Positions 1 through 64,000 of a stretch of 64,000 nt of DNA are shown piece after piece. Under the pieces are notes generated by a model. The model searched no databases. It was not told where the DNA came from and was given only the letters and a program-made list of their open reading frames with translations. Origin of the DNA: Malacoraja senta (lineage: Eukaryota); contig CM075989.1 of the NCBI GenBank assembly GCA_038087875.1, positions 20,710,001 through 20,774,000 of the forward strand. The letters are read 5' to 3'. The translations under genes were made by a program, and so were the position numbers. Numbering within the stretch: position 1 is the first letter of the stretch; each line of letters starts with the position of its first letter.

Positions 1-69
1 CAAGGTACTTTGACATTGCAGGAAAGTTGTTTATCGTCCTCAAACCCAGCTGAGTTTGTGTTAATTTAG

Positions 70-704
70 GGGTGGCACGGTGGCGCAGCGGTAGGGTTGC
101 TGCCTTACAGCGCCGGAGACCCGGGTTCGATTCTGTCAATAGACAATAGGTGCAGGAGTAGGCCATTCGGCCCTTCGAGCCAGCACCGCCATTCAATGTG
201 ATCATGGCTGATCATCCCCAATCAGTACCCCGTTCCTGCCTTCTCCCCATATCCCGACTCCGCTATTTTTAAGAGCCCTATCTAGCTCTCTCTTGAAAGC
301 ATCCAGAGAACCTGCCTCCACCGCCCTCTGAGGCAGAGAATTCCACAGACTCACCACTCTCTGTGAGAAAAAGTGTTTCCTCGTCTCCGTTCTAAATGGC
401 TTACTCCTTATTCTTAAACTGTGGCCCCTGGTTCTGGACTCCCCCAACGGTGTCCCTCCCCTGTCTGTAGCGAGTACTCTCTGTATAGAGTTTGTACACC
501 CTGTGACCTGCGTGGATTTTCCATGGGATCTCCAGTTTCCTCCCACACTCCAAAGACGCACAGGTTTGTACGGTAATTGGCTTCGGAAAAAATTATAAAC
601 TGTCCCTAGTGTATAGGATTGTGCTAATGTACGGGGATCACTGGTCGGCGCGGACTCTGTGAGCTGAAGGGCCTATTTCCACGCTGTATCTCTAAACTAA
701 ACTA
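70..704 (+). mobile_element. tRNA-derived V-SINE (HE1-like) interrupted by an antisense CR1 3' end (136-449)
   Basis: A box TGGCGCAGCGG, B box GGTTCGAT, V-domain-like core, (CTAAA)n tail. Confidence 0.85.
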
Positions 705-2299
705 ATTGCAGTGTAAGCAGCAGGTGGAGCTAGAAGCCAACCATTACAAACCCTGTGTAGACTTCTGCCAGAAAACTTTGGATTTGACCCATTGAACCCA
801 CAACATTCTGGGGCCATTTTCAAAATAGTCAAAAGCATTCATGTTTTATCGTAGGAATTTCTTATTTAAAATAAGGCAACTAATAGGGAGTTAAGTACCT
901 AGTGCACTGTAAAATTCATGAGCCGAGGCTACTTTGTAAAAATATGGACAGTAAAATCTGAAATGTTTACTTTGAGCAGTGAAAGCTAGGGAATTTAACT
1001 TTTGTGAATGATTAATTCACTGCATTTGATAGTCAACGTACAAAAATAATGAAAAAGGATATGAATTAATCAGTGACCAATGGCACATTTATTTTTAACA
1101 AGATTTTAATCACAAACATGAAAAAATACAAAAGTATGACAAAATGTACTTGTGCTACATGGAAATATTTAACCAGGGCTCAAAGATCAGATTCCTTTGC
1201 ATTTGGATCCAAACGGGTAACATCCCACGCCCAAAGCAGAGGCCATCGAGGATGCAGTGAATTACTGCAGCTAGTGTAAATCTTCTGCAAAGTACCCCAA
1301 ATAACATTGTGTGGTGCCCTGCAGAATTTGACTGGGGATGTTCCACTTGGACAGTAGCTTTGCCTTACGACAACCTGCTCTGAATAACAATCCAACAATA
1401 AGTTTTATGTTACAATTTTCCAAGACATAGAAAGTAGGTGCAGGTGGAGGCCATTTGGCCCTTCGAGCCTGCACCGCCATTCATTGTGATCATGGCTGAT
1501 CATCCACAATCAGTAACCCGTGCCTGACAACAGTAAGAGGTAGATGACTGGAGCTGCAGGCACAAAGACAAACTGAACTCACCACGTTCACCATTATCAC
1601 ATCCGTTGGACTTCAGACAGGACCTTTCAGGGGAATCAATCTTTGGCAAAGTGGGAAGAAGTACGACTGAGGCAAGTTGATTTGGATGAGTAGCTGCCGG
1701 TCATCCTAAAAGCAGAGGTGTCCAGTTGGGCTGCAGGTCAAAACTAACCAGAACCAACATGGATGGTCAGGAGCTGTGTCCTTAAAATTATATTTGGAAA
1801 TATCAATTTGCAGAGCAAAGGTTCAAGCTACTCAAACCAGGACAGGCGTTGAAGACACTGCTAACACACACATAGCCTGAGAATAAACAGACGTACATTT
1901 AGAAAGGAGGATGAGGAGGAATTTTTTTAGTCAGAGGGTGGTGAATCTGTGGAATTCATTGCCGCAGGCGGCTGTGTAGGCCATCAATAGATATTTTTAC
2001 GGCGTTAGACACAAAGTGCTGGAGTAACTCAGCGGGACAAGCAGCATCTCTGGAGTAATGTTTACTTCATGAGTAACATGAAGAGGTGACATTTCGGGCC
2101 GCGACCCTTCTTCAGCACTGATCATTCTGAAGGAAGGTCCCAACCCGAAACATGATCTATCCATGTTTCTCGGGAGATGCTGCCTGACCCGCTAAGTTAC
2201 TCCAGCACTTTGTGTCCTTTTGGGTAAACCAGCATTTGCAGTTCCTTGTTTCTACCTTCATTTTCCAACCCTGACCACTTGCAGATGATCAGCCATCGG

Positions 2300-2660
2300 T
2301 TGTGTGGGAAGGAACTGCAGATGTTGGTTTAAACACAAAATGCTGGAGTAACTCACCGGGACAGGTAGCAGCTCTGGAGAAAAGGAATGGGTAACATTTC
2401 GGGTCGAGACGCTTCTTCAGACTGAGAGTCAGGGGAGAGGGAGACAGGGACATGGAAGGGCAAGGTGTGAAAACGAGACATCAAAGGGAACAAAGCTCAA
2501 GGAAGATGCAGAATAGATCATTGTTAGCTAGGGGAAGTTGACAACGAAGCACACAAAGATAAAATTTAATCAGGAGGACAGTCAGATTGGTCGGATAACT
2601 AGGATAGGGGGAGGGATGGAGAGAGAGGGAAAGCAAGGGTTACTTGTAGTTAGAGAAGTA
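2300..2660 (-). mobile_element. Penelope-like terminal repeat, inverted relative to 2735-3208
   Basis: Reverse complement matches the UTR that follows the ORF stop at 31432-31830. Confidence 0.75.
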
Positions 2661-2734
2661 AACCTTGGTGTAAACCAGCATCTGCAGTTCCTTCCTACAC
2701 AAGGAGCACTCAGTTCGCCTTGGCCAACGTGATC

Positions 2735-3208
2735 TCCCGGATGCCAAACACTTTAACTCCCCTTCCCTTTCCCATACTGACCTTTCTGTCCTGGGCCTCC
2801 TCCACTGTCGGAGTGAGGCCACATGCAAATTGGAGGAACAGCACTTCATATTTCTCTTGGGCAACTTACAACCCAGCAGTATGAATGTTGATTTATCTAA
2901 TTTCAAGTAACCTTTGAATATCCTCCCTCCCCCCTCCCCACCCCAGTTGTCCTACTAGTTCCACTGTTCACATCTTTGGATCCCTTCGTTATCACATCTT
3001 CCCCAGCCAACAATGGATCATTGTGGACTCCACCCTCCCTTGGTCATCTGTCGCCTGCCCAGTTTTCTTCTGGACTTTTCTTACCTCCAGCTCCCTCCCA
3101 TCTACTTTCAGCCTAAAGAAGGATCCCGATCAGAAACGTCACCCATCCTTTTTCTCCAGAGTTCTCCCAGATCTGCTGAGTTACTCCAGCACTTTGTGTC
3201 TATCTTCA
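2735..3208 (+). mobile_element. Penelope-like element 3' fragment: GIY-YIG endonuclease C-terminus plus terminal repeat
   Basis: Translates KHFNSPSLSHTDLSVLGLLHCRSEATCKLEEQHFIFLLGNLQPSSMNVDLSNFK* (HF...LE..I..L....P.G/SMN pattern of PLE endonucleases), then a pyrimidine-rich UTR and a degraded hammerhead core at ~3113-3140. Confidence 0.8.
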
Positions 3209-3939
3209 GAGAAAGAATAGTAGGCCTGTGCGGCTGGGAATTGTTATGGACCCAAAACGCTGAAAAGACTCCTGTGCCGCAACAAGTAATTTGCAGAGAT
3301 TCTCTTTGATTGGAATTCCATGCAACATTTTAAACAGGAATCCTTTGATCAATTCTTGTTATTTTTTCCTCATTTTCCAATCTATTATTTTGCGGTAGTA
3401 TAGCAACATTTATAAAGAACTCTACCACCCCACCTCAAGTATTTCCTGCTTCCTATTCGATGATTCCTACTAGAACCTGTTAGATTTTCCTTCTTTCCCT
3501 CTCCCATCTCCTTACACTGTTAACTGTCGACGATAGTGAAGGAGGATGTTAAGTGGAACGTCTCCAGTTAAAGTAATTGGATAGAGATTTCAATTATTCT
3601 CACTGCCCCTTTGCAATGTGAACTGAATAACTCAGGATCTGTTGTGATAATCAATTGCAATGTTCCACCATGAACTAGTGTTCTGGTATGTATAACATTT
3701 TAAACTGATTTAACAGCTGCAACATTTTAAAAAAAAAACCCGAACATTTATACATCTGACAAAAATTCTGAGACCTAAAATATTAACTGTTCCCTATCCA
3801 CATATGCTACCCGACCTTCTGAAGGTTCCCTGTAAGTTGTGTTTATATTTCAGATGTTGTTTCTGCAGTTTAGTGATTTTCTTTCTTTTTTTAATATAGG
3901 GCTTATTATTTATTATACATAAGCATCTCACCTAATAGT

Positions 3940-4265
3940 GAAAAGGCCTCGATAGAGTGAATATGATGTTTCCACTAGTGGGAGAGTCTAGGACCAGATC
4001 AGAATAAAAGGACGTACCTTTGGAAAGGAGATGAGGAGGATTTTCTTTAGTCAGTGGGTGGTGAATCTGTGAAATTCGTTGCCACAGAAGGCTGTGGAGG
4101 CCAAGTCAATGGATATTTTTTAAGGCAGAGACTGACAGATTCTTAATTAGTATGGGTGTCAGGGGTTGTGGGGAGAAGGCAGGAGAATGGGGTTTAGAGG
4201 GACAGATAGATCAGCCATGACTTGATGGGCTGAATGGCCTCGTTCTGCTCCTTGAACCTATGAAC
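3940..4265 (+). mobile_element. CR1 (HER1-like) LINE 3' fragment
   Basis: GESRT...FFSQ-VVNL type coding remnant and GGGCTGAATGGCCT tail hairpin. Confidence 0.8.
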
Positions 4266-4892
4266 TGACCATCTGATTTTTGTAGGAGGTGAGAAGAGAG
4301 AGTAATGCCCAATAATTCCAGAGAGCTCGAGTTACCTGTAGCAAAGAAACCCTCAAAACCGTGATTGAATTGAACCAGAACTCTGAACACACTAAGAAAC
4401 AGATTTCCAGTTTGTCATTAAATATGGTGGAAAAATACAACTGTACCAAATGCAGCCAAATTAAATTGATTAAAGATATCCACTAAAATGCCAGGAAGTC
4501 TGACAATTTTCCGACAAACAGTACCTGTGAATGATATTGCCATTTCCCATGTCAAATGGAATTCTGAAGACATAATATATATTTTTGCAATGCACTGTCA
4601 CAGATTAAGTTGGTCAACACGTACTTAAAAGCATGAGCTAGTATATGGCTGCAATACCCAAAATGTGTAAGTGAAAGAAATGTCTCTGCAGAGCTGAGGG
4701 TCAGGGTTACTTTAATAATGAGTGTTCCTATCTGAATGAGGGAAAATCCCTTCCCCCCCACGTTCACTCATTCATATCATTAAAGTTAAAATCTAGCATG
4801 CCCAATGCAGATTTCCCTTTTTTTCTTGACAATTTTCATGAAACCTTTTCAGGGATGAAGCTCTACTTTCAGATCCACACTGACCCTTTCAG

Positions 4893-5172
4893 GTTTAGTT
4901 TAGAGATACAGCGCGGAAACAGGCCCTTCGGCCCACCAAGTCCGCACCGACCAGCGATCCCCGCACATTAACACTACCCTACAAAAACGAGGGACAATTA
5001 TTTACATTTTATACCAAGCCAATTAACCCACAAACCTGCACGTCTTTGGAGTGTGGGAGGAAACCCACGCACGTCAAGGGGAGAGCGTACAAACTCCGTA
5101 CAGGCAGCAACCGTGGTCAGGATGGAACCCGGGTCTCTGGCGCTGTAAGGCAGCAACTCTACCACTGTGCCG
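4893..5172 (-). mobile_element. V-SINE
   Basis: Reverse complement of the same SINE consensus. Confidence 0.85.
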
Positions 5173-5394
5173 TCCTTGCATTTCTGTTATTGACACTGGT
5201 AATTATCCTACAAAGGACATGAGGTTATGAGATCTAGCACTCAATAGGGTTGTCGCTATCTCATGGACCTTTCGGACCACTCTTAAGCCTCCATCCATTC
5301 GGACTTCTATCTTTTCACTGCTTCATTACAATTCTGAGTATAATGCTTACAATTAAATATAACACTTTGTACAAATTAAATACATTCCTGGTAG

Positions 5395-5400
5395 TTTAAT
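5395..5400 (-). promoter_or_regulatory. Candidate polyadenylation signal (ATTAAA) for LYSMD4-like; alternative AATAAA at 6376-6371
   Basis: ATTAAA on the minus strand with U-rich upstream and GU/U-rich downstream sequence; not verified by transcripts. Confidence 0.35.
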
Positions 5401-6084
5401 ACAGAAAAGTACCATCCAGGTGAAACACGGCACTGTTCCAAAATCTTCTGCAAAAGCAGAAGGTAGCAGCAAAATATAAAAAATTACAAATTGTAATTAT
5501 ACATGTGACGTGCATTACCAAATCCTGCCCCAAATACGTTAGATTTAATGCATAAACAATATTTGTTTTGTTTTTTGTAGTAAACAAATTTTTAATCAGG
5601 AAGAGAAGAAATCCAAGAAATTAAATGCAGTTGCAATGCACTGTGCAATGCAGTCTTTGTATTTCAGAAGGTAGAAAACTTATCAAAGACGTTTTTAATG
5701 TTTTGACGTTTGTTTCATCGTCAATGTGCTAAAACATCCCTCTTACTTGCAGCTTTGCCCTTTTGTTGAGGAAATACTTAAGATTAGTTTTGTTTCCACA
5801 GCTGTAGAATATTTCAATATTACTGCTGTTTGGATCTTTCTATTTACAGCCCCATCGTCCAAATATTAATTTTATCCATTGGAATGATACAATTCCAAAG
5901 CTTGTACAAAAAATGAATAAGGACAGCTAAATGTCCAGTTACAAACTACAAGTTTATCTACAGATAACTTGAACATAGGTTCAAGAACTTTAATAGTTGC
6001 ATGTTAAAAGGTGATACATGGGAACTGCAGATGCTGGTTTACAGAGTGACCCAGCTGATCAGGCAGCATCTCTGAAAAACATGA

Positions 6085-6124
6085 TGAGGTGACGTTTCAG
6101 GTCGGGACCCATCTTCAGACCCAC
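6085..6124 (-). ncRNA. Hammerhead core with 4-bp stem I, sense to LYSMD4, downstream of its stop (element ~6018-6197)
   Basis: Minus strand reads GGGU-CUGAAGA-U-GGGUC-CC-GACCU-GAAA-CG-UC-ACCU. Confidence 0.55.
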
Positions 6125-6831
6125 GCTGAAACATCTCCCATCCATGTTCACCAGCGATGTTGCCTGACCCGCTGAGTTACTCCAGCACTTTGTGTGTTTT
6201 TATAGTTACATGTTAGTCAATTAGCAAATAATTTATAAAAATTGTAATCTAGGTTGTCTTACAAAATGTGCCATGATTCAAAAGTTGAAAACAGAAAGGA
6301 CAAAATTAGAGGATTAGCATTATTTGATACTGGGAGACAATGTCTAAATTGTGATATTAACTTAATTCTATTTATTAAAATAATTTGATAATAAATCTCA
6401 ACAGTGCATGGCACAGCTGGCAGTGCCCATTGCACTTTGCCTGGTAACTCCTTGTTGAACAAGAGCTGGCTTACCAGCAGTCAATCACTTCAAAGAAATG
6501 GCAATCACTTTTTAACTCCTGATAGCATGGTCATAAACTCTAGAATTAGATCATTCCAATAAATTTTCCTTAAATTATCACCCGTGCTAAACACCCTGCA
6601 GTCGTACTACAAAAAGTTGCAAAACAATTACAGAGAATAACAGGGAAAGTCCACCTCCAAGTTAATTGGACCAACACAAGCGACGTTGCTATCACAGTGA
6701 AGGTCTAACGATGGAATAGGCATCCCTGCACTGGTACAAATACATCTCCACTGATCCAAAAGCAAATGTTCCAGCTAGGTACTGCGTCCAGTTTATCAAC
6801 TAATACAAAATTCATGTATATTTTATCCCAT

Positions 6832-7392
6832 TCATCCATTTGAAACTGCTGCGGGATTTGATTGCACAGTAGTTGAGATCGTACCATTTGACCCAGCTGC
6901 AGAATGAGTCAACATTGATGGGTCCACTGGATTTTCAGGTTCTTGAATTTTATAGTACACTATGTAAAATATTGGAATAATGACACCGATTAAAAGCATG
7001 ATTACCAAAGCATTCCACCATCGAATACCCCAGTCCGCACCGTGATGTGAATTCTTTGGAGACAGCGCCCCCAAATTAAATCCATTGGACTTCTGACAAT
7101 AAATCACTTCTTCCAAACGATCTTTAGACTGATCTGTAGATTGGATTAACTTCTCAATATCCTTGTCAATGTCTTCAAAAAATCCACTCAGTTTGTTCTT
7201 CTCTGTGCCTTGGCCCTCTGCAGCGCAGGCCTCTGGGCACGGATCGGTTCTGCTGTGTGCAGCCTGCCGCCGCTTTGCCTCTTCCTGCGCCTCTGTCAAC
7301 AACCCGTGCCTTTTCACCGGAATTTTTATCGTCCTTAAGGCAAAGAAGTCTTGATCTTTGATGAGATTGTTCACCCGCTTGAGGTCTGCAAC
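6832..7392 (-). CDS. LYSMD4: LYSMD4-like, last coding exon (186 aa + TGA): end of LysM domain and transmembrane helix
   Basis: Acceptor ttttgcttctgttAG at 7394-7393 joins in frame: ...[30 protein letters not shown]...[11 protein letters not shown]...[33 protein letters not shown]. The WWNA, MLLIG, GFF-IDxDIE and KIQ motifs favour LYSMD4 over LYSMD3 (recalled comparison, not a search). Spliced product is 278 aa. Confidence 0.88.
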   Translation of the reverse strand, partial: [186 protein letters not shown]

Positions 7393-7994
7393 CTAACAGA
7401 AGCAAAAGTTTAATTCACTGTACTGCATTTGGATACCTTAATAATGTAAGTTATTTATGGAGTCACAGAGCAGAGAAACAGGACTGATCACCTTATCAGA
7501 TATCAAAATCAAATGTAATATAGATGCATCTTTTATCAATGACTTAAATAAATTAATATCCTATTTATTCCACATTTGTACTATTCACAAAATAAAGTCT
7601 TAGAATTAAATCTTAAAGATGTGCAGTGGAATATTTTAAATCTAATGTTAAGCAGACCTCTACTTGCAGTAAGGCACTGACATGTTTTTAGTTTCTCCTG
7701 CTACATCTGGTATCATTTCATGATGGAATTCAGGGAACGGAGCCAAGAATGTTGAAGGCATTTTTGGCAATGGGCGGTGTTAGAGAAGGAGGAGCACACA
7801 ATCACAGCCAGAGAAATGAAGAGTGAGGTTGGAGGAACTTAGGAGAAAGCAAGGTCTGGAGAGGATTTAAACGGGGGAATAACTATTTTAGATTTGACGC
7901 ACTAAGAGACAGAAACACCTAGAAACAAGCAACAACAGGCTAAAGAATTATGGGAATGCCACAGGTTAGATGTTGCAGAGTTATTTAGTATAAT

Positions 7995-8392
7995 TTAGTT
8001 GAGAGATACAGCGCAGAAACAGGCCCTTTGGCCCACTGAGTCCACGCCGACTAGCGATCACCCCCATACACTAACACTATCCTACACACTAGCGACAATT
8101 TACAATTCTTACCGAAGCCAATTAACCTACAAACCTGTACATCTTTGGAGTGTGGGAGGAAACCGGAGCACCCAGAGTTTACGGTGAGAACGTACAGACT
8201 CCATAAAGACAGCACCAAGGTCAGCCTGTTGTTGCTTGTTTCTGGGTGTTTCCGAATCTTAATATAGTTATAACCATGTTTAAATCTTCTCCAGACCTGG
8301 CTTTCTCCTGACTGGAGCTTCCTCCACCCTCACTTGTCATACAGCGCTGGGTCTCTGGCGCTGTAAGGCAGCAATGTTACCGCTGCACCATC
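7995..8392 (-). mobile_element. V-SINE interrupted at ~8221-8342
   Basis: SINE tail and body, then an unrelated insert, then the SINE head. Confidence 0.8.
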
Positions 8393-8586
8393 GGGCCGCT
8401 GCTTATGTGTAGTGTTTCATGGAGGGTAGAATTGAGGAGATTAATGACGGAACATTAACGCCCAAATTGATAATTGATAACAGAGAAAGTGTTCAAACTC
8501 CACACACACTGACAGCAGTAGAGATCAGGAGATACAAGGAACGGCAGGTGCTAGTTCACAAAAAAGGACACAATGTGCCAGAGTAA

Positions 8587-9188
8587 AGGCTCTGTCTCAC
8601 GGTGTTGCGGTCATCGGCGGTGAAGCGCGGCGTCGCCGGTAGAGGGGACCGCACGGCAACGGCGAGAGCGCCGAGCCTATGCCACGGGAGCGCCGCACGG
8701 GTGCTGCACGGGGGCCGAGTGATTTAAATACGGCTGGTCCCACGAGCTTGCGGTAAGTAAAAACAAAGGGCGGGCCGACTGCGATGATGTCATTTTGGAT
8801 CTGCGGGGCTGTGGCGGCGGTCGTGCTGATCGCGGCGCTGTGGCGGCGGCCGTGCCGCACACGTGCCTCACTGGCGGAGGCTGTGGCGGCGGTCGTGCCT
8901 CACTGGCGGAGGCTGTGGCGGTGCAAGTTCGACGCACGGCGCTCGTGCCTCACTGGCGGCGGCTGTGGCGGCGGCCATGCCGCACTCGTGCCTCACTGGC
9001 GGAGGCTGTGCGGTAGGAAACGTTTTTTGAACAGTGTTGGTTTTATTTTAGCACCGTGCGGTGTTTGGAACAACGCCGCACGGCCCCGGAATTGTGCGTT
9101 TGACCGAGTGCGCGGTCTATGGCGGCCCAGGAGCGGTAGATTCTTCCTGTTTCGCCGCCAATGACTGCAACCTCGTGAGACAGGCCTA
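8587..9188. mobile_element. PIF/Harbinger-type non-autonomous DNA transposon (GC-rich, internal tandem repeats)
   Basis: Imperfect TIRs AGGCTCTGTCTCACGG...CGTGAGACAGGCCTA; TAA TSD (8584-8586, 9189-9191); internal repeats CGTGCCTCACTGGCGGAGGCTGTGGCGG. Confidence 0.75.
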
Positions 9189-10181
9189 TAACTCAGCTGG
9201 TCAGGAAGCATCGCTGGAGAACCTTGCTCGGTGACGTTTTGGGTCGGGACCCTTCAGTAGAGGCCAGGTTTGAACCTGGGCCGCCTCTGCTAGGAAACAA
9301 CAGCTCTAAATGTTCTGTGGGGTGTTGCATTTTGTTAACACTTGACACAGATGGCACAGTGCACGGATGGTCCTCTAGCCAGAGTGTATTCTGTTGTTTA
9401 GCACGAAGGGTCAATCAATCATCAGCTCAGGAACTGGAATAGGTGACAACTAGCAGGTTGGTTCATCGATGCTTAGCCTGATGCCAGTGTTCATTGGGCC
9501 CTGATGTCCACACAATGGACTTCCAACGCCATTCTCCCCGATTGTAAACCAGAGCACTGATCCAGGTGGCAGGGCATAGAGTGCCGAGGGACAATAACAG
9601 GCGTCTGGAACACTGCTGGAACGCATGAGCGTGCGAGTATGAATAGGTGAGTGAGACTTGTCTGGCTCATTTACGAGTCAGGCCTCTCCATTCTGACGTC
9701 CTTGAGATGCCAGCGTTAATTGGGCGAGATGAGTATTTGTTGATTATTATGTGATCTTTCATTAGTTTAGTCTGCATTTCTATTGATTTCATACATTTTA
9801 AACGAGCTCCCAGGCCAATTCAGAGGGCAATTAAGAGTCATCTTCATCAGCAGATCAGGTTTGATAAAGACCAGGCTGGGCATGAGCCGGAGATATTCTT
9901 TCTGAAGCATATTAGTCGAACCTATATTTAACATGCTAGCATTTGCAAATATCTGAGGCGCAAAGTAAGTTGTAAACACTAATAGCTCCTACAGAGGCTT
10001 ATATTGTATGCAAAAGCTGCAACTCTGCAAGTCTACAACAAAATTACCTTCTCAGTAAACTAGTGTTTGACTGTAATTACTACCTCAGTGTTAGACACAA
10101 TATGCTGGAGTAACTCAGCAGGTCAGGCAACATCTCTGGAGAAAAGGAATAGGTGATGTTTCAGGTTGAAACATCACCAGT

Positions 10182-10209
10182 CTGAAGAAGGGTCTTGACC
10201 CGAAACGTC
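10182..10209 (+). ncRNA. Minimal hammerhead ribozyme core in a PLE-derived repeat (element ~10093-10310)
   Basis: CUGAAGA-A-GGGUC-UU-GACCC-GAAA-CG-UC; stem I is only ~2 bp, so activity is uncertain. Confidence 0.6.
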
Positions 10210-10443
10210 ACCTATTCCTTTCTCTCGAGAGATGCTGCCTGTCCCGCTGAGTTACTCCAGCATTTTGTGTCTACCTTCGATTTAAACCAGCATCTGCAGT
10301 TCTTTCCTATAGATTTTCCTTGAAATAGTCTCACAGTGTGTTACTAGTCCATAAGATCATTAGAAATCTGAACCATTTTCCTGGATCAGGGTTTACTAAT
10401 CACCCACTAAAGCACCTTGTTAATTCCTCCTTCCTTGAAGAAG

Positions 10444-10628
10444 TCTTTAAGAAGGAACTGCAGATGCTGGAAAATCGAAGGTAGACAAAAGTGCTGGAGA
10501 AACTCAGCGGGTGCAGCAGCATCTATGGAGCGAAGGAAATAGGCAACGTTTCGGGCCGAAACGTTGCCTATTTCCTTCGCTCCATAGATGCTGTTGCACC
10601 CGCTGAGTTTCTCCAGCACTTTTGTCTA
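10444..10628 (-). mobile_element. Short fold-back hairpin element derived from a PLE terminal repeat
   Basis: Near-perfect palindrome 10482-10628 centred on 10555; 12-bp TSD TCCTTGAAGAAG (10432-10443 and 10629-10640). Confidence 0.85.
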
Positions 10629-10853
10629 TCCTTGAAGAAGGCAGCCAGTTACATCCAGGAGGAGATTTAAAAGGGACAGAAGGCCAAAATAATTTTGCAT
10701 ACAAATGAGTGGTGGCACAATTAGCTGGAAACGACACTCAGCTATAATTTCCAGCCAGGGTAAAAAGATAAAATGTCATTTGACACAAAGGATGAAACTT
10801 TGCAAACTCAAGCCAACGAAAAAGAACCATAATAACTGTTTTTTAAAACTTAC

Positions 10854-11129
10854 CGTACAGCCATACTGCAAAGCAAACGTATTGAGGTTGTCACCATCAC
10901 CAACCTCTCGAACAAGAAACACTGTACTGTTGAGCTTCTCCACATTAATACTGGACCACTGACACTCACGACCTCTCAGCCGCAGTTCAATACTATTCTT
11001 GTCTTCGTCTGATGATTCATCGGATGATGCTACATCACCTCCAAATACATAAAGCTGACCATCTTGCGAAGTGTGGACATCTACAGGAGCTTGGAAGGAT
11101 CTTGTCGGCCCATCTCTCAGCCTCATCAT
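10854..11129 (-). CDS. LYSMD4: LysM and putative peptidoglycan-binding domain-containing protein 4-like, first coding exon (92 codons)
   Basis: Translation MMRLRDGPTRSFQAP...ELRLRGRE...FLVREVGDGDNLNTFALQYGCT resembles the LYSMD3/4 N-terminus and the start of the LysM domain. Acceptor ttctctgttccAG at 11142-11141 (exon begins 11140, 11 nt of 5'UTR). Phase-0 donor ACG|GTAAGT at 10853. Confidence 0.9.
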
Positions 11130-11158
11130 ACTACTGACACCTGGAACAGAGAATTACA

Positions 11159-11476
11159 TTTAGTTTAGTTTAGTTTAGAGATATAGTGTGGAAACAGGCC
11201 CTTTGGCCCACCGAGTCCGCACCGACCAGCGATCCCCACACACTGACACAAGCCTACACACACTAGGGACAATTTACACTTATACCAAGTATACAAACCC
11301 AAGACAATTAACCTACAAACCCGTATGTCTTTAGCGAGAGGGAGGAAACCGAAGATCTCGGTGAAAACCCACGTGGTCACAGGGAGAATGTACAAACTCC
11401 GTACAGACAGCACCCGTAGTCAGGATTGAACCCGGGTCACTGGTGCTGTAAGGCAGCAACTCTACCGCTGCGCCAC
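11159..11476 (-). mobile_element. V-SINE immediately upstream of the exon 2 acceptor
   Basis: Near full-length consensus; its (CTAAA)n tail ends about 18 nt before the acceptor AG. Confidence 0.85.
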
Positions 11477-13162
11477 ACAAAAATACTCCAAGTTCTACTT
11501 TGATACCATGGTACACACAATAATGCTGACAGGAAGAAGCACTTTCTATCCTTAACCAACAGCAACAACATCATCTAAGAGTTGAATGATAATCATAGGG
11601 TGACATGTTTTTCCACATTTGATACATTACAACACATACAAAACAGACTAAGAAATGTAGTAATTTCACATCAACCCGTTCCATGGGAACCACTCTACCA
11701 AGTGGCAGTTGGCAGACCCAGTGAAACTATTAAATGTCTGTTATGAATCACCGTCCTCTGAATAGAATTATGTTTTTGTAAAATCCGAACTGTTATTTAA
11801 AGTCCTTGCCAATTAAGATAACGGTCACTGCAAAACAAGGATGTGGGTTACACATGTCTCACCTCAATTAATATTATCAAAAGAACATACTGACAGTAAA
11901 ACAAATGTTAACGTTCTGACGCAATAACTTTTAAGTGGAATATCTAGAAAGTGGTGATATAGAAATACTATTGAACCAGGAGAGAACACTGGAGAAATGT
12001 GAACATGCACACAGCATCCAATTAACTCACAGAGGTAACATTCTGCTGAACAATAATAAGTGGAAGCACCTTGCGTAAAACCAAACGAGGGGAGAAAACT
12101 GTCCATTAACATCACTGAGAATACTTAAAAGTGAAACCAGTGACAAGCCAAAAGTCAACTTTGAAGAAGGAAGAAGTCTCATCTTGACGGACATCAGCAA
12201 AGCGGACAGATCTCGTCAATCTGCATGTATACCACTAGATTAATAAAGTAGCTGTGCCTTATTATAATTGATCCCCTCATCAGAATGACTACTGTGGTTA
12301 GGAAGCAGCTGGGGTAGTCCAGCACTAATCACTGCAGCTTCCACTGAACAGGGTACTGATTGGGGATGATCAGCCATGATCACATTGAATGGCTGGCTCA
12401 AAGGGCTGAATGGCCTACTCCTGCACCTATTGTCTATTGATCAGTCACCCAACCTGACATTTATTCAGAATAATGCCATTTTCTTTGTTAACCGATCTTC
12501 ACACCGTGCCACTCTACCACTCCAACCCTTTAATTACATTTTTGTTTGGCTCATTGTTAATAGTCCAAATTACAATTCAAACACAAAGTACTTGTGCTAT
12601 AACTCCAGGATGTGCTCGACTAAGAAAACCAAGCCCAAAGCATTATCTAACTATCCAACTGAATATGACAAAAATAACTCTGAATGCAAAAAACAGGTGC
12701 CTACATGTTAACTAGCAGTAAAAAAAACCCGATTCATATAGATGCAAGTATATCATTGGGGTTATCAAGTGGGCACCTCCCTTCATAGGTGTTTCGTTGA
12801 GTTAGGCCCACAAAACTTCAGGAAGGCTCAACAGTTGGTTCTGGTATCCCAGAACAACCCCCCCCTGAATACAAACGGGTTTGTCTACATCAAATTTGCT
12901 TACGTCAAAACAAAAACCTCAAGTATGATCTCCCTTTCATAAAGACGTGTTGACTCTGGCCAATTCTATTATTATGTCCTGCAACCACTTCCTTCATAAT
13001 TGTTTCAAGCATTTCCCCCGCAATTGATGTTAAACTAACGTCCAGTTCTTCAGATAGACGCAAATTGCTGGAGTAACTCAGCGGGTCAGGCAGCATCTCT
13101 GGAGAAAAAGGATGGGAGACATGACAATAAGGCAACGAGTCTGGGTTAAAACCTGGTCATGT

Positions 13163-14832
13163 ATAATAATAATAATAATAGATATATATATATATTTTTT
13201 TATATAGCGCTTTTCAGGACTCAAATTCGCTTTACATTGAGAGTCAGGAATAAACAAAACAAAATAGAGCAGTAAGACAGAGATGCAAAGGGGAGGGTAA
13301 CATGGGACTAAGGGTATGCAGAGGTGAAGAGATGGGTCTTGAGGCGGGACTGGAAGATGGTGAGGGACTCAGAATTTCGGACCAGTTGTGGGAGGGAATT
13401 CCAGAGCCTGGGAGCTGCCCTGGAGAAGGCTCTGCCTCCAAAAGTGCAGAGGTTTGATTTCGGAGTGGAGAGGAGACCAGCTGATGTGGATCTGAGGGAC
13501 CGTGAGGGTTGGTAGGGGGAGATGAGGTCAATGAGATAAGGGGGGGCCAAGTTGTTGAGGGCTTTGTAGGTGAGGACCAGGATTTTGTAGGTGATCCGGT
13601 GGGATATGGGAAGCCAGTGAAGTTCTTTGAGAACTGGGGTGATGTGGTGCCAGGATTTGGTGTGGGTAATGAGTCGAGCGGCTGCATTCTGGACCAGTTG
13701 GAGTCGGTTGATGCTGCTGGAATTGAATCCAAAGAGAAGAGAGTTACAGTAGTCCAGTCGGGAGGAGATGAAGGCATGGATGAGTCTTTCAGCAGCGGGG
13801 GGTGTGAGAGAGGATCTGATTTTGGCAATGTTGCGGAGGTGAAAAAATGATGTTTTGACAACATGGCGGATGTGAGGCTCAAGGGAGAGGGTTGAGTCAA
13901 AGTTCACGCCAAGGTTGCATGCCTGAGGAGATGGGGAGACAGTGGTGCCGTCAATAGTGAGAGTGGGGTTGTTAATTTTAATGAGTGTTGATCTAGAGCC
14001 AATGAGGCGAAATTCTGTTTTGCTACTGTTTAATTTAAGGAAGTTGAGTTGCATCCAAGATTTGATGGCTGATAGGCAGGAGTTGATATGGGAGAGAGGT
14101 GGGTGGTGGGGGGACTTGGTGCTGAGATAGATCTGGGTGTCATCAGCATAGCAGTGGAAGTCCAGGTTGAAGTGACGGAGTATATGACCAAGGGGGAGGA
14201 TGTAGATGATGAAGAGGAGGGGACCAAGAACGGAGCCTTGGGGAACGCCTTGAGTGACAGTGGCTGTGGCAGAGTTGTGGTTATGGAGAGAGATGAAGTG
14301 GGATCGGTTGGAAAGGTAGGAACGGAGCCAGCTGAGTGCAGAACCTTCAGTGCCAAGGTCCCTAAGTCTGGTGAGCAGGATGTTATGGTTGACGGTATCG
14401 AAGGCTGCACTCAGGTCGAGGAGGATGAGGATATTGAGGGAGCTAGTGTCAGCAGAGGTAAGGAGGTCATTGAGGACTTTGAGGAGAGCAGTTTCTGTGC
14501 TATGGAGGGGGCGAAAGCCAGATTGGAGGGGTTCGAATAGGTTATACGCGAGGAGGTGGGAATGAAGTTGTGACGCGACGATACGCTCCAGGGTTTTTGA
14601 AAGAAAGGGGAGGTTTGAGATAGGGTGGTAGTTAATGAGAGAGGAGGGATCAAGACCAGGTTTCTTTAAGATTGGTGTGACAGCAGCAGTTTTGAAAGCA
14701 GAGGGAACAATTCCTTGGGACAATGAGGAGTTGAAAAGATTAGTGAGGTAGGGGCAGAGAGCAGGGAGGCAGGACTTCAGCAGGGGAGTGGGGAGAGGGT
14801 CAAGGGAGCAGGTAGTGGGTTTGGAAGATAAT
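13163..14832 (-). mobile_element. L2-clade LINE, 5'-truncated, uninterrupted reverse-transcriptase ORF (ends at 13308)
   Basis: RT motifs LLDLSAAFDTV, GVPQGSVLGP and YADDTQIY; L2-type C-terminus HITPVLKELHWLP...SRLKTHLF; 3' tail TGTAAAGCG...GAAAAGCGCTATATA plus (ATT)n; flanking 7-bp duplication GTCATGT at 13156-13162 and 14833-14839. Confidence 0.93.
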
Positions 14833-15289
14833 GTCATGTGATAGAAACAAAATGAGGCCATTCGGCCTATCAAGTCTACTCCGCTATTCAATCGTGGCTG
14901 ATCTATCTCTCCCTCCTAACCCCATTCTCCTGCCGTCGTCCCCATAACCCCTGACACCCGTACTAATCAAGAATCTATCTATCTTTGCCTTAAGTCGTAG
15001 AGTTGGAGAGCAGGAGGAATCACAGAAAGAGAGAATGCTGCAGAACTCTCATCGGAGAGAGGAGAATAACTTTTTTACAGTAGGCATACCTTGTGGAGGT
15101 TTCGCAGTGGAGCAGACGAGTACACCAACATATTGTAAATGTGGCAGTGCGATTCTGGGACTTAAAATGTCCATACCTCCCATTTCCTGATTCACAATAA
15201 CCTTTGGTAATTGCAACCAATGAAGTTACCCTTGATTACCACAGGCTAAACAGAAACAAAAAACGACTGGAATTTGCCAACGACATAAA

Positions 15290-16520
15290 AATAGGTGGGA
15301 GGACACGTTGCAATCAGGATATTTGGACTCTGCAACAGGATATGGATAGGTTGAGTGTGTGAGAGAAAATGTGACAAATGGAGTTTATTATGGGAAAGTG
15401 TGTGATCATCCACCTCAGTTAAAGGATTCTATAGATAAGACACAAAAAGCTGGAGTAACTCAGTGGGTCAGGCAGCATCTCTGGAGAAAAGGAATAGGTG
15501 ACATTTCGGGTCGAGACCCTTCTTCAGGCTATCTATAGATGTAATCTCCAGATGGATTAGTATCTAATTGAATTGAATACATTTTATTAGCCAAGTATGT
15601 ATACATACAAGGAATTTGTCTTGGTGCTTTACTCGCATGGATAACAACACAATAAACAGAAGACAATTAAAAATAAAACATTATAATTTAAACATGTGAA
15701 GAATAAAATAAAAGATCAGAGCGAAAGGAGGCTACAGAATTTTGGCTATTGAATAGAGCTACTGTTCATGGAAAAAAGCTGTTTTTATGTCTGGCTGTGG
15801 CGGCTTTGACAGTCCAGAGTCGCCTTCCAGAGAGAAGTGCTTCAAAGAGTTTGTGGTCAGGGTGAGAGGGGTCAGAGATGATCTTACCTGCTCGTGTCCT
15901 GGCCCTTGTAGTGTACAGTTCGTCAATGGGGGGAAGGTTGCAGCCAACAAAAATTTGTGAAAGACTGCTGGTGAATGAAGTACAAAGGAACCCAAGTGCT
16001 ATAATATATGAATCTCAAACAAGTTAACAGGCAGGTGCAACAAGTGTATTGGAAAGTAAATGGCATGTTGGCTTTTATTGCAAAAGTTGCAGTTTAGAAA
16101 GTGGGAGGTATTGTTACACTTATACCTGGCGAGGCAATACTTCGAATGGCGAGCACAATTTTGGTTGCCATATTAAGGATGTACAGCAATGAAGGCAGTC
16201 CAAAAGAGATTCTCTAGGCTGATTACCCACATGAGAGGATTGGACTATCATGAACGGCTAAAAAATTATTTCTACATTCTTTGGATTTTTGCAATATGAA
16301 AGGTGAACTTATTGTGATGTACATGATCTGAAGGGGGCAAGACGGGTAGGGAGAGATGTTTTCAACAGTGGGCAAATGGTGGAACATAATTACAAGATAG
16401 GGGTTGGTCATTGAAAATTGAGGTGCACAGAAATGTTTTGAGACTGTGGTTAATCTAGTCAAGATTAGAAGACTTCTCTGTAACAGCTGTGAGGTGGTGG
16501 AATGCCGAAACGCAGAGATT
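15290..16520 (+). mobile_element. Degenerate CR1 RT fragment, interrupted by PLE and Rex pieces
   Basis: LQQDMDRL and GMLAFIAK-like remnants with frameshifts. Confidence 0.65.
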
Positions 16521-18309
16521 AGATAAGAACGTGAGCAAAGGGAGAGTGACTTTATCTTCCTACATAACAGAACAGCACAAATCTGACAATTGTGAATTCC
16601 TCAAGGGTGTTTACAACAAAATGTCCTGGAACAAAGCAAGTGGAAAACAATATTGGATTTAGCTAAGGCTCACAGGTGTGTGAATATCTAATAGAAATCA
16701 CACCTCCAGATTCAGGGACAGTTTCTTCCCAGATGTTATCAGGCAACTGAATCATCCTACCACAACCAGAGAGCAGTGCTGAACTACTATCTACCTTTTT
16801 GGTGGCCCTCGGACTATCCTTGATCGGACTTTGCTGGCTTTACCTCGCTTTTCCCTTATCATGTATCTATACACTGTAAATGGCTCGACTGTAATCATGT
16901 ATTGTCTTGCTGCTGACTGGATAGCACACAACAAAAGCTTTTCACTGTACCTCGGTACACGTGACAATAAACTAAACTGAACTGTAATTGAAAGCTGAAA
17001 CTGCAAAAACATAATAAACTATCCGATACAGGCACACATTGCTTTCTAATCTACTGGAGTCAAAGGCCAAAAATAATTGCAAGAGGTTTACGCTGTCAAA
17101 CCCAAAACCACGGAATAATGTTCTCATTTCCTGCATTTTAATTAAGGAAAGATTATTAGCTGCTTCGTGTTTGCTGTCAGTAAGAACAGAAACTAGGTCT
17201 AAATTCAGCTTTTTTGTTTTCATATATGATTACTTAATACCCTAGTGTGGTTAATGTGTGCTTTATTGGAGTGGTGCGCTGACATTAGATTATATATCAC
17301 TTCCTCTCCAAAAAATATAGGTATCATTAGGCCAGTGGTACAGAAGAATCAGTGTTGACCATTCTAATCAAACAGTGTTTGATTAGTAAGGGTGTCAGGG
17401 GTTATGGGGAATTGGCAGGAGAATGGGGTTAAGAGGGAAAGATTGAATGGCAGAGTGGACTTGATGGGCCGAATGGCCTAATTCTGCTCCTACCACTTAT
17501 GAAATGCAGCTATTTACCACACACACTAAGTTGCATGATAGAACACCAATCTATACTAAAGTATAGGTTTCAAGTACTTTACACTGACAACACTAAAATG
17601 GGTGGCACTGTAGAAATAGTTTTTAAAAACTTGTATTGACATGGCAACTTCTGAATCACTTTCAGATTATTACAGTGTTCCTACGCCCAGTAATTTACTT
17701 TCAAGTGCAGCCACTATCTGCAGGAAATTATAATCAAGTTGCACATTGCATGATTTCACAAACAGTGAATGGTCAAATGATCTGTATTTTCGCAAGACTT
17801 CATTTACTAAAAACTGAAATTAAAACAAAAAATACTGGAAATGCTCCAGGGAAACATGCTACATGTTCAATTGGTGTTATTTGAGTCAATGTGCCTGTGA
17901 TAATGCCGCAAACAAGATTTTCATTATAATTATATCTCTCCATACTAGTGCAGATGACAATAAACACGTCTTGACGTGACCTGTGGAGAAACAGAGTTCA
18001 TATTTCAGGTCAATCACCATGTGGTATCAAACCTTACAACTCCTCTCCCTTCTGTCGTGGGGTAGACTGAGACTGCCTCTCCTCCCCCCTGCCTCCTCAA
18101 TCTTTGCACATCCTCAAAGCCTTTCCACTCGTCACTTTAATTTCATCTTTCATGTATTTTGTGTTTTTTATGATTGTTGGCAATTTAATTTCCCTCCTGG
18201 GATAAATAAAGTTCTATCGTATCGCAATGTAGAGTCCTGCACAATTATTAACCAGCATGGAACTTGCCTGCTCTTCCAGAAATAGTTTAAGTCTTTTATG
18301 TTCATAGAG

Positions 18310-19085
18310 TCTTAGTTTATGGTGTCAGAACAACAACCTTGTTCTCAACTTCAGTAAAACCAAGGAACTGACTGTTGACCTTAGAACATGAAGGCTGGTG
18401 ATCCACAAATCTGTCTTCAATGATGGGACAGTGGTGGAGTCAACAACTTCAAGTTCCTGGGCGTGCATATCTCTGAAGATCTATCCTGGACCCAGCACGT
18501 TGATGTAATCATAAAGAGAGCCCATCAACTCCGCTACTTCTTTAGAAGTTTGAGAAGATTCAGTATGTCCATGAATACTCTCTTGAACTTCTACAGGAGT
18601 ATAGTAGAGAGAATATTGACTCATTGCTTCATCTCGAACGCCCAGGAATGAAGATTATAAAAAGTGGTGAACGCTGCCCAATCCATCACGTGTTCTGACC
18701 TCCCCACCGTCGAAGGGATCTACAGGAGGCACTGTGTCAAAAAGGCAGGCAGCATCAGGGACCCACACCACCCTGGCCACTCTCTCATTTCACTCCTGCC
18801 ATCGTGAAGAAGTTACAGGAGTCTGAAAACTGTAACGTCCAGGTTGAGGAGCAGCTTCTTCCCAACAACCATCAGCCTCTTGATCACCACAAAACTCAAT
18901 TGAACTACGAACTATCTTGGTTGCACTAGGGACATTGGACTTTGAGTTTGCTTGCACTTGGGGTTTTTTATTTGTTGAATTTTTTTTGTTTGTTTATGAT
19001 GTTATCTATTGAGTACTGTGTTTACAAAGCTGTTGTGCTGCTGCAAGTGAGAATATTATTGTTCCGCTTCCGTGCATATGACAAA
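18310..19085 (+). mobile_element. Rex1/Babar LINE 3' fragment
   Basis: WCQNNNLVLNFSKTKEL...FKFLGVHISEDLSWTQH...AHQLRYFFRSLRRF...LLNFYRSIVERILT. Confidence 0.85.
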
Positions 19086-20099
19086 GGATAGAGCCGCATA
19101 TTGTTCCCAAACTGATTACCTTGCAATACAAATTTGCGTAACCATGGTAGATTTGACACCAAGTTAACTAGTTCCTAAAAGAAACATTCACAATCAGTAT
19201 TATCAAAACGAAACATTACCCAAACAAAAGTGCAAGTCACAAATCTACAACCACATAGTTACAAATTGGAACAATATGACAGTTACAACTTTGAACATAC
19301 TGATGTTTTATTCACCAAAATCTTTTGTATACAACACCAATAAAGAAGAGAACCAAAATGTTGGAATAACTCAGCGGGACAGGCAGCATCTCGCGATAGA
19401 AGGAACGGGTGACGTTTCAGGTCGAGACACTTCTTCAGACTCTCAGTCATTCCTTCATCCATACCTCCTATCCAGAGATGTTGTCTGTCCCGCTGAGTTA
19501 CTCCAGCATTTTGTGTTTATTTTCGGTGTAAACCAGCATCTGCAGTTTCTTCTTACACCAATAAAGAAGCACCTCTTCCAGGAGTCAATTGTAAAACGGT
19601 ATTCAGAGAAGTGTTAGTGCAATAAATCCTACATGAATTTAAATTAAATCAAACAAATCTTCTGAAATTTACTGACTAGATACGTGCTCTGACACGTTTT
19701 TAATGTACTATTTGATACGTTTTGTGCAACAACGAACACTTGTGAATACTAGTATAGAAGGAGAGGCCGCCCCACTGAATTGAACACTCCACATCCATGC
19801 AACCACATTCAAATTCTGGCATACACTGATCTTTGTAATAAGTGCAGCAATGAAGGGGAAATTGCAGAAGCCAGTTTCAGTTCTGTGGACAAATGGGACT
19901 TTGTTTTCAAACTAGCCAAATTAATTAGAATTAACTACCTGATATTCTGTGTCTAGTTATTGTTTCAAGTTACAGTACGACTTAAAATACAAAGCTGCAC
20001 ATCCCCATTTTATCTATTACAAATTCAACTGTTAAAAGCAGATGTCAGAAAGGAAATTGTGATTCTATGGAATTCAGAAGTGAAATCTCGTCCCAAAGT

Positions 20100-21560
20100 T
20101 GGCAAGGTCCCACATGGTAGGCTGGAAGGTTAGGACAAATGGGATCCAGGGTGATCTAGCCAATTGGATACAGATTGACTTGGAGATAGCAGGTAGTGGA
20201 GGGTGGTTTTTCAGATTGGAGGCCGGTGACCAGTGGATTGTCACAGGGATCGGTGCTGGGTACCCTGCTTGTTATATATTGATTTGAATGCAAAAGTAGG
20301 TGGCGTCATTGGTAAGTTTGCAGGTGGCACCAAAATTGGTGGTATAGCGGACAGTAGACACAAAAAGCTGGAGTAACTCAGCGGAACAGGCAGCATCTCT
20401 GGAGAGAAAGAATGGTTAAAGTTTTGAGTCGCGACCCTTCTTCAGACTGGACAGTAAAGTAGGTTACTCAAGGTTTCATAGCAGGATATTGATCAACTGG
20501 GAAAATGGGCAAAGGAATGGCAAGTTAAATTTAACTTGGACAAATATGAAGTAATGCATCTTGAGAAGTTAAACCAAGTAAGGACAAACACAGTGAATGG
20601 AAGAGCTCTGGGGAGTATTGTTGAAAAGAGAATCCTGGGTGGGACATGTACATAGTTTCCTGAAAGTGGCCACATAGGTAGAGAGGGAGGTAAAGAGAGC
20701 ACAAGGCATGCATGATTTTGGCAGACATGGCATTGTGTACAGGAGTTTGAACGTCATGTTATAGTTGTACCAAGCATTGGTTAGACTGCAAATGGAATGC
20801 TGTAGGTAGACAAAATTGCTGGAGAAACCCAGCGGGTGCGGCAGCATCTATGAAGCGAAGGAAATAGGCAACGTTTCGGGCCGAAACGTTGGCTATTTCC
20901 TTCGCTCCATAGATGCTGCCGCACCCGCTGAGTTTCTCCAGCAATTTTGTCTACCTTCGATTTTCCAGCATCTGCAGTTCCTTCTTGAACAAAATGGAAT
21001 GCTGTGTCCAGTCTTGGTCCCCATGCTATTAAAAGTAGTATGTGATTAAGCTAGAGAGGGTGTAGGAAGCATTTACCAGGATGTTGACTAAACTGGAGGA
21101 ATTAGAAGGAGAGATTGAATCAGATGGGACTGTGTTCCCTGCACCGAAAGAGGGTGAGGGTTAACTTTCAAGTTTCTAAAATTATGTGGGGATTAGATGG
21201 CGTAGATGGTCATAGTCTTTTCTCCTAAGGTAGGACAGTCGAAAGTAGGGAATAGGTGGGGTCTGAAGAAGGGTCTCAACCCAAAATGTTTTAAGGTGAG
21301 TGAGATACAATTTAAAGGGGATCTGAGGGACATTTCTTTCCCCCTCACATAAGAGTGGTAAGTATATAGAACAAGCTGCCTGAGTGCATGGTAGAGGCAG
21401 GTACATTTACAATGTTTAAAAAATCACTTGGACGGATATGTAGATAGGAAAGGTTAAGAGGAATATGAACCAAATGAAGGAAAAAAGGATAGGCTTAGAC
21501 AGACATCCTGTTCAACATGGACGTTGAGCCAAAGGCTCTGTTTCCATGCTGTATGAATTG
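20100..21560 (+). mobile_element. Degenerate CR1 RT fragment with nested PLE-derived inserts
   Basis: GIQGDLANWIQ, SKFAGGTKIGGIADS-like and WQVKFN remnants. Confidence 0.75.
20804..20991 (+). mobile_element. Short fold-back hairpin element (same family)
   Basis: Palindrome 20804-20956 centred on 20880; 14-bp TSD AAATGGAATGCTGT; inserted into a CR1 relic. Confidence 0.85.
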
Positions 21561-22199
21561 ATGAGATCTCCAGGGCAGGTACAGTTTATGAATGCCAGAC
21601 AATATTCTTTCCTGTTAGCTTTTTAGAGTGATTTTTCTGGGAGGGAAGAAAATGGTCACTCAATCCAACTCTGTCCAGGCAAATCTACATGGATTTATAT
21701 CCAGATTTTGTATTAGAATTCATTTAACGGACCACAGATTCTTGAGATAAACTCTTGTTAATGTACACACTTCAATTTGGTAAAACACAAATATACTGCA
21801 GGGTTTGACAAACTTCACTGAAATTGTACTCATTCATACTTAGTCAATTGTTGTTGACATTCAATACAATTTTTCATGATTAAACTGAAGGAATCTGCTG
21901 AGATAGAATGCACTCAGCTACACCATGAACAAGATTCATGCACGTATTCTACAAATGACAATTATACCAGGAGCATAAAGATAAAGACATATCATTACTT
22001 GGGTTATTCGAAATTGGTTGGTGCAGTGCTGGAGAATGCCCAAACACTGTTTGAATAGAAAATTATTTATCATTTACACTATTCCCTTGTCATGTATCTG
22101 TACACCGTGGAGAGCTTGATTATAATCAAGTGTCTTTACGCTTACTGGTTAGCACGCAACAAAAGCTTTTCACTGTACCTCGATACATGTGACAATAAA

Positions 22200-22522
22200 C
22201 TGATTGATAAAATACATCTCTTGATGCTCCTGAACACATCATCAGTGATGTAACCTGGGGTCATTGGGTGTTTCGAGTCTTTCAACATCAGACACCCTCA
22301 CCCAGGCGACCCAGCCGTGGTTGATCAGACCACGATTTGTGTTCAGGTGGCATTCGCTCCTCCCCATGGACCTTTTCTCCTGATCCAGAGCCATCTCGAG
22401 GCTTTCTCCGCTGCCTCTGTGGTGTTCTTGATGGCTCTTCTCCTCTCCATTCTGTTGATGCCCAGTGCGCTCAAGGCTTTGTAAAGCGATTGCCCTGCAA
22501 AACCTCTGCAGCCAACCTCGAC
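22200..22522 (-). mobile_element. 3' end of a HERO (R2-like, restriction-like endonuclease) non-LTR retrotransposon
   Basis: Manual translation of 22522-22343: VEVGCRGFAGQSLYKALSALGINRMERRRAIKNTTEAAEKASRWLWIRRKGPWGGANAT*. VEVGCRGF and AAEKASRWLW match my recollection of the HERO C-terminus; followed by a structured 3'UTR. Confidence 0.8.
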
Positions 22523-23447
22523 TAACTAAACTAATCTGTTTTGGAATTTGTATATCTGGATAATCATAGTGTTACAGTACAGAAAACAGACCACTCGGCC
22601 CACCAGGTTTTCGCTAACCATCAGGCACCTGTTACCATTAATCCCATTCTTTTATTCCTTACTTTCTCATCAAAATATTAGTGCTGTGTAACAAATCTAT
22701 ACAAGCATGAGATTGAAATATTGTGGCTTGCTTCTAGACCAGCACTGAAAGCTGAGACGCATTTCTAAGATACCAAGTTTACGTATGCCCGTGACTGGGA
22801 TCAACAACCTTTTGAAGCAACCCACACAACTATCGTTCCCAGCTCTGGCTCTTGTGGTAACATTCTTTCTCAAGACAGACACCATTGTCGGGGCAGCCAT
22901 CTTTCAGATGAGAAATAACTTCCCAATAGGAATAAAAGATTTCATTAATACTTTTCCCAGTGTCTTAGCAATTTTTTAAAAACCAACCAAACCTGCCTTA
23001 CAGTGCCAGGGACCCGGGTTCAATCTCGACCATGACTGCTGTCTGTGTGGAGTTTGTATGTTCTCCCTGTGACCCCATGAGTTTTCTCCGGGTGCTCCGG
23101 TTTCCTCCCATACATCTGTGGAGAACAGAGGAAGGGGCCCCGATCCGAAACAACACCTACCCATGTTCTCCAAAGATACTCAAGCATTCTGTTTTTTTGC
23201 TTATGTATAGCTCGATTTTATTTATGTATTGAAGCTTGATTATGCATATCTTGATGGTTTTTATCTTGCATGTGTTCTCCGCAGGATTCCATCGTTTGGA
23301 GTTCCTTGTGCCTACCTTCAGAACAGGTTTAGGTTTATTATTGCACAGTGAAAAGTTTTATGTTGAATGCTATCCAAAAGATCAGATACGTGTGAATACA
23401 ATCAAGTCAAACTCAAATGCAATAGATAGATCAAAGGGGAAGATACA

Positions 23448-24056
23448 ATGGACAATAGGTGCAGGAGTAGGCCATTCGGCCCTTCGAGCCAGCACCGCCA
23501 TTCAATCTGATCATGGCTGATCATCCCCAATCAGTACCCCGTTCCTGCCTTCTCCCCATATCCCCTGACTCTGCTATTTTTTAAGAGCCCTATCTATCTC
23601 TCTCTTGAAAGCATCCAGAGAACCTGCCTCCACCTTCTGAGGCAGAGAATTCCACAGACTCACACCTCTGTGAGAAAAAGTGTTTCCTCGTCTCCGTTCC
23701 AAATGGCTTACTCCTTATTCTTAAACTGTGGCCCCTGGTTCTGGACTCCCCCAACAACGGGACCATGTTTCCTGCTTCTAGCGTGTCCAAACCCTTAACA
23801 ACCTTACATGTTTCAATGAGATCCCCTCTCATCCTTCTAAACTCGAGTGTACAAGCCCAGCTGCTCCATTCTCTCAGCATATGATAGTCCTGCCATCCCA
23901 GGAATTAACCATGTAAACCTACTCCCTCAATAGCAAGAATGTCCTTCCTCAAATTAGGGGACCAAAACTGCACACAATACTCCAGGTGTGGTCTCACAAG
24001 GGCTCTGTACAACTGCAGAAGGACCTCTTTGCACCTATATTCGATTCCTCTTGTTA
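23448..24056 (-). mobile_element. CR1 3' fragment
   Basis: LEFRRMRGDLIET...GESRTRGHSLRIR...FFSQR. Confidence 0.88.
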
Positions 24057-24781
24057 TACAGAGTGCAGAATAAAGTTCTCAGTGTTGTAGCGCACCAATT
24101 CCAGAGATAAAGTCCAGAGATAAATGGGGTAGAGGTGAATCGGACCGTACCATCGGATAAGTCTGGTGTTGTGCGCTTTCAAGCTTCTGTATCTTCTGTC
24201 GAACGGGGTCGGGGTGCATAATCAATGTATTGATGGACTGTATTTCTGTATAGTAGCTTGATTATCAATGTATAACTGGGTTGCGACTTGATCGTGTACT
24301 CTGATTGTATTTTTGTATAGTAGCTTGTTTATGTACAGACTGATTGTATTCCAGTATAGTATTGCTGTATAGTCGCTTGTTTATGTAGATTGTATTGCTG
24401 CATAGCATTGCTGTATTGTATTGCAGTATAGCAGCTTATGCACAGATTGATTGTATTTCTGTATACTATTGCTGTATTGTATTTTTGTATAGTAGCTTGT
24501 TTATGTACAGATTGATTGTATTTAATGCTTAGTATTATCTGACTTGAGTGCAGAGCATGCACTAACAAATATTTTCACTGTATGTCTAAGCACATTGCAA
24601 TAATAAAACTAATACTGTATTGTATTGTATTGTGCAGGAAGGAACTGCAGATGCTGGTTTAAAACAAAATGATAGACACAAAAAGCTGGAGTAACTCAGC
24701 AGGACAGTTATGTACAGATTGATGTATTTTATGTGTAGCATTATCTGACTCGATTTCATAGTAAGCAGAATCAATGGTTTT

Positions 24782-25958
24782 ACATAGATACATAGACAAT
24801 AGGTGCAGGAGGCCATTCGGCCCTTTGAGCCAGCACTGGCATTCAATATGATCATGGCTGATCATCCACAATCAGTGCCCAGTTACATAGATACATAGAA
24901 AATAGGTGCAGGAGTAGGCCATTCGGCCCTTCGAGCCTGCACTGCCATTCAATATGATCATGGCTGATCATCCAACTCAGTATCCCGTACCTGCCTTCTC
25001 TCCATACCCCCTGATCCCCTTAGCCACAAGGGCCACATCTAACTCCCTCTTAAATATAGCCAATGAACTGGCCTCAACTACCCTCTGTGGCAGAGAGTTC
25101 CAAAGATTCACCACTCTCTGTGTGAAAACGTTTTTCCTCATCTCGGTCTTAAAGGATTTCCCCCTTATCCTTAAGCTGTGACCCCCTTGTCCTGGACTTC
25201 CCCATCATCGGGAACAATCTTCCTGCATCTAGCCTGTCCAACCCCATAAGAATTTTGTACGTTTCTATAAGATCCCCTCTCAATCTCCTAAATTCTAGCG
25301 AGTATAAGCCAAATCTATCCAGTCTTTCTTCATATGAAAGTCCTGACATCCCAGGAATCAGTCTGGTGCACCATCTCTGCACTCCCTCTATGGCTATAAT
25401 GTCCTTCCTCAGATTTGGAGACCAAAACTGTACGCAATACTCCCGGTGTGGTCTCACCAAGACCCTGTACAACTGCAGTAGAACCTCCCTGCTCCTATAC
25501 TCAAATCCTTTTGCTATGAAAGCTAACATACCATTCGCTTTCTCCCCATAATCCCTTGATTAATTTAGCCCTAAGGGCTAAATCTAACTCTCTCTTGAAT
25601 ACATCCAGTGAATTGGCCTCCACTGCCTTCTGTGGCAGAGAATTCCACAGATTCACAACTCTCTGGGTGGAAAAGTTTTCCTCTTCTCAGTCCTACACCT
25701 TATTCCTAAACGGTGTGACCCCCCTGGTTCTGGACTCCCCCAACATCGGGAACATGTTTCCTGCCTCTAGCCTGTCCAATCCTTTAAGAATTTTATATTT
25801 TACTGGATAAAATTCCCTCTCATCCTTCCACATTCCAGCGAATACAAGCCCAGTCGACCCATTCTTTCATCATATGTCAGTCCCACCATCCCGGGTATTA
25901 AGCTGGTGAGCCTACACTGTACTCGCTCAGTAGCAAGAATGTCCTTCCTCAAGTTAGG
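24782..25958 (-). mobile_element. Cluster of three tandem/nested CR1 3' fragments
   Basis: LYRVLVRPHREYCVQFWSP...IEGVQR...LSYEERL...RRLRGDLIETYKI; (CTATGTAT)n tails. Confidence 0.9.
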
Positions 25959-26029
25959 TGTAGTAAGTTTTCACTCTCCCCTTGACGATAATAAACCTGC
26001 AGTGAAGTTTGTATTGTGGAGTGAGAGTG

Positions 26030-26450
26030 CAGCGGGCTGCGGGTGTGAAGCCGCCGGGGTTTGACCCGGGTTAATGACTCACCGCAAACGAAGCGTCCAT
26101 CCAGGCGGGATCTGTCCCCCCGCTGCCGCTGCCGCTGCCGCTGCCCGGGACCCAGGGCCCGTTGCCGGGGGCGACGACACCCCGCTCTCCAGGCTCCGCC
26201 GGGGCCCACCCGCTCACTGCGCCTGCGCGTCGCTGCCCCTACTCCCTCGCCCCGCCCGCCCACCCGGCCCCTGAGTGACGGCCCGCTCGGCCAGTCAACC
26301 CGCGAGGACGCTGAAGGGGCGGGTCCAGCCAATAGCCGGCCGGGGGCTGAGGCGTGGGGGCGGGACTTGGCGTCCAGGTCGCTGCCGACGTGTCCACAGC
26401 TGTGGCGGTATCGCGCGGCTGCAATGCAAACTAACTCTGCACCGCTGGCG
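26030..26450 (-). promoter_or_regulatory. CpG-island promoter with GC boxes and CCAAT box
   Basis: Very GC- and CpG-rich. GGGGCGGG at ~26316-26323 and ~26357-26364; CCAAT at 26329-26333; no TATA seen. Confidence 0.7.
26083..26250 (-). other. LYSMD4: Putative non-coding exon 1 of LYSMD4-like gene (5' boundary approximate)
   Basis: Lies in the only non-repeat CpG island upstream of the coding exons. Consensus donor CG|GTGAGT at 26082-26077 on the minus strand; (CAGCGG)n leader-type repeats. Confidence 0.6.
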
Positions 26451-27288
26451 CTGTGGGCATGTAGTTGCAAACTCTGCACTGGCATGCAGCTGTGTGGGCA
26501 TGCAGCTGAGTGGGCATGTAGTTGCAAACTCTGCACTGGCATGCAGCTGTGGGCATGCAGCTGTGGGCATGCAGCTGTGGGCATGCAGCTGTATGGGCAT
26601 GCAGCTGTGTGGGCATGCCGCTGTGTGGACATGCTGCGGTGTGGGCATGCAGCTGTGGGCATGCAGCTGTGTGGGCATGCAGCTGTGGGCATGCAGCTGT
26701 GTGGGCATGCAGCTGTGTGGGCATGCAGCTCTGGACATGCTGCGGTGTGGGCATGCAGCTGTGTGGACATGCAGCTCTGTGGACATGCTGCGGTGTGGGC
26801 ATGCAGCTGTGTGGGCATGCAGCTGTGTGGGCATGCAGCTGTGGGCATGCAGCTGTGTGGGCATGCAGCTGTGTGGGCATGCAGCTCTGGACATGCTGCG
26901 GTGTGGGCATGCAGCTGTGTGGACATGCAGCTGTGTGCGCATGCAGCTGTGGGCATGCAGCTCTGTGGACATGCTGCGGTGTGGGCATGCAGCTGTGTGG
27001 GCATGCAGCTGTGTGGGCATGCAGCTGTGTGGGCATGTAGCTGTGTGGGCATGCAGCTGTATGGGCATGTAGCTGTGTGGGCATGCAGCTGTGTGGGCAT
27101 GCAGCTGTGGGCATGCAACTGTGGGCATGCAGCTGTATCAGCATGCAGCTGTGTGGACATGCAGCTGTATGGGCATGCAGCTGTATGGGCATGCAGCTGT
27201 GTGGGCATGCAGCTGTGTGGGCATGCAACTGTGGGCAGGCAGCTGTGGGCAGGCAGCTGAGGGCAGGCAGCTGTGGGCATGCAACTGT
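26451..27288. repeat. Tandem satellite, 14/16-bp unit GGGCATGCAGCTGT(GT), roughly 55 units
   Basis: Directly visible; variants GGACATGCTGCGGTGT and GGGCATGTAGCTGT. Explains the many spurious Cys/Ala/His-rich ORFs here. Confidence 0.97.
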
Positions 27289-28114
27289 AGACTCCTTGGG
27301 CATGAAGCTATAGGCTAGCATGGAGATTTGCAGTGGGAATGAATAAAATGCATTGTACTATTATTGAATATCAAATGCAGGCATTTGAAGCTGGTGAGCA
27401 CGGTCCATATATTTTTTTAATTTATTGGACTTTCTTTGGTTTATTGTGTTATCTATGAATACAGTGTTGACAGACTATTGTGTTGCTACAAGTAAGAATT
27501 TAATTGGTCCCCTTTCGGTACATATGACAATCAAACACACTTGAGAAATAGAAACAAAGAACTGCCCATGTGGCACAAAGTGCTGGAGTAACTCAGCGGG
27601 TCAGGCGGCATCTCTGGAGATCATAAATAGGTGTTGTTTCGGGTCGGGACCCTTCTTCAGACTGGACTCATAACTATCCAAATGCCTTCCTTGCATTTCT
27701 GTAAGTTCTGTTTGCCTGGGGCAAGAAGATGAATCCTGGAGGTGCAAGATATTGCAGATGCTTGGACCTGGAGTAAATAAATAAGCTGCTAGAAAGACTC
27801 AACAGGTCACGCTGTGGAGTCAAAGTGATGGTCGACGTTTCAGTTTGCGAACCTGCATCAGGATGAATCAGACCCTGAGTCTGAAGAAGGGTCTCAACCC
27901 GATACGTCACCTATTCCTTTTCTCCAGAGATGCTGCCCACTGAGTTACTACAGCATTTTGTGTCTATCTTGGGTATGAACCCTCCTTTAGTCTGAAGACA
28001 CCCACCCATGTCTTCTATAAACGCCTGCTGACCTGCTGAGTTACTCCAGCACTTTGTGTTCTGCTCATGCCTCCTTACGAATGTTGTTAATGTCCTTGGA
28101 AGTATCTTGAGAGC

Positions 28115-28398
28115 TTAAGAATAAGGGATAGGCCATTTAGGACTGAGATGCGGAAAACCTTTTTCACCCAGAGAGTTGTGAATCTGGAATTCTCTGCCAC
28201 AGAAGGCAGTGGAGACCAATTCACTGGACGTTTTCAAGAGAGAGATATAGCTCTTAGGGCTAACGGAATCAAGGGATATGGAGTGAAAGCAGGAATTGGG
28301 TACTGATTTTGGATGATCAGCCATGGCCATATTGAATGGCGGTTCTGGCTCGATTACCCAAATGGCCTACTCCAGCACCTATTTTCAATGTTTCTATG
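28115..28398 (+). mobile_element. CR1 3' fragment
   Basis: Same family 3' end and tail. Confidence 0.8.
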
Positions 28399-29499
28399 TT
28401 AATATAACGACAGTGTGACATAAATACAAATAGTTGCTGGTGTGGCAAGCGAAGACTGCTATCAGAACACAGGGTTCATCTCAATCACCTGGCAAAATGT
28501 TTTAGCTGATTGGATTTTGTGGACAATGACATTCTCTACATTTAACAGAGCGTGCATGCATGGTCAAGTATACTGAATGATATTTATTGAAGATGGATCG
28601 AATGGGTCGAGTTTTGAGATTTAAACTGCTAACTCCATTTTAGAACATTACAGCACAGGAATAGGCCCTTCGGCCCATAATGTCTGTGCCGAACATGATG
28701 CCAAGATAAACTAATCTCATCTGCCTGTACGCGATCCATATCCCTCCATTCCGTGTATATCCACTTGCCTATCCAAAAGCCACTAAAATGCCACTATCAT
28801 ATCTGCCTCCACCACCACCACTGGCAGCATATTCCAGGCACCCACCACCCTCTGTGTAAAAATCTTGCCCTGCAGGATTTTTAAACTTTGTCCGTCGCAT
28901 CTTAAGGTACGTCCTCTAAATTTTCTTCAGGGGTAACCAGGAGAAAATTCTGTTAAAATATTCTATAACTTGATTTACTTCAACAAGAATCATTGAGAGA
29001 GTTTTGTTTATGAGTTTTGTTTAATTTACTGCATATTTTTCTGTTATTTTACAAAACCCGAACAATTTCGTAGAAAATTGGTGGCATGTAAAATTTGCTG
29101 TACAACATCAATTAGGGCGATATAATGAAACCAAAAAATCAGTGTAAGCTTGTTGAAACAGGTACATAGTTAATTAGAAAGTAATTAGAAAGGCATGTCG
29201 TAACAAATTACATTAAGGTTTTTGAGAACATATCTTTTGCAGGTCATGCTATCTGAATAATTCAAAATGTCTTAACATGAATATGAAACACATTTTAACA
29301 TATTTATGGCATAGTAACATTCTTCTTTTTGACTTTTGCGTTTATCCAAACAAAGACCGTGTATTTTGGTTCTGGAAGTGGAGGTATTTCATACCCAATG
29401 ATCATTTTACCATTGCAATGAATAGTGTTACGGTCAACCAGGGGTAGGAACGAGACGTTACCTTTCCAGATATGTTCTTTCCAGTGTTATTGATCAACA

Positions 29500-31070
29500 A
29501 AACACAAAGTGTTGGAGGAACTCGGCAGGTCAGGCAGCATCTGGGTGGGGGGAGGGGGTGGGAATGAACAGGCGACATTTCTGGTCGGGACCCTTCTTCA
29601 GACTGATTGTAGTATGGAAGAGACAGCTGGAAAAGAGAGGAGGGGGCAAGACAAAGCCTGGCAAATAAAGACATATGGGTAGACACAAAATGCTGGAGTA
29701 ACTCAGCGGGACAGGCAGCATCTCTGGAGAGAAAGAATGGGTGACGTTTCCAGTCGAGACCCTTCTTCAGACTGATTACTCCAGCATTTTGTGTCTACCT
29801 TCGATTTAAAGCAGCATCTGCAGTTCTTTCCTACACAAAGACATAAAGGTGTCAGGTCAGTGATAGGTGGATACAGGTGAGAGGCGGGGGTTGGTCGGTC
29901 GGCAGATGGGTGGAGTAAGTCAACCATCCGGTGTCAGAGGTTATGGGGAGCAGGCAGGAGAATGGGGTTAGGAGGGAGAGGTAGATCAGCCATGATTGAA
30001 TGGCGGAGTAGACTTGATGGGCCAAATGGCCTAATCCGACTATCCCTTATGAACTTATGACCTTAAAGGGCCTGTCCCACTTACGTGTCCTTGGCACGCA
30101 AATTACGCGACCTCGTGGTCGCGTTGAGCCGCGATGGTCCCGCGAAGGTCGGTCGCGATTACATGCGTACGCACAGCCCTCTGGAGCGCATGACGTCATT
30201 TGAAGGTGGACACAAAGCTGGAGTAACTCAGCAATGGGTGACGTTTCGTGTCGAGACTCCTCTTCAGTCTGAAGAAGGGTCTTGACCCGAAACATCATCC
30301 ATTGCTTCTCTCCAGAGATGCTGCCGGTCCTGCTGAGTTACTCCAGCATTTTGTGTCTATCTTCAATTTTCTTGGCCCCGCTCTGGGAGTAGAAGTGGGG
30401 GCGGATCTGTACCGCAACGGCCGTGAGCCCCAGGCCGAGCTCGGCGATCGTTTGCCTGCTTCTGCTGCTGTTGAAGGTGAGATGTTGCTTCGCGCCAGGG
30501 TCTTGGGCCTGTCCCACTTTGGCCGTCAGTTCCGCGACAGGCCGTTGGCGCGCGAAGACTTTGTTCACTACAAAAATTTCGGAGCCCCGCGCGATGTCGC
30601 GCACAACTACATACCCCTCCGCGCTTCCAAGTGGGACCGGCCCCGAGCGGCCACAAGATGCCCGTGCGCCTCAACGCGACCACGAGGTCGCGTAATTTGC
30701 GTGCCATGGACACGTAAGTGGGACAGGCCCTTAAGTGACCAACGTTGGTGGTGTAAATGAGACAAAAGGGTGTTGGATAAGGAGAGAAGAGGAGGGAAAT
30801 GTGAAGCCAGAGGGAGGCATGAGGGTGGAAGGGGCCAGGGGGAGGGGAAAGAGGAGGGATATAATGAAAATGAGCAACTGAAATGGGAGATGAGTGCACA
30901 AAGGAGGGGAAAGGAGCAGGGTGACTGATGGTGTGATAGATATTGAAGAAATAGGTGACACTGGGTGGGGGTGGGGGGGGGGGCATGGGAAAGAGAGCGG
31001 GGCTAGGAGGGTACTACTTGCAATTGGACAATTCAATGTTTATATCATTGGGGTTGTAACCTATTTCCTT
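29500..31070 (-). mobile_element. Older Penelope-like terminal repeat broken by nested insertions
   Basis: Antisense ORF end (..NIELSNCK*) near 31015-31060; purine-rich UTR pieces at 30735-31015, 29840-29928 and 29500-29680. Confidence 0.6.
30067..30731. mobile_element. PIF/Harbinger-type MITE with ~60-bp TIRs
   Basis: AGGGCCTGTCCCACTTACGTGTCC...GGACACGTAAGTGGGACAGGCCCT; TAA TSD on both sides; carries a PLE hairpin insertion at ~30208-30362. Confidence 0.85.
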
Positions 31071-31304
31071 GATGATGTCAAGCTTGTTGAGTGTTGTTGG
31101 GGATTGTAGTCATTCATTATCCACCAAAAACTTGAACACCCGATGAACACAAAATTCATTAAGAACATTGTTAAGACTAGATAGCTTTTATTGGAACAGA
31201 TGTTCTCATAGAACAGAAGCGAGTTTTTTTTTTCTCCCTTCTTGTCCCACCAACAGACCCATCCCTTGTTCCTGACAGGCACTGTGTACTATAATAGATA
31301 TTGT

Positions 31305-31831
31305 GTTCCACATACACTGGCCTTTCTGTCCTGGGCCTCCTCCACTGTCGGTGAGGCCAAACGCAAATTGGAGGAACAGCATCTCATTTTTCGCTTGGGC
31401 AGCTTACAACCCGGCGGTATGAAAATTGATTTCTCTAATTTCAAGTAACCCTAGCATTCCCTCTCTCTCTCCGTCCCTCCCCCACCCTAGTCGTCCGACA
31501 AGTTTCACTGTCACGCTGCTTATTTACACAGTTCGTATCCCCTCGTTATCACCTTTTCCGCAGCCAACAATGGACCATTGTGGGCTCCACCTTTCCTCAA
31601 TCATCGGTGCTGGCTTGATTAGTTCTTTTCCGTGCCTTTCATTTATTTGTTCTTTATACCTTTTTGACACCTCTGGTTTCCCTCTTCCCCGACCCTCAGT
31701 CTGAAGAAGGGTCTTGACCGGAAACGTCACCTATTCCTTTTCTCTAGAGATGCCGACTGTCCCGCTGAGTTAATCCAGCATGTTGCGTCTATCTTCGGTG
31801 CAAACCAACAATCTGCAGTTCCATCCTGCAC
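31305..31831 (+). mobile_element. Penelope-like element 3' fragment with hammerhead core at 31701-31728
   Basis: ORF end EAKRKLEEQHLIFRLGSLQPGGMKIDFSNFK* (stop 31448), then UTR and CTGAAGAAGGGTCTTGACCGGAAACGTC. Confidence 0.85.
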
Positions 31832-34642
31832 GTTTAATTTAGTTTAGTTTATGATTGTCACGTGTACCGAGTGGGAAGTGTTTTGTTGCATGCTATCCAG
31901 TCAGATAGAAGCCTGTACATAATTACATTCAAGCTGTCCACATTGTACAGATAAACGGCACAACATTTAGTGCAAGATAAAGTCGAATTAAAGACAGACA
32001 CAAAATGGTGGAGTAACTCAGCGGGACAGGCGGCATCTCTGGATAGAAGGTATGGGTGACGTTTCGGGTCGAGACCTTTCTTCAGACTGAATTAAAGACA
32101 GTTCAAAGGTCTTCAATGAGGTAGATGGGAGGTCAGGTCCACGTTCTAGATTTGCGAGAGGACCATTCAGTTGCCTGATAACAGCAGGGAAGAAGCTGGC
32201 CCTGACTCTGGAGGTATGTGGTATGTGCCAAGGCAGTGTCTACAGCTGAATAGTTGGACTCAGAACTGTACACAATTAGCATTTTCATGTTCATAAGTTA
32301 TTGGAGCAGAATTAGGCCATTCGGCCCATCAAGTCTACTTAATCATGGCTGATCTATCTATCGTTCCCTCTCAACCCCATTCGATGAGGTGAATGCACAG
32401 AGTCTTTTATTCAGAGTATGGAATCAAGGAGAAGAGAACATAGGTTTAAGGTGTGTAGGAAAGAACTGCAGATGCTGGTTTAAATCAAAAATAGGCACAA
32501 AATGCTGGAGTAACTCAGTGGGACAGGAAGCATCTGTGGAGAGAAGGAATGGGTGATGTTTCGGGTCGAGACTCTTCTTCAGACTGAGGTGAGTGGGGAA
32601 AGATTTAATAGGAACCTGAGGGGCAGCTTTTTACACAGAGGGTGGTGATGGGTGTGTGGAACGAGCTGCCAGAGTAGGTAATTGAGGCAGGTATTGTCAC
32701 AACGTTTCAATGACATTTGGACAGGATAGAAAAGGGTCTGGGCCAAAACCAGGCATGTGGGACTAGTGTAGACGGGGTATGTTGGTTGACGTGGGCAAGT
32801 ATCGTTCCACATTGTATCGTTCCAAAACTCTATCAAATCTAATTAAAATAATGCATGCAACCAAAGAAATTACAGGATTTGCTTTCAAAATACAAAACAA
32901 ATTAAAATGACAAAATATAATAATTTCCAAATTTGCAGCTTACTTAAGAAATAATCGTAGATGCATTTGCTTATTATCATCCACGTGAGATCGCAAACCG
33001 GATTTAAGCAAGGAACTACACTAGAATTGTCTCCTTGGTCATTAGCGATAGCTGACAGTAATTAAACATTAACTGGGGCACTTCCTGCAGTTGGTTATGT
33101 TCCACGTTGCTGAATGGTGATTTCCTAAATTTAGTAAATTAATTAGTCATAGTCATAAAGCACAGAAACAGGCCCTTCGGCCCAACTCGTCCATGCTGTC
33201 CAAGTTGCCCCCTCAGCTAATCCCATTTCCCCTGCATTTGGCCCATATTCTTCTAAACCTTTCCTATCCATGTACCTGCCCAAATGTTTATTAAATGCTG
33301 TAATAGTACATGCCTCAACTGCCTTCTCTCGGTCCATGTACACATATATTGTTGAAATAAAGTCACATTCTACCCTTCCAAAGGCCACCAGATTCAAGGA
33401 CAGCACCTTCTCTGCTGTTTAGCAGACTCGTGAATACCCTTCCTCCTGTATCCACCTATCACTCACCTGGCTTTGTCCTCCCTTCTCTTTTCCAGCTTTC
33501 TCCCCCACAACCCGATCACAATCAGTCTGGAGAAGGGTAGGGTCCTGACCCAAAACGTCACCTATCCACGTTCTCCAGAGATGCTGCCTGACCTGCTGTG
33601 TTACTCCAGCACTCTGTGAAACGTTACCTATCTGTGTTCTCCAGAGATGCTGCCTGACCCGCTGTGTTACTCCAGCACTCTGTCTTTCTCCATGTCTGAG
33701 CTGGCCAGTTCTCCTATAGGTTGCCCACCTTTAATAATAACTCTGTTTGATCTCACCCCACTATCATTTCCTGTCTGACCTGCTGGAATTTACCACAATG
33801 CTGAATTACATTTTCACAGCTTTTACATCACCTTTTCCTTTATCTATGTCTGAACACTCGATTAGTCAATCATCCGCTTCATCAGAAACCTTATCACCAC
33901 GGCAACCCTAAAAGCAGCAACACAGGTGGATAGGGTGTTATAGAAGGCGTACAACATACGTGCCTTCATCGGTCAGTGTTTTAAGTAAAAATGTTGGCAA
34001 GTCATGTTGCATTTGTATAAACCATTTGGTTAGACAACACCTGAAGAAATCAGACTCAAGAAGGGCCCCTGCCCGAAACGTCATCTATCCATGTTCTCCG
34101 GGGATGCTGCCTGACCCGCTGAGTTACTCCAGCACTTTGTGCCTTTTTCCGTAAACTAGCATCTGCTTTTTCTTGCTTCTACTATTTGAAGGATCATCGC
34201 AGTTCTGGTCACCTATATATACTATGTCACATATATCACATACTATGGGCAATGCGAACATTGAGAAGGCTTTGGAGAGGGTGCAGAAGTGGTTCACCAG
34301 GGGCGTTTCCTGGACTAGACAGTGTGAGCCATAAGGAGAGGCTGGACAAAGGTGGATACTTTTTTCCAGAGCGCTGGAGGCTGAGAGGTAAGCTGATAGA
34401 AGTATATAGACAGGGTAGAGACTGAGAGTCTATTACCATTGGAATCACAACCATTCTGCAAAGGATGTCTCCGATTTTTTGGGGGAGGAGGGTCAGTACC
34501 CATGATGGACCGGGCAGTTTTCACACTTTTTGTAATCCACTTTGTTCCTGAGCATTCGAGTTGATGAACCAGGCCGTGATACAACCAGTCAATTTTCTAA
34601 CTAGTAATATCTAGACAACTAGACAATAACTAGTCAATATGT

Positions 34643-34827
34643 TTAAGAAGAAACTGCAAATGATGGAAAATCGAAAGTAGACAAAAGTGCTGGAGAAACT
34701 CAGCGGGTGCAGCAGCAGCATCTATGGAGCGAAGGAAATAGGCAACGTTTCGGGCCGAAACGTTGCCTATTTCCTTCGTTCCATAGATGCTGCTGCACCC
34801 GCTGAGTTTCTCCAGCACTTTTGTCTA
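34643..34827 (-). mobile_element. Short fold-back hairpin element (same family)
   Basis: Same GTTTCGG-G-CCGAAAC centre; TSD AACT(A/G)GTCAATATGT. Confidence 0.85.
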
Positions 34828-35510
34828 ACTGGTCAATATGTACATCTGTCAAAGTCCAAGAAAGTATATCCTTCTCCAAGGGCAATAGCAATGACCAATA
34901 AATGCTGGGTTTGTCGTTGAATGCCAAAAAAAAATCCTTCTCTGATAATTTTTAAGCCGAATCTAATTTTTGAAATGCAGTTGTGGTATAGGATTAAATT
35001 GAATAGAGCGGACTCAAAATAAAGAGTTGTCAAGGAATAGTCAAGAATAATGCATATAGAATTGCTTCTAGTTACCGATGCAGGCATTACTGCGGGTTTG
35101 TGTTGTGAAGGAAAAGCTGCAGTCAACATGATGTACCACAAGGGGTCAGTGTTGAACCATTTTGATGCCAGATAGACACAAATGCTGGAGTAACTCAGCG
35201 GGTCAGGCCAGCATCTGTGGAGAGACGGAATGGGTGACAAGGGTCTCGACTCGAACCATCACCATTCCTTCTGTCCAGATGCTGCCTCTCCCGCTGGGTT
35301 ACTCCAGCTTTTTGTGTCTATCTTCGGTTTGAACCAGCATCTGCAGTTCCTTCCTACACATTTTTGATGGAAGTTTATCACTAACTTAACTGCAAAAACT
35401 GCGACAGTTTCTCGACCCGTGACCCCGTACTGTTGCTACGCTACGCCAACTGGAGTACACCGGCATGAACTGCAGGTAAGCACTGACCATTGTTTCCAGC
35501 GTAGCGGGGC

Positions 35511-36166
35511 CCGTTAAAACCCGCCAAAATGGTCAATTTTTGTGCTGTAAATAATTATGGAAATCGGGATTAAGCGGGAGAGACATTTAGCCTACTCAGA
35601 ATTCCAAAAGTGAGGAGAAATGACGGTAGATAGAAGCGAGAGCTGAAGGGACAACAACAGCCAAAGTGCTTGTGAACAATGGCCGTTTGCTCACTGCATT
35701 TCATCAACTAAGGCATTATTTGTGGTTTTTCTTGATTCCTTTGGCATCTAAAAAAGTTTCAGAAGGGATAAATCTGGCTGTAAAATGTTAAAATCGGCCC
35801 ATGGTTCTCGTGGGTTTTTACATACAAAAATAAAACGCCTCTAAAGCAAAATTTAAAGCCAGATTTATCACTTCTGAGACTTTTTAGATACCAAAGGAAT
35901 CAAGAAAAAACACAAATAATGCCTTACTGTTGATGAAATGCAGTGAGCAAACGCGATAATTCCCAATATTTTCAATTCCGATATCTGCACGGCCAATGTT
36001 CGACAAGCACTTTAGCTGTTGTTGTCCCTTCAGCTCTCGCTTCTATTTACCTTCATTTCGCTTCACTTTTGGAATTCTGAAGTTGGGTACATGTCTCTCA
36101 CACTTACCCCAACTTCCACAATTTTTTACAGCGAAAAAATTCAACATTTTGGCGGTTTTTAACAGG
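35511..36166. repeat. Long imperfect inverted repeat (arms ~35511-35786 and ~35851-36166), probably part of a non-autonomous DNA element spanning ~35390-36288
   Basis: For example AGAAGCGAGAGCTGAAGGGACAACAACAGC versus GCTGTTGTTGTCCCTTCAGCTCTCGCTTCT; TTTGCTCACTGCATTTCATCAAC versus its reverse complement. Confidence 0.85.
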
Positions 36167-37577
36167 TAGGAAAGTACGCATTTCTAGCATTAATAACATA
36201 TCCGGAAGTTACGGATGTCCTCCAGATGGATTGAGCGGCCCCGTGCGTCAAGCCCTGTGACCCGGTGACCTTACGTGCAACCCCCCTATTATCAGGCAAT
36301 TGAACTGTCCTCTCACCAGCTAGAGAGGAGTCTCTCCTATCTAACTCATTGGAGAACTTGGAACTATCTTCAATCGGACTTTATCTTGCACTCAAGTTGT
36401 TGTGCCCATTATCCTTTAGCTGTTGACTGTGGATGGCTTGATTGCAATCATGTATCGTCTTTTCTTTGACCAGATAGCACACAAAAGTCTTTCACTGTAC
36501 CTCGGTACACATGACAATAATAAACAAAACGGAAAGAAACTAAAACTGGAAGCATGCAACAAATCAAAATACCAGAAAATATTTAGAAATATACATAGAT
36601 ACATAGATACATAGAAAATAGGTGCAGGAGTAGGCCATACGGTCTAGGCTGATCATCCAACTCAGTATCCCGTACCTGCCTTCTCTCCATACCCCCTGAT
36701 CCCTTTAGCCACAAGGGCCACATCTAACTCCCTCTTAAATATAGCCAATGAACTGGCCTCAACTACCCTCTGTGGCAGAGAGTTCCAGAGATTCACCACT
36801 AAAAAATATAACCAGTAACAAGAGGTTTAAGAAAGAACTGCAGATGCGGGAAAAATCGAAGGTAGATAAAAATGCTGGAGAAACCCAGCGGGTGAGGCAG
36901 CATCTATGGAGCGAAGGAATAGGTGATGTTTTGGGTCGAGACCCTTCTTCAGACTGATGTGGGTGACCAGAGGGATGAGTTTTAGCCACATGTAAGTGTG
37001 AATGTTTGAATCCTTCTTTTTAAAAAAAATTATTTTTATTAGAAGCGTAAACACATAATAACAACACGGTTTGTTGATCAATTACATTCATACAAAGCTT
37101 CTGTTCTTTTTTTTAGAATTTTTTTAAAGATAGAACTGAAAAGAAAAGTCTATAAACGAATAGAGAGGGAGGGAAAAAAACAACAACAAAAAAAGAAGAA
37201 AAACAAACAAAAAATATTACCAATAACAATTTGGAGATAGCTCCGTAGATTATAAGGCGTAGTTATTCATCCAATCCTGAGCTCAGGTTTCAGTCCATGT
37301 TTGATTCCTTCTGTAACAGGACGGGACAACATACAGCTAGTGTACGGGTGATCCATGGTTGGCATGGACTCGGAGGGCCAAAGGGTTTGTATCCATGCCA
37401 AACTACTGAACTAAACTAAACTAGAAGTACATCAAAGGTACACAAAATGCTGGAGAAAACCACAGTGGGTGCAGCAGCATCTATGGAGCAAAGGAAAGCG
37501 AAATAAAAAGAAGTACATCAATCAGTTTGAACCAGTGTAAGATGACCTTTCCTGCAGTGGTTCTCACTCCAATCAGT

Positions 37578-37605
37578 CTGAGGAAGGGTTCGGACCCGAA
37601 ACGTC
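37578..37605 (+). ncRNA. Minimal hammerhead core with 3-bp stem I
   Basis: AGU-CUGAGGA-A-GGGUU-CG-GACCC-GAAA-CG-UC-ACU. Confidence 0.55.
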
Positions 37606-40180
37606 ACTTATTTCTCCAGACCCACTGCCTGACCCACTGAGTTACTCCAGCATCTTTTTTTAATTACATTTAAAACATTTTGCCTCGAGTTTCCTGTGAT
37701 TCCCATTAAACCAGCCCTTACTGTGAACAGATTTACTGGCAAAAATGTCTTATTAAAGCCACCTCCAGTCCAATTAGCGAGATGCTGCACGCACGGCGCA
37801 ACATTTGTGATTGTGAATGGCACAAAGAATTGTTTTGAGAACCAGTGAACCAAATCTCCAGGCTGTGGCCAGCGCTACTATTGTTCAGGAAGCCCAGAAA
37901 ACATTCACAAATATTCACACATTTTTAAACATGATTTCACATAATTGAAGTTGTAAGTTTTAAAAATGTAGATAAAATTGAATGATTAATAACAGAAGAA
38001 AGTGGGAACCAGCATGGGGGGTCGAGAACAAAGAGGGATCATTGGGGACTACATTGAACACTTTGTACCTTTGTCATCGCCCTTCATGTGGCAACCCTTT
38101 GCATACCTTGTGTATAGTGTGCAATACAAAGAATTTCACCGTGAACATGTCCCATGTGATAATAAAATATTCGTCAATCGTTCAATCAATAATTAATTGA
38201 TTAAAAACAAAACTCAGCTTAAAATTTAACATGAAGATAGACACAAAAAGCTGGAGTAACTTAGCGGGACAGGCAGCATCTCTGGAGAGAAGGAATAGGT
38301 GACATTTTGGGACGAGACCCTTCTTCAGACTGAAAATGTAACATCTTTCCTTTTCATACCCTGTCCACTGAAGTGAATGTATATATAAATATAAGAGGCA
38401 TAGATAGGGTGGACATTCAGAACCTTTTTCCCAGGGTGGGAATGTCCTACTCTAGAGGGCGTAGCTATGAGGTGAGACGGGCCAAGTTTAATGGAGATGT
38501 ACGGGGCAAGTTTTCTACACAGAGAGTGTTGGGGGCCTGGAACGCGTTGCCAGGGGTGGTGGTGGAGGCAGATATGATAGTGGCTTTTTAAAGGGCTTTT
38601 AGATAGGCACATGGAAGTGCAGGGAATAGTGGGATATAGATCATGTACAGGCAGATGAGGGTACTGATTGTGGATGATCAGCCATGATCACATTGAATGG
38701 CGGTGCTGGCTCCAAGGGCCGAATGGCCTACTCCTGCACCTATTGTCTATTGTCTATTGTCTATCAGTTTAATGTGACCCACACCACCCTGGCCATGCTC
38801 TCATCTCACTGCTACCATCGGGAGGAAGGTACAGGAGCCTGAAAAACATGACCACTAGGTTCAAGAACAGCTTCTTCCCTGCAGCCATCCAGCTCTTGAA
38901 CGCTGCACAACACTAACCTCAGCATCTACGATATTCTATAGACTGTGTTTTTGGTTGCACTACGGACTTTGGTCTTTCATATTTTGGTTACCTTATATTA
39001 AAGTTATTCATTTAAAGTATCATTGATGACTATATATTTATCTCTGTGTTATTGCATTAATGGCCCTGTAAGGCTGCAGCGAGTAAGAATTCATTGTTCT
39101 ATTGTCAGTACATATGACAGTGAAACACACAGAGTGCTGGAGTAACTCAGCGAGTCAGGCAGCATATCTGGAGAACACGGACAGGTGACGTTTCAGGTCG
39201 GGACTCTTCTTTAGCCTCAATAAGTGTCCCGACACGAATCATCACCTATTCACATTCGCCTGACTCGCTGAGTTACTCCAGGACTTTTCTTTTTGTAAAC
39301 CAGCATCTGCAGTTCCTTGAGTCTACAATTAAACACTCTCGACTCTTGGCTTAAGTACACTGAAAACAAGTCAGTGGCAGTCATAAGATCTTCTTGACAC
39401 TCAAGGCCGCATTCCAAAAAGCAAATAAAGGATTAAGAATTGGGCTGCCTCCTATGTCAACCCCTCTATCCCCATCTTATTAAGCTATAGGCTGCAGCCC
39501 ACTTTATGGTTGGTCCAAGACAATGCTGACATAACAGATGCTAAATTCACTGCATGGAAATATAAAAATATTTGTGTGCCCTATCGTTATAAAGTTTCTG
39601 TTTCCTCCTCTGTGAAGTTTTAACACGTTAAAACTAGGAGGATCTTTCTACTAATGAACAGCCTGTTAATGCCAAGTCAATTTCATAAATTGCATTCAGT
39701 GCATTTGAGTAATGGCAGAGTGTATTGGAAAATTGATTATCTTAATGTTGTTTAAAGTGGGCTTAATTAAGTTTAAGTAACTTTTCAAAGCCAGACTATG
39801 AACCTCTTCCAGGCTAACTGGGTGAATGCGTGGTGTGGTATGAGGTTTGTGCAGTTGGAAGGGTTCAAGGTTGACTTCCTGCTCTGTCTTCAGACAGCCA
39901 AGTTCAATCAAGGCAGAGCACCTCACTCTTGTAACTGAGGTGAAATGGTAAAATAGACATATATGTGTGTGTGAGGGGGGGGGGGGAGATGTGTTTGGCT
40001 TCGCTCTCAAGTACTCGACAGATATGTGGATAGGAAGGGCTGAGAGGGTGTGGGTCAAACACAGGCGAATGGAACTTGCCCAGAATGCCAACTTGGTCGT
40101 CATGGATCAGTTGGGCTCGAGTTGGGGCCATCAGTTGTTCCCATGTTGTATTGCTCTATGACTCTCTATATAACTCTACA

Positions 40181-40482
40181 GGGCAGCACGGTGGTGCAGC
40201 GGTAGAGTTGCTGCCTTGCAGCGCCAGAGACCCAGGCTTGATCCTGACTACTGGTGCTGTCTATGTGGAGTTTGTACGTTCTCCCCGTGACCTGCGTGGG
40301 GTTTTCTCCGGGAAGCTCCGGTTTCCTCTCACACTCCAAAGACGTACAGGTCTGTAGGCTAATTGGCTTGGTATAGATGTAAATTGTGTGTAGGGTAGCG
40401 TTAGTGTGTGGGGATCGCTGGTCGGTGGGCCGAAGGGCCGGTTTCCACGTTGTATCTCTAAACTAAGCAAAACTAAACTGAC
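40181..40482 (+). mobile_element. V-SINE, full length
   Basis: A/B boxes, V core, tail. Confidence 0.85.
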
Positions 40483-41040
40483 TGACTCCATCTTTGTACA
40501 AGCCGGAGGTGGGGCATATTAGCCGCGGCGGTGAGGCCCAGTGTCACTGCAAAGTTTCCCACCCACAGGTCAGTCACATTGGTGGAACAAAACGAGGAAA
40601 GGGGAACGGGAAATAGATGGTACTTAGGACAAATGGAGAAAGTATTGACACTGGATTTAACCACATGCTGGACTCAACCAGCTTCAGCGCTGGAAAACAT
40701 GCTGATAGTTTTGACATTTGCGGAATTTTTTTAATTGGGCAACAATTCAGTGATGCCCAGGATCATGGAATAAGGAAATAATTTGAGATTGAGCACAAAG
40801 CTGAGAAGTAAAAGTACACAAAGAGCTGGAGTAACTCAGCGGGTCAGGCAGCATCTCTGGAGAAGAAGGATGGGTGTCAGGTTGGGACACTTCTTCAGAC
40901 TCGATACATCACCCACCTGTATCTCTGAACTACAAAACTGAACTCCTCAGCCTCCTCAGGCTAATGTAATTGTGTTCACGTTGCAAGCGGGTTAAACCTG
41001 AGTAAATCAGCTATTGTTAGCTGATACCCTGAGGCAGACT

Positions 41041-41185
41041 AAATGTGTAGGAAGGAACTGCAGGTGCTGGTTTAAACTGAAGGACTCAGCGGGACAGGCA
41101 GAAGGGTCACGATCCGAAACGTCACCCGTTCCTCCTCTCCAGAGATGCTGCCTGTCCCGCTGAGTTGCTCCAACATTTCTGTGTC
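41041..41185 (-). mobile_element. PLE-derived inverted-arm element with 16-bp TSD
   Basis: TACCCTGAGGCAGACT at 41025-41040 and 41186-41201. Confidence 0.75.
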
Positions 41186-41601
41186 TACCCTGAGGCAGAC
41201 TCTTGTGCTCCAACCTGGAGCTCCCTGCAAACCGTGGTCAGCATCATCTCCAGAACTCTGCAACCCTCATCTGCCACCCTGTAGATCCATCCTACTCCTT
41301 AGATCCGGTGAGAATCTGCCATCACAAGTAAATGGGGATGATTCCGATCAATCCTAGTTTATCGATGTATGATAATCTCTTATTAATGTACCGACTGCAC
41401 CTGATATGGTCTGAATTGTGCATCAGTTCAGGCACCTTCTGTTTACTTCCAACCTCTACCACTGGAGTATCTGCAAGAACCGGGATTGTAGTAAACACTC
41501 TACTGTGCATTGACAAGGAATGCCTGTTTGTTGGCTTTGTTCTGTGTTGGACGGTAAGATCTACATTCAGCCACAAAGGATGTAATTGTACAGCTTAGAG
41601 A

Positions 41602-41835
41602 TCACACGCACACACAGAAACACACACATGCATACATACAGAAACACACAGAGATAGAAACACACACACACACTCCCACACACACCCACATACATGCCGT
41701 AACAACCACACACACACACACGCGCGCGCGCGCACACACACAGATAGAAACACACACAGACAGAAATACACACACACACACACACAGATAGAAACACACA
41801 CAGACAGAAATACACACACACACACACACAGATAG

Positions 41836-41877
<42 letters not shown>

Positions 41878-41977
41878 ACACACACACACAGAAATACACA
41901 CACACACACACACACACACAGAAATACACACACACACACACAGAAATACACACACACACACACACACACACAGAGAA

Positions 41978-42012
<35 letters not shown>

Positions 42013-42119
42013 TACACACACACACACACACAGAAATACACACACACACACAGAGAAATACACACACACAGAAATACACACACACACACACACACAGATA
42101 GAAACACACACAGACAGAA

Positions 42120-42195
<76 letters not shown>

Positions 42196-42211
42196 ACACA
42201 CACACACAGAA

Positions 42212-42246
<35 letters not shown>

Positions 42247-42267
42247 TACACACACACACACACAGAA

Positions 42268-42336
<69 letters not shown>

Positions 42337-42644
42337 TACACACACACACACACAGAAATACACACACACACACAGAGAAATACACACACACAGAAATACA
42401 CACACACACACACACACAGACGCAGACACACAGACGCAGACACACACACACACACACAGACACACACACACACACACAGACGCAGACACACACACGCAGA
42501 CACACACACAGACACACACACACACACACACACACACAGACGCAGACACACACACACACACACAGACACACACACACACACACAGACGCAGACACACACA
42601 CGCAGACACACACACACACACACAGACGCAGACACACAGACGCA

Positions 42645-42686
<42 letters not shown>

Positions 42687-42703
42687 GACACAGACACACA
42701 CAC
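41602..42703. repeat. Compound (CA)n microsatellite, ~1.1 kb
   Basis: (CA)n runs punctuated by GAAATA, GATAGAAA and GACGCAGA; includes a short (CG)n run at ~41721. Confidence 0.98.
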
Positions 42704-43396
42704 TCGTTCCCCATCAGGCCTATCACTTGGGAGTAATGTCCGTTTGAGGTTCATTAAAGATGTAGAAACATGGAAATGCAGATGGTGATTAGCACACAAA
42801 AGGACACAAAGTGCGGAGTACCTCATCAGATCAGACAGCATTCAGGAGAGCATGGATAGATGATGTTTTGGGCTTTCATTGGACATTGTCAATGGAACTG
42901 ATGCGTTACTGTTGTGAGAAAGCAGCCGACATAATCATGGACCTTTTTCATCCTGATCTCTCTCTCCCATTGGACAGAAGATACCTAAACTTGCAAGTAT
43001 GTGTCATCGGATTCAGGAGCAGCTTCTGATGAAACGCCAGCAAATGCAATAAGTTGCAAGAGGTGAGGTTCTACAAATAAGAAATTAATAGTAAATCAGT
43101 TGATCTATTTTTGTTAATGTTTTTGTGAAAAGAATGACAATGGCTTCTCGATCTCCATGGACTTCAAGTAAAGTCTTGAGTCTTTAGATTGAGGCCTTAT
43201 CCATCTGTTTATGATGTCATTGTCCATTTAAGAGTTGAGACCTGCCATGGGCAACGTGCTAATGTACCAGTCTAGATGGCGTGCATGATTTTATAATAGG
43301 GCATCAATTTACAGCCAATAGGTCAAATTATTGTGGAAAGGACTGCTTGCCCATTAAGTATCCCAGCTAGATTTGTGGGTATTGCATAGAAGTGTA

Positions 43397-43627
43397 ACAA
43401 TAGACAATAGACAATAGACAATAGGTGCAGGACAATAGGCCATTCGGCCCTTCGAGCCAGCACCGCCATTCAATGTGATCATGGCTGATCATCCCCAATC
43501 TGTACCCCGTTCCTGCCTTCTCCCCATATCCCCTGACTCCGCTATTATTAAGAGCCCTATCTAGCTCTCTCTTGAAAGCATCCAGAGAACCTGCCTCCAC
43601 CGCCCTCTGAGGCAGAGAATTCCACAG
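43397..43627 (-). mobile_element. CR1 3' fragment nearly identical to 136-449
   Basis: LWNSLPQRAVEAGSLDAFKRELD; (CTATTGT)n tail. Confidence 0.85.
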
Positions 43628-44992
43628 TCTGTTTGGACAACAGTTTGGACAAATATACAAATAGGAAGGGATTTAGATGTATATGGGCCAAATGCAGGTA
43701 AATGGGCCAAGCCTAGTATGCCAAACTTGGTCAGCATGGACAAGGTGGGCTGAAGGGCCTGTTTCCGTGGTATGAAGCTCTATTCACCCACCCATCTGTA
43801 ACTGTTGCAGAAATTTGCACCAACCTAAATCAAACCCATTTAAGTTTTAAGGAAATGTTATTGAAATTTATGTTAACTGTTGGCCTGGACATCCACTTCT
43901 CCCATGTATTTTTAAGGTTTATTATCTAGCGTTCCATCTTCTAACTGCCAATAAACCACAGGATTTAAATGGAAGCAAATCCCTGAGCTGCGGGATATTT
44001 AGAACCTTTCAATGTTAATCTTCCCCCATTTCATCACTTTGAGCAAGGTTTGCAAAGTTCACTGCACTTGACAGAATTACTTTATTCTTTGTAAAACTGG
44101 GCCTGTTGACCTTGAATTGGCAGGGGTCAGCAATATATTTAACTATGCAGCTGACCCAGGGATAAATGCATTAACATTGCAATCTCTCTTATAAACGCTG
44201 ATGGACTTAGTCATCCAAAAACTGACTGCTTGACAATTGATCTCTGATGAAGTGAAAGGTCATGAGGCCAAAATCTCTGATTGTGGTCTAGTGACCTTTC
44301 ACTTTGAACTTTGTTAATTGAACCATTAGCTATTCCTGGGCAACCCCCATGTCAATTAGTGGCAGGCACACCTGATTACAGTTGAAATAAAAACCGCAGC
44401 AGTTAGTAACGTTGGCCTGCCAATGTTGATGAGCTACAATAAAAAGATTTTCATCGATCATGTCTTCCAGAAGTTGAGAATAACTCTTCGTCAGATTTGG
44501 CTTTTTAATTGGCATTTACTAGAAGCTATGAATGGAGAATGAAATACATAAAGTGTTGGAGAAACTCAACGGGCCAGGCAGCATCTCTGGAGGACACGGA
44601 TAGGTGACGTTTCAGGTCGTGGCCCTTCTTCAGACTGTCTTTTCATTTTGTAAAGCAGCATCTGCAGTTCTTTGTTTCTACACCATAAATTGAGTGTGTG
44701 CCACAAAATTGTTGGAACATTTTTAATTTCTTCAATGATCTGCATCTTGAAAACAAGAAAATCCTCCACTTGGCCCATCGTCTACTCCACCATTCAATCA
44801 TGGCTGATCTATCTTTCCCTCTCAACCCCATTCTCCTGCCATTTATAGATATATAGGGGGCAATCCTATGGACAATGGCATCATAGAGTCATACAGCAGG
44901 AAACAGGCTCCTTGGCTCAACTCATTCATGGCGATCAAGATGCCCCATCTAAGCTGGTCCCATTTGCCTACTCCTGGGTCATATCACTCTAA

Positions 44993-45315
44993 AAGCCCTG
45001 TCCCACGGTACGAGTTCATTCCAAGAGTTCTCCCGAGTTTACCCTGATTCGAACTCGGAGATTTACGGCAATGGCCACTCTTCGGTACTCGGGGCTCTTG
45101 TGGACATTTTTCATCATGTTGAAAAATCTTCACGAGTCTTCCCGTGCTTACCTGCCGTTAGCGAGTCTTCCCGCGCTTACCTGCCGTTAGCGCTAAGAAA
45201 CGTCCCCGAACTCCGACGTACCCGCTATGTTCATTCTCCGTGCTTACCATGAGTTTGATTATTTTTTTAACTCGGGAGAGCTCTTGGAATGAACTCGTAC
45301 CGTGGGACTGGGCTA
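44993..45315. mobile_element. PIF/Harbinger-type MITE
   Basis: TIRs AAGCCCTGTCCCACGGTACGAGTTCATTCCAAGAG...; TAA TSD; splits a CR1 3' fragment. Confidence 0.85.
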
Positions 45316-45679
45316 TAAATCTTTCCTAGTGATGTACCTGTCCAAATGTCCTTTAAATGTGGTTATTGTCACAGTCTCAACTACTTCCTCTGGCAGTTAA
45401 TTCCATATAGCCTGTGGAAACGGGTTGCCCCTCAGGTTCCTATTAAACCTTTCCCCTCTCACTTTAAACCAGGTGCTTGGTTTCGCTACCCTGGGAAAAG
45501 TGTGGAATACTTCAGAATGTGTGATTTTGGAACTGCACCTTCCAACGCTGCTTCAAAATCATACAAATGAGCAATTTAACAAAACTCAATTGCTAGGTTT
45601 TCCTTTGTCATTAGAAGTTGCTGGAAAGCATCTTATCGTGTTTCAAATGAGCATATTTTAACTTCATTTTTGGGGGTAG

Positions 45680-46030
45680 AGTCACAGAGTGATACAGTGT
45701 GGAAACAGGCCCTTTGGCCCAACTTATCCACACCAGCCAACATGTCCCAGCTACACTAGTTTCACCTGCCTGCGCGTGGTCAATATCCCTCCCAACTTGT
45801 CCTATCCATGTACCTGTCTAAATGTTTCTTAAACATTGGGATAGCCCCAGCCTCAACCACCTCCTCTGGCAGCTTGCTCCATACACCCACCACCCTTTGT
45901 GTGAAAAAGTTACCCCTCGGATTCCTATTAAATCTTTTCCCCTTCACCTTGAACATATGTCCTCTGGTCCTCGATTCCCCTACTCTGGGCAAGAGATTCT
46001 GTGCATCTACCCGATCTATTCCTCTCATGG
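45680..46030 (-). mobile_element. CR1 3' fragment whose 3' end matches the V-SINE tail
   Basis: MRGIDRVD...GESRTRGH...FFTQRVV; ends GGGCCAAAGGGCCTGTTTCCACACTGTA as in the SINE. Confidence 0.85.
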
Positions 46031-48819
46031 GTGTCGTGAGATAACTTCATATTAAAGAGGGTGGTAAGGCTGAGGGGGGCTATGAAGATGGAGGTGAGCA
46101 CAGCTGAGGAGGATTCAGATAGAGGGATGAGTCAGGCTGAGACTCAGGTAGACTGAGAGCCATTGGAGGTCAGTTGGCAGAGTTGCTGCTCATCCCTCAT
46201 CAAGGAGTCCAAAATTATCATCATTAGCGTGTAAAATTATGAGAGTCATAGACAGGGTAGACAGTCAGAACCTTTTTCCCCAGGGTGGAAATCTCCAACA
46301 CTAGAGGGCGTAGCTATCAGGTGAGAGGGATACAGGTGTGATAAGCATAGAAGTGGTATGAATTGTGAAGCCGGATGAAGGAAAACCCGCACGATCACAG
46401 GGAGAATGTAGAAACTGTACAGTCAGCACCCGTAGCCAGGATCGAACCTGTGTCTCTGGCGCTGTGAGGCAGCAACTCTACCGCTGTGCTGCCGTGACGC
46501 CCTGTCAGCCCTGGCACATGAACTATTGTTTCTTTGCATGACCTGTATGACCACGCATGTAGATTCTAAACAGCTCCATGAGTGCACGACACGAGAATTG
46601 AATATTACATTACTTTGAAGTAAAGCAATATTTGCGATCCTCGCCTGGAATTGCATCCGACGTGTCCGTTTGCAGTGCTGATAGACTTTTACATGCGCAG
46701 ATAACTTGCAGCTTGAGTTACTTTAGGAGTTACTTGAATCCAAGCCTAAGGAATGTGTTGGATCAGTTTTGCAAATATTCGTTACCACAAAATGTGATTT
46801 CAGATAATCTAATGAGGCAAAGGGTTGCTGGTATAATTATCAAGGAGTCATAGTCTTCCAGCGTGGAAACAGGCCCTTCAGCCCAACTTGCCTACACTGG
46901 ACAACATGTCCCATCTACACTAGTCGCACCCGCCCGCGTTTGCTCCACATCACTCTAAACCTGTCCTATCCACAACAGGTGCGAGTAAGGAATGTCATTC
47001 TACCGTGGTATATATGACAATAAATTAATCTGAATTTAGAAAACATTTATCCCTTAAATAAATCACTCAAATAAATATTATCTGTTCAGCATCACATCAC
47101 TGTTGGTGAATATTTGCTCTCATGTTCCCTGCATTAACACAATGATTATATTTCAAATCTCTTTTCAAGTAAGGTGACAAAAGTCACAAGCAATAGGACA
47201 TTTTCACCGTCACAGCCTGGTTCAATAAGTCGAACGCCCAGGCAGTGGTACGCAGTGGGAGAGCGGTAGACACTGCCCGGTCTATCGCAGGTACTGACCT
47301 CCCCACCATTGAAGGGATCTCCAGAAAATGCTGCCTCAAAACGGCAGCCGACATCATCAAAGACTCACATTTCGCTTCTACCATCGGGATGAAGGTACAA
47401 GGGCCTGAAGTCCGTGATCAAAAGGTTCAAGAACAGATTCTTCCCAGCAACCATTAAGCTCTTGATGCCATCAATCACCGGGTGGCACGGCGGCACAGCG
47501 GTAAAGCACCAGGGTCCCAGGTTCGATCCTGACTACGGGTGCTGTCTGTACGGAGTTTGTACGTTCTCCCCGTGACCTGCGTGGGTTTTCTCCGGGATCA
47601 CAGAGAAATGGAGTCACACAGCACAGAAACAAGCCCTTCGGCCCAATTCATCCATGCTGACCAAGATGCCCCATTTAGGTCACGCCCCTTGGCCCGTGTT
47701 TGGTCTATATCCCTCTAAACCTCTCCAAGTGTCTTTTAAATGCTGTCGTTATGTAATGTCGTACCTTCCTCAGGTTTCTACCCTTTATCCTTTCATAAGT
47801 TCATGTTCGAGGAGCAGAATGAAGCCATTCGGCCCATCAAGTCTACTCCGCCATTCAATCATGGCTGATCTATCTCTCAACCCCATTCTCCTGCCTCCGC
47901 CCCATAAACCCATTATCTGTACACTCTGGCCTGCTTGATTGTATTCATGTATTGTCTTTTCTTCGACTGGACAAATAAAGGCCTATCACTGTACCTCGGT
48001 ACGCGCGACATTAATAAACTAAACTAAACTAAACTCAGCTCAAATAGCTCCTCTGGCAGCTCGCTCCATTTACCCACCCAACCTCTGTATGAAAATATTA
48101 CCCCTCAGGTTTTACTAATATCTTTCCCCTCTCACCTTAAACCTCTGTCCTCTTGTTCTTGATTCCCCTACGCTGGGCAAAATACTTTGTGCATTCACAC
48201 TCAATGTCTCTTTGAATATAATACCACTGGCGCAAGATACATTAAGAACATATGACATGTTTCAAAACCATAACTCAGCATTTAAAAAGTTCCATTAAGC
48301 ACTGTTAAACTAAATTAATCTTTACAAGAGATGAAGGCCATTTCCTCTCCTCTTTGCATGCTGCTATTGATTTTGATTTGTGAGATATATTAAGGTTTGT
48401 AACATAATTTGGTTATTATAACATGCAGTAACTCAGCTGTCATGCTCATAAAATGATCCAATCATCACTGTTAATTAGAGGCCTAGTCCTGGTTGCAACA
48501 GCCCTGTCGTTTTGCGTCAACCACACTGAACTTAACGAGTCTAAGACAAGATCAGGGAATGGGTCAGTTGCTTTAATAGAATTCAATTATTCACGGAAAG
48601 AAACTAAAATAGGAACCAGCACAGATGATATCGCAGCCACTAAACCCTGAGATTGTTTGGATAGTTTCAACGGAGCACAAAGGAGCTGGCCATTATGATG
48701 AGCAGACTCCCAGATGGAAAAGCCCCTCGAGTAGATTACTCTGTTTCATATGGCTTAGAAAAGCTGGGATCATCGGATAAGGCAACTGATTAGATTGATG
48801 ACTGGGCAGTAAAGAAGTG

Positions 48820-49135
48820 GGGCGGCACTTCTGTGGCATGGCGGTAGAGTTGCTGCCTTACAGCACTTGCAGCGCCGGAGACTCGTGTTCGATCCCAACT
48901 ACGGGTGCTGTCTGTACGGAGTTTGTACGTTCTCCCCGTGATCTCCGAGATCTTTGGTTTCGTCCCACACTTCAAAGACGTGCAGGTTTGAAGGTTAATT
49001 GGCTTGGTATCAGTTTAAATTGTCCCCAGTGTGTGTAGGATAGCGTTAATGCGCGGGGATCGTTGGCCGGTGTGGACTCGGTGGGCCGAAGGGCCTGTGT
49101 CCGCGCTGTATCTCTAAAATTAAAACTAAAAAACT
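48820..49135 (+). mobile_element. V-SINE, full length
   Basis: A/B boxes, V core, tail. Confidence 0.85.
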
Positions 49136-49738
49136 GAAAACAAAAGCCCATTATTGTGCGTGTGCCAGCGTTTGCTTGATATTTTGCAATAACACAATGT
49201 GAAACAAATGGGCGAAACTTTGATTCATTTTACGCCATTTTGTATCTATCTATACACTGTAAATGGCTCGATTGGTGTTGATCAGTCTGAAGAAGTGTCT
49301 TGACCCGATACGTCACCCATTCCTTCGCTCCAGAGATGCTGCCTGCCCCGCTGAGTTACTCCAGTATTTTGTGTTTATCTTCGGTTTAAACCAGCACCTG
49401 CAGTTCCTTCCTACACATGTATTGTCTTTCCGCTGTCTGGTTAGCACGCAACAAAAGCTTTTCACTGCACCTCGGTACACGTGACAATAAACTAAACTGA
49501 AGACTTTGTTCCATGCCTTTGGGTAGGCTCTAATTTTGAGCAGTCAAATTTAAAACCTCCAGTTTTGTTAAATATAATGGTCATGTGGTCTGGAGAATAT
49601 CAATGTAGATGCAAGCAACATGGACAGGAGTGAACAAAATGTAAGAAAGAACTGCAGATGCTGGTTTAAATTGAAGGTAGACACAAAATGCTGGAGTTTC
49701 AGCGGGTGAGGCAGCATCTCTGGAGAGAAGGAATGGGC

Positions 49739-49766
49739 GACGTTTCGGGTCGAGACCCTTCTTCAG
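49739..49766 (-). ncRNA. Minimal hammerhead core, consensus copy (element ~49640-49770)
   Basis: Minus strand reads CUGAAGA-A-GGGUC-UC-GACCC-GAAA-CG-UC. Confidence 0.6.
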
Positions 49767-50123
49767 ACTGAGTAAGCTGTTTTGACTCTTCACATTCAGT
49801 AGGCACCTAGTTCCTGATCTCCTTATCTCCCACATTCACATATTGTCCACATATTCCTTATTCCGTTATTAACCAAATCATCTCCCTATCTACTTGAACA
49901 CGCTTAATGACTCGAATCGCCAAGGCATAGAAGGCTGGTAAATGGGACTAGTCCAGGTGGTCGGCATGGATTGGATGGGCAGAAGGGACTGCCTCCTTGC
50001 TCTATGATTCCAGGTTTATGGCCTGGACAATCTCTGGCGAGGGAATTCTAATCGCTCACAGTACTTGGAGTGAAAACGATGCTCAATATCTCACCCTAAT
50101 GTAACTGGCTCCTTATTTCTTAT

Positions 50124-50435
50124 GTAGACAAAAGTGCTGGAGAAACTCAGCGGGTGCAGCAGCATCTATGGAGCAAAGGAAATGGGCAACGTTTCAGGCC
50201 GAAACCCTTCTTCAGACTGATGGAGGGTGGGGGAGGGGGGTGGGCGGGGAGAAGAAAGGAAAAAGGAAGAGGAGGAGCCCGAGGGCTGAGGGAGAGCTGA
50301 GAAGGGGAGGGGACAACAAGGGCTACCTATTTCGTTGCCTATTTCCTTCGCTCCATAGATGCTGCTGCACCCGCTGAGTTTCTCCAGCACTTTTGTCTAC
50401 CTTTGATTTTCCAGCATCTGCAGTTCCTTCTTAAA
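50124..50435 (+). mobile_element. Longer member of the same PLE-derived subfamily, retaining an antisense hammerhead core at ~50178-50216
   Basis: Inverted arms with a purine-rich spacer; flanking duplication CTCCTTATTT..TAT. Confidence 0.75.
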
Positions 50436-51204
50436 CTCCTTATTTTTTTATACTGGGCCATTCACTATTCACTATTAAGCCTGAAGCTAAGATGTGTAGA
50501 TGGTTTTTTGTCCAGGGACCTTGAGCTCTGGTTCACAACCAAAGTTTTATATTGAAAGTCATTGGAATTGTTCTTTAATTTACCATGTCACACTCAACAA
50601 ACCATTTCCTGAGAATGTACTAAATGATTATACTAAATAGTATTAAGGTCTTGCTTCCTGGTTCTTTCACTAAATTTGAGTAGTTTTGTTTTCTGTCATG
50701 AAGATATATAAAAAATATTTATCTCTGCCCTTTCTTTATTTTCCCATCGTCAGTTCCAATGCTTCTTGTTTATGAAGGAATCATCTGTACTTTCACTGCT
50801 CTATTCCTTTAGAGTATTAATAATCTATTTAATATTCCCTAGTGTTCTTTTTTTTTAAGCCATTTTCTCTATTTAACAAATGCTTGGATACACAATGCTA
50901 AATTCTAAAATCTTCCTCATCCTTTGTGTCATTACCAACGTTAGTAGAGTTTAGTTTATTGCCACGTGTACTGAGGTACCGTGAAAAGCTTTTGTTGCGT
51001 GCTAACCAGTCAGCAGAAAGACTAATACAACTCTTGTAATTTTACACAACTTTTTGTTAGCCACAGAAAAATACGCAAAGTGCTGGAGTAACTCAGCAGG
51101 TCAGGCACCTATCTCTGGATAGGTGACGTTTTGGGTCAGGACCCATCTTTAGTTTGGAAACCAGCATCTGCAATTCCTTGTTTCTACAATTTGTTATCTA
51201 CAGT

Positions 51205-51516
51205 GGGCGGCACGGTGGCGCAGCGGTAGAGTTGTCTTACAGCGCGTGCAGTGCTGGAGACCCAGGTTCGATCCCGACTACGGGTGCCGTCTGTATGAAG
51301 TTTGTACCTTCTCCCCATGACTGAGATCTTCGGTTTCCTCCCACACTGTTAATTGGCTTGTTTGGAGGAAAGTCAAGTTAATTGGCTTGAGTTTGTATAC
51401 TTGAGTGTAAATTGTCCTTAGTGTGTGTCAGTTTGTGTTAATGTGCAGGAGCCACTGGTCGGTGCGGACTCGGTGGGCCGAAGGAGGGCTTGTATCCGCG
51501 CTGTATCTCTAAACTA
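51205..51516 (+). mobile_element. V-SINE, full length
   Basis: A/B boxes, V core, tail. Confidence 0.85.
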
Positions 51517-51936
51517 CACTTGGACTACTTTGCTTGGGGGCTGTTTTATTTCTTAATGAAAGGCAAATTTGTTGCAAATTAAGAACTATTTTCATTGATA
51601 GTTTACCAATGTTTCTTTACCAGATTATCATCTAATTTCCCAATGTGCCAGAACAACTCAACCTGTTATCTATAGTGTTTTTTTGTGACTGTACACGCTG
51701 GAAAAACGTATTGGAACCTGTAGAGTTAAACATTATTATTTTGTTTTCTGGCCATCTGACACATATGTTTATTAATGAAGCCTACCAGCACCTTCAAGTC
51801 TACAAAAAAAAGGCTCTGGTTATGCATCTGTAGTTTGCTTATTAGTTAGCCCTGTGTTATCGAACATAGTAAGGCTTAACAAAACCACGTCACCCATTCC
51901 TTCCCTTCAGAGATGCTGCCCCGTCCCGCTGAGTTA

Positions 51937-52253
51937 AGGGCCAGTCCCACTGTACGAGGTAATTCAAGAGCTCTCCCGAGTTAAAAAAAAAATCAAACTC
52001 GTGGTAAGCACGTAGAATGTACGTAGCGGGTACGTCGGAGCTCGGGACGTCTCTTAGCGGCTCGTAACGCTAACGGCAGGTACTCGGGAAACGCGGTTAG
52101 CTCGTGAAGACTCGTGAAGATTTTTCAACATGTTGAAAAATGTCCACGAGAGCCCCGAGTACCTACGAGCGGCTATTACCGTAATTCTCCAAGCTCGAAT
52201 CAGGGGAAACTCGGGAGAACTCTTGAATTAGCTCGTACAGTGGGACAGGCCCT
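51937..52253. mobile_element. PIF/Harbinger-type MITE, same family as 44993-45315 in opposite orientation
   Basis: TIRs AGGGCCAGTCCCACTGTACGAG...CTCGTACAGTGGGACAGGCCCT; TTA TSD; interior is the reverse complement of the 45 kb copy. Confidence 0.85.
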
Positions 52254-55200
52254 TTACTCCAGCATTTTGTGTCTATCTCCTTGTCCCCCGATACATTTGG
52301 GTCATGAACCCATCCTCCATGCAACTGCAGTAACAATGAAGATCAATGATCAGCGTGAGTATTATTAAATCACCCTTGTTCCGTGTTTCTCCCAATTCCA
52401 TGAATGATACCGTGCCCAACACTACAACTTCTGCTGAGAGGACGGAGCTACAGACTAACATTAGCGTTGCTTTCTGTCCCGTTGATGTTTCTTGATGCCA
52501 TCCCAACCCGTCCCTTCCATTTGCAAACAAGACTCCTGTGGAGTCCAGCATGCAACTTGCTCCACTGAATGATTATCAATCTTCCAAGTATTGAGTGGCT
52601 ATAAATGCCAATTATTTATACTGTCACTGTTGCCATTAAGTATAAGTTATTGGCAATTTAAAAAAAATGCACAGACGATTCCTTAAATTATAGCATTTCC
52701 TGAAAATCTGACATCGGCGTGCTGGAAAATTATGCAAAGAGAAAATCTTTGTAAGTAGCAGTAATAAATATCTACAAACAGTATTCAAGAAATGATGCTC
52801 GTGAATAGCAAAGTTTCAAAACTAATATATTTTCTGTTTAAACACTGCAAAGCTTCTACAAATAATGTGAACTATACTATCTTCTAACAGGCTGATGGAT
52901 ATACTGTTTAATCTACACACTCTGTGTTAGTTACTTGCAGTTTAAAGACATTGGATAAATGTACACGAGGATTACTGCTCATCTGTTTCATGGATTATTG
53001 ATTGTGGAGCATTTAACACGTTGACATGTTGCTCTTAATATTCGAGCATTCATAAACAGTTTAAGTTCAAAATGAAAAACAATTCCCGACTTCATGCATA
53101 ATGATAAATAAAAGATAACTCCCTGGAATAAATATCGAGGGCTAACTTCATATTATCCTAATACTGAGAGTTAACATTCAACAGTGTTTGTTTATAGCTA
53201 TTAATTAAAAGGCACTTGAAATCCTGGGCTTTTAAAGAATTTGTCAAAATAGTTCTGAGCAAAAAACTGTATTTTTAAATGAGCCAGTGTTTGATGCTTG
53301 GAAAAATCTGTGGTTATCTAATCTATCTAAGCCCCTCGTAATTTTATAAACCCAGTATAGAATATATAACCTATAACAGTACAGCACAGGAACAGGCCTT
53401 TCGGCCCACAATGTCTGTGCTGAGCATGATGCCAGGTTAAACTAATCTCCTCTGCCTGCCCGTGATCCATATCCCTCCATTCCCTGCACACCCATGTGCC
53501 TATCTAAAAGCCTCTTAAATGCCACTGTCGTTTCTGCCTCCACCATCACCTCTGGCAGCTCGTTCCAGGCACTTACGATCCTCTGTAATAAAAATCTTGC
53601 CCCACTGAACTATTTCAATGTTTAGAAAGTGGGAGGTGGGTGGTAATTCTGATCTCCCTCGGTGATCCTCATTCAATACCAGAGTTTACAAAGTGGTGAT
53701 ACAGGTAGACAACAACATTTTAGAGATTGAGGGGTCTCGACCCAAAGCGTCACTCCAGGGATGCTGTCTGTCCCGCCGAGTTACTCCAGCACTTTGTGTC
53801 CCTCTTCGGTGCAAACCAGCATCTGCAGTTCCTTCCTAAACATTTTAAAGACATTTGGACAGGTACATGGATAAGAAAGGTTTGGAGGGATAAGGGACAA
53901 ATGTGGGCATGTGGGACTAGTGCAGGGCCAGGGCATGTAGGTCAGCATAGGCAAGTTAGGGTGACTCTACGACTCTATGACAGGGTGATAAAGTCGGCTC
54001 TTGTCGCGCTTGCCTTCCTTTTCCACTTTTCCCCAAGTACATTAAGTGTCCTGGAGAGAAGGAATGGGTGACGCTTCAGTCTGAAGAAGGGTCTCGACCC
54101 CAAACGTCACCCATTCCTTCTCTCCAGAGATGCTGCCTGTCCCGCTGAGTTACTCCAGCTTTTTGTGTCTATCTTTGGTATAAACCAACATCTGCAGTTC
54201 CTTCCTACACTTGTAGGAAGTATCCTTTTAGGTAATATATTTGTGTCTGTAGATGGCAGTGTTGCACCATATTGCTTTCATATTATCTTGCTCCCATCCT
54301 CCCCAATATATATTCACACACAATACTTTCTTCCCAATCAGTGGGGTCTACATCTTAAGTTAACCAAACTGGATTCCTTGCTGAATAACATCACATTCCC
54401 TATTTATGCGATTCTTATTTTTTTCCTCCCTTCCATTTAAGAAAATGCAAATTTAGTTTGTCATTTGTATGTGAAATTGCTATTTTTCTGTAACTTCTGG
54501 CAATTTGAGTACAGGTAAAAAATTGTGTTACAGGTGAAAGTGCATTAATATACACAATTATGTCATTTTACTTTCAGATTTACTGCAATTGAAAACACTG
54601 CAATTAATAATCTTTTCCTTTCAATTACAATCTTGTCTGTTCTATTTTTTATTTTTTTTTGAAAATATTTTTTATTGGAGATAAGTACACAACATATTAT
54701 CATCATTACCAGTCTTACATTTTTAAATTGATAATATTGTCAATTATTATTACATTGTCTCCAATACCTTTTGCCTTTTTTTGTTTTTTTTAAACTAAAT
54801 AGAACTAAAAAGATAGATGAAGTAAAGAAAGAAGAGAGAGAGAGAAAGAAAAAAACAAAACAAAAACAAAAAAACAAAACAGAAAAGAAAAAGATAGTTA
54901 AAGAAGAATGGAAAAATGTATTAAGATAAAAAACTTTGTTCGAGATATATTCGTACATTTCAGAGTATAACATTTCATCCATTCTTTAGCCCGAGTGTTA
55001 GTCAGGTTATTGTCTATTCTATTTTGACAATGGACTGGTTCAATTTATGTTATTTCCAATATGAAAAATCAGTTCATACAAAGCTCACAATTTATGAATA
55101 CTCTGTCTTGATGCTGTGCTGTCTAAGGAGATGCTGAAATGATCTGAGATGTGATGATTATTGGAAACCCTGCTGTTTCAAAATAATTATGGTTTAATGT

Positions 55201-56009
55201 ACTGATGAGGAAGCACTTTTAAAAGATGTTACATTGAGAGCAACCATTTTACGAAGGAAATTGGTTCCTTCGTTTATTTTTAATGGTGGCCAGAATGGAT
55301 GACTTTTCAAGTGTATGGTGAGGTTGCAGGTGCTACCATGTGGCAATGCGTGAGGCCCAGCGCAAATTGGGGGAACAACCCCTCATATTTCACTTGATAG
55401 ACGCCAAAAGCTGGAGTAACTCAGCAGGTCAGACAGCATCTCTGGAGAAAAAGAACAGGTGACGATCGGGTCGAGACCCTTCTTCAGAGTCTAAAGAAGG
55501 GTCTCGACCCGAAATGTCACCTATTCCTTTTCTCCAGAGATGCTGCTTGACTCGCTGAGTTACTCCAGCTTTTTGTGTCCAACTTTGGTTTAAACCAGCA
55601 TCTTCAGTTCCTTCCTTCTCATAATTCGCTTGGTCTGCAGCAGGGTGAGGCAGCAACTCTACCAACTGCGCCACTGTGCCACCCATGATTTTTTATCTTT
55701 TCCCTTTTTCTCTAAACCTAATCGAAATAAGTTTATTTTTAGGAACTTAAGTTTATAGTTACTGCTACTGGTATACCGAAAATATTTCTCAAGCGTTTAA
55801 TTAAAGAGGATTAAAACTCTACATAATGCTGCTTGAAAATAATTCTGATCTCTCTACCTTATCCTTGGGGGATCAGACCATGTGCTGACAAACCATTCTG
55901 TATACAGATTCATCACATGGAGATCAGAGCAAGCAGAAGAAAAATGTTTACTCCAGGTTAAACCAAATTTCTGACTTGGAGGCACAAAAAACTGCAGATG
56001 TTGCGGTCT

Positions 56010-56625
56010 CCAGATACCTCACGCTGCCTCGGCAAGGCCAGCGGCATAATCAAGGACGATTCGCACATGGCCCACTCCCTCTCCCCCCCTCTCCCTGCAG
56101 GCAAGAGATATAGAAGTGTGAAAACGCACACCGCCAGATTCAGGGACAGTTTCTTCCCAGCTGTTATCAGGCCACTGAATCATCCTACCACAACCAGAGA
56201 GCAGTCTTGAACTACTATCTTTGATGTCCCTCGGACTATCCTTGATCAGACTTTGTTGGCAGATACATGATAAGGGAATAACTTTTAGTGCAAGGTAAAG
56301 CCAGCAAAGTCCGATCAAGGTTAGTCCGAGGGTCACCAAAGAGGCAGATAGTAGTTCAGCACTGCTCTCTGGTTGTGGTAGGATGGTTCTGTTGCCTGAT
56401 AACAGCTGGGAAGAAACTGTCCCTGAATCTGGAGGTGTGCGTTTTCACACTTCTGTAACTTTTGCCCGATGGGAGAGGGGAGAAGAGGGAGTGGCCAGGG
56501 TGCGACTCGTCCTTGATTATGTTGCTGGCTGTGCCGGGGCAGCGTGAGATATAAATGGAGCCAATAGAAGGGAGGTTGGTTTGTGTGACAGTCTGGGGCC
56601 ACGTCCACAATTCGCTGCAATTTCT
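56010..56625. mobile_element. Two Rex/Babar-type 3' fragments in tail-to-tail (inverted) arrangement
   Basis: RCLGKASGIIKDDSH...PLPAGKRYRSVKTHTARFRDSFFPAVIR on + (56010-56260) and the same on - (56260-56625). Confidence 0.8.
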
Positions 56626-58079
56626 TGCGGACTCTTGTGAATATGATCTTCCCAGTTGTCTCAATGTTTTATGCATCTTGCGATTTTATGATTCACCATT
56701 AAAACTCCCTGCAGAAACTTTTCTCGTCGTGCATGCAAACATTTGCTTTTAACAACGTGATTGCAGATTCTGATCAGACGCTGGCCTCGTGGAATACACT
56801 TCTGCTCCCTCACAGCTTTATGTTAAAAAAAATAATCGACCGATTCAGCACAAAACCAAGGGTGCACATTTTGCATTAAAGGCCAAACTGGGTCAAGTAA
56901 CAGCAGGAAGGCAACAGAAAATGCTGCACTCAGGGTATCGCAGAGCTATTTTTGAAATTGGCTCAGTCAGTTAAAGGAGCCTGTAGTTTATAATGAGGAC
57001 AACTTGCAGTGTCAAGTAGGAAAGACTGTTAGCAGACTTTGTAAATGGTCTCTGGTGATCCCTCAGGGTCACTTATAACAGGGATCTTGGTGCATTTTTG
57101 CATGCAAGAGACCTTAAGATTATTAGACATAGGAGCAGGATTAGGCCATTCAGCCCATTTGGACTGTCTGTAGCCAAGGGAATGCTCATTGACTGATTTT
57201 CTAGTTTATATGTATATGATTTCTCAGTTTAGTTTAGTTTAGTTTAGTTTAGAGATGCAGCGTGGAAACAGGCCCTTTAACCCACCGAGTCTGTGCCGAC
57301 CAGCGATCCCCGTACACTAGCAGTATCCTCCACCGTAGGAAACAATTTCACCATCTTTACCATGCTGCTCACTTTTCTTTCCATTCTTTTGTTTATTTAG
57401 GCATTTATAAAAAATATATCATGAAGACATTAGACTTTAGAGATGATGATGAATACTTTATTGTCATTATAACATGTAAACATGTACAACGAAATTAGAA
57501 ATGCCAACCAGCCAGTGCACCATTCACACATTTTATAAGAGCAAAAGTCTAAGATAAACAACTTAAAATAAATAACATGAAAAAAAAACACATTCTTCTG
57601 TCGATTTCACAATCCCTTTGGTGTGTAGCACACCTGTACTCATTTGGTGGCTACATTAAGTGTAGTTATTGCTGTGGGATAAAAACTGTTTTTGAGTCTG
57701 TTTGTCCTTGTCCTCATTGATCTGTACCGTCTGCCTGACGGCAACAGTTCAAACAGGGTGGAAAATGTCCTTTATGATCTTCTGGGATTTTTTGAGACAG
57801 TGGGAACTGTGTAGGTCCTCCAAGGTGAGGAGAGGGCAGCCGACAATCTTCTGGGCGTTGTCAATAGCCCTCTGGAGCGCTTTCCTCTTAGCCGCTGTGC
57901 AGCTGGTGTACCACACGCATACACAGTGTACGCATACACGGACTCAGTGGGCAGATACAGTGCCCACTGAGTCCGTGCCGACTAGCGATCACCCTGTACA
58001 CTCGTACTATCCAACAATTACTAGGGACCATTTCCAGAAGCCAATTAACTTGCAAACCTGCACATCTTTGGGATTCGGG

Positions 58080-58416
58080 ATAGATACATAGATACATAGA
58101 AAATAGGTGCAGGAGTAGGCCATTCGGCCCTTCGAGCCTGCACCGCCATTCAATATGATCATGGCTGATCATCCAACTCAGTATCCCGTACCTGCCTTAT
58201 CTCCATACCCTCTGATCCCTTTAGCCACAAGGGCCACATCTAACTCCCTCTTAAATATAGCCAATGAACTGGCCTCAACTACCCTCTGTGGCAGAGAGTT
58301 CCAGAGATTCACCACTCTCTGTGTGAAAAAGTTTTTCCTCATCTCGGTCTTAAAGGATTTCCCCCTTATCCTTAAGCTGTGACCCCTTGTCCTTGACTTC
58401 CCCAACATCGGGAACA
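58080..58416 (-). mobile_element. CR1 3' fragment, near-identical to 24883-25215 and 36590-36798
   Basis: GKSRTRGHSLRIRGKSFKTEMRKNFFTQRVVNLWNSLP. Confidence 0.88.
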
Positions 58417-58767
58417 GAGGGATGAAACCGGAGCACCCGGAAAAAAACCCGCTCAGTCACAAGGAGACCATACAAACTCTGTGCGGACAGCACCCATGGT
58501 CAGGATCGAACCTGGGACTCTGGCCGTGTCCATTGACCCTGCTGATCCTCGCCTCTCCCCCAGTGACCAGCAGGCCAGGGCCAGCACCTCACCTGGATTC
58601 CAGGCCCAGTTGCGAACCGATTCGCTGAAGAAGCGTGTCGCGTGTCGACCCAAATCGTCACCTACCAATGTCCTCCAGATACACTGCCTGACCCGCTGAC
58701 TGACTTTGTGTCCGTTTGTGTATTGACCAGCAACTGCAGTTGTTTGTTGTTACTATTGATACTATAC

Positions 58768-59052
58768 AATAAAGGGGAGGTCATTTAAGACTGAGGTGAG
58801 AAAAAACTTTTTCACCCAGAGAGTTGTGAATTTGTGGAATTCCCTGCCACAGAGGGCAGTGGAGGCCAAGTCACTGGATGGATTTAAGAGAGAGTTAGAT
58901 AGAGCTCTAGGGGCTAGTGGAGTCAAGGGATATGGGGAGAAGGCAGGCACGGGTTATTGATACGGGACGATAAGCCATGATCACAATGAATGGCGGTGTT
59001 GGCTCGAAGGGCCGAATGGCCTCCTCCTGCACCTATTTTCTATGTTTCTATG
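58768..59052 (+). mobile_element. CR1 3' fragment
   Basis: Same coding end and tail. Confidence 0.85.
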
Positions 59053-59892
59053 ATACAATAATACCTTATATAGACACAAAATGCTGCAGTAACTCAGCGG
59101 GACAGGCAGCATCTCTGAATAGAAGGAATGGGTGACGTTTCAGGTCGAGACCCATCCTCAGACTGTCGGTGGGGGGGAAACCGGAGCACCCGGAGGCAAC
59201 CCACGAGGTCACAGGGAGAACGTGCAAACTCCACACAGACAGCACCCCGAGGTCGGGATGAGACCTGGGTCTCTGGCGCTGTGGCTCTACCAGCTTCCTT
59301 GGAATTGCAAAGTTCTAGTTTGATATTGGTTTCAATAAGTGATCACTGTTTTCTGTTTGACAGCATTAATGCTGGAGATAAATATGTTTTTTTTTTAAAA
59401 GCACCAATTCTTATGGAGGATTAATTAGATTTTATGAACACTGTTGAAATATCATTATGTCTTATGTAATTTTGCATCATTAAATTCTGTTAAACAGTAC
59501 GATGTGTTAAAGTCTCCCTTGGCTCAAGTATTTAGGCAGCTGTTGGGAGGGGAATGTAATCTTGAGGTAGAAACAATGTAGGGCGCAGTTGTTCTTATGT
59601 TGAACTCATTTAAAAGATGAAGAATCTTCAATTAGCACAGCAGCTTAATTCCGTGAAAGAGAGTGGTTCAACACGATTATCACTTTGGCCAAGCGGTTAT
59701 GGTTTGTAAAGAGGAGAACTGAACTGTAAAAATCAAGGTGGATCTTGCACTAAACGTTATTCCCTTTATCCTGTATCTGCCATCGTGGATGGATTGATCG
59801 TAATTTAGTTTAAGAGGATTTTCGATAGGCACATGGATATGTGGGGTTTGGAGGGATATGGATCGCAGGCATGTAGGAGAGATTAGTTTAAC

Positions 59893-60282
59893 TTGGAGTT
59901 GGATTCATGGGAGGTGATCCTGGAGAGGAGGATGCTCCTCAAACTGCAGAGCATCGTGGACAATACAGCTCACCCCCTCCATGACACACTGGTCAAGTTG
60001 AGGAGCACCTTCAGCAACAGACTGGTTCCACCAAGATGCAGGACAGAACGCCACAGGAGATCCTTCTTCCCTGTGGCTATCAAACTGTACAAGTCCTCCC
60101 CCTTCTGTCATGGGATAGACTGAGACTGACTCCTCCCCTCTCCCCCTGCCCCCCCAATCTTTGTACATCCCCCAATCCTTTCCACTCATCACTTTCATTT
60201 AATGTTTCATGTATTTTGTGTTTTTAAGACTGTTGGCAGATCAATTTCCCTCCCGGGATAAATATTGTATCGTATCGTATCG
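59893..60282 (+). mobile_element. Rex/Babar-type 3' fragment
   Basis: SIVDNTAHPLH...RLVPPRCRTERHRRSFFPVAIKLY; the 3'UTR recurs at 18030-18225; (ATCGT)n tail. Confidence 0.8.
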
Positions 60283-61764
60283 CTTCGTGTACAACATGGA
60301 GATTGTGGGCCGAAGGGCCTGTTCCTGTTCTATGTTCCATGTAGGGGTTGACTCTCTGCTCAGCTTTCCTGGAAATCCCATGCACTGGACACAGAACAAG
60401 AGGCTGAGCCTGTCCTTTAGAATGTTCCCGATCTCCATGGTGCAGGACACACGCGTGTCTGTAACGTGTAGACTGGAGTGCTTCACTTAGCGGGGCAGCT
60501 CCGTGTGGAGTTAGCAACTGGCTGTCACTGCGTTCTGCTTCAATGACCTTTCATCAGGAAAAGTGATTAATCTATCTACAATTAATGCCTTCCTTGGATG
60601 AAAGATCGATCACAGCTTTTCATGTCTTTTACATAAATCAACTTTCTTCAAACTTTTTACTTTAATATGATATTGATATCAGTGTGACCCTGCCAATTGA
60701 TTCCAAACACAGACAGTGCAAGAAGAACTCAGTGGGTCAGGCAGCATCTGTGGAGGGAATAATATCATAAGAGGTAAGAGTAGAATTAGGCCATTCGGCC
60801 GATCAAGTCTACTCCGCCATTCAATAATGGCCAATCTATCTCACCCTCCTAACTCCATTCTCCTGCCTTACCCCCATAACCTCCGACACCCATACCAATC
60901 AAGAATCTATCTATCTCTGCTTTAAAAATATCCATTGACTTGGCCTCCACAGCCTTCTGTGGCAAAGAATTCCACTATATATTCCACCAATAGGCAGACA
61001 ATGTTTTGGGTTGGGACCTTCCTTCAGAATGTTATTAAGCTGGAAAGGGTGCAGTGAAGATTTAAGAGGATGTTGCTGGGCCTGAGCTTTATATCATGCT
61101 CACTCACATTGGTCGCTTCTGCTGATTTGGTCATAAGGTCATAAGTGATAGGAGAAGAATTAGGCCAACCGGTCCCTGACACCTGTACTATTCAAGAATC
61201 TATCTCTCTCTGCTTTAAAACTATCCATTGACTTGGCCTCCAGAGCCTTCTGTGGCAAAGAATTCCACAGATTCACCACCCTCTGACTAAAGTAATTCCT
61301 CCTCATCTCCTTCCAAATGAAACGTCCTTTAATTCTGAGGCTATGACCTCTGGTCGTAGACTCTCCCACCAGTGGAAACATCCTCTCCACATCCACTCTA
61401 TCTAAGCCATTCAGTATTTGTCGATACCAATGTCAAGTCTTCCACGACTGATAATTTATTTTCAATTAGCCTGCCCTGCCCATATCTCTTGTTGTTTACC
61501 ACACATTCACTCCACATTCACACGTTGCATTTGATACTTCATTTCTAGCCTTCTTTCATCTTTCCATTCCTGAGTGTGTTCACCAAATCAGACTCATCTT
61601 GTTGCTTTGCAGACATTTGAATGAAACGTCATCTACCTATTCCCTCCACAGATGCTGCTTAAGATTCCAGCATCTGCATTTTCTTGTGTGTTAGTGTGAT
61701 CGACTCATACAGCAGGGAAACAGGCCCTTCGGTCCAACATGCATATGGTTAGATGCAACATCTA

Positions 61765-61930
61765 AGGCAGACAATAAGGCTGGTGAAACTCAGCAGGTGA
61801 GGCAGCATCTATGGAGCGAAGGAAACATCACCTATTCCTTCGTTCCATGGATGCTGCCTCACATGCTGAGTTTCACTAGCATTTTGGTCTACCATCGATT
61901 TTTCCAGCATCTTCAATTCTTTCTTAAACA
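61765..61930 (+). mobile_element. PLE-derived inverted-arm element
   Basis: Inverted arms; 14-bp TSD AGATGC(A/C)ACATCTA. Confidence 0.7.
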
Positions 61931-61994
61931 AGATGCCACATCTATGCTAGTACCACATTCAGACTTTAGACTTTAGAGTCTGGTTGGTTACAAT

Positions 61995-62265
61995 TGGAAA
62001 CAGGCCCTTTGGCCAACCGAGTTTGCAGCAATCAGCGATCACCACATACCCTACACTAGGGGCAATCTTACAACTTACCAAAGCCAATTAACCTACAAAC
62101 CTGTACATCTTTGGAGTGTGGGAGGAAACCGGAGCACCCGGAGAAAACTCACGCAGTCATAGGGAGAACGTACAAACTCCGTATATACAGCACCCTGATC
62201 AGGATCAAACCCGGGTCACTGGTGCTGGAAGGCAGCAACTCTACCGCTGCTCAACTGTGCATGCC
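61995..62265 (-). mobile_element. V-SINE
   Basis: Reverse complement of the consensus. Confidence 0.8.
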
Positions 62266-62653
62266 CGCTTTTGGTCCATATTGATCCCAACCTTTGCTAT
62301 ATGTATACTTCTCCAAATGTTTTTTAAATGTTGTTACGGTACCTTTAACTGTTGCTATAGTGCCATTTAATCTTCATCCAATTGGTGTTATGAACCATTC
62401 TAATTCATGGGCTTCCACAAATGTTTGCTGCTTTTCCTTTCGGCAGTTGCTGTTTCTGCCCAGTTGACCTCTCTTCTGCACCACTGCTGTTAGTTTAAGT
62501 AGCAAATTAAATTTCAATATCTCCCACTTATCCTTTTAGAAGATGTGGTCTATACTTTGGGTTCAATCCATCCCGACATTATGTTTCTCCCAAAAAAACC
62601 GTCAGCACATTGACCTATCTAAAGCCAAAGATAGACACAAAAAGCCACACCAC

Positions 62654-62999
62654 GGGTAGCACGGTGGCGCAGCGGTAGAGGTGCTGGCTTACGCGCCAGA
62701 GAACAGGGTTCGATCCTGACTACGGGTGCTGTCTGTACGGAGTTTGTACGTTCTCCCCGAGACCTGCCTGGGTTTTCTCCGGGATCTCCGGTTTCCTTCC
62801 ACACTCGAAATACTGTACGTACAGGGTTGTTGGGTAATTGGCTTGGTAAATTGTCCCTGGTGTGTGTAGGATAATATTAGTGTGTCGATAATATTAGGGA
62901 TCGCTGGTCGGCGTGGACTCGGTGGGTAGAAGGGCCTGTTTCCACCCTGTATCTCTAAACGAAATGAAACTAAACTGAACTAAACTAAACTAAACTAAA
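62654..62999 (+). mobile_element. V-SINE, full length
   Basis: A/B boxes, V core, (CTAAA)n tail. Confidence 0.85.
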
Positions 63000-63762
63000 G
63001 TTTATTTTTTGCCTGCATTTGCACTCTCGGGAGAGCTTTGATTTTATGATCATGTTTTTAGGATTTCAAATTAGATCAGTCCAGCTTCACACTAACCCAG
63101 TGAATGAACAATGCAGTCATTCTGACTTATTTCCCAGACTTGGTTTTGGTTGCAAAGCTAAAAATGATTCCCAAAGTGGTAGAAAGTAGGTATACGAGGG
63201 GATTGATGTTGATTGATGCAGAGAATTAAAAATATACATATTACTATCCAATGGAGCAGGCGTCTTTCCAAGGTTGAGAATTAAGGATGGTTGCGATTGA
63301 AATGTCAATTGCTTGAAATGCAAAGTATTTCCATTTCGAAGCATCAAATCCTCTCAATGTGATGAATATACAAATTCTCAATCACAAAATTATATGAAAC
63401 ACAACATTTTAAAAACAATGTGGTTTGTGTCACTGTCTTATTGTGATTGAGCACTTCGTTAATTAGTTTTTTTTTCTGCCAAGGAGATTATAAAGGAGTA
63501 ATCATACCCTCTGAAAATATACTTATCTCCTCTGTCCAGATGAACATGGGGTAATTGAAGTTCAAGGGCACTATTGATAGTGAGAGGCATAAGGTAATAC
63601 TACTGAGTCCGTTAAATACACTGAGATTGGTAATATGCCACGGTTAGTGCAGAAGGCAAATTGGAGAGATTGTCTTTTAACATAGAGGTCTTGGAGACTT
63701 TGATTTTGCAAAGATTGTGTAAAAGAGTAATGCAAATATTAATGTGCACGATAGTTGAGTTT

Positions 63763-64000
63763 AGGGGACAAAGCCTGGAAACAGGCCCTTCGGCCCACCG
63801 GGCCCACACTGACCATCGATCACCCATTCACAATGACCACTTCCTACACACCAGGGGCAATTGTCAGAGGGCCGATTAACCTACAAAGCCGCACGTCTTT
63901 GGGATGTGGGAGGAAACCGGTCTGACCGGAGGAAACCAACACGGTCACGGTAAGAACGGGCAAACTCCAAACAGACAGCTCCCGAGGTCAGGATCGAACA
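63763..64000 (-). mobile_element. V-SINE running off the window edge
   Basis: Reverse complement of the consensus. Confidence 0.8.

What the first reader, a model, noticed from the sequence alone, without database searches (positions are those of the whole stretch)
2088..59161. Roughly 30 minimal hammerhead-ribozyme cores scattered through 64 kb, carried by a Penelope-like terminal repeat
Seen: the commonest short repeat here contains CTGAAGA-A-GGGTC-nn-GACCC-GAAA-CG-TC. The best copies are 10182-10209(+), 31701-31728(+), 37578-37605(+), 49739-49766(-), 15500-15527(-) and 6091-6118(-); by eye there are about 30 whole or degraded copies. At 2735-3208 and 31305-31831 the same repeat directly follows a GIY-YIG endonuclease C-terminus. 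Known: CUGANGA/GAAA/UH is the hammerhead catalytic core, Penelope-like elements carry minimal type-I hammerheads whose tiny palindromic stem III (here ACGU) is completed by dimerisation, and an extra base after A9 is tolerated in some natural hammerheads. Inference: this lineage carries a very high-copy ribozyme-bearing repeat (about one per 2 kb here). Caveat: stem I is only 2-4 bp in most copies.
Basis: partly seen in the sequence, partly recalled or inferred. Interest (0 to 1): 0.72.

Follow-up and report, generated by a model that had tools for sequence, protein, structure and literature searches.

The report
Skate Penelope retrotransposon ends with hammerheads
About 40 copies of a minimal hammerhead ribozyme motif sit in this stretch of DNA, which likely comes from a skate or ray; they are mostly decayed short ends of a Penelope-like jumping gene, a known association, and are likely passengers rather than working ribozymes.

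Summary
There are 41 cores (0.02 expected by chance), within 79 fragments of one ~135-bp repeat that covers about 12% of the window. Twice the repeat lies 200-250 bp behind the C-terminus of a GIY-YIG-type endonuclease whose named relatives are skate, ray and whale-shark proteins. The motif fits the published consensus of Penelope-like (PLE) minimal hammerheads: CUGANGAH, G10.1-C11.1, palindromic stem III, extra base after A9. Only 8 copies are complete, stem I is 2 bp in the family majority, and the catalytic G12 decays like any CpG. So the copies are mostly fossils; 6 compensatory changes suggest the parent elements kept the fold. Cleavage was not tested. Best reading: these are short cDNAs, likely primed at two internal sites on uncleaved RNA. 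Verdict: a new member of a known kind.

The parts
2701..2910 (+). Last 69 codons and stop codon of the PLE GIY-YIG-type endonuclease
   Evidence: phmmer: 91 hits at E<=0.001, best 3e-18; named hits are skate, ray and whale-shark proteins; aligns to the C-terminus of homologs that carry the YIG motif and Cys linker further upstream
2302..3206 (.). Largest insertion, head-to-head. Minus arm 2302-2660: stop-codon region, 3' UTR, core 2393-2420, tail. Then a tail piece 2665-2700, the endonuclease end, 3' UTR and a degraded core 3113-3140, ending without tail
31316..31831 (+). 5'-truncated copy: frameshifted endonuclease end (stop 31446-31448), 3' UTR, core 31701-31728 (stem II closing pair broken), tail
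   Evidence: stretch laid on four public runs
10182..10209 (+). Complete minimal hammerhead motif: CUGAAGA, extra A, 4-bp stem II, GAAA, palindromic CG, UC; predicted cut after 10209; stem I 2 bp
49739..49766 (-). Complete motif, stem I 2 bp; heads a single tailed copy 49642-49770
6091..6118 (-). Complete motif with the longest stem I (4 bp, supplied by junction Gs); one arm of pair 6022-6201
37578..37605 (+). Complete motif, stem I 3 bp
50188..50215 (-). Complete motif of subfamily B (UUCG loop, U-G in stem II, GUU cut triplet, U-G in stem I), preceded by its own 3' UTR
59134..59161 (-). Complete motif, stem I 2 bp
15500..15527 (-). Complete core without stem I; single untailed copy 15433-15530 with a 9-bp target duplication
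2088..2115 (-). Complete core, stem I disrupted by a 1-nt insertion; arm of pair 2006-2255
54175..54210 (+). Example of the optional ~35-bp tail (+95 to +130, with C3 of the ribozyme as +1), in copy 54076-54211
   Evidence: copy ends cluster at about +87 to +97 and +123 to +132; a 30-40-bp tail is a described PLE feature
27742..27865 (-). Divergent copy with three compensatory pair changes (both stem I pairs, one stem II pair); its A9 is mutated
10446..10633 (.). Palindromic head-to-head pair of subfamily B, joined at a 15-nt near-palindrome in stem II/GAAAC; lacks CUGA; one tail; target duplication of about 12 bp
20804..20990 (.). Second B palindrome, same centre, one tail, 14-bp target duplication
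34641..34830 (.). Third B palindrome, same centre, one tail, target duplication
31990..32090 (-). Typical single short insert, -4 to +96, with a 13-bp target duplication that overlaps the 5' edge by 2 nt

Best explanation
These are the 3' terminal repeats (pLTRs) of a Penelope-like retrotransposon, likely of the Neptune clade and likely in a skate or ray, each headed by a minimal type-I hammerhead motif; most copies are short, decayed insertions that were likely made by target-primed reverse transcription of uncleaved RNA. Shown: the repeat follows the endonuclease stop codon and 3' UTR; it fits the published PLE hammerhead consensus; copies end at two places about 35 bp apart; many carry 8-16-bp target duplications; many are head-to-head pairs with one tail. 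Inferred: (1) the parent elements kept the fold under selection and could cut after GUC/GUU only as a dimer through ACGU, probably slowly and with protein help; (2) the element's protein nicks the target and starts reverse transcription inside the RNA at about +93 or +130, as the anole PLE does in vitro at two sites that bound the tail; (3) copying passes through the uncut ribozyme and stops a few bases beyond it, which gives the 95- or 135-bp singles; (4) when both target strands are primed, one from each start site, the two cDNAs anneal through short matches or the repeat's own palindromes and give the one-tailed head-to-head pairs; (5) after insertion the copies decay neutrally, so the high count reflects insertion rate, not ribozyme function.
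For: Protein: 91 phmmer hits, named ones from Rhinoraja, Leucoraja, Hypanus and Rhincodon. Three homologs carry a C-x3/4-C-x2-C linker before the endonuclease, the motif given for Neptune in PMC8557442. Motif: matches 'CUGANGAH G..C GAAA N palindrome N U H' with U-rich upstream; 2-bp helix I is listed for Culex, D. virilis and Oikopleura. Structure: 6 of 8 double changes in stems I and II restore a pair, against 2.06 expected from marginals; covariation score reached by 1 of 500 shuffles; the four differences of subfamily B in the motif are all fold-compatible (P about 0.03, post hoc). Insertion marks: target-duplication score >=9 in 14 of 42 units against 24 of 600 random; 18 of 19 hand-grouped pairs have exactly one tail and none has two (p=4e-5 against 0.5). 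Uncleaved template: 37 of 67 hits start at -4 to 0, and 4 of 67 start at +26 to +28 next to the cut; PMC11167929 found uncut RNA to be the dominant substrate and the ribozyme protein-assisted. Decay: G12 is mutated in 13 of 51 copies; core CpG sites 31 of 140 against flank CpG 11 of 69.
Against: No RT, no GIY-YIG motif and no full-length element lie in the window, so the clade rests on homologs, and Nematis also has a Cys linker. Pfam gave nothing for the two window peptides and only sub-threshold GIY-YIG hits in 3 of 26 homologs. Rfam found no hammerhead family. Non-CpG core conservation is not clearly above the flank (15 changes against 25.5 expected, p=0.015; p=0.12 without the two edge positions, which the alignment favours). 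Three of the 6 compensatory cells are in one divergent copy, and hairpin-templated repair could make stem II changes without selection. The hammerhead fold is not the lowest-energy monomer fold (-4.2 against -7.5 kcal/mol for copy 49766); the ACGU duplex is only -1.7 kcal/mol; and the whole repeat is no more structured than shuffles (z -0.8 to +0.9 in 6 copies). Pairs were grouped by hand; one ambiguous pair was left out, and three arms are little more than a tail.
Confidence: 0.8

Rival explanations
1. The ~95/135-bp unit is a non-autonomous SINE-like or retrozyme-like family in its own right, transcribed from its own copies and mobilised by the PLE protein, rather than a by-product of full-length transcripts.
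For: Most copies have similar ends and lack any ORF. In the public runs the summed contig depth over the ribozyme is 2-3 times the peak over the endonuclease end. PMC4209133 lists SINE as a keyword, and the 2026 preprint derives animal retrozymes from pLTRs, with one chondrichthyan genome positive.
Against: No tandem array of core-bearing units lies in the window; the one tandem (33553-33683, 66-bp unit) lacks CUGA. Short copies share diagnostic sites with long, UTR-bearing copies of each subfamily. Their 3' ends are the two PLE tail boundaries, not the cut site that a retrozyme circle would give. Arms of pairs start anywhere from -4 to +102.
Confidence: 0.12
2. The motif is a relic in this lineage: with a 2-bp U-A/G-C stem I it no longer cleaves in any form, and the sequence persists as promoter, splice signal or protein-binding site.
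For: Stem I reaches 3 bp or more in 2 of 8 complete copies. An alternative helix that sequesters the core or stem II is the predicted minimum-energy fold. Core conservation is inconclusive. Naiad PLEs spread without canonical hammerheads, and cleavage was dispensable for the anole PLE in vitro.
Against: The core is unchanged across subfamilies whose UTRs diverge right up to -5; both stem I pairs are compensated in the divergent copy; 2-bp helix I occurs in other PLE hammerheads.
Confidence: 0.25
3. The dispersed copies are maintained by the host as working ribozymes that process host transcripts.
For: High density, including copies inside an intron of a host gene (7392-10776, minus strand).
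Against: 27 of 35 fully covered copies are broken and G12 decays at the CpG rate. The three intron fragments in the gene's sense lack an intact core, and the intact one (10182) is antisense. Single copies cannot complete stem III.
Confidence: 0.03
4. The palindromic pairs are a MITE-like DNA element that moves as a unit.
For: Three subfamily-B palindromes share the same centre.
Against: Target duplications vary from 8 to 16 bp, the arms are asymmetric by the tail, and the other 16 pairs have differing junctions.
Confidence: 0.05

Closest known systems
[quoted passage not shown]
   Same: CUGANGAH core with an extra base after A9, G10.1-C11.1, GAAA-CG-UH, U-rich upstream, location in the pLTR, mostly dispersed singles, and opposite-strand pairs close together. 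The Acropora Neptune entry has the same layout with a 4-bp stem II and 4-nt loop.
   Different: No chondrichthyan among the 40 species of Fig. S3. Stem I is 2 bp with a U-A closing pair, at the weak end; the listed 2-bp cases are G-C pairs. Local density is about one core per 1.6 kb.
Neptune-clade PLEs (as described in PMC8557442)
   Same: [quoted passage not shown]
   Different: RT and linker are absent from the window, so the clade is not shown directly. No microsatellite target preference was apparent by eye.
Poseidon element of Anolis carolinensis (PMC11167929)
   Same: Two internal ends that bound the tail downstream of the hammerhead; ribozyme uncut in the copies.
   Different: There the ORF starts in stem II; here no start codon lies there. 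That paper saw no difference in start site between strands, whereas pairs here use one site each in 18 of 19 cases.
Non-LTR retrozymes (bioRxiv 10.64898/2026.07.22.740005)
   Same: Non-coding, PLE-related, type-I hammerhead, many solo copies.
   Different: Defined by tandem units that each hold a hammerhead; none in this window.
D. virilis Penelope (PMC2377424, PMC4209133)
   Same: 2-bp helix I. A pyrimidine tract and AG just before the ribozyme here parallel its intron acceptor at the 5' end of helix I. Internal promoter in the pLTR.
   Different: Its start site is about 120 nt upstream of the ribozyme (46 nt plus a 75-nt intron); here copy ends point to an RNA end or stop only a few bases upstream. 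No intron was shown here.

Membership tests
Minimal PLE hammerhead (type I) | Core C3-A9, G12-A15.1, U16.1, H17 in order | tested here: met
   Majority at every column; 8 complete motifs against 0.1 in shuffles
Minimal PLE hammerhead (type I) | Extra nucleotide between A9 and 10.1; G10.1-C11.1 pair | tested here: met
   A in 38 of 43 copies; the pair is G-C in 23 and G-U in 7 of 36; feature stated in PMC4209133
Minimal PLE hammerhead (type I) | Palindromic 15.2-16.2 in place of stem III | tested here: met
   CG in 22 and UG in 7 of 36; 7 broken by CpG decay or other change
Minimal PLE hammerhead (type I) | Stem II of 4 bp or more with covariation | tested here: met
   90% of cells paired; 3 of 4 pairs with a two-sided change. 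Weak: 4 cells, and the control ignores relatedness
Minimal PLE hammerhead (type I) | Helix I (consensus 3 bp; 2 bp in some listed members) | tested here: inconclusive
   2 bp in the majority, 78% of cells paired; compensated only in copy 27742-27865
Minimal PLE hammerhead (type I) | Self-cleavage after NUH as a dimer | not testable with these tools
   Only contigs, no raw RNA reads, were available
EN+ Penelope-like element | C-terminal GIY-YIG endonuclease | tested here: met
   C-terminal part only, by homology: 56% over 71 aa to P0006, E 2e-18, which carries the YIG motif upstream (Pfam hit below cut-off)
EN+ Penelope-like element | Telomerase-related RT in the same ORF | tested here: inconclusive
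   Absent from the window: tblastn with three homologs hits only the two endonuclease ends; no genome held
EN+ Penelope-like element | Inverted 5' copy, 30-40-bp tail at one end, target duplication | tested here: met
EN+ Penelope-like element | Direct pLTR-ORF-pLTR tandem | not testable with these tools
   No full-length copy in 64 kb
Neptune clade | CX2-5CxxC linker and RT phylogeny | tested here: inconclusive
   Linker seen in homologs P0006, P0018 and P0029, not in the window; no RT tree built
Non-LTR retrozyme | Tandem units each with a complete hammerhead | tested here: not met
   24 tandem-repeat rows, none with a core-bearing unit; window only

The most novel reading that the evidence does not exclude
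The dominant repeat here is a 'strong-stop' product of a PLE. Transcription starts at an initiator (TCAGT) 2-4 nt before the hammerhead; the RT starts internally at +93 or +130, runs off the capped 5' end (leaving an extra G) and integrates a 95/135-bp piece; and every two-sided insertion uses each start site once, which reveals an asymmetric protein dimer working on uncleaved RNA. Support: 716-947 contigs per run in three runs break off into random AT-rich DNA at -2 and at -1, with G as the consensus last letter in 7 of 8 run-by-position rows; 5 of 6 independent window junctions at -2/-1 are preceded by G (p about 0.01, post hoc); 18 of 19 pairs have one tail. Against: 5' edges spread from 0 to -8; the TCAG could equally be a splice acceptor or a palindrome used for joining; no RNA ends were seen.
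Probability: 0.3. Interest if true: 0.55.

Novelty: new member of a known kind. Interest (0 to 1): 0.3.

Why it matters
As a ribozyme finding it extends a known association to cartilaginous fishes, which my searches did not find in print, and shows that raw motif counts greatly overstate working ribozymes. Its main value is as a dense natural record of PLE integration: about 70,000 contigs per public run match the element's end, enough to test in vivo where reverse transcription starts and stops, whether the template is cleaved, and how the tail and the inverted arm arise, all open points in PMC11167929 and PMC8557442. The palindromic pairs also mimic microRNA precursors in Rfam scans, a trap for annotation.

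Tried and rejected
Rfam at E<=1: 19 matches, no hammerhead family; all are sub-threshold hairpin families, most of them over the palindromic pairs. No whole genome held. The search for homologous proteins with the 69-aa peptide, longer proteins only: 13 candidates, none at E<=0.001. ESM Atlas: no usable hit. Pfam on the two window peptides: none. DNA patterns found nothing in metagenome, prokaryote-genome or viral contigs, and the protein alignment found no locus in metagenomes (302 pattern matches, none confirmed), so no full-length element and no outside ribozyme copies were obtained. Sequencing runs: no RNA holder listed; all four runs laid are contigs, so no RNA ends; table 6 was empty and 2,460 loose-end rows were not shown, so the count at the cut site is unknown. 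Considered and rejected by inspection: a type-III reading with a cut after UC at -3 (C15.2 would need a G at -5, which none of the five long copies has); a splice donor in the endonuclease end that would lengthen stem I (three GT sites checked by eye in copy 31316-31831, none extends pairing past 2 bp); retrozyme array. Literature: 'hammerhead ribozyme + Penelope + skate' 0 papers; '+ shark' 1, an irrelevant mention; 'Penelope + cartilaginous fish + skate + repeat' 1, listing only. Lunse et al. is not held, and Dfam/Repbase could not be searched, so the family may already be catalogued. Supplement file 1 of PMC4209133 and the supplements of the 2026 preprint (which names its one chondrichthyan) were not seen. 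Earlier scan notes: none by sequence, none for eight words, 358 for 'Penelope hammerhead'.
Full report
Numbering. C3 of the hammerhead core is +1; the predicted cut is after +28.

1. The observation. A 28-nt probe finds 41 sites with at most 8 mismatches, against 0.02 in 50 shuffles. The core heads a repeat of about 135 bp: 67 profile hits, or 79 blastn fragments in 50 loci, 11.7% of the window with the UTR pieces; 37 fragments are on plus and 42 on minus. A descriptor that does not use the probe finds 8 complete minimal hammerheads against 0.1 in 100 shuffles. Rfam does not see them.

2. What the repeat belongs to. At 2701-2910 and 31316-31448 lie the last codons of an ORF. The 69-aa piece has 91 relatives at E<=0.001. 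Of ten looked up, eight are named, from Rhinoraja, Leucoraja, Hypanus and Rhincodon. Longer homologs carry a YIG motif and a C-x3/4-C-x2-C linker upstream of the matched part; Pfam GIY-YIG is hit below cut-off in 3 of 26. PMC8557442 gives CX2-5CxxC as the Neptune linker and notes a related motif in Nematis (passages); the 2026 preprint finds only Neptune and Poseidon in its vertebrates (passages). Neptune in a batoid is therefore likely but not shown: no RT or further ORF lies in the window. A pyrimidine-rich 3' UTR of 200-250 bp separates stop codon and core; five long copies diverge from one another up to -4/-5 and converge at TCAG. Four coded public runs from three organisms each hold many matching contigs (71,497; 78,332; 71,730; 6,264 over the 541-bp stretch at 80% likeness). 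These are assembly pieces, not copy numbers.

3. Is it a hammerhead? The motif matches the consensus of PMC4209133 Fig. S3 point by point, including the extra base after A9, G10.1-C11.1 and the palindrome at 15.2-16.2 (main text parts 1-2 and supplement 2 parts 1-2 read). On 36 copies, 86.5% of cells pair; the covariation score is reached by 1 of 500 shuffles, pairs with two-sided change by 23 of 500 (this control ignores relatedness). Eight cells in stems I and II have both partners changed; 6 restore a pair, against 2.06 expected; three are in the divergent copy 27742-27865. Subfamily B differs at four sites in the motif, all fold-compatible. That is modest support for selection on parent elements. 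Against activity: stem I is 2 bp in the majority; the hammerhead is not the minimum-energy monomer fold; ACGU pairs at only -1.7 kcal/mol. Published PLE motifs cleave weakly and only as dimers, or need the element's protein.

4. The copies are fossils. Of 35 hits that cover all 28 positions, 8 are complete. G12 lies in a CpG and is changed in 13 of 51 copies; core CpG positions are changed in 31 of 140 cells and flank CpG in 11 of 69. Non-CpG core positions show 15 changes against 25.5 expected from base-matched flank (p=0.015), but p=0.12 without the two edge positions: inconclusive.

5. How the copies were made. 3' ends cluster at about +87 to +97 and +123 to +132, the PLE tail; in the anole element these two boundaries are the RT start sites (PMC11167929, parts 1-2 read). 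Target duplications score 9 or more in 14 of 42 units against 24 of 600 random. Nineteen hand-grouped pairs are head-to-head; 18 have the tail on exactly one arm, one on neither, none on both (the pair at 27742-27981 was left out as ambiguous). 'Often only at one end' is in print, as are inverted pLTRs with palindromic junctions (PMC3846280 passages); I found no count of the rule (searches). Junctions often use the repeat's own symmetry: TCAG-T-CTGA at 30264-30272, and a 15-nt near-palindrome in three B pairs. 5' ends: 37 of 67 hits start at -4 to 0 (the reference begins at -4, so this includes the long copies) and 4 at +26 to +28. So the templates were mostly uncut, as in vitro. Among 35 copies other than the five long ones, the match to known UTRs ends between 0 and -8; four or five with pyrimidine-rich upstream could belong to unseen subfamilies. 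Of five singles with a strong target duplication, three start at -2 to -4. In the public runs, 716, 933, 939 and 91 contigs break off before -2, and 771, 903, 947 and 80 before -1, into sequence with no consensus (agreement 0.31-0.33) except a final G in 7 of 8 rows; the peak before -4 is partly another UTR subfamily. In the window 5 of 6 independent -2/-1 junctions follow a G (three junctions that overlap a partner arm were dropped). A capped RNA starting at an initiator would give this (initiator consensus and cap-derived G are recalled, not from a call). A splice acceptor as in D. virilis, whose intron ends at helix I, or joining through the palindrome are the alternatives.

6. Comparison and verdict. 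It works like, and meets the testable sequence features of, the minimal hammerhead of PLE pLTRs; cleavage, RT and full-length structure could not be tested. It is not a retrozyme array in this window. No chondrichthyan appears in the 2014 list, and three searches found no paper on this in sharks or skates, but one chondrichthyan genome is positive in the 2026 preprint (part 1 and passages read) and repeat databases were out of reach. Other papers seen: PMC6155905, PMC8969392, PMC2377424 and PMC6765202 as passages. Verdict: real, correctly identified, a new member of a known kind; interest 0.3, carried mainly by the testable insertion signatures.

Noticed in passing
window 6832-7392 and 10776-11153 (minus): Two exons of a host gene with a LysM-like domain split across the intron and a C-terminal hydrophobic segment; looks like LYSMD3/4 (name recalled; Pfam gave no significant hit on either exon). 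Repeat fragments in the gene's sense inside this intron all lack an intact core.
   Followed up: partly
window 13308-14915 (minus): Open 535-aa frame with an RVT_1 reverse transcriptase (E 1e-36); by eye an L2/CR1-type LINE 3' part, not the Penelope RT.
   Followed up: partly
P0002, P0006, P0009, P0090, P0030: Several public gene models, with named skate and ray cases (neuromedin-U receptor 1, ATP synthase C3-like), and others with RecQ5 or NYAP domains, include this PLE endonuclease tail: frequent exonisation or gene-prediction artefacts.
   Followed up: no
window 10497-10613, 20807-20953, 34698-34806, 55440-55538: The head-to-head pairs score as microRNA-precursor families in Rfam below threshold; transcripts would form long hairpins that could feed small-RNA silencing.
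   Followed up: partly
window 35711-35924: A long hairpin hit by Rfam microRNA models that is not among this repeat's fragments; probably another palindromic element.
   Followed up: no
window 2665-2700: A tail piece (+95 to +130) sits directly before the endonuclease fragment of an arm that ends at +95, as if a circular or permuted intermediate had been opened at the tail boundary.
   Followed up: partly
repeat positions +9 to +12 with +17 to +20 or +29 to +32: GGGU can pair with either of two ACCC-like repeats; subfamily B changes A to G in both. Possible switch between the hammerhead and an inactive fold. A further helix, +48 to +55 with +106 to +113, needs the tail.
   Followed up: partly
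window 26453-27288 and 41603-42703: An 800-bp 16-nt minisatellite and a 1.1-kb CA repeat.
   Followed up: no
window 70-140, 4880-5170, 62650 and elsewhere: Many tRNA-like SINE heads and CR1-type LINE ends, resembling the elasmobranch HE1/HER1 pair (names recalled); some PLE copies are inserted into them.
   Followed up: no
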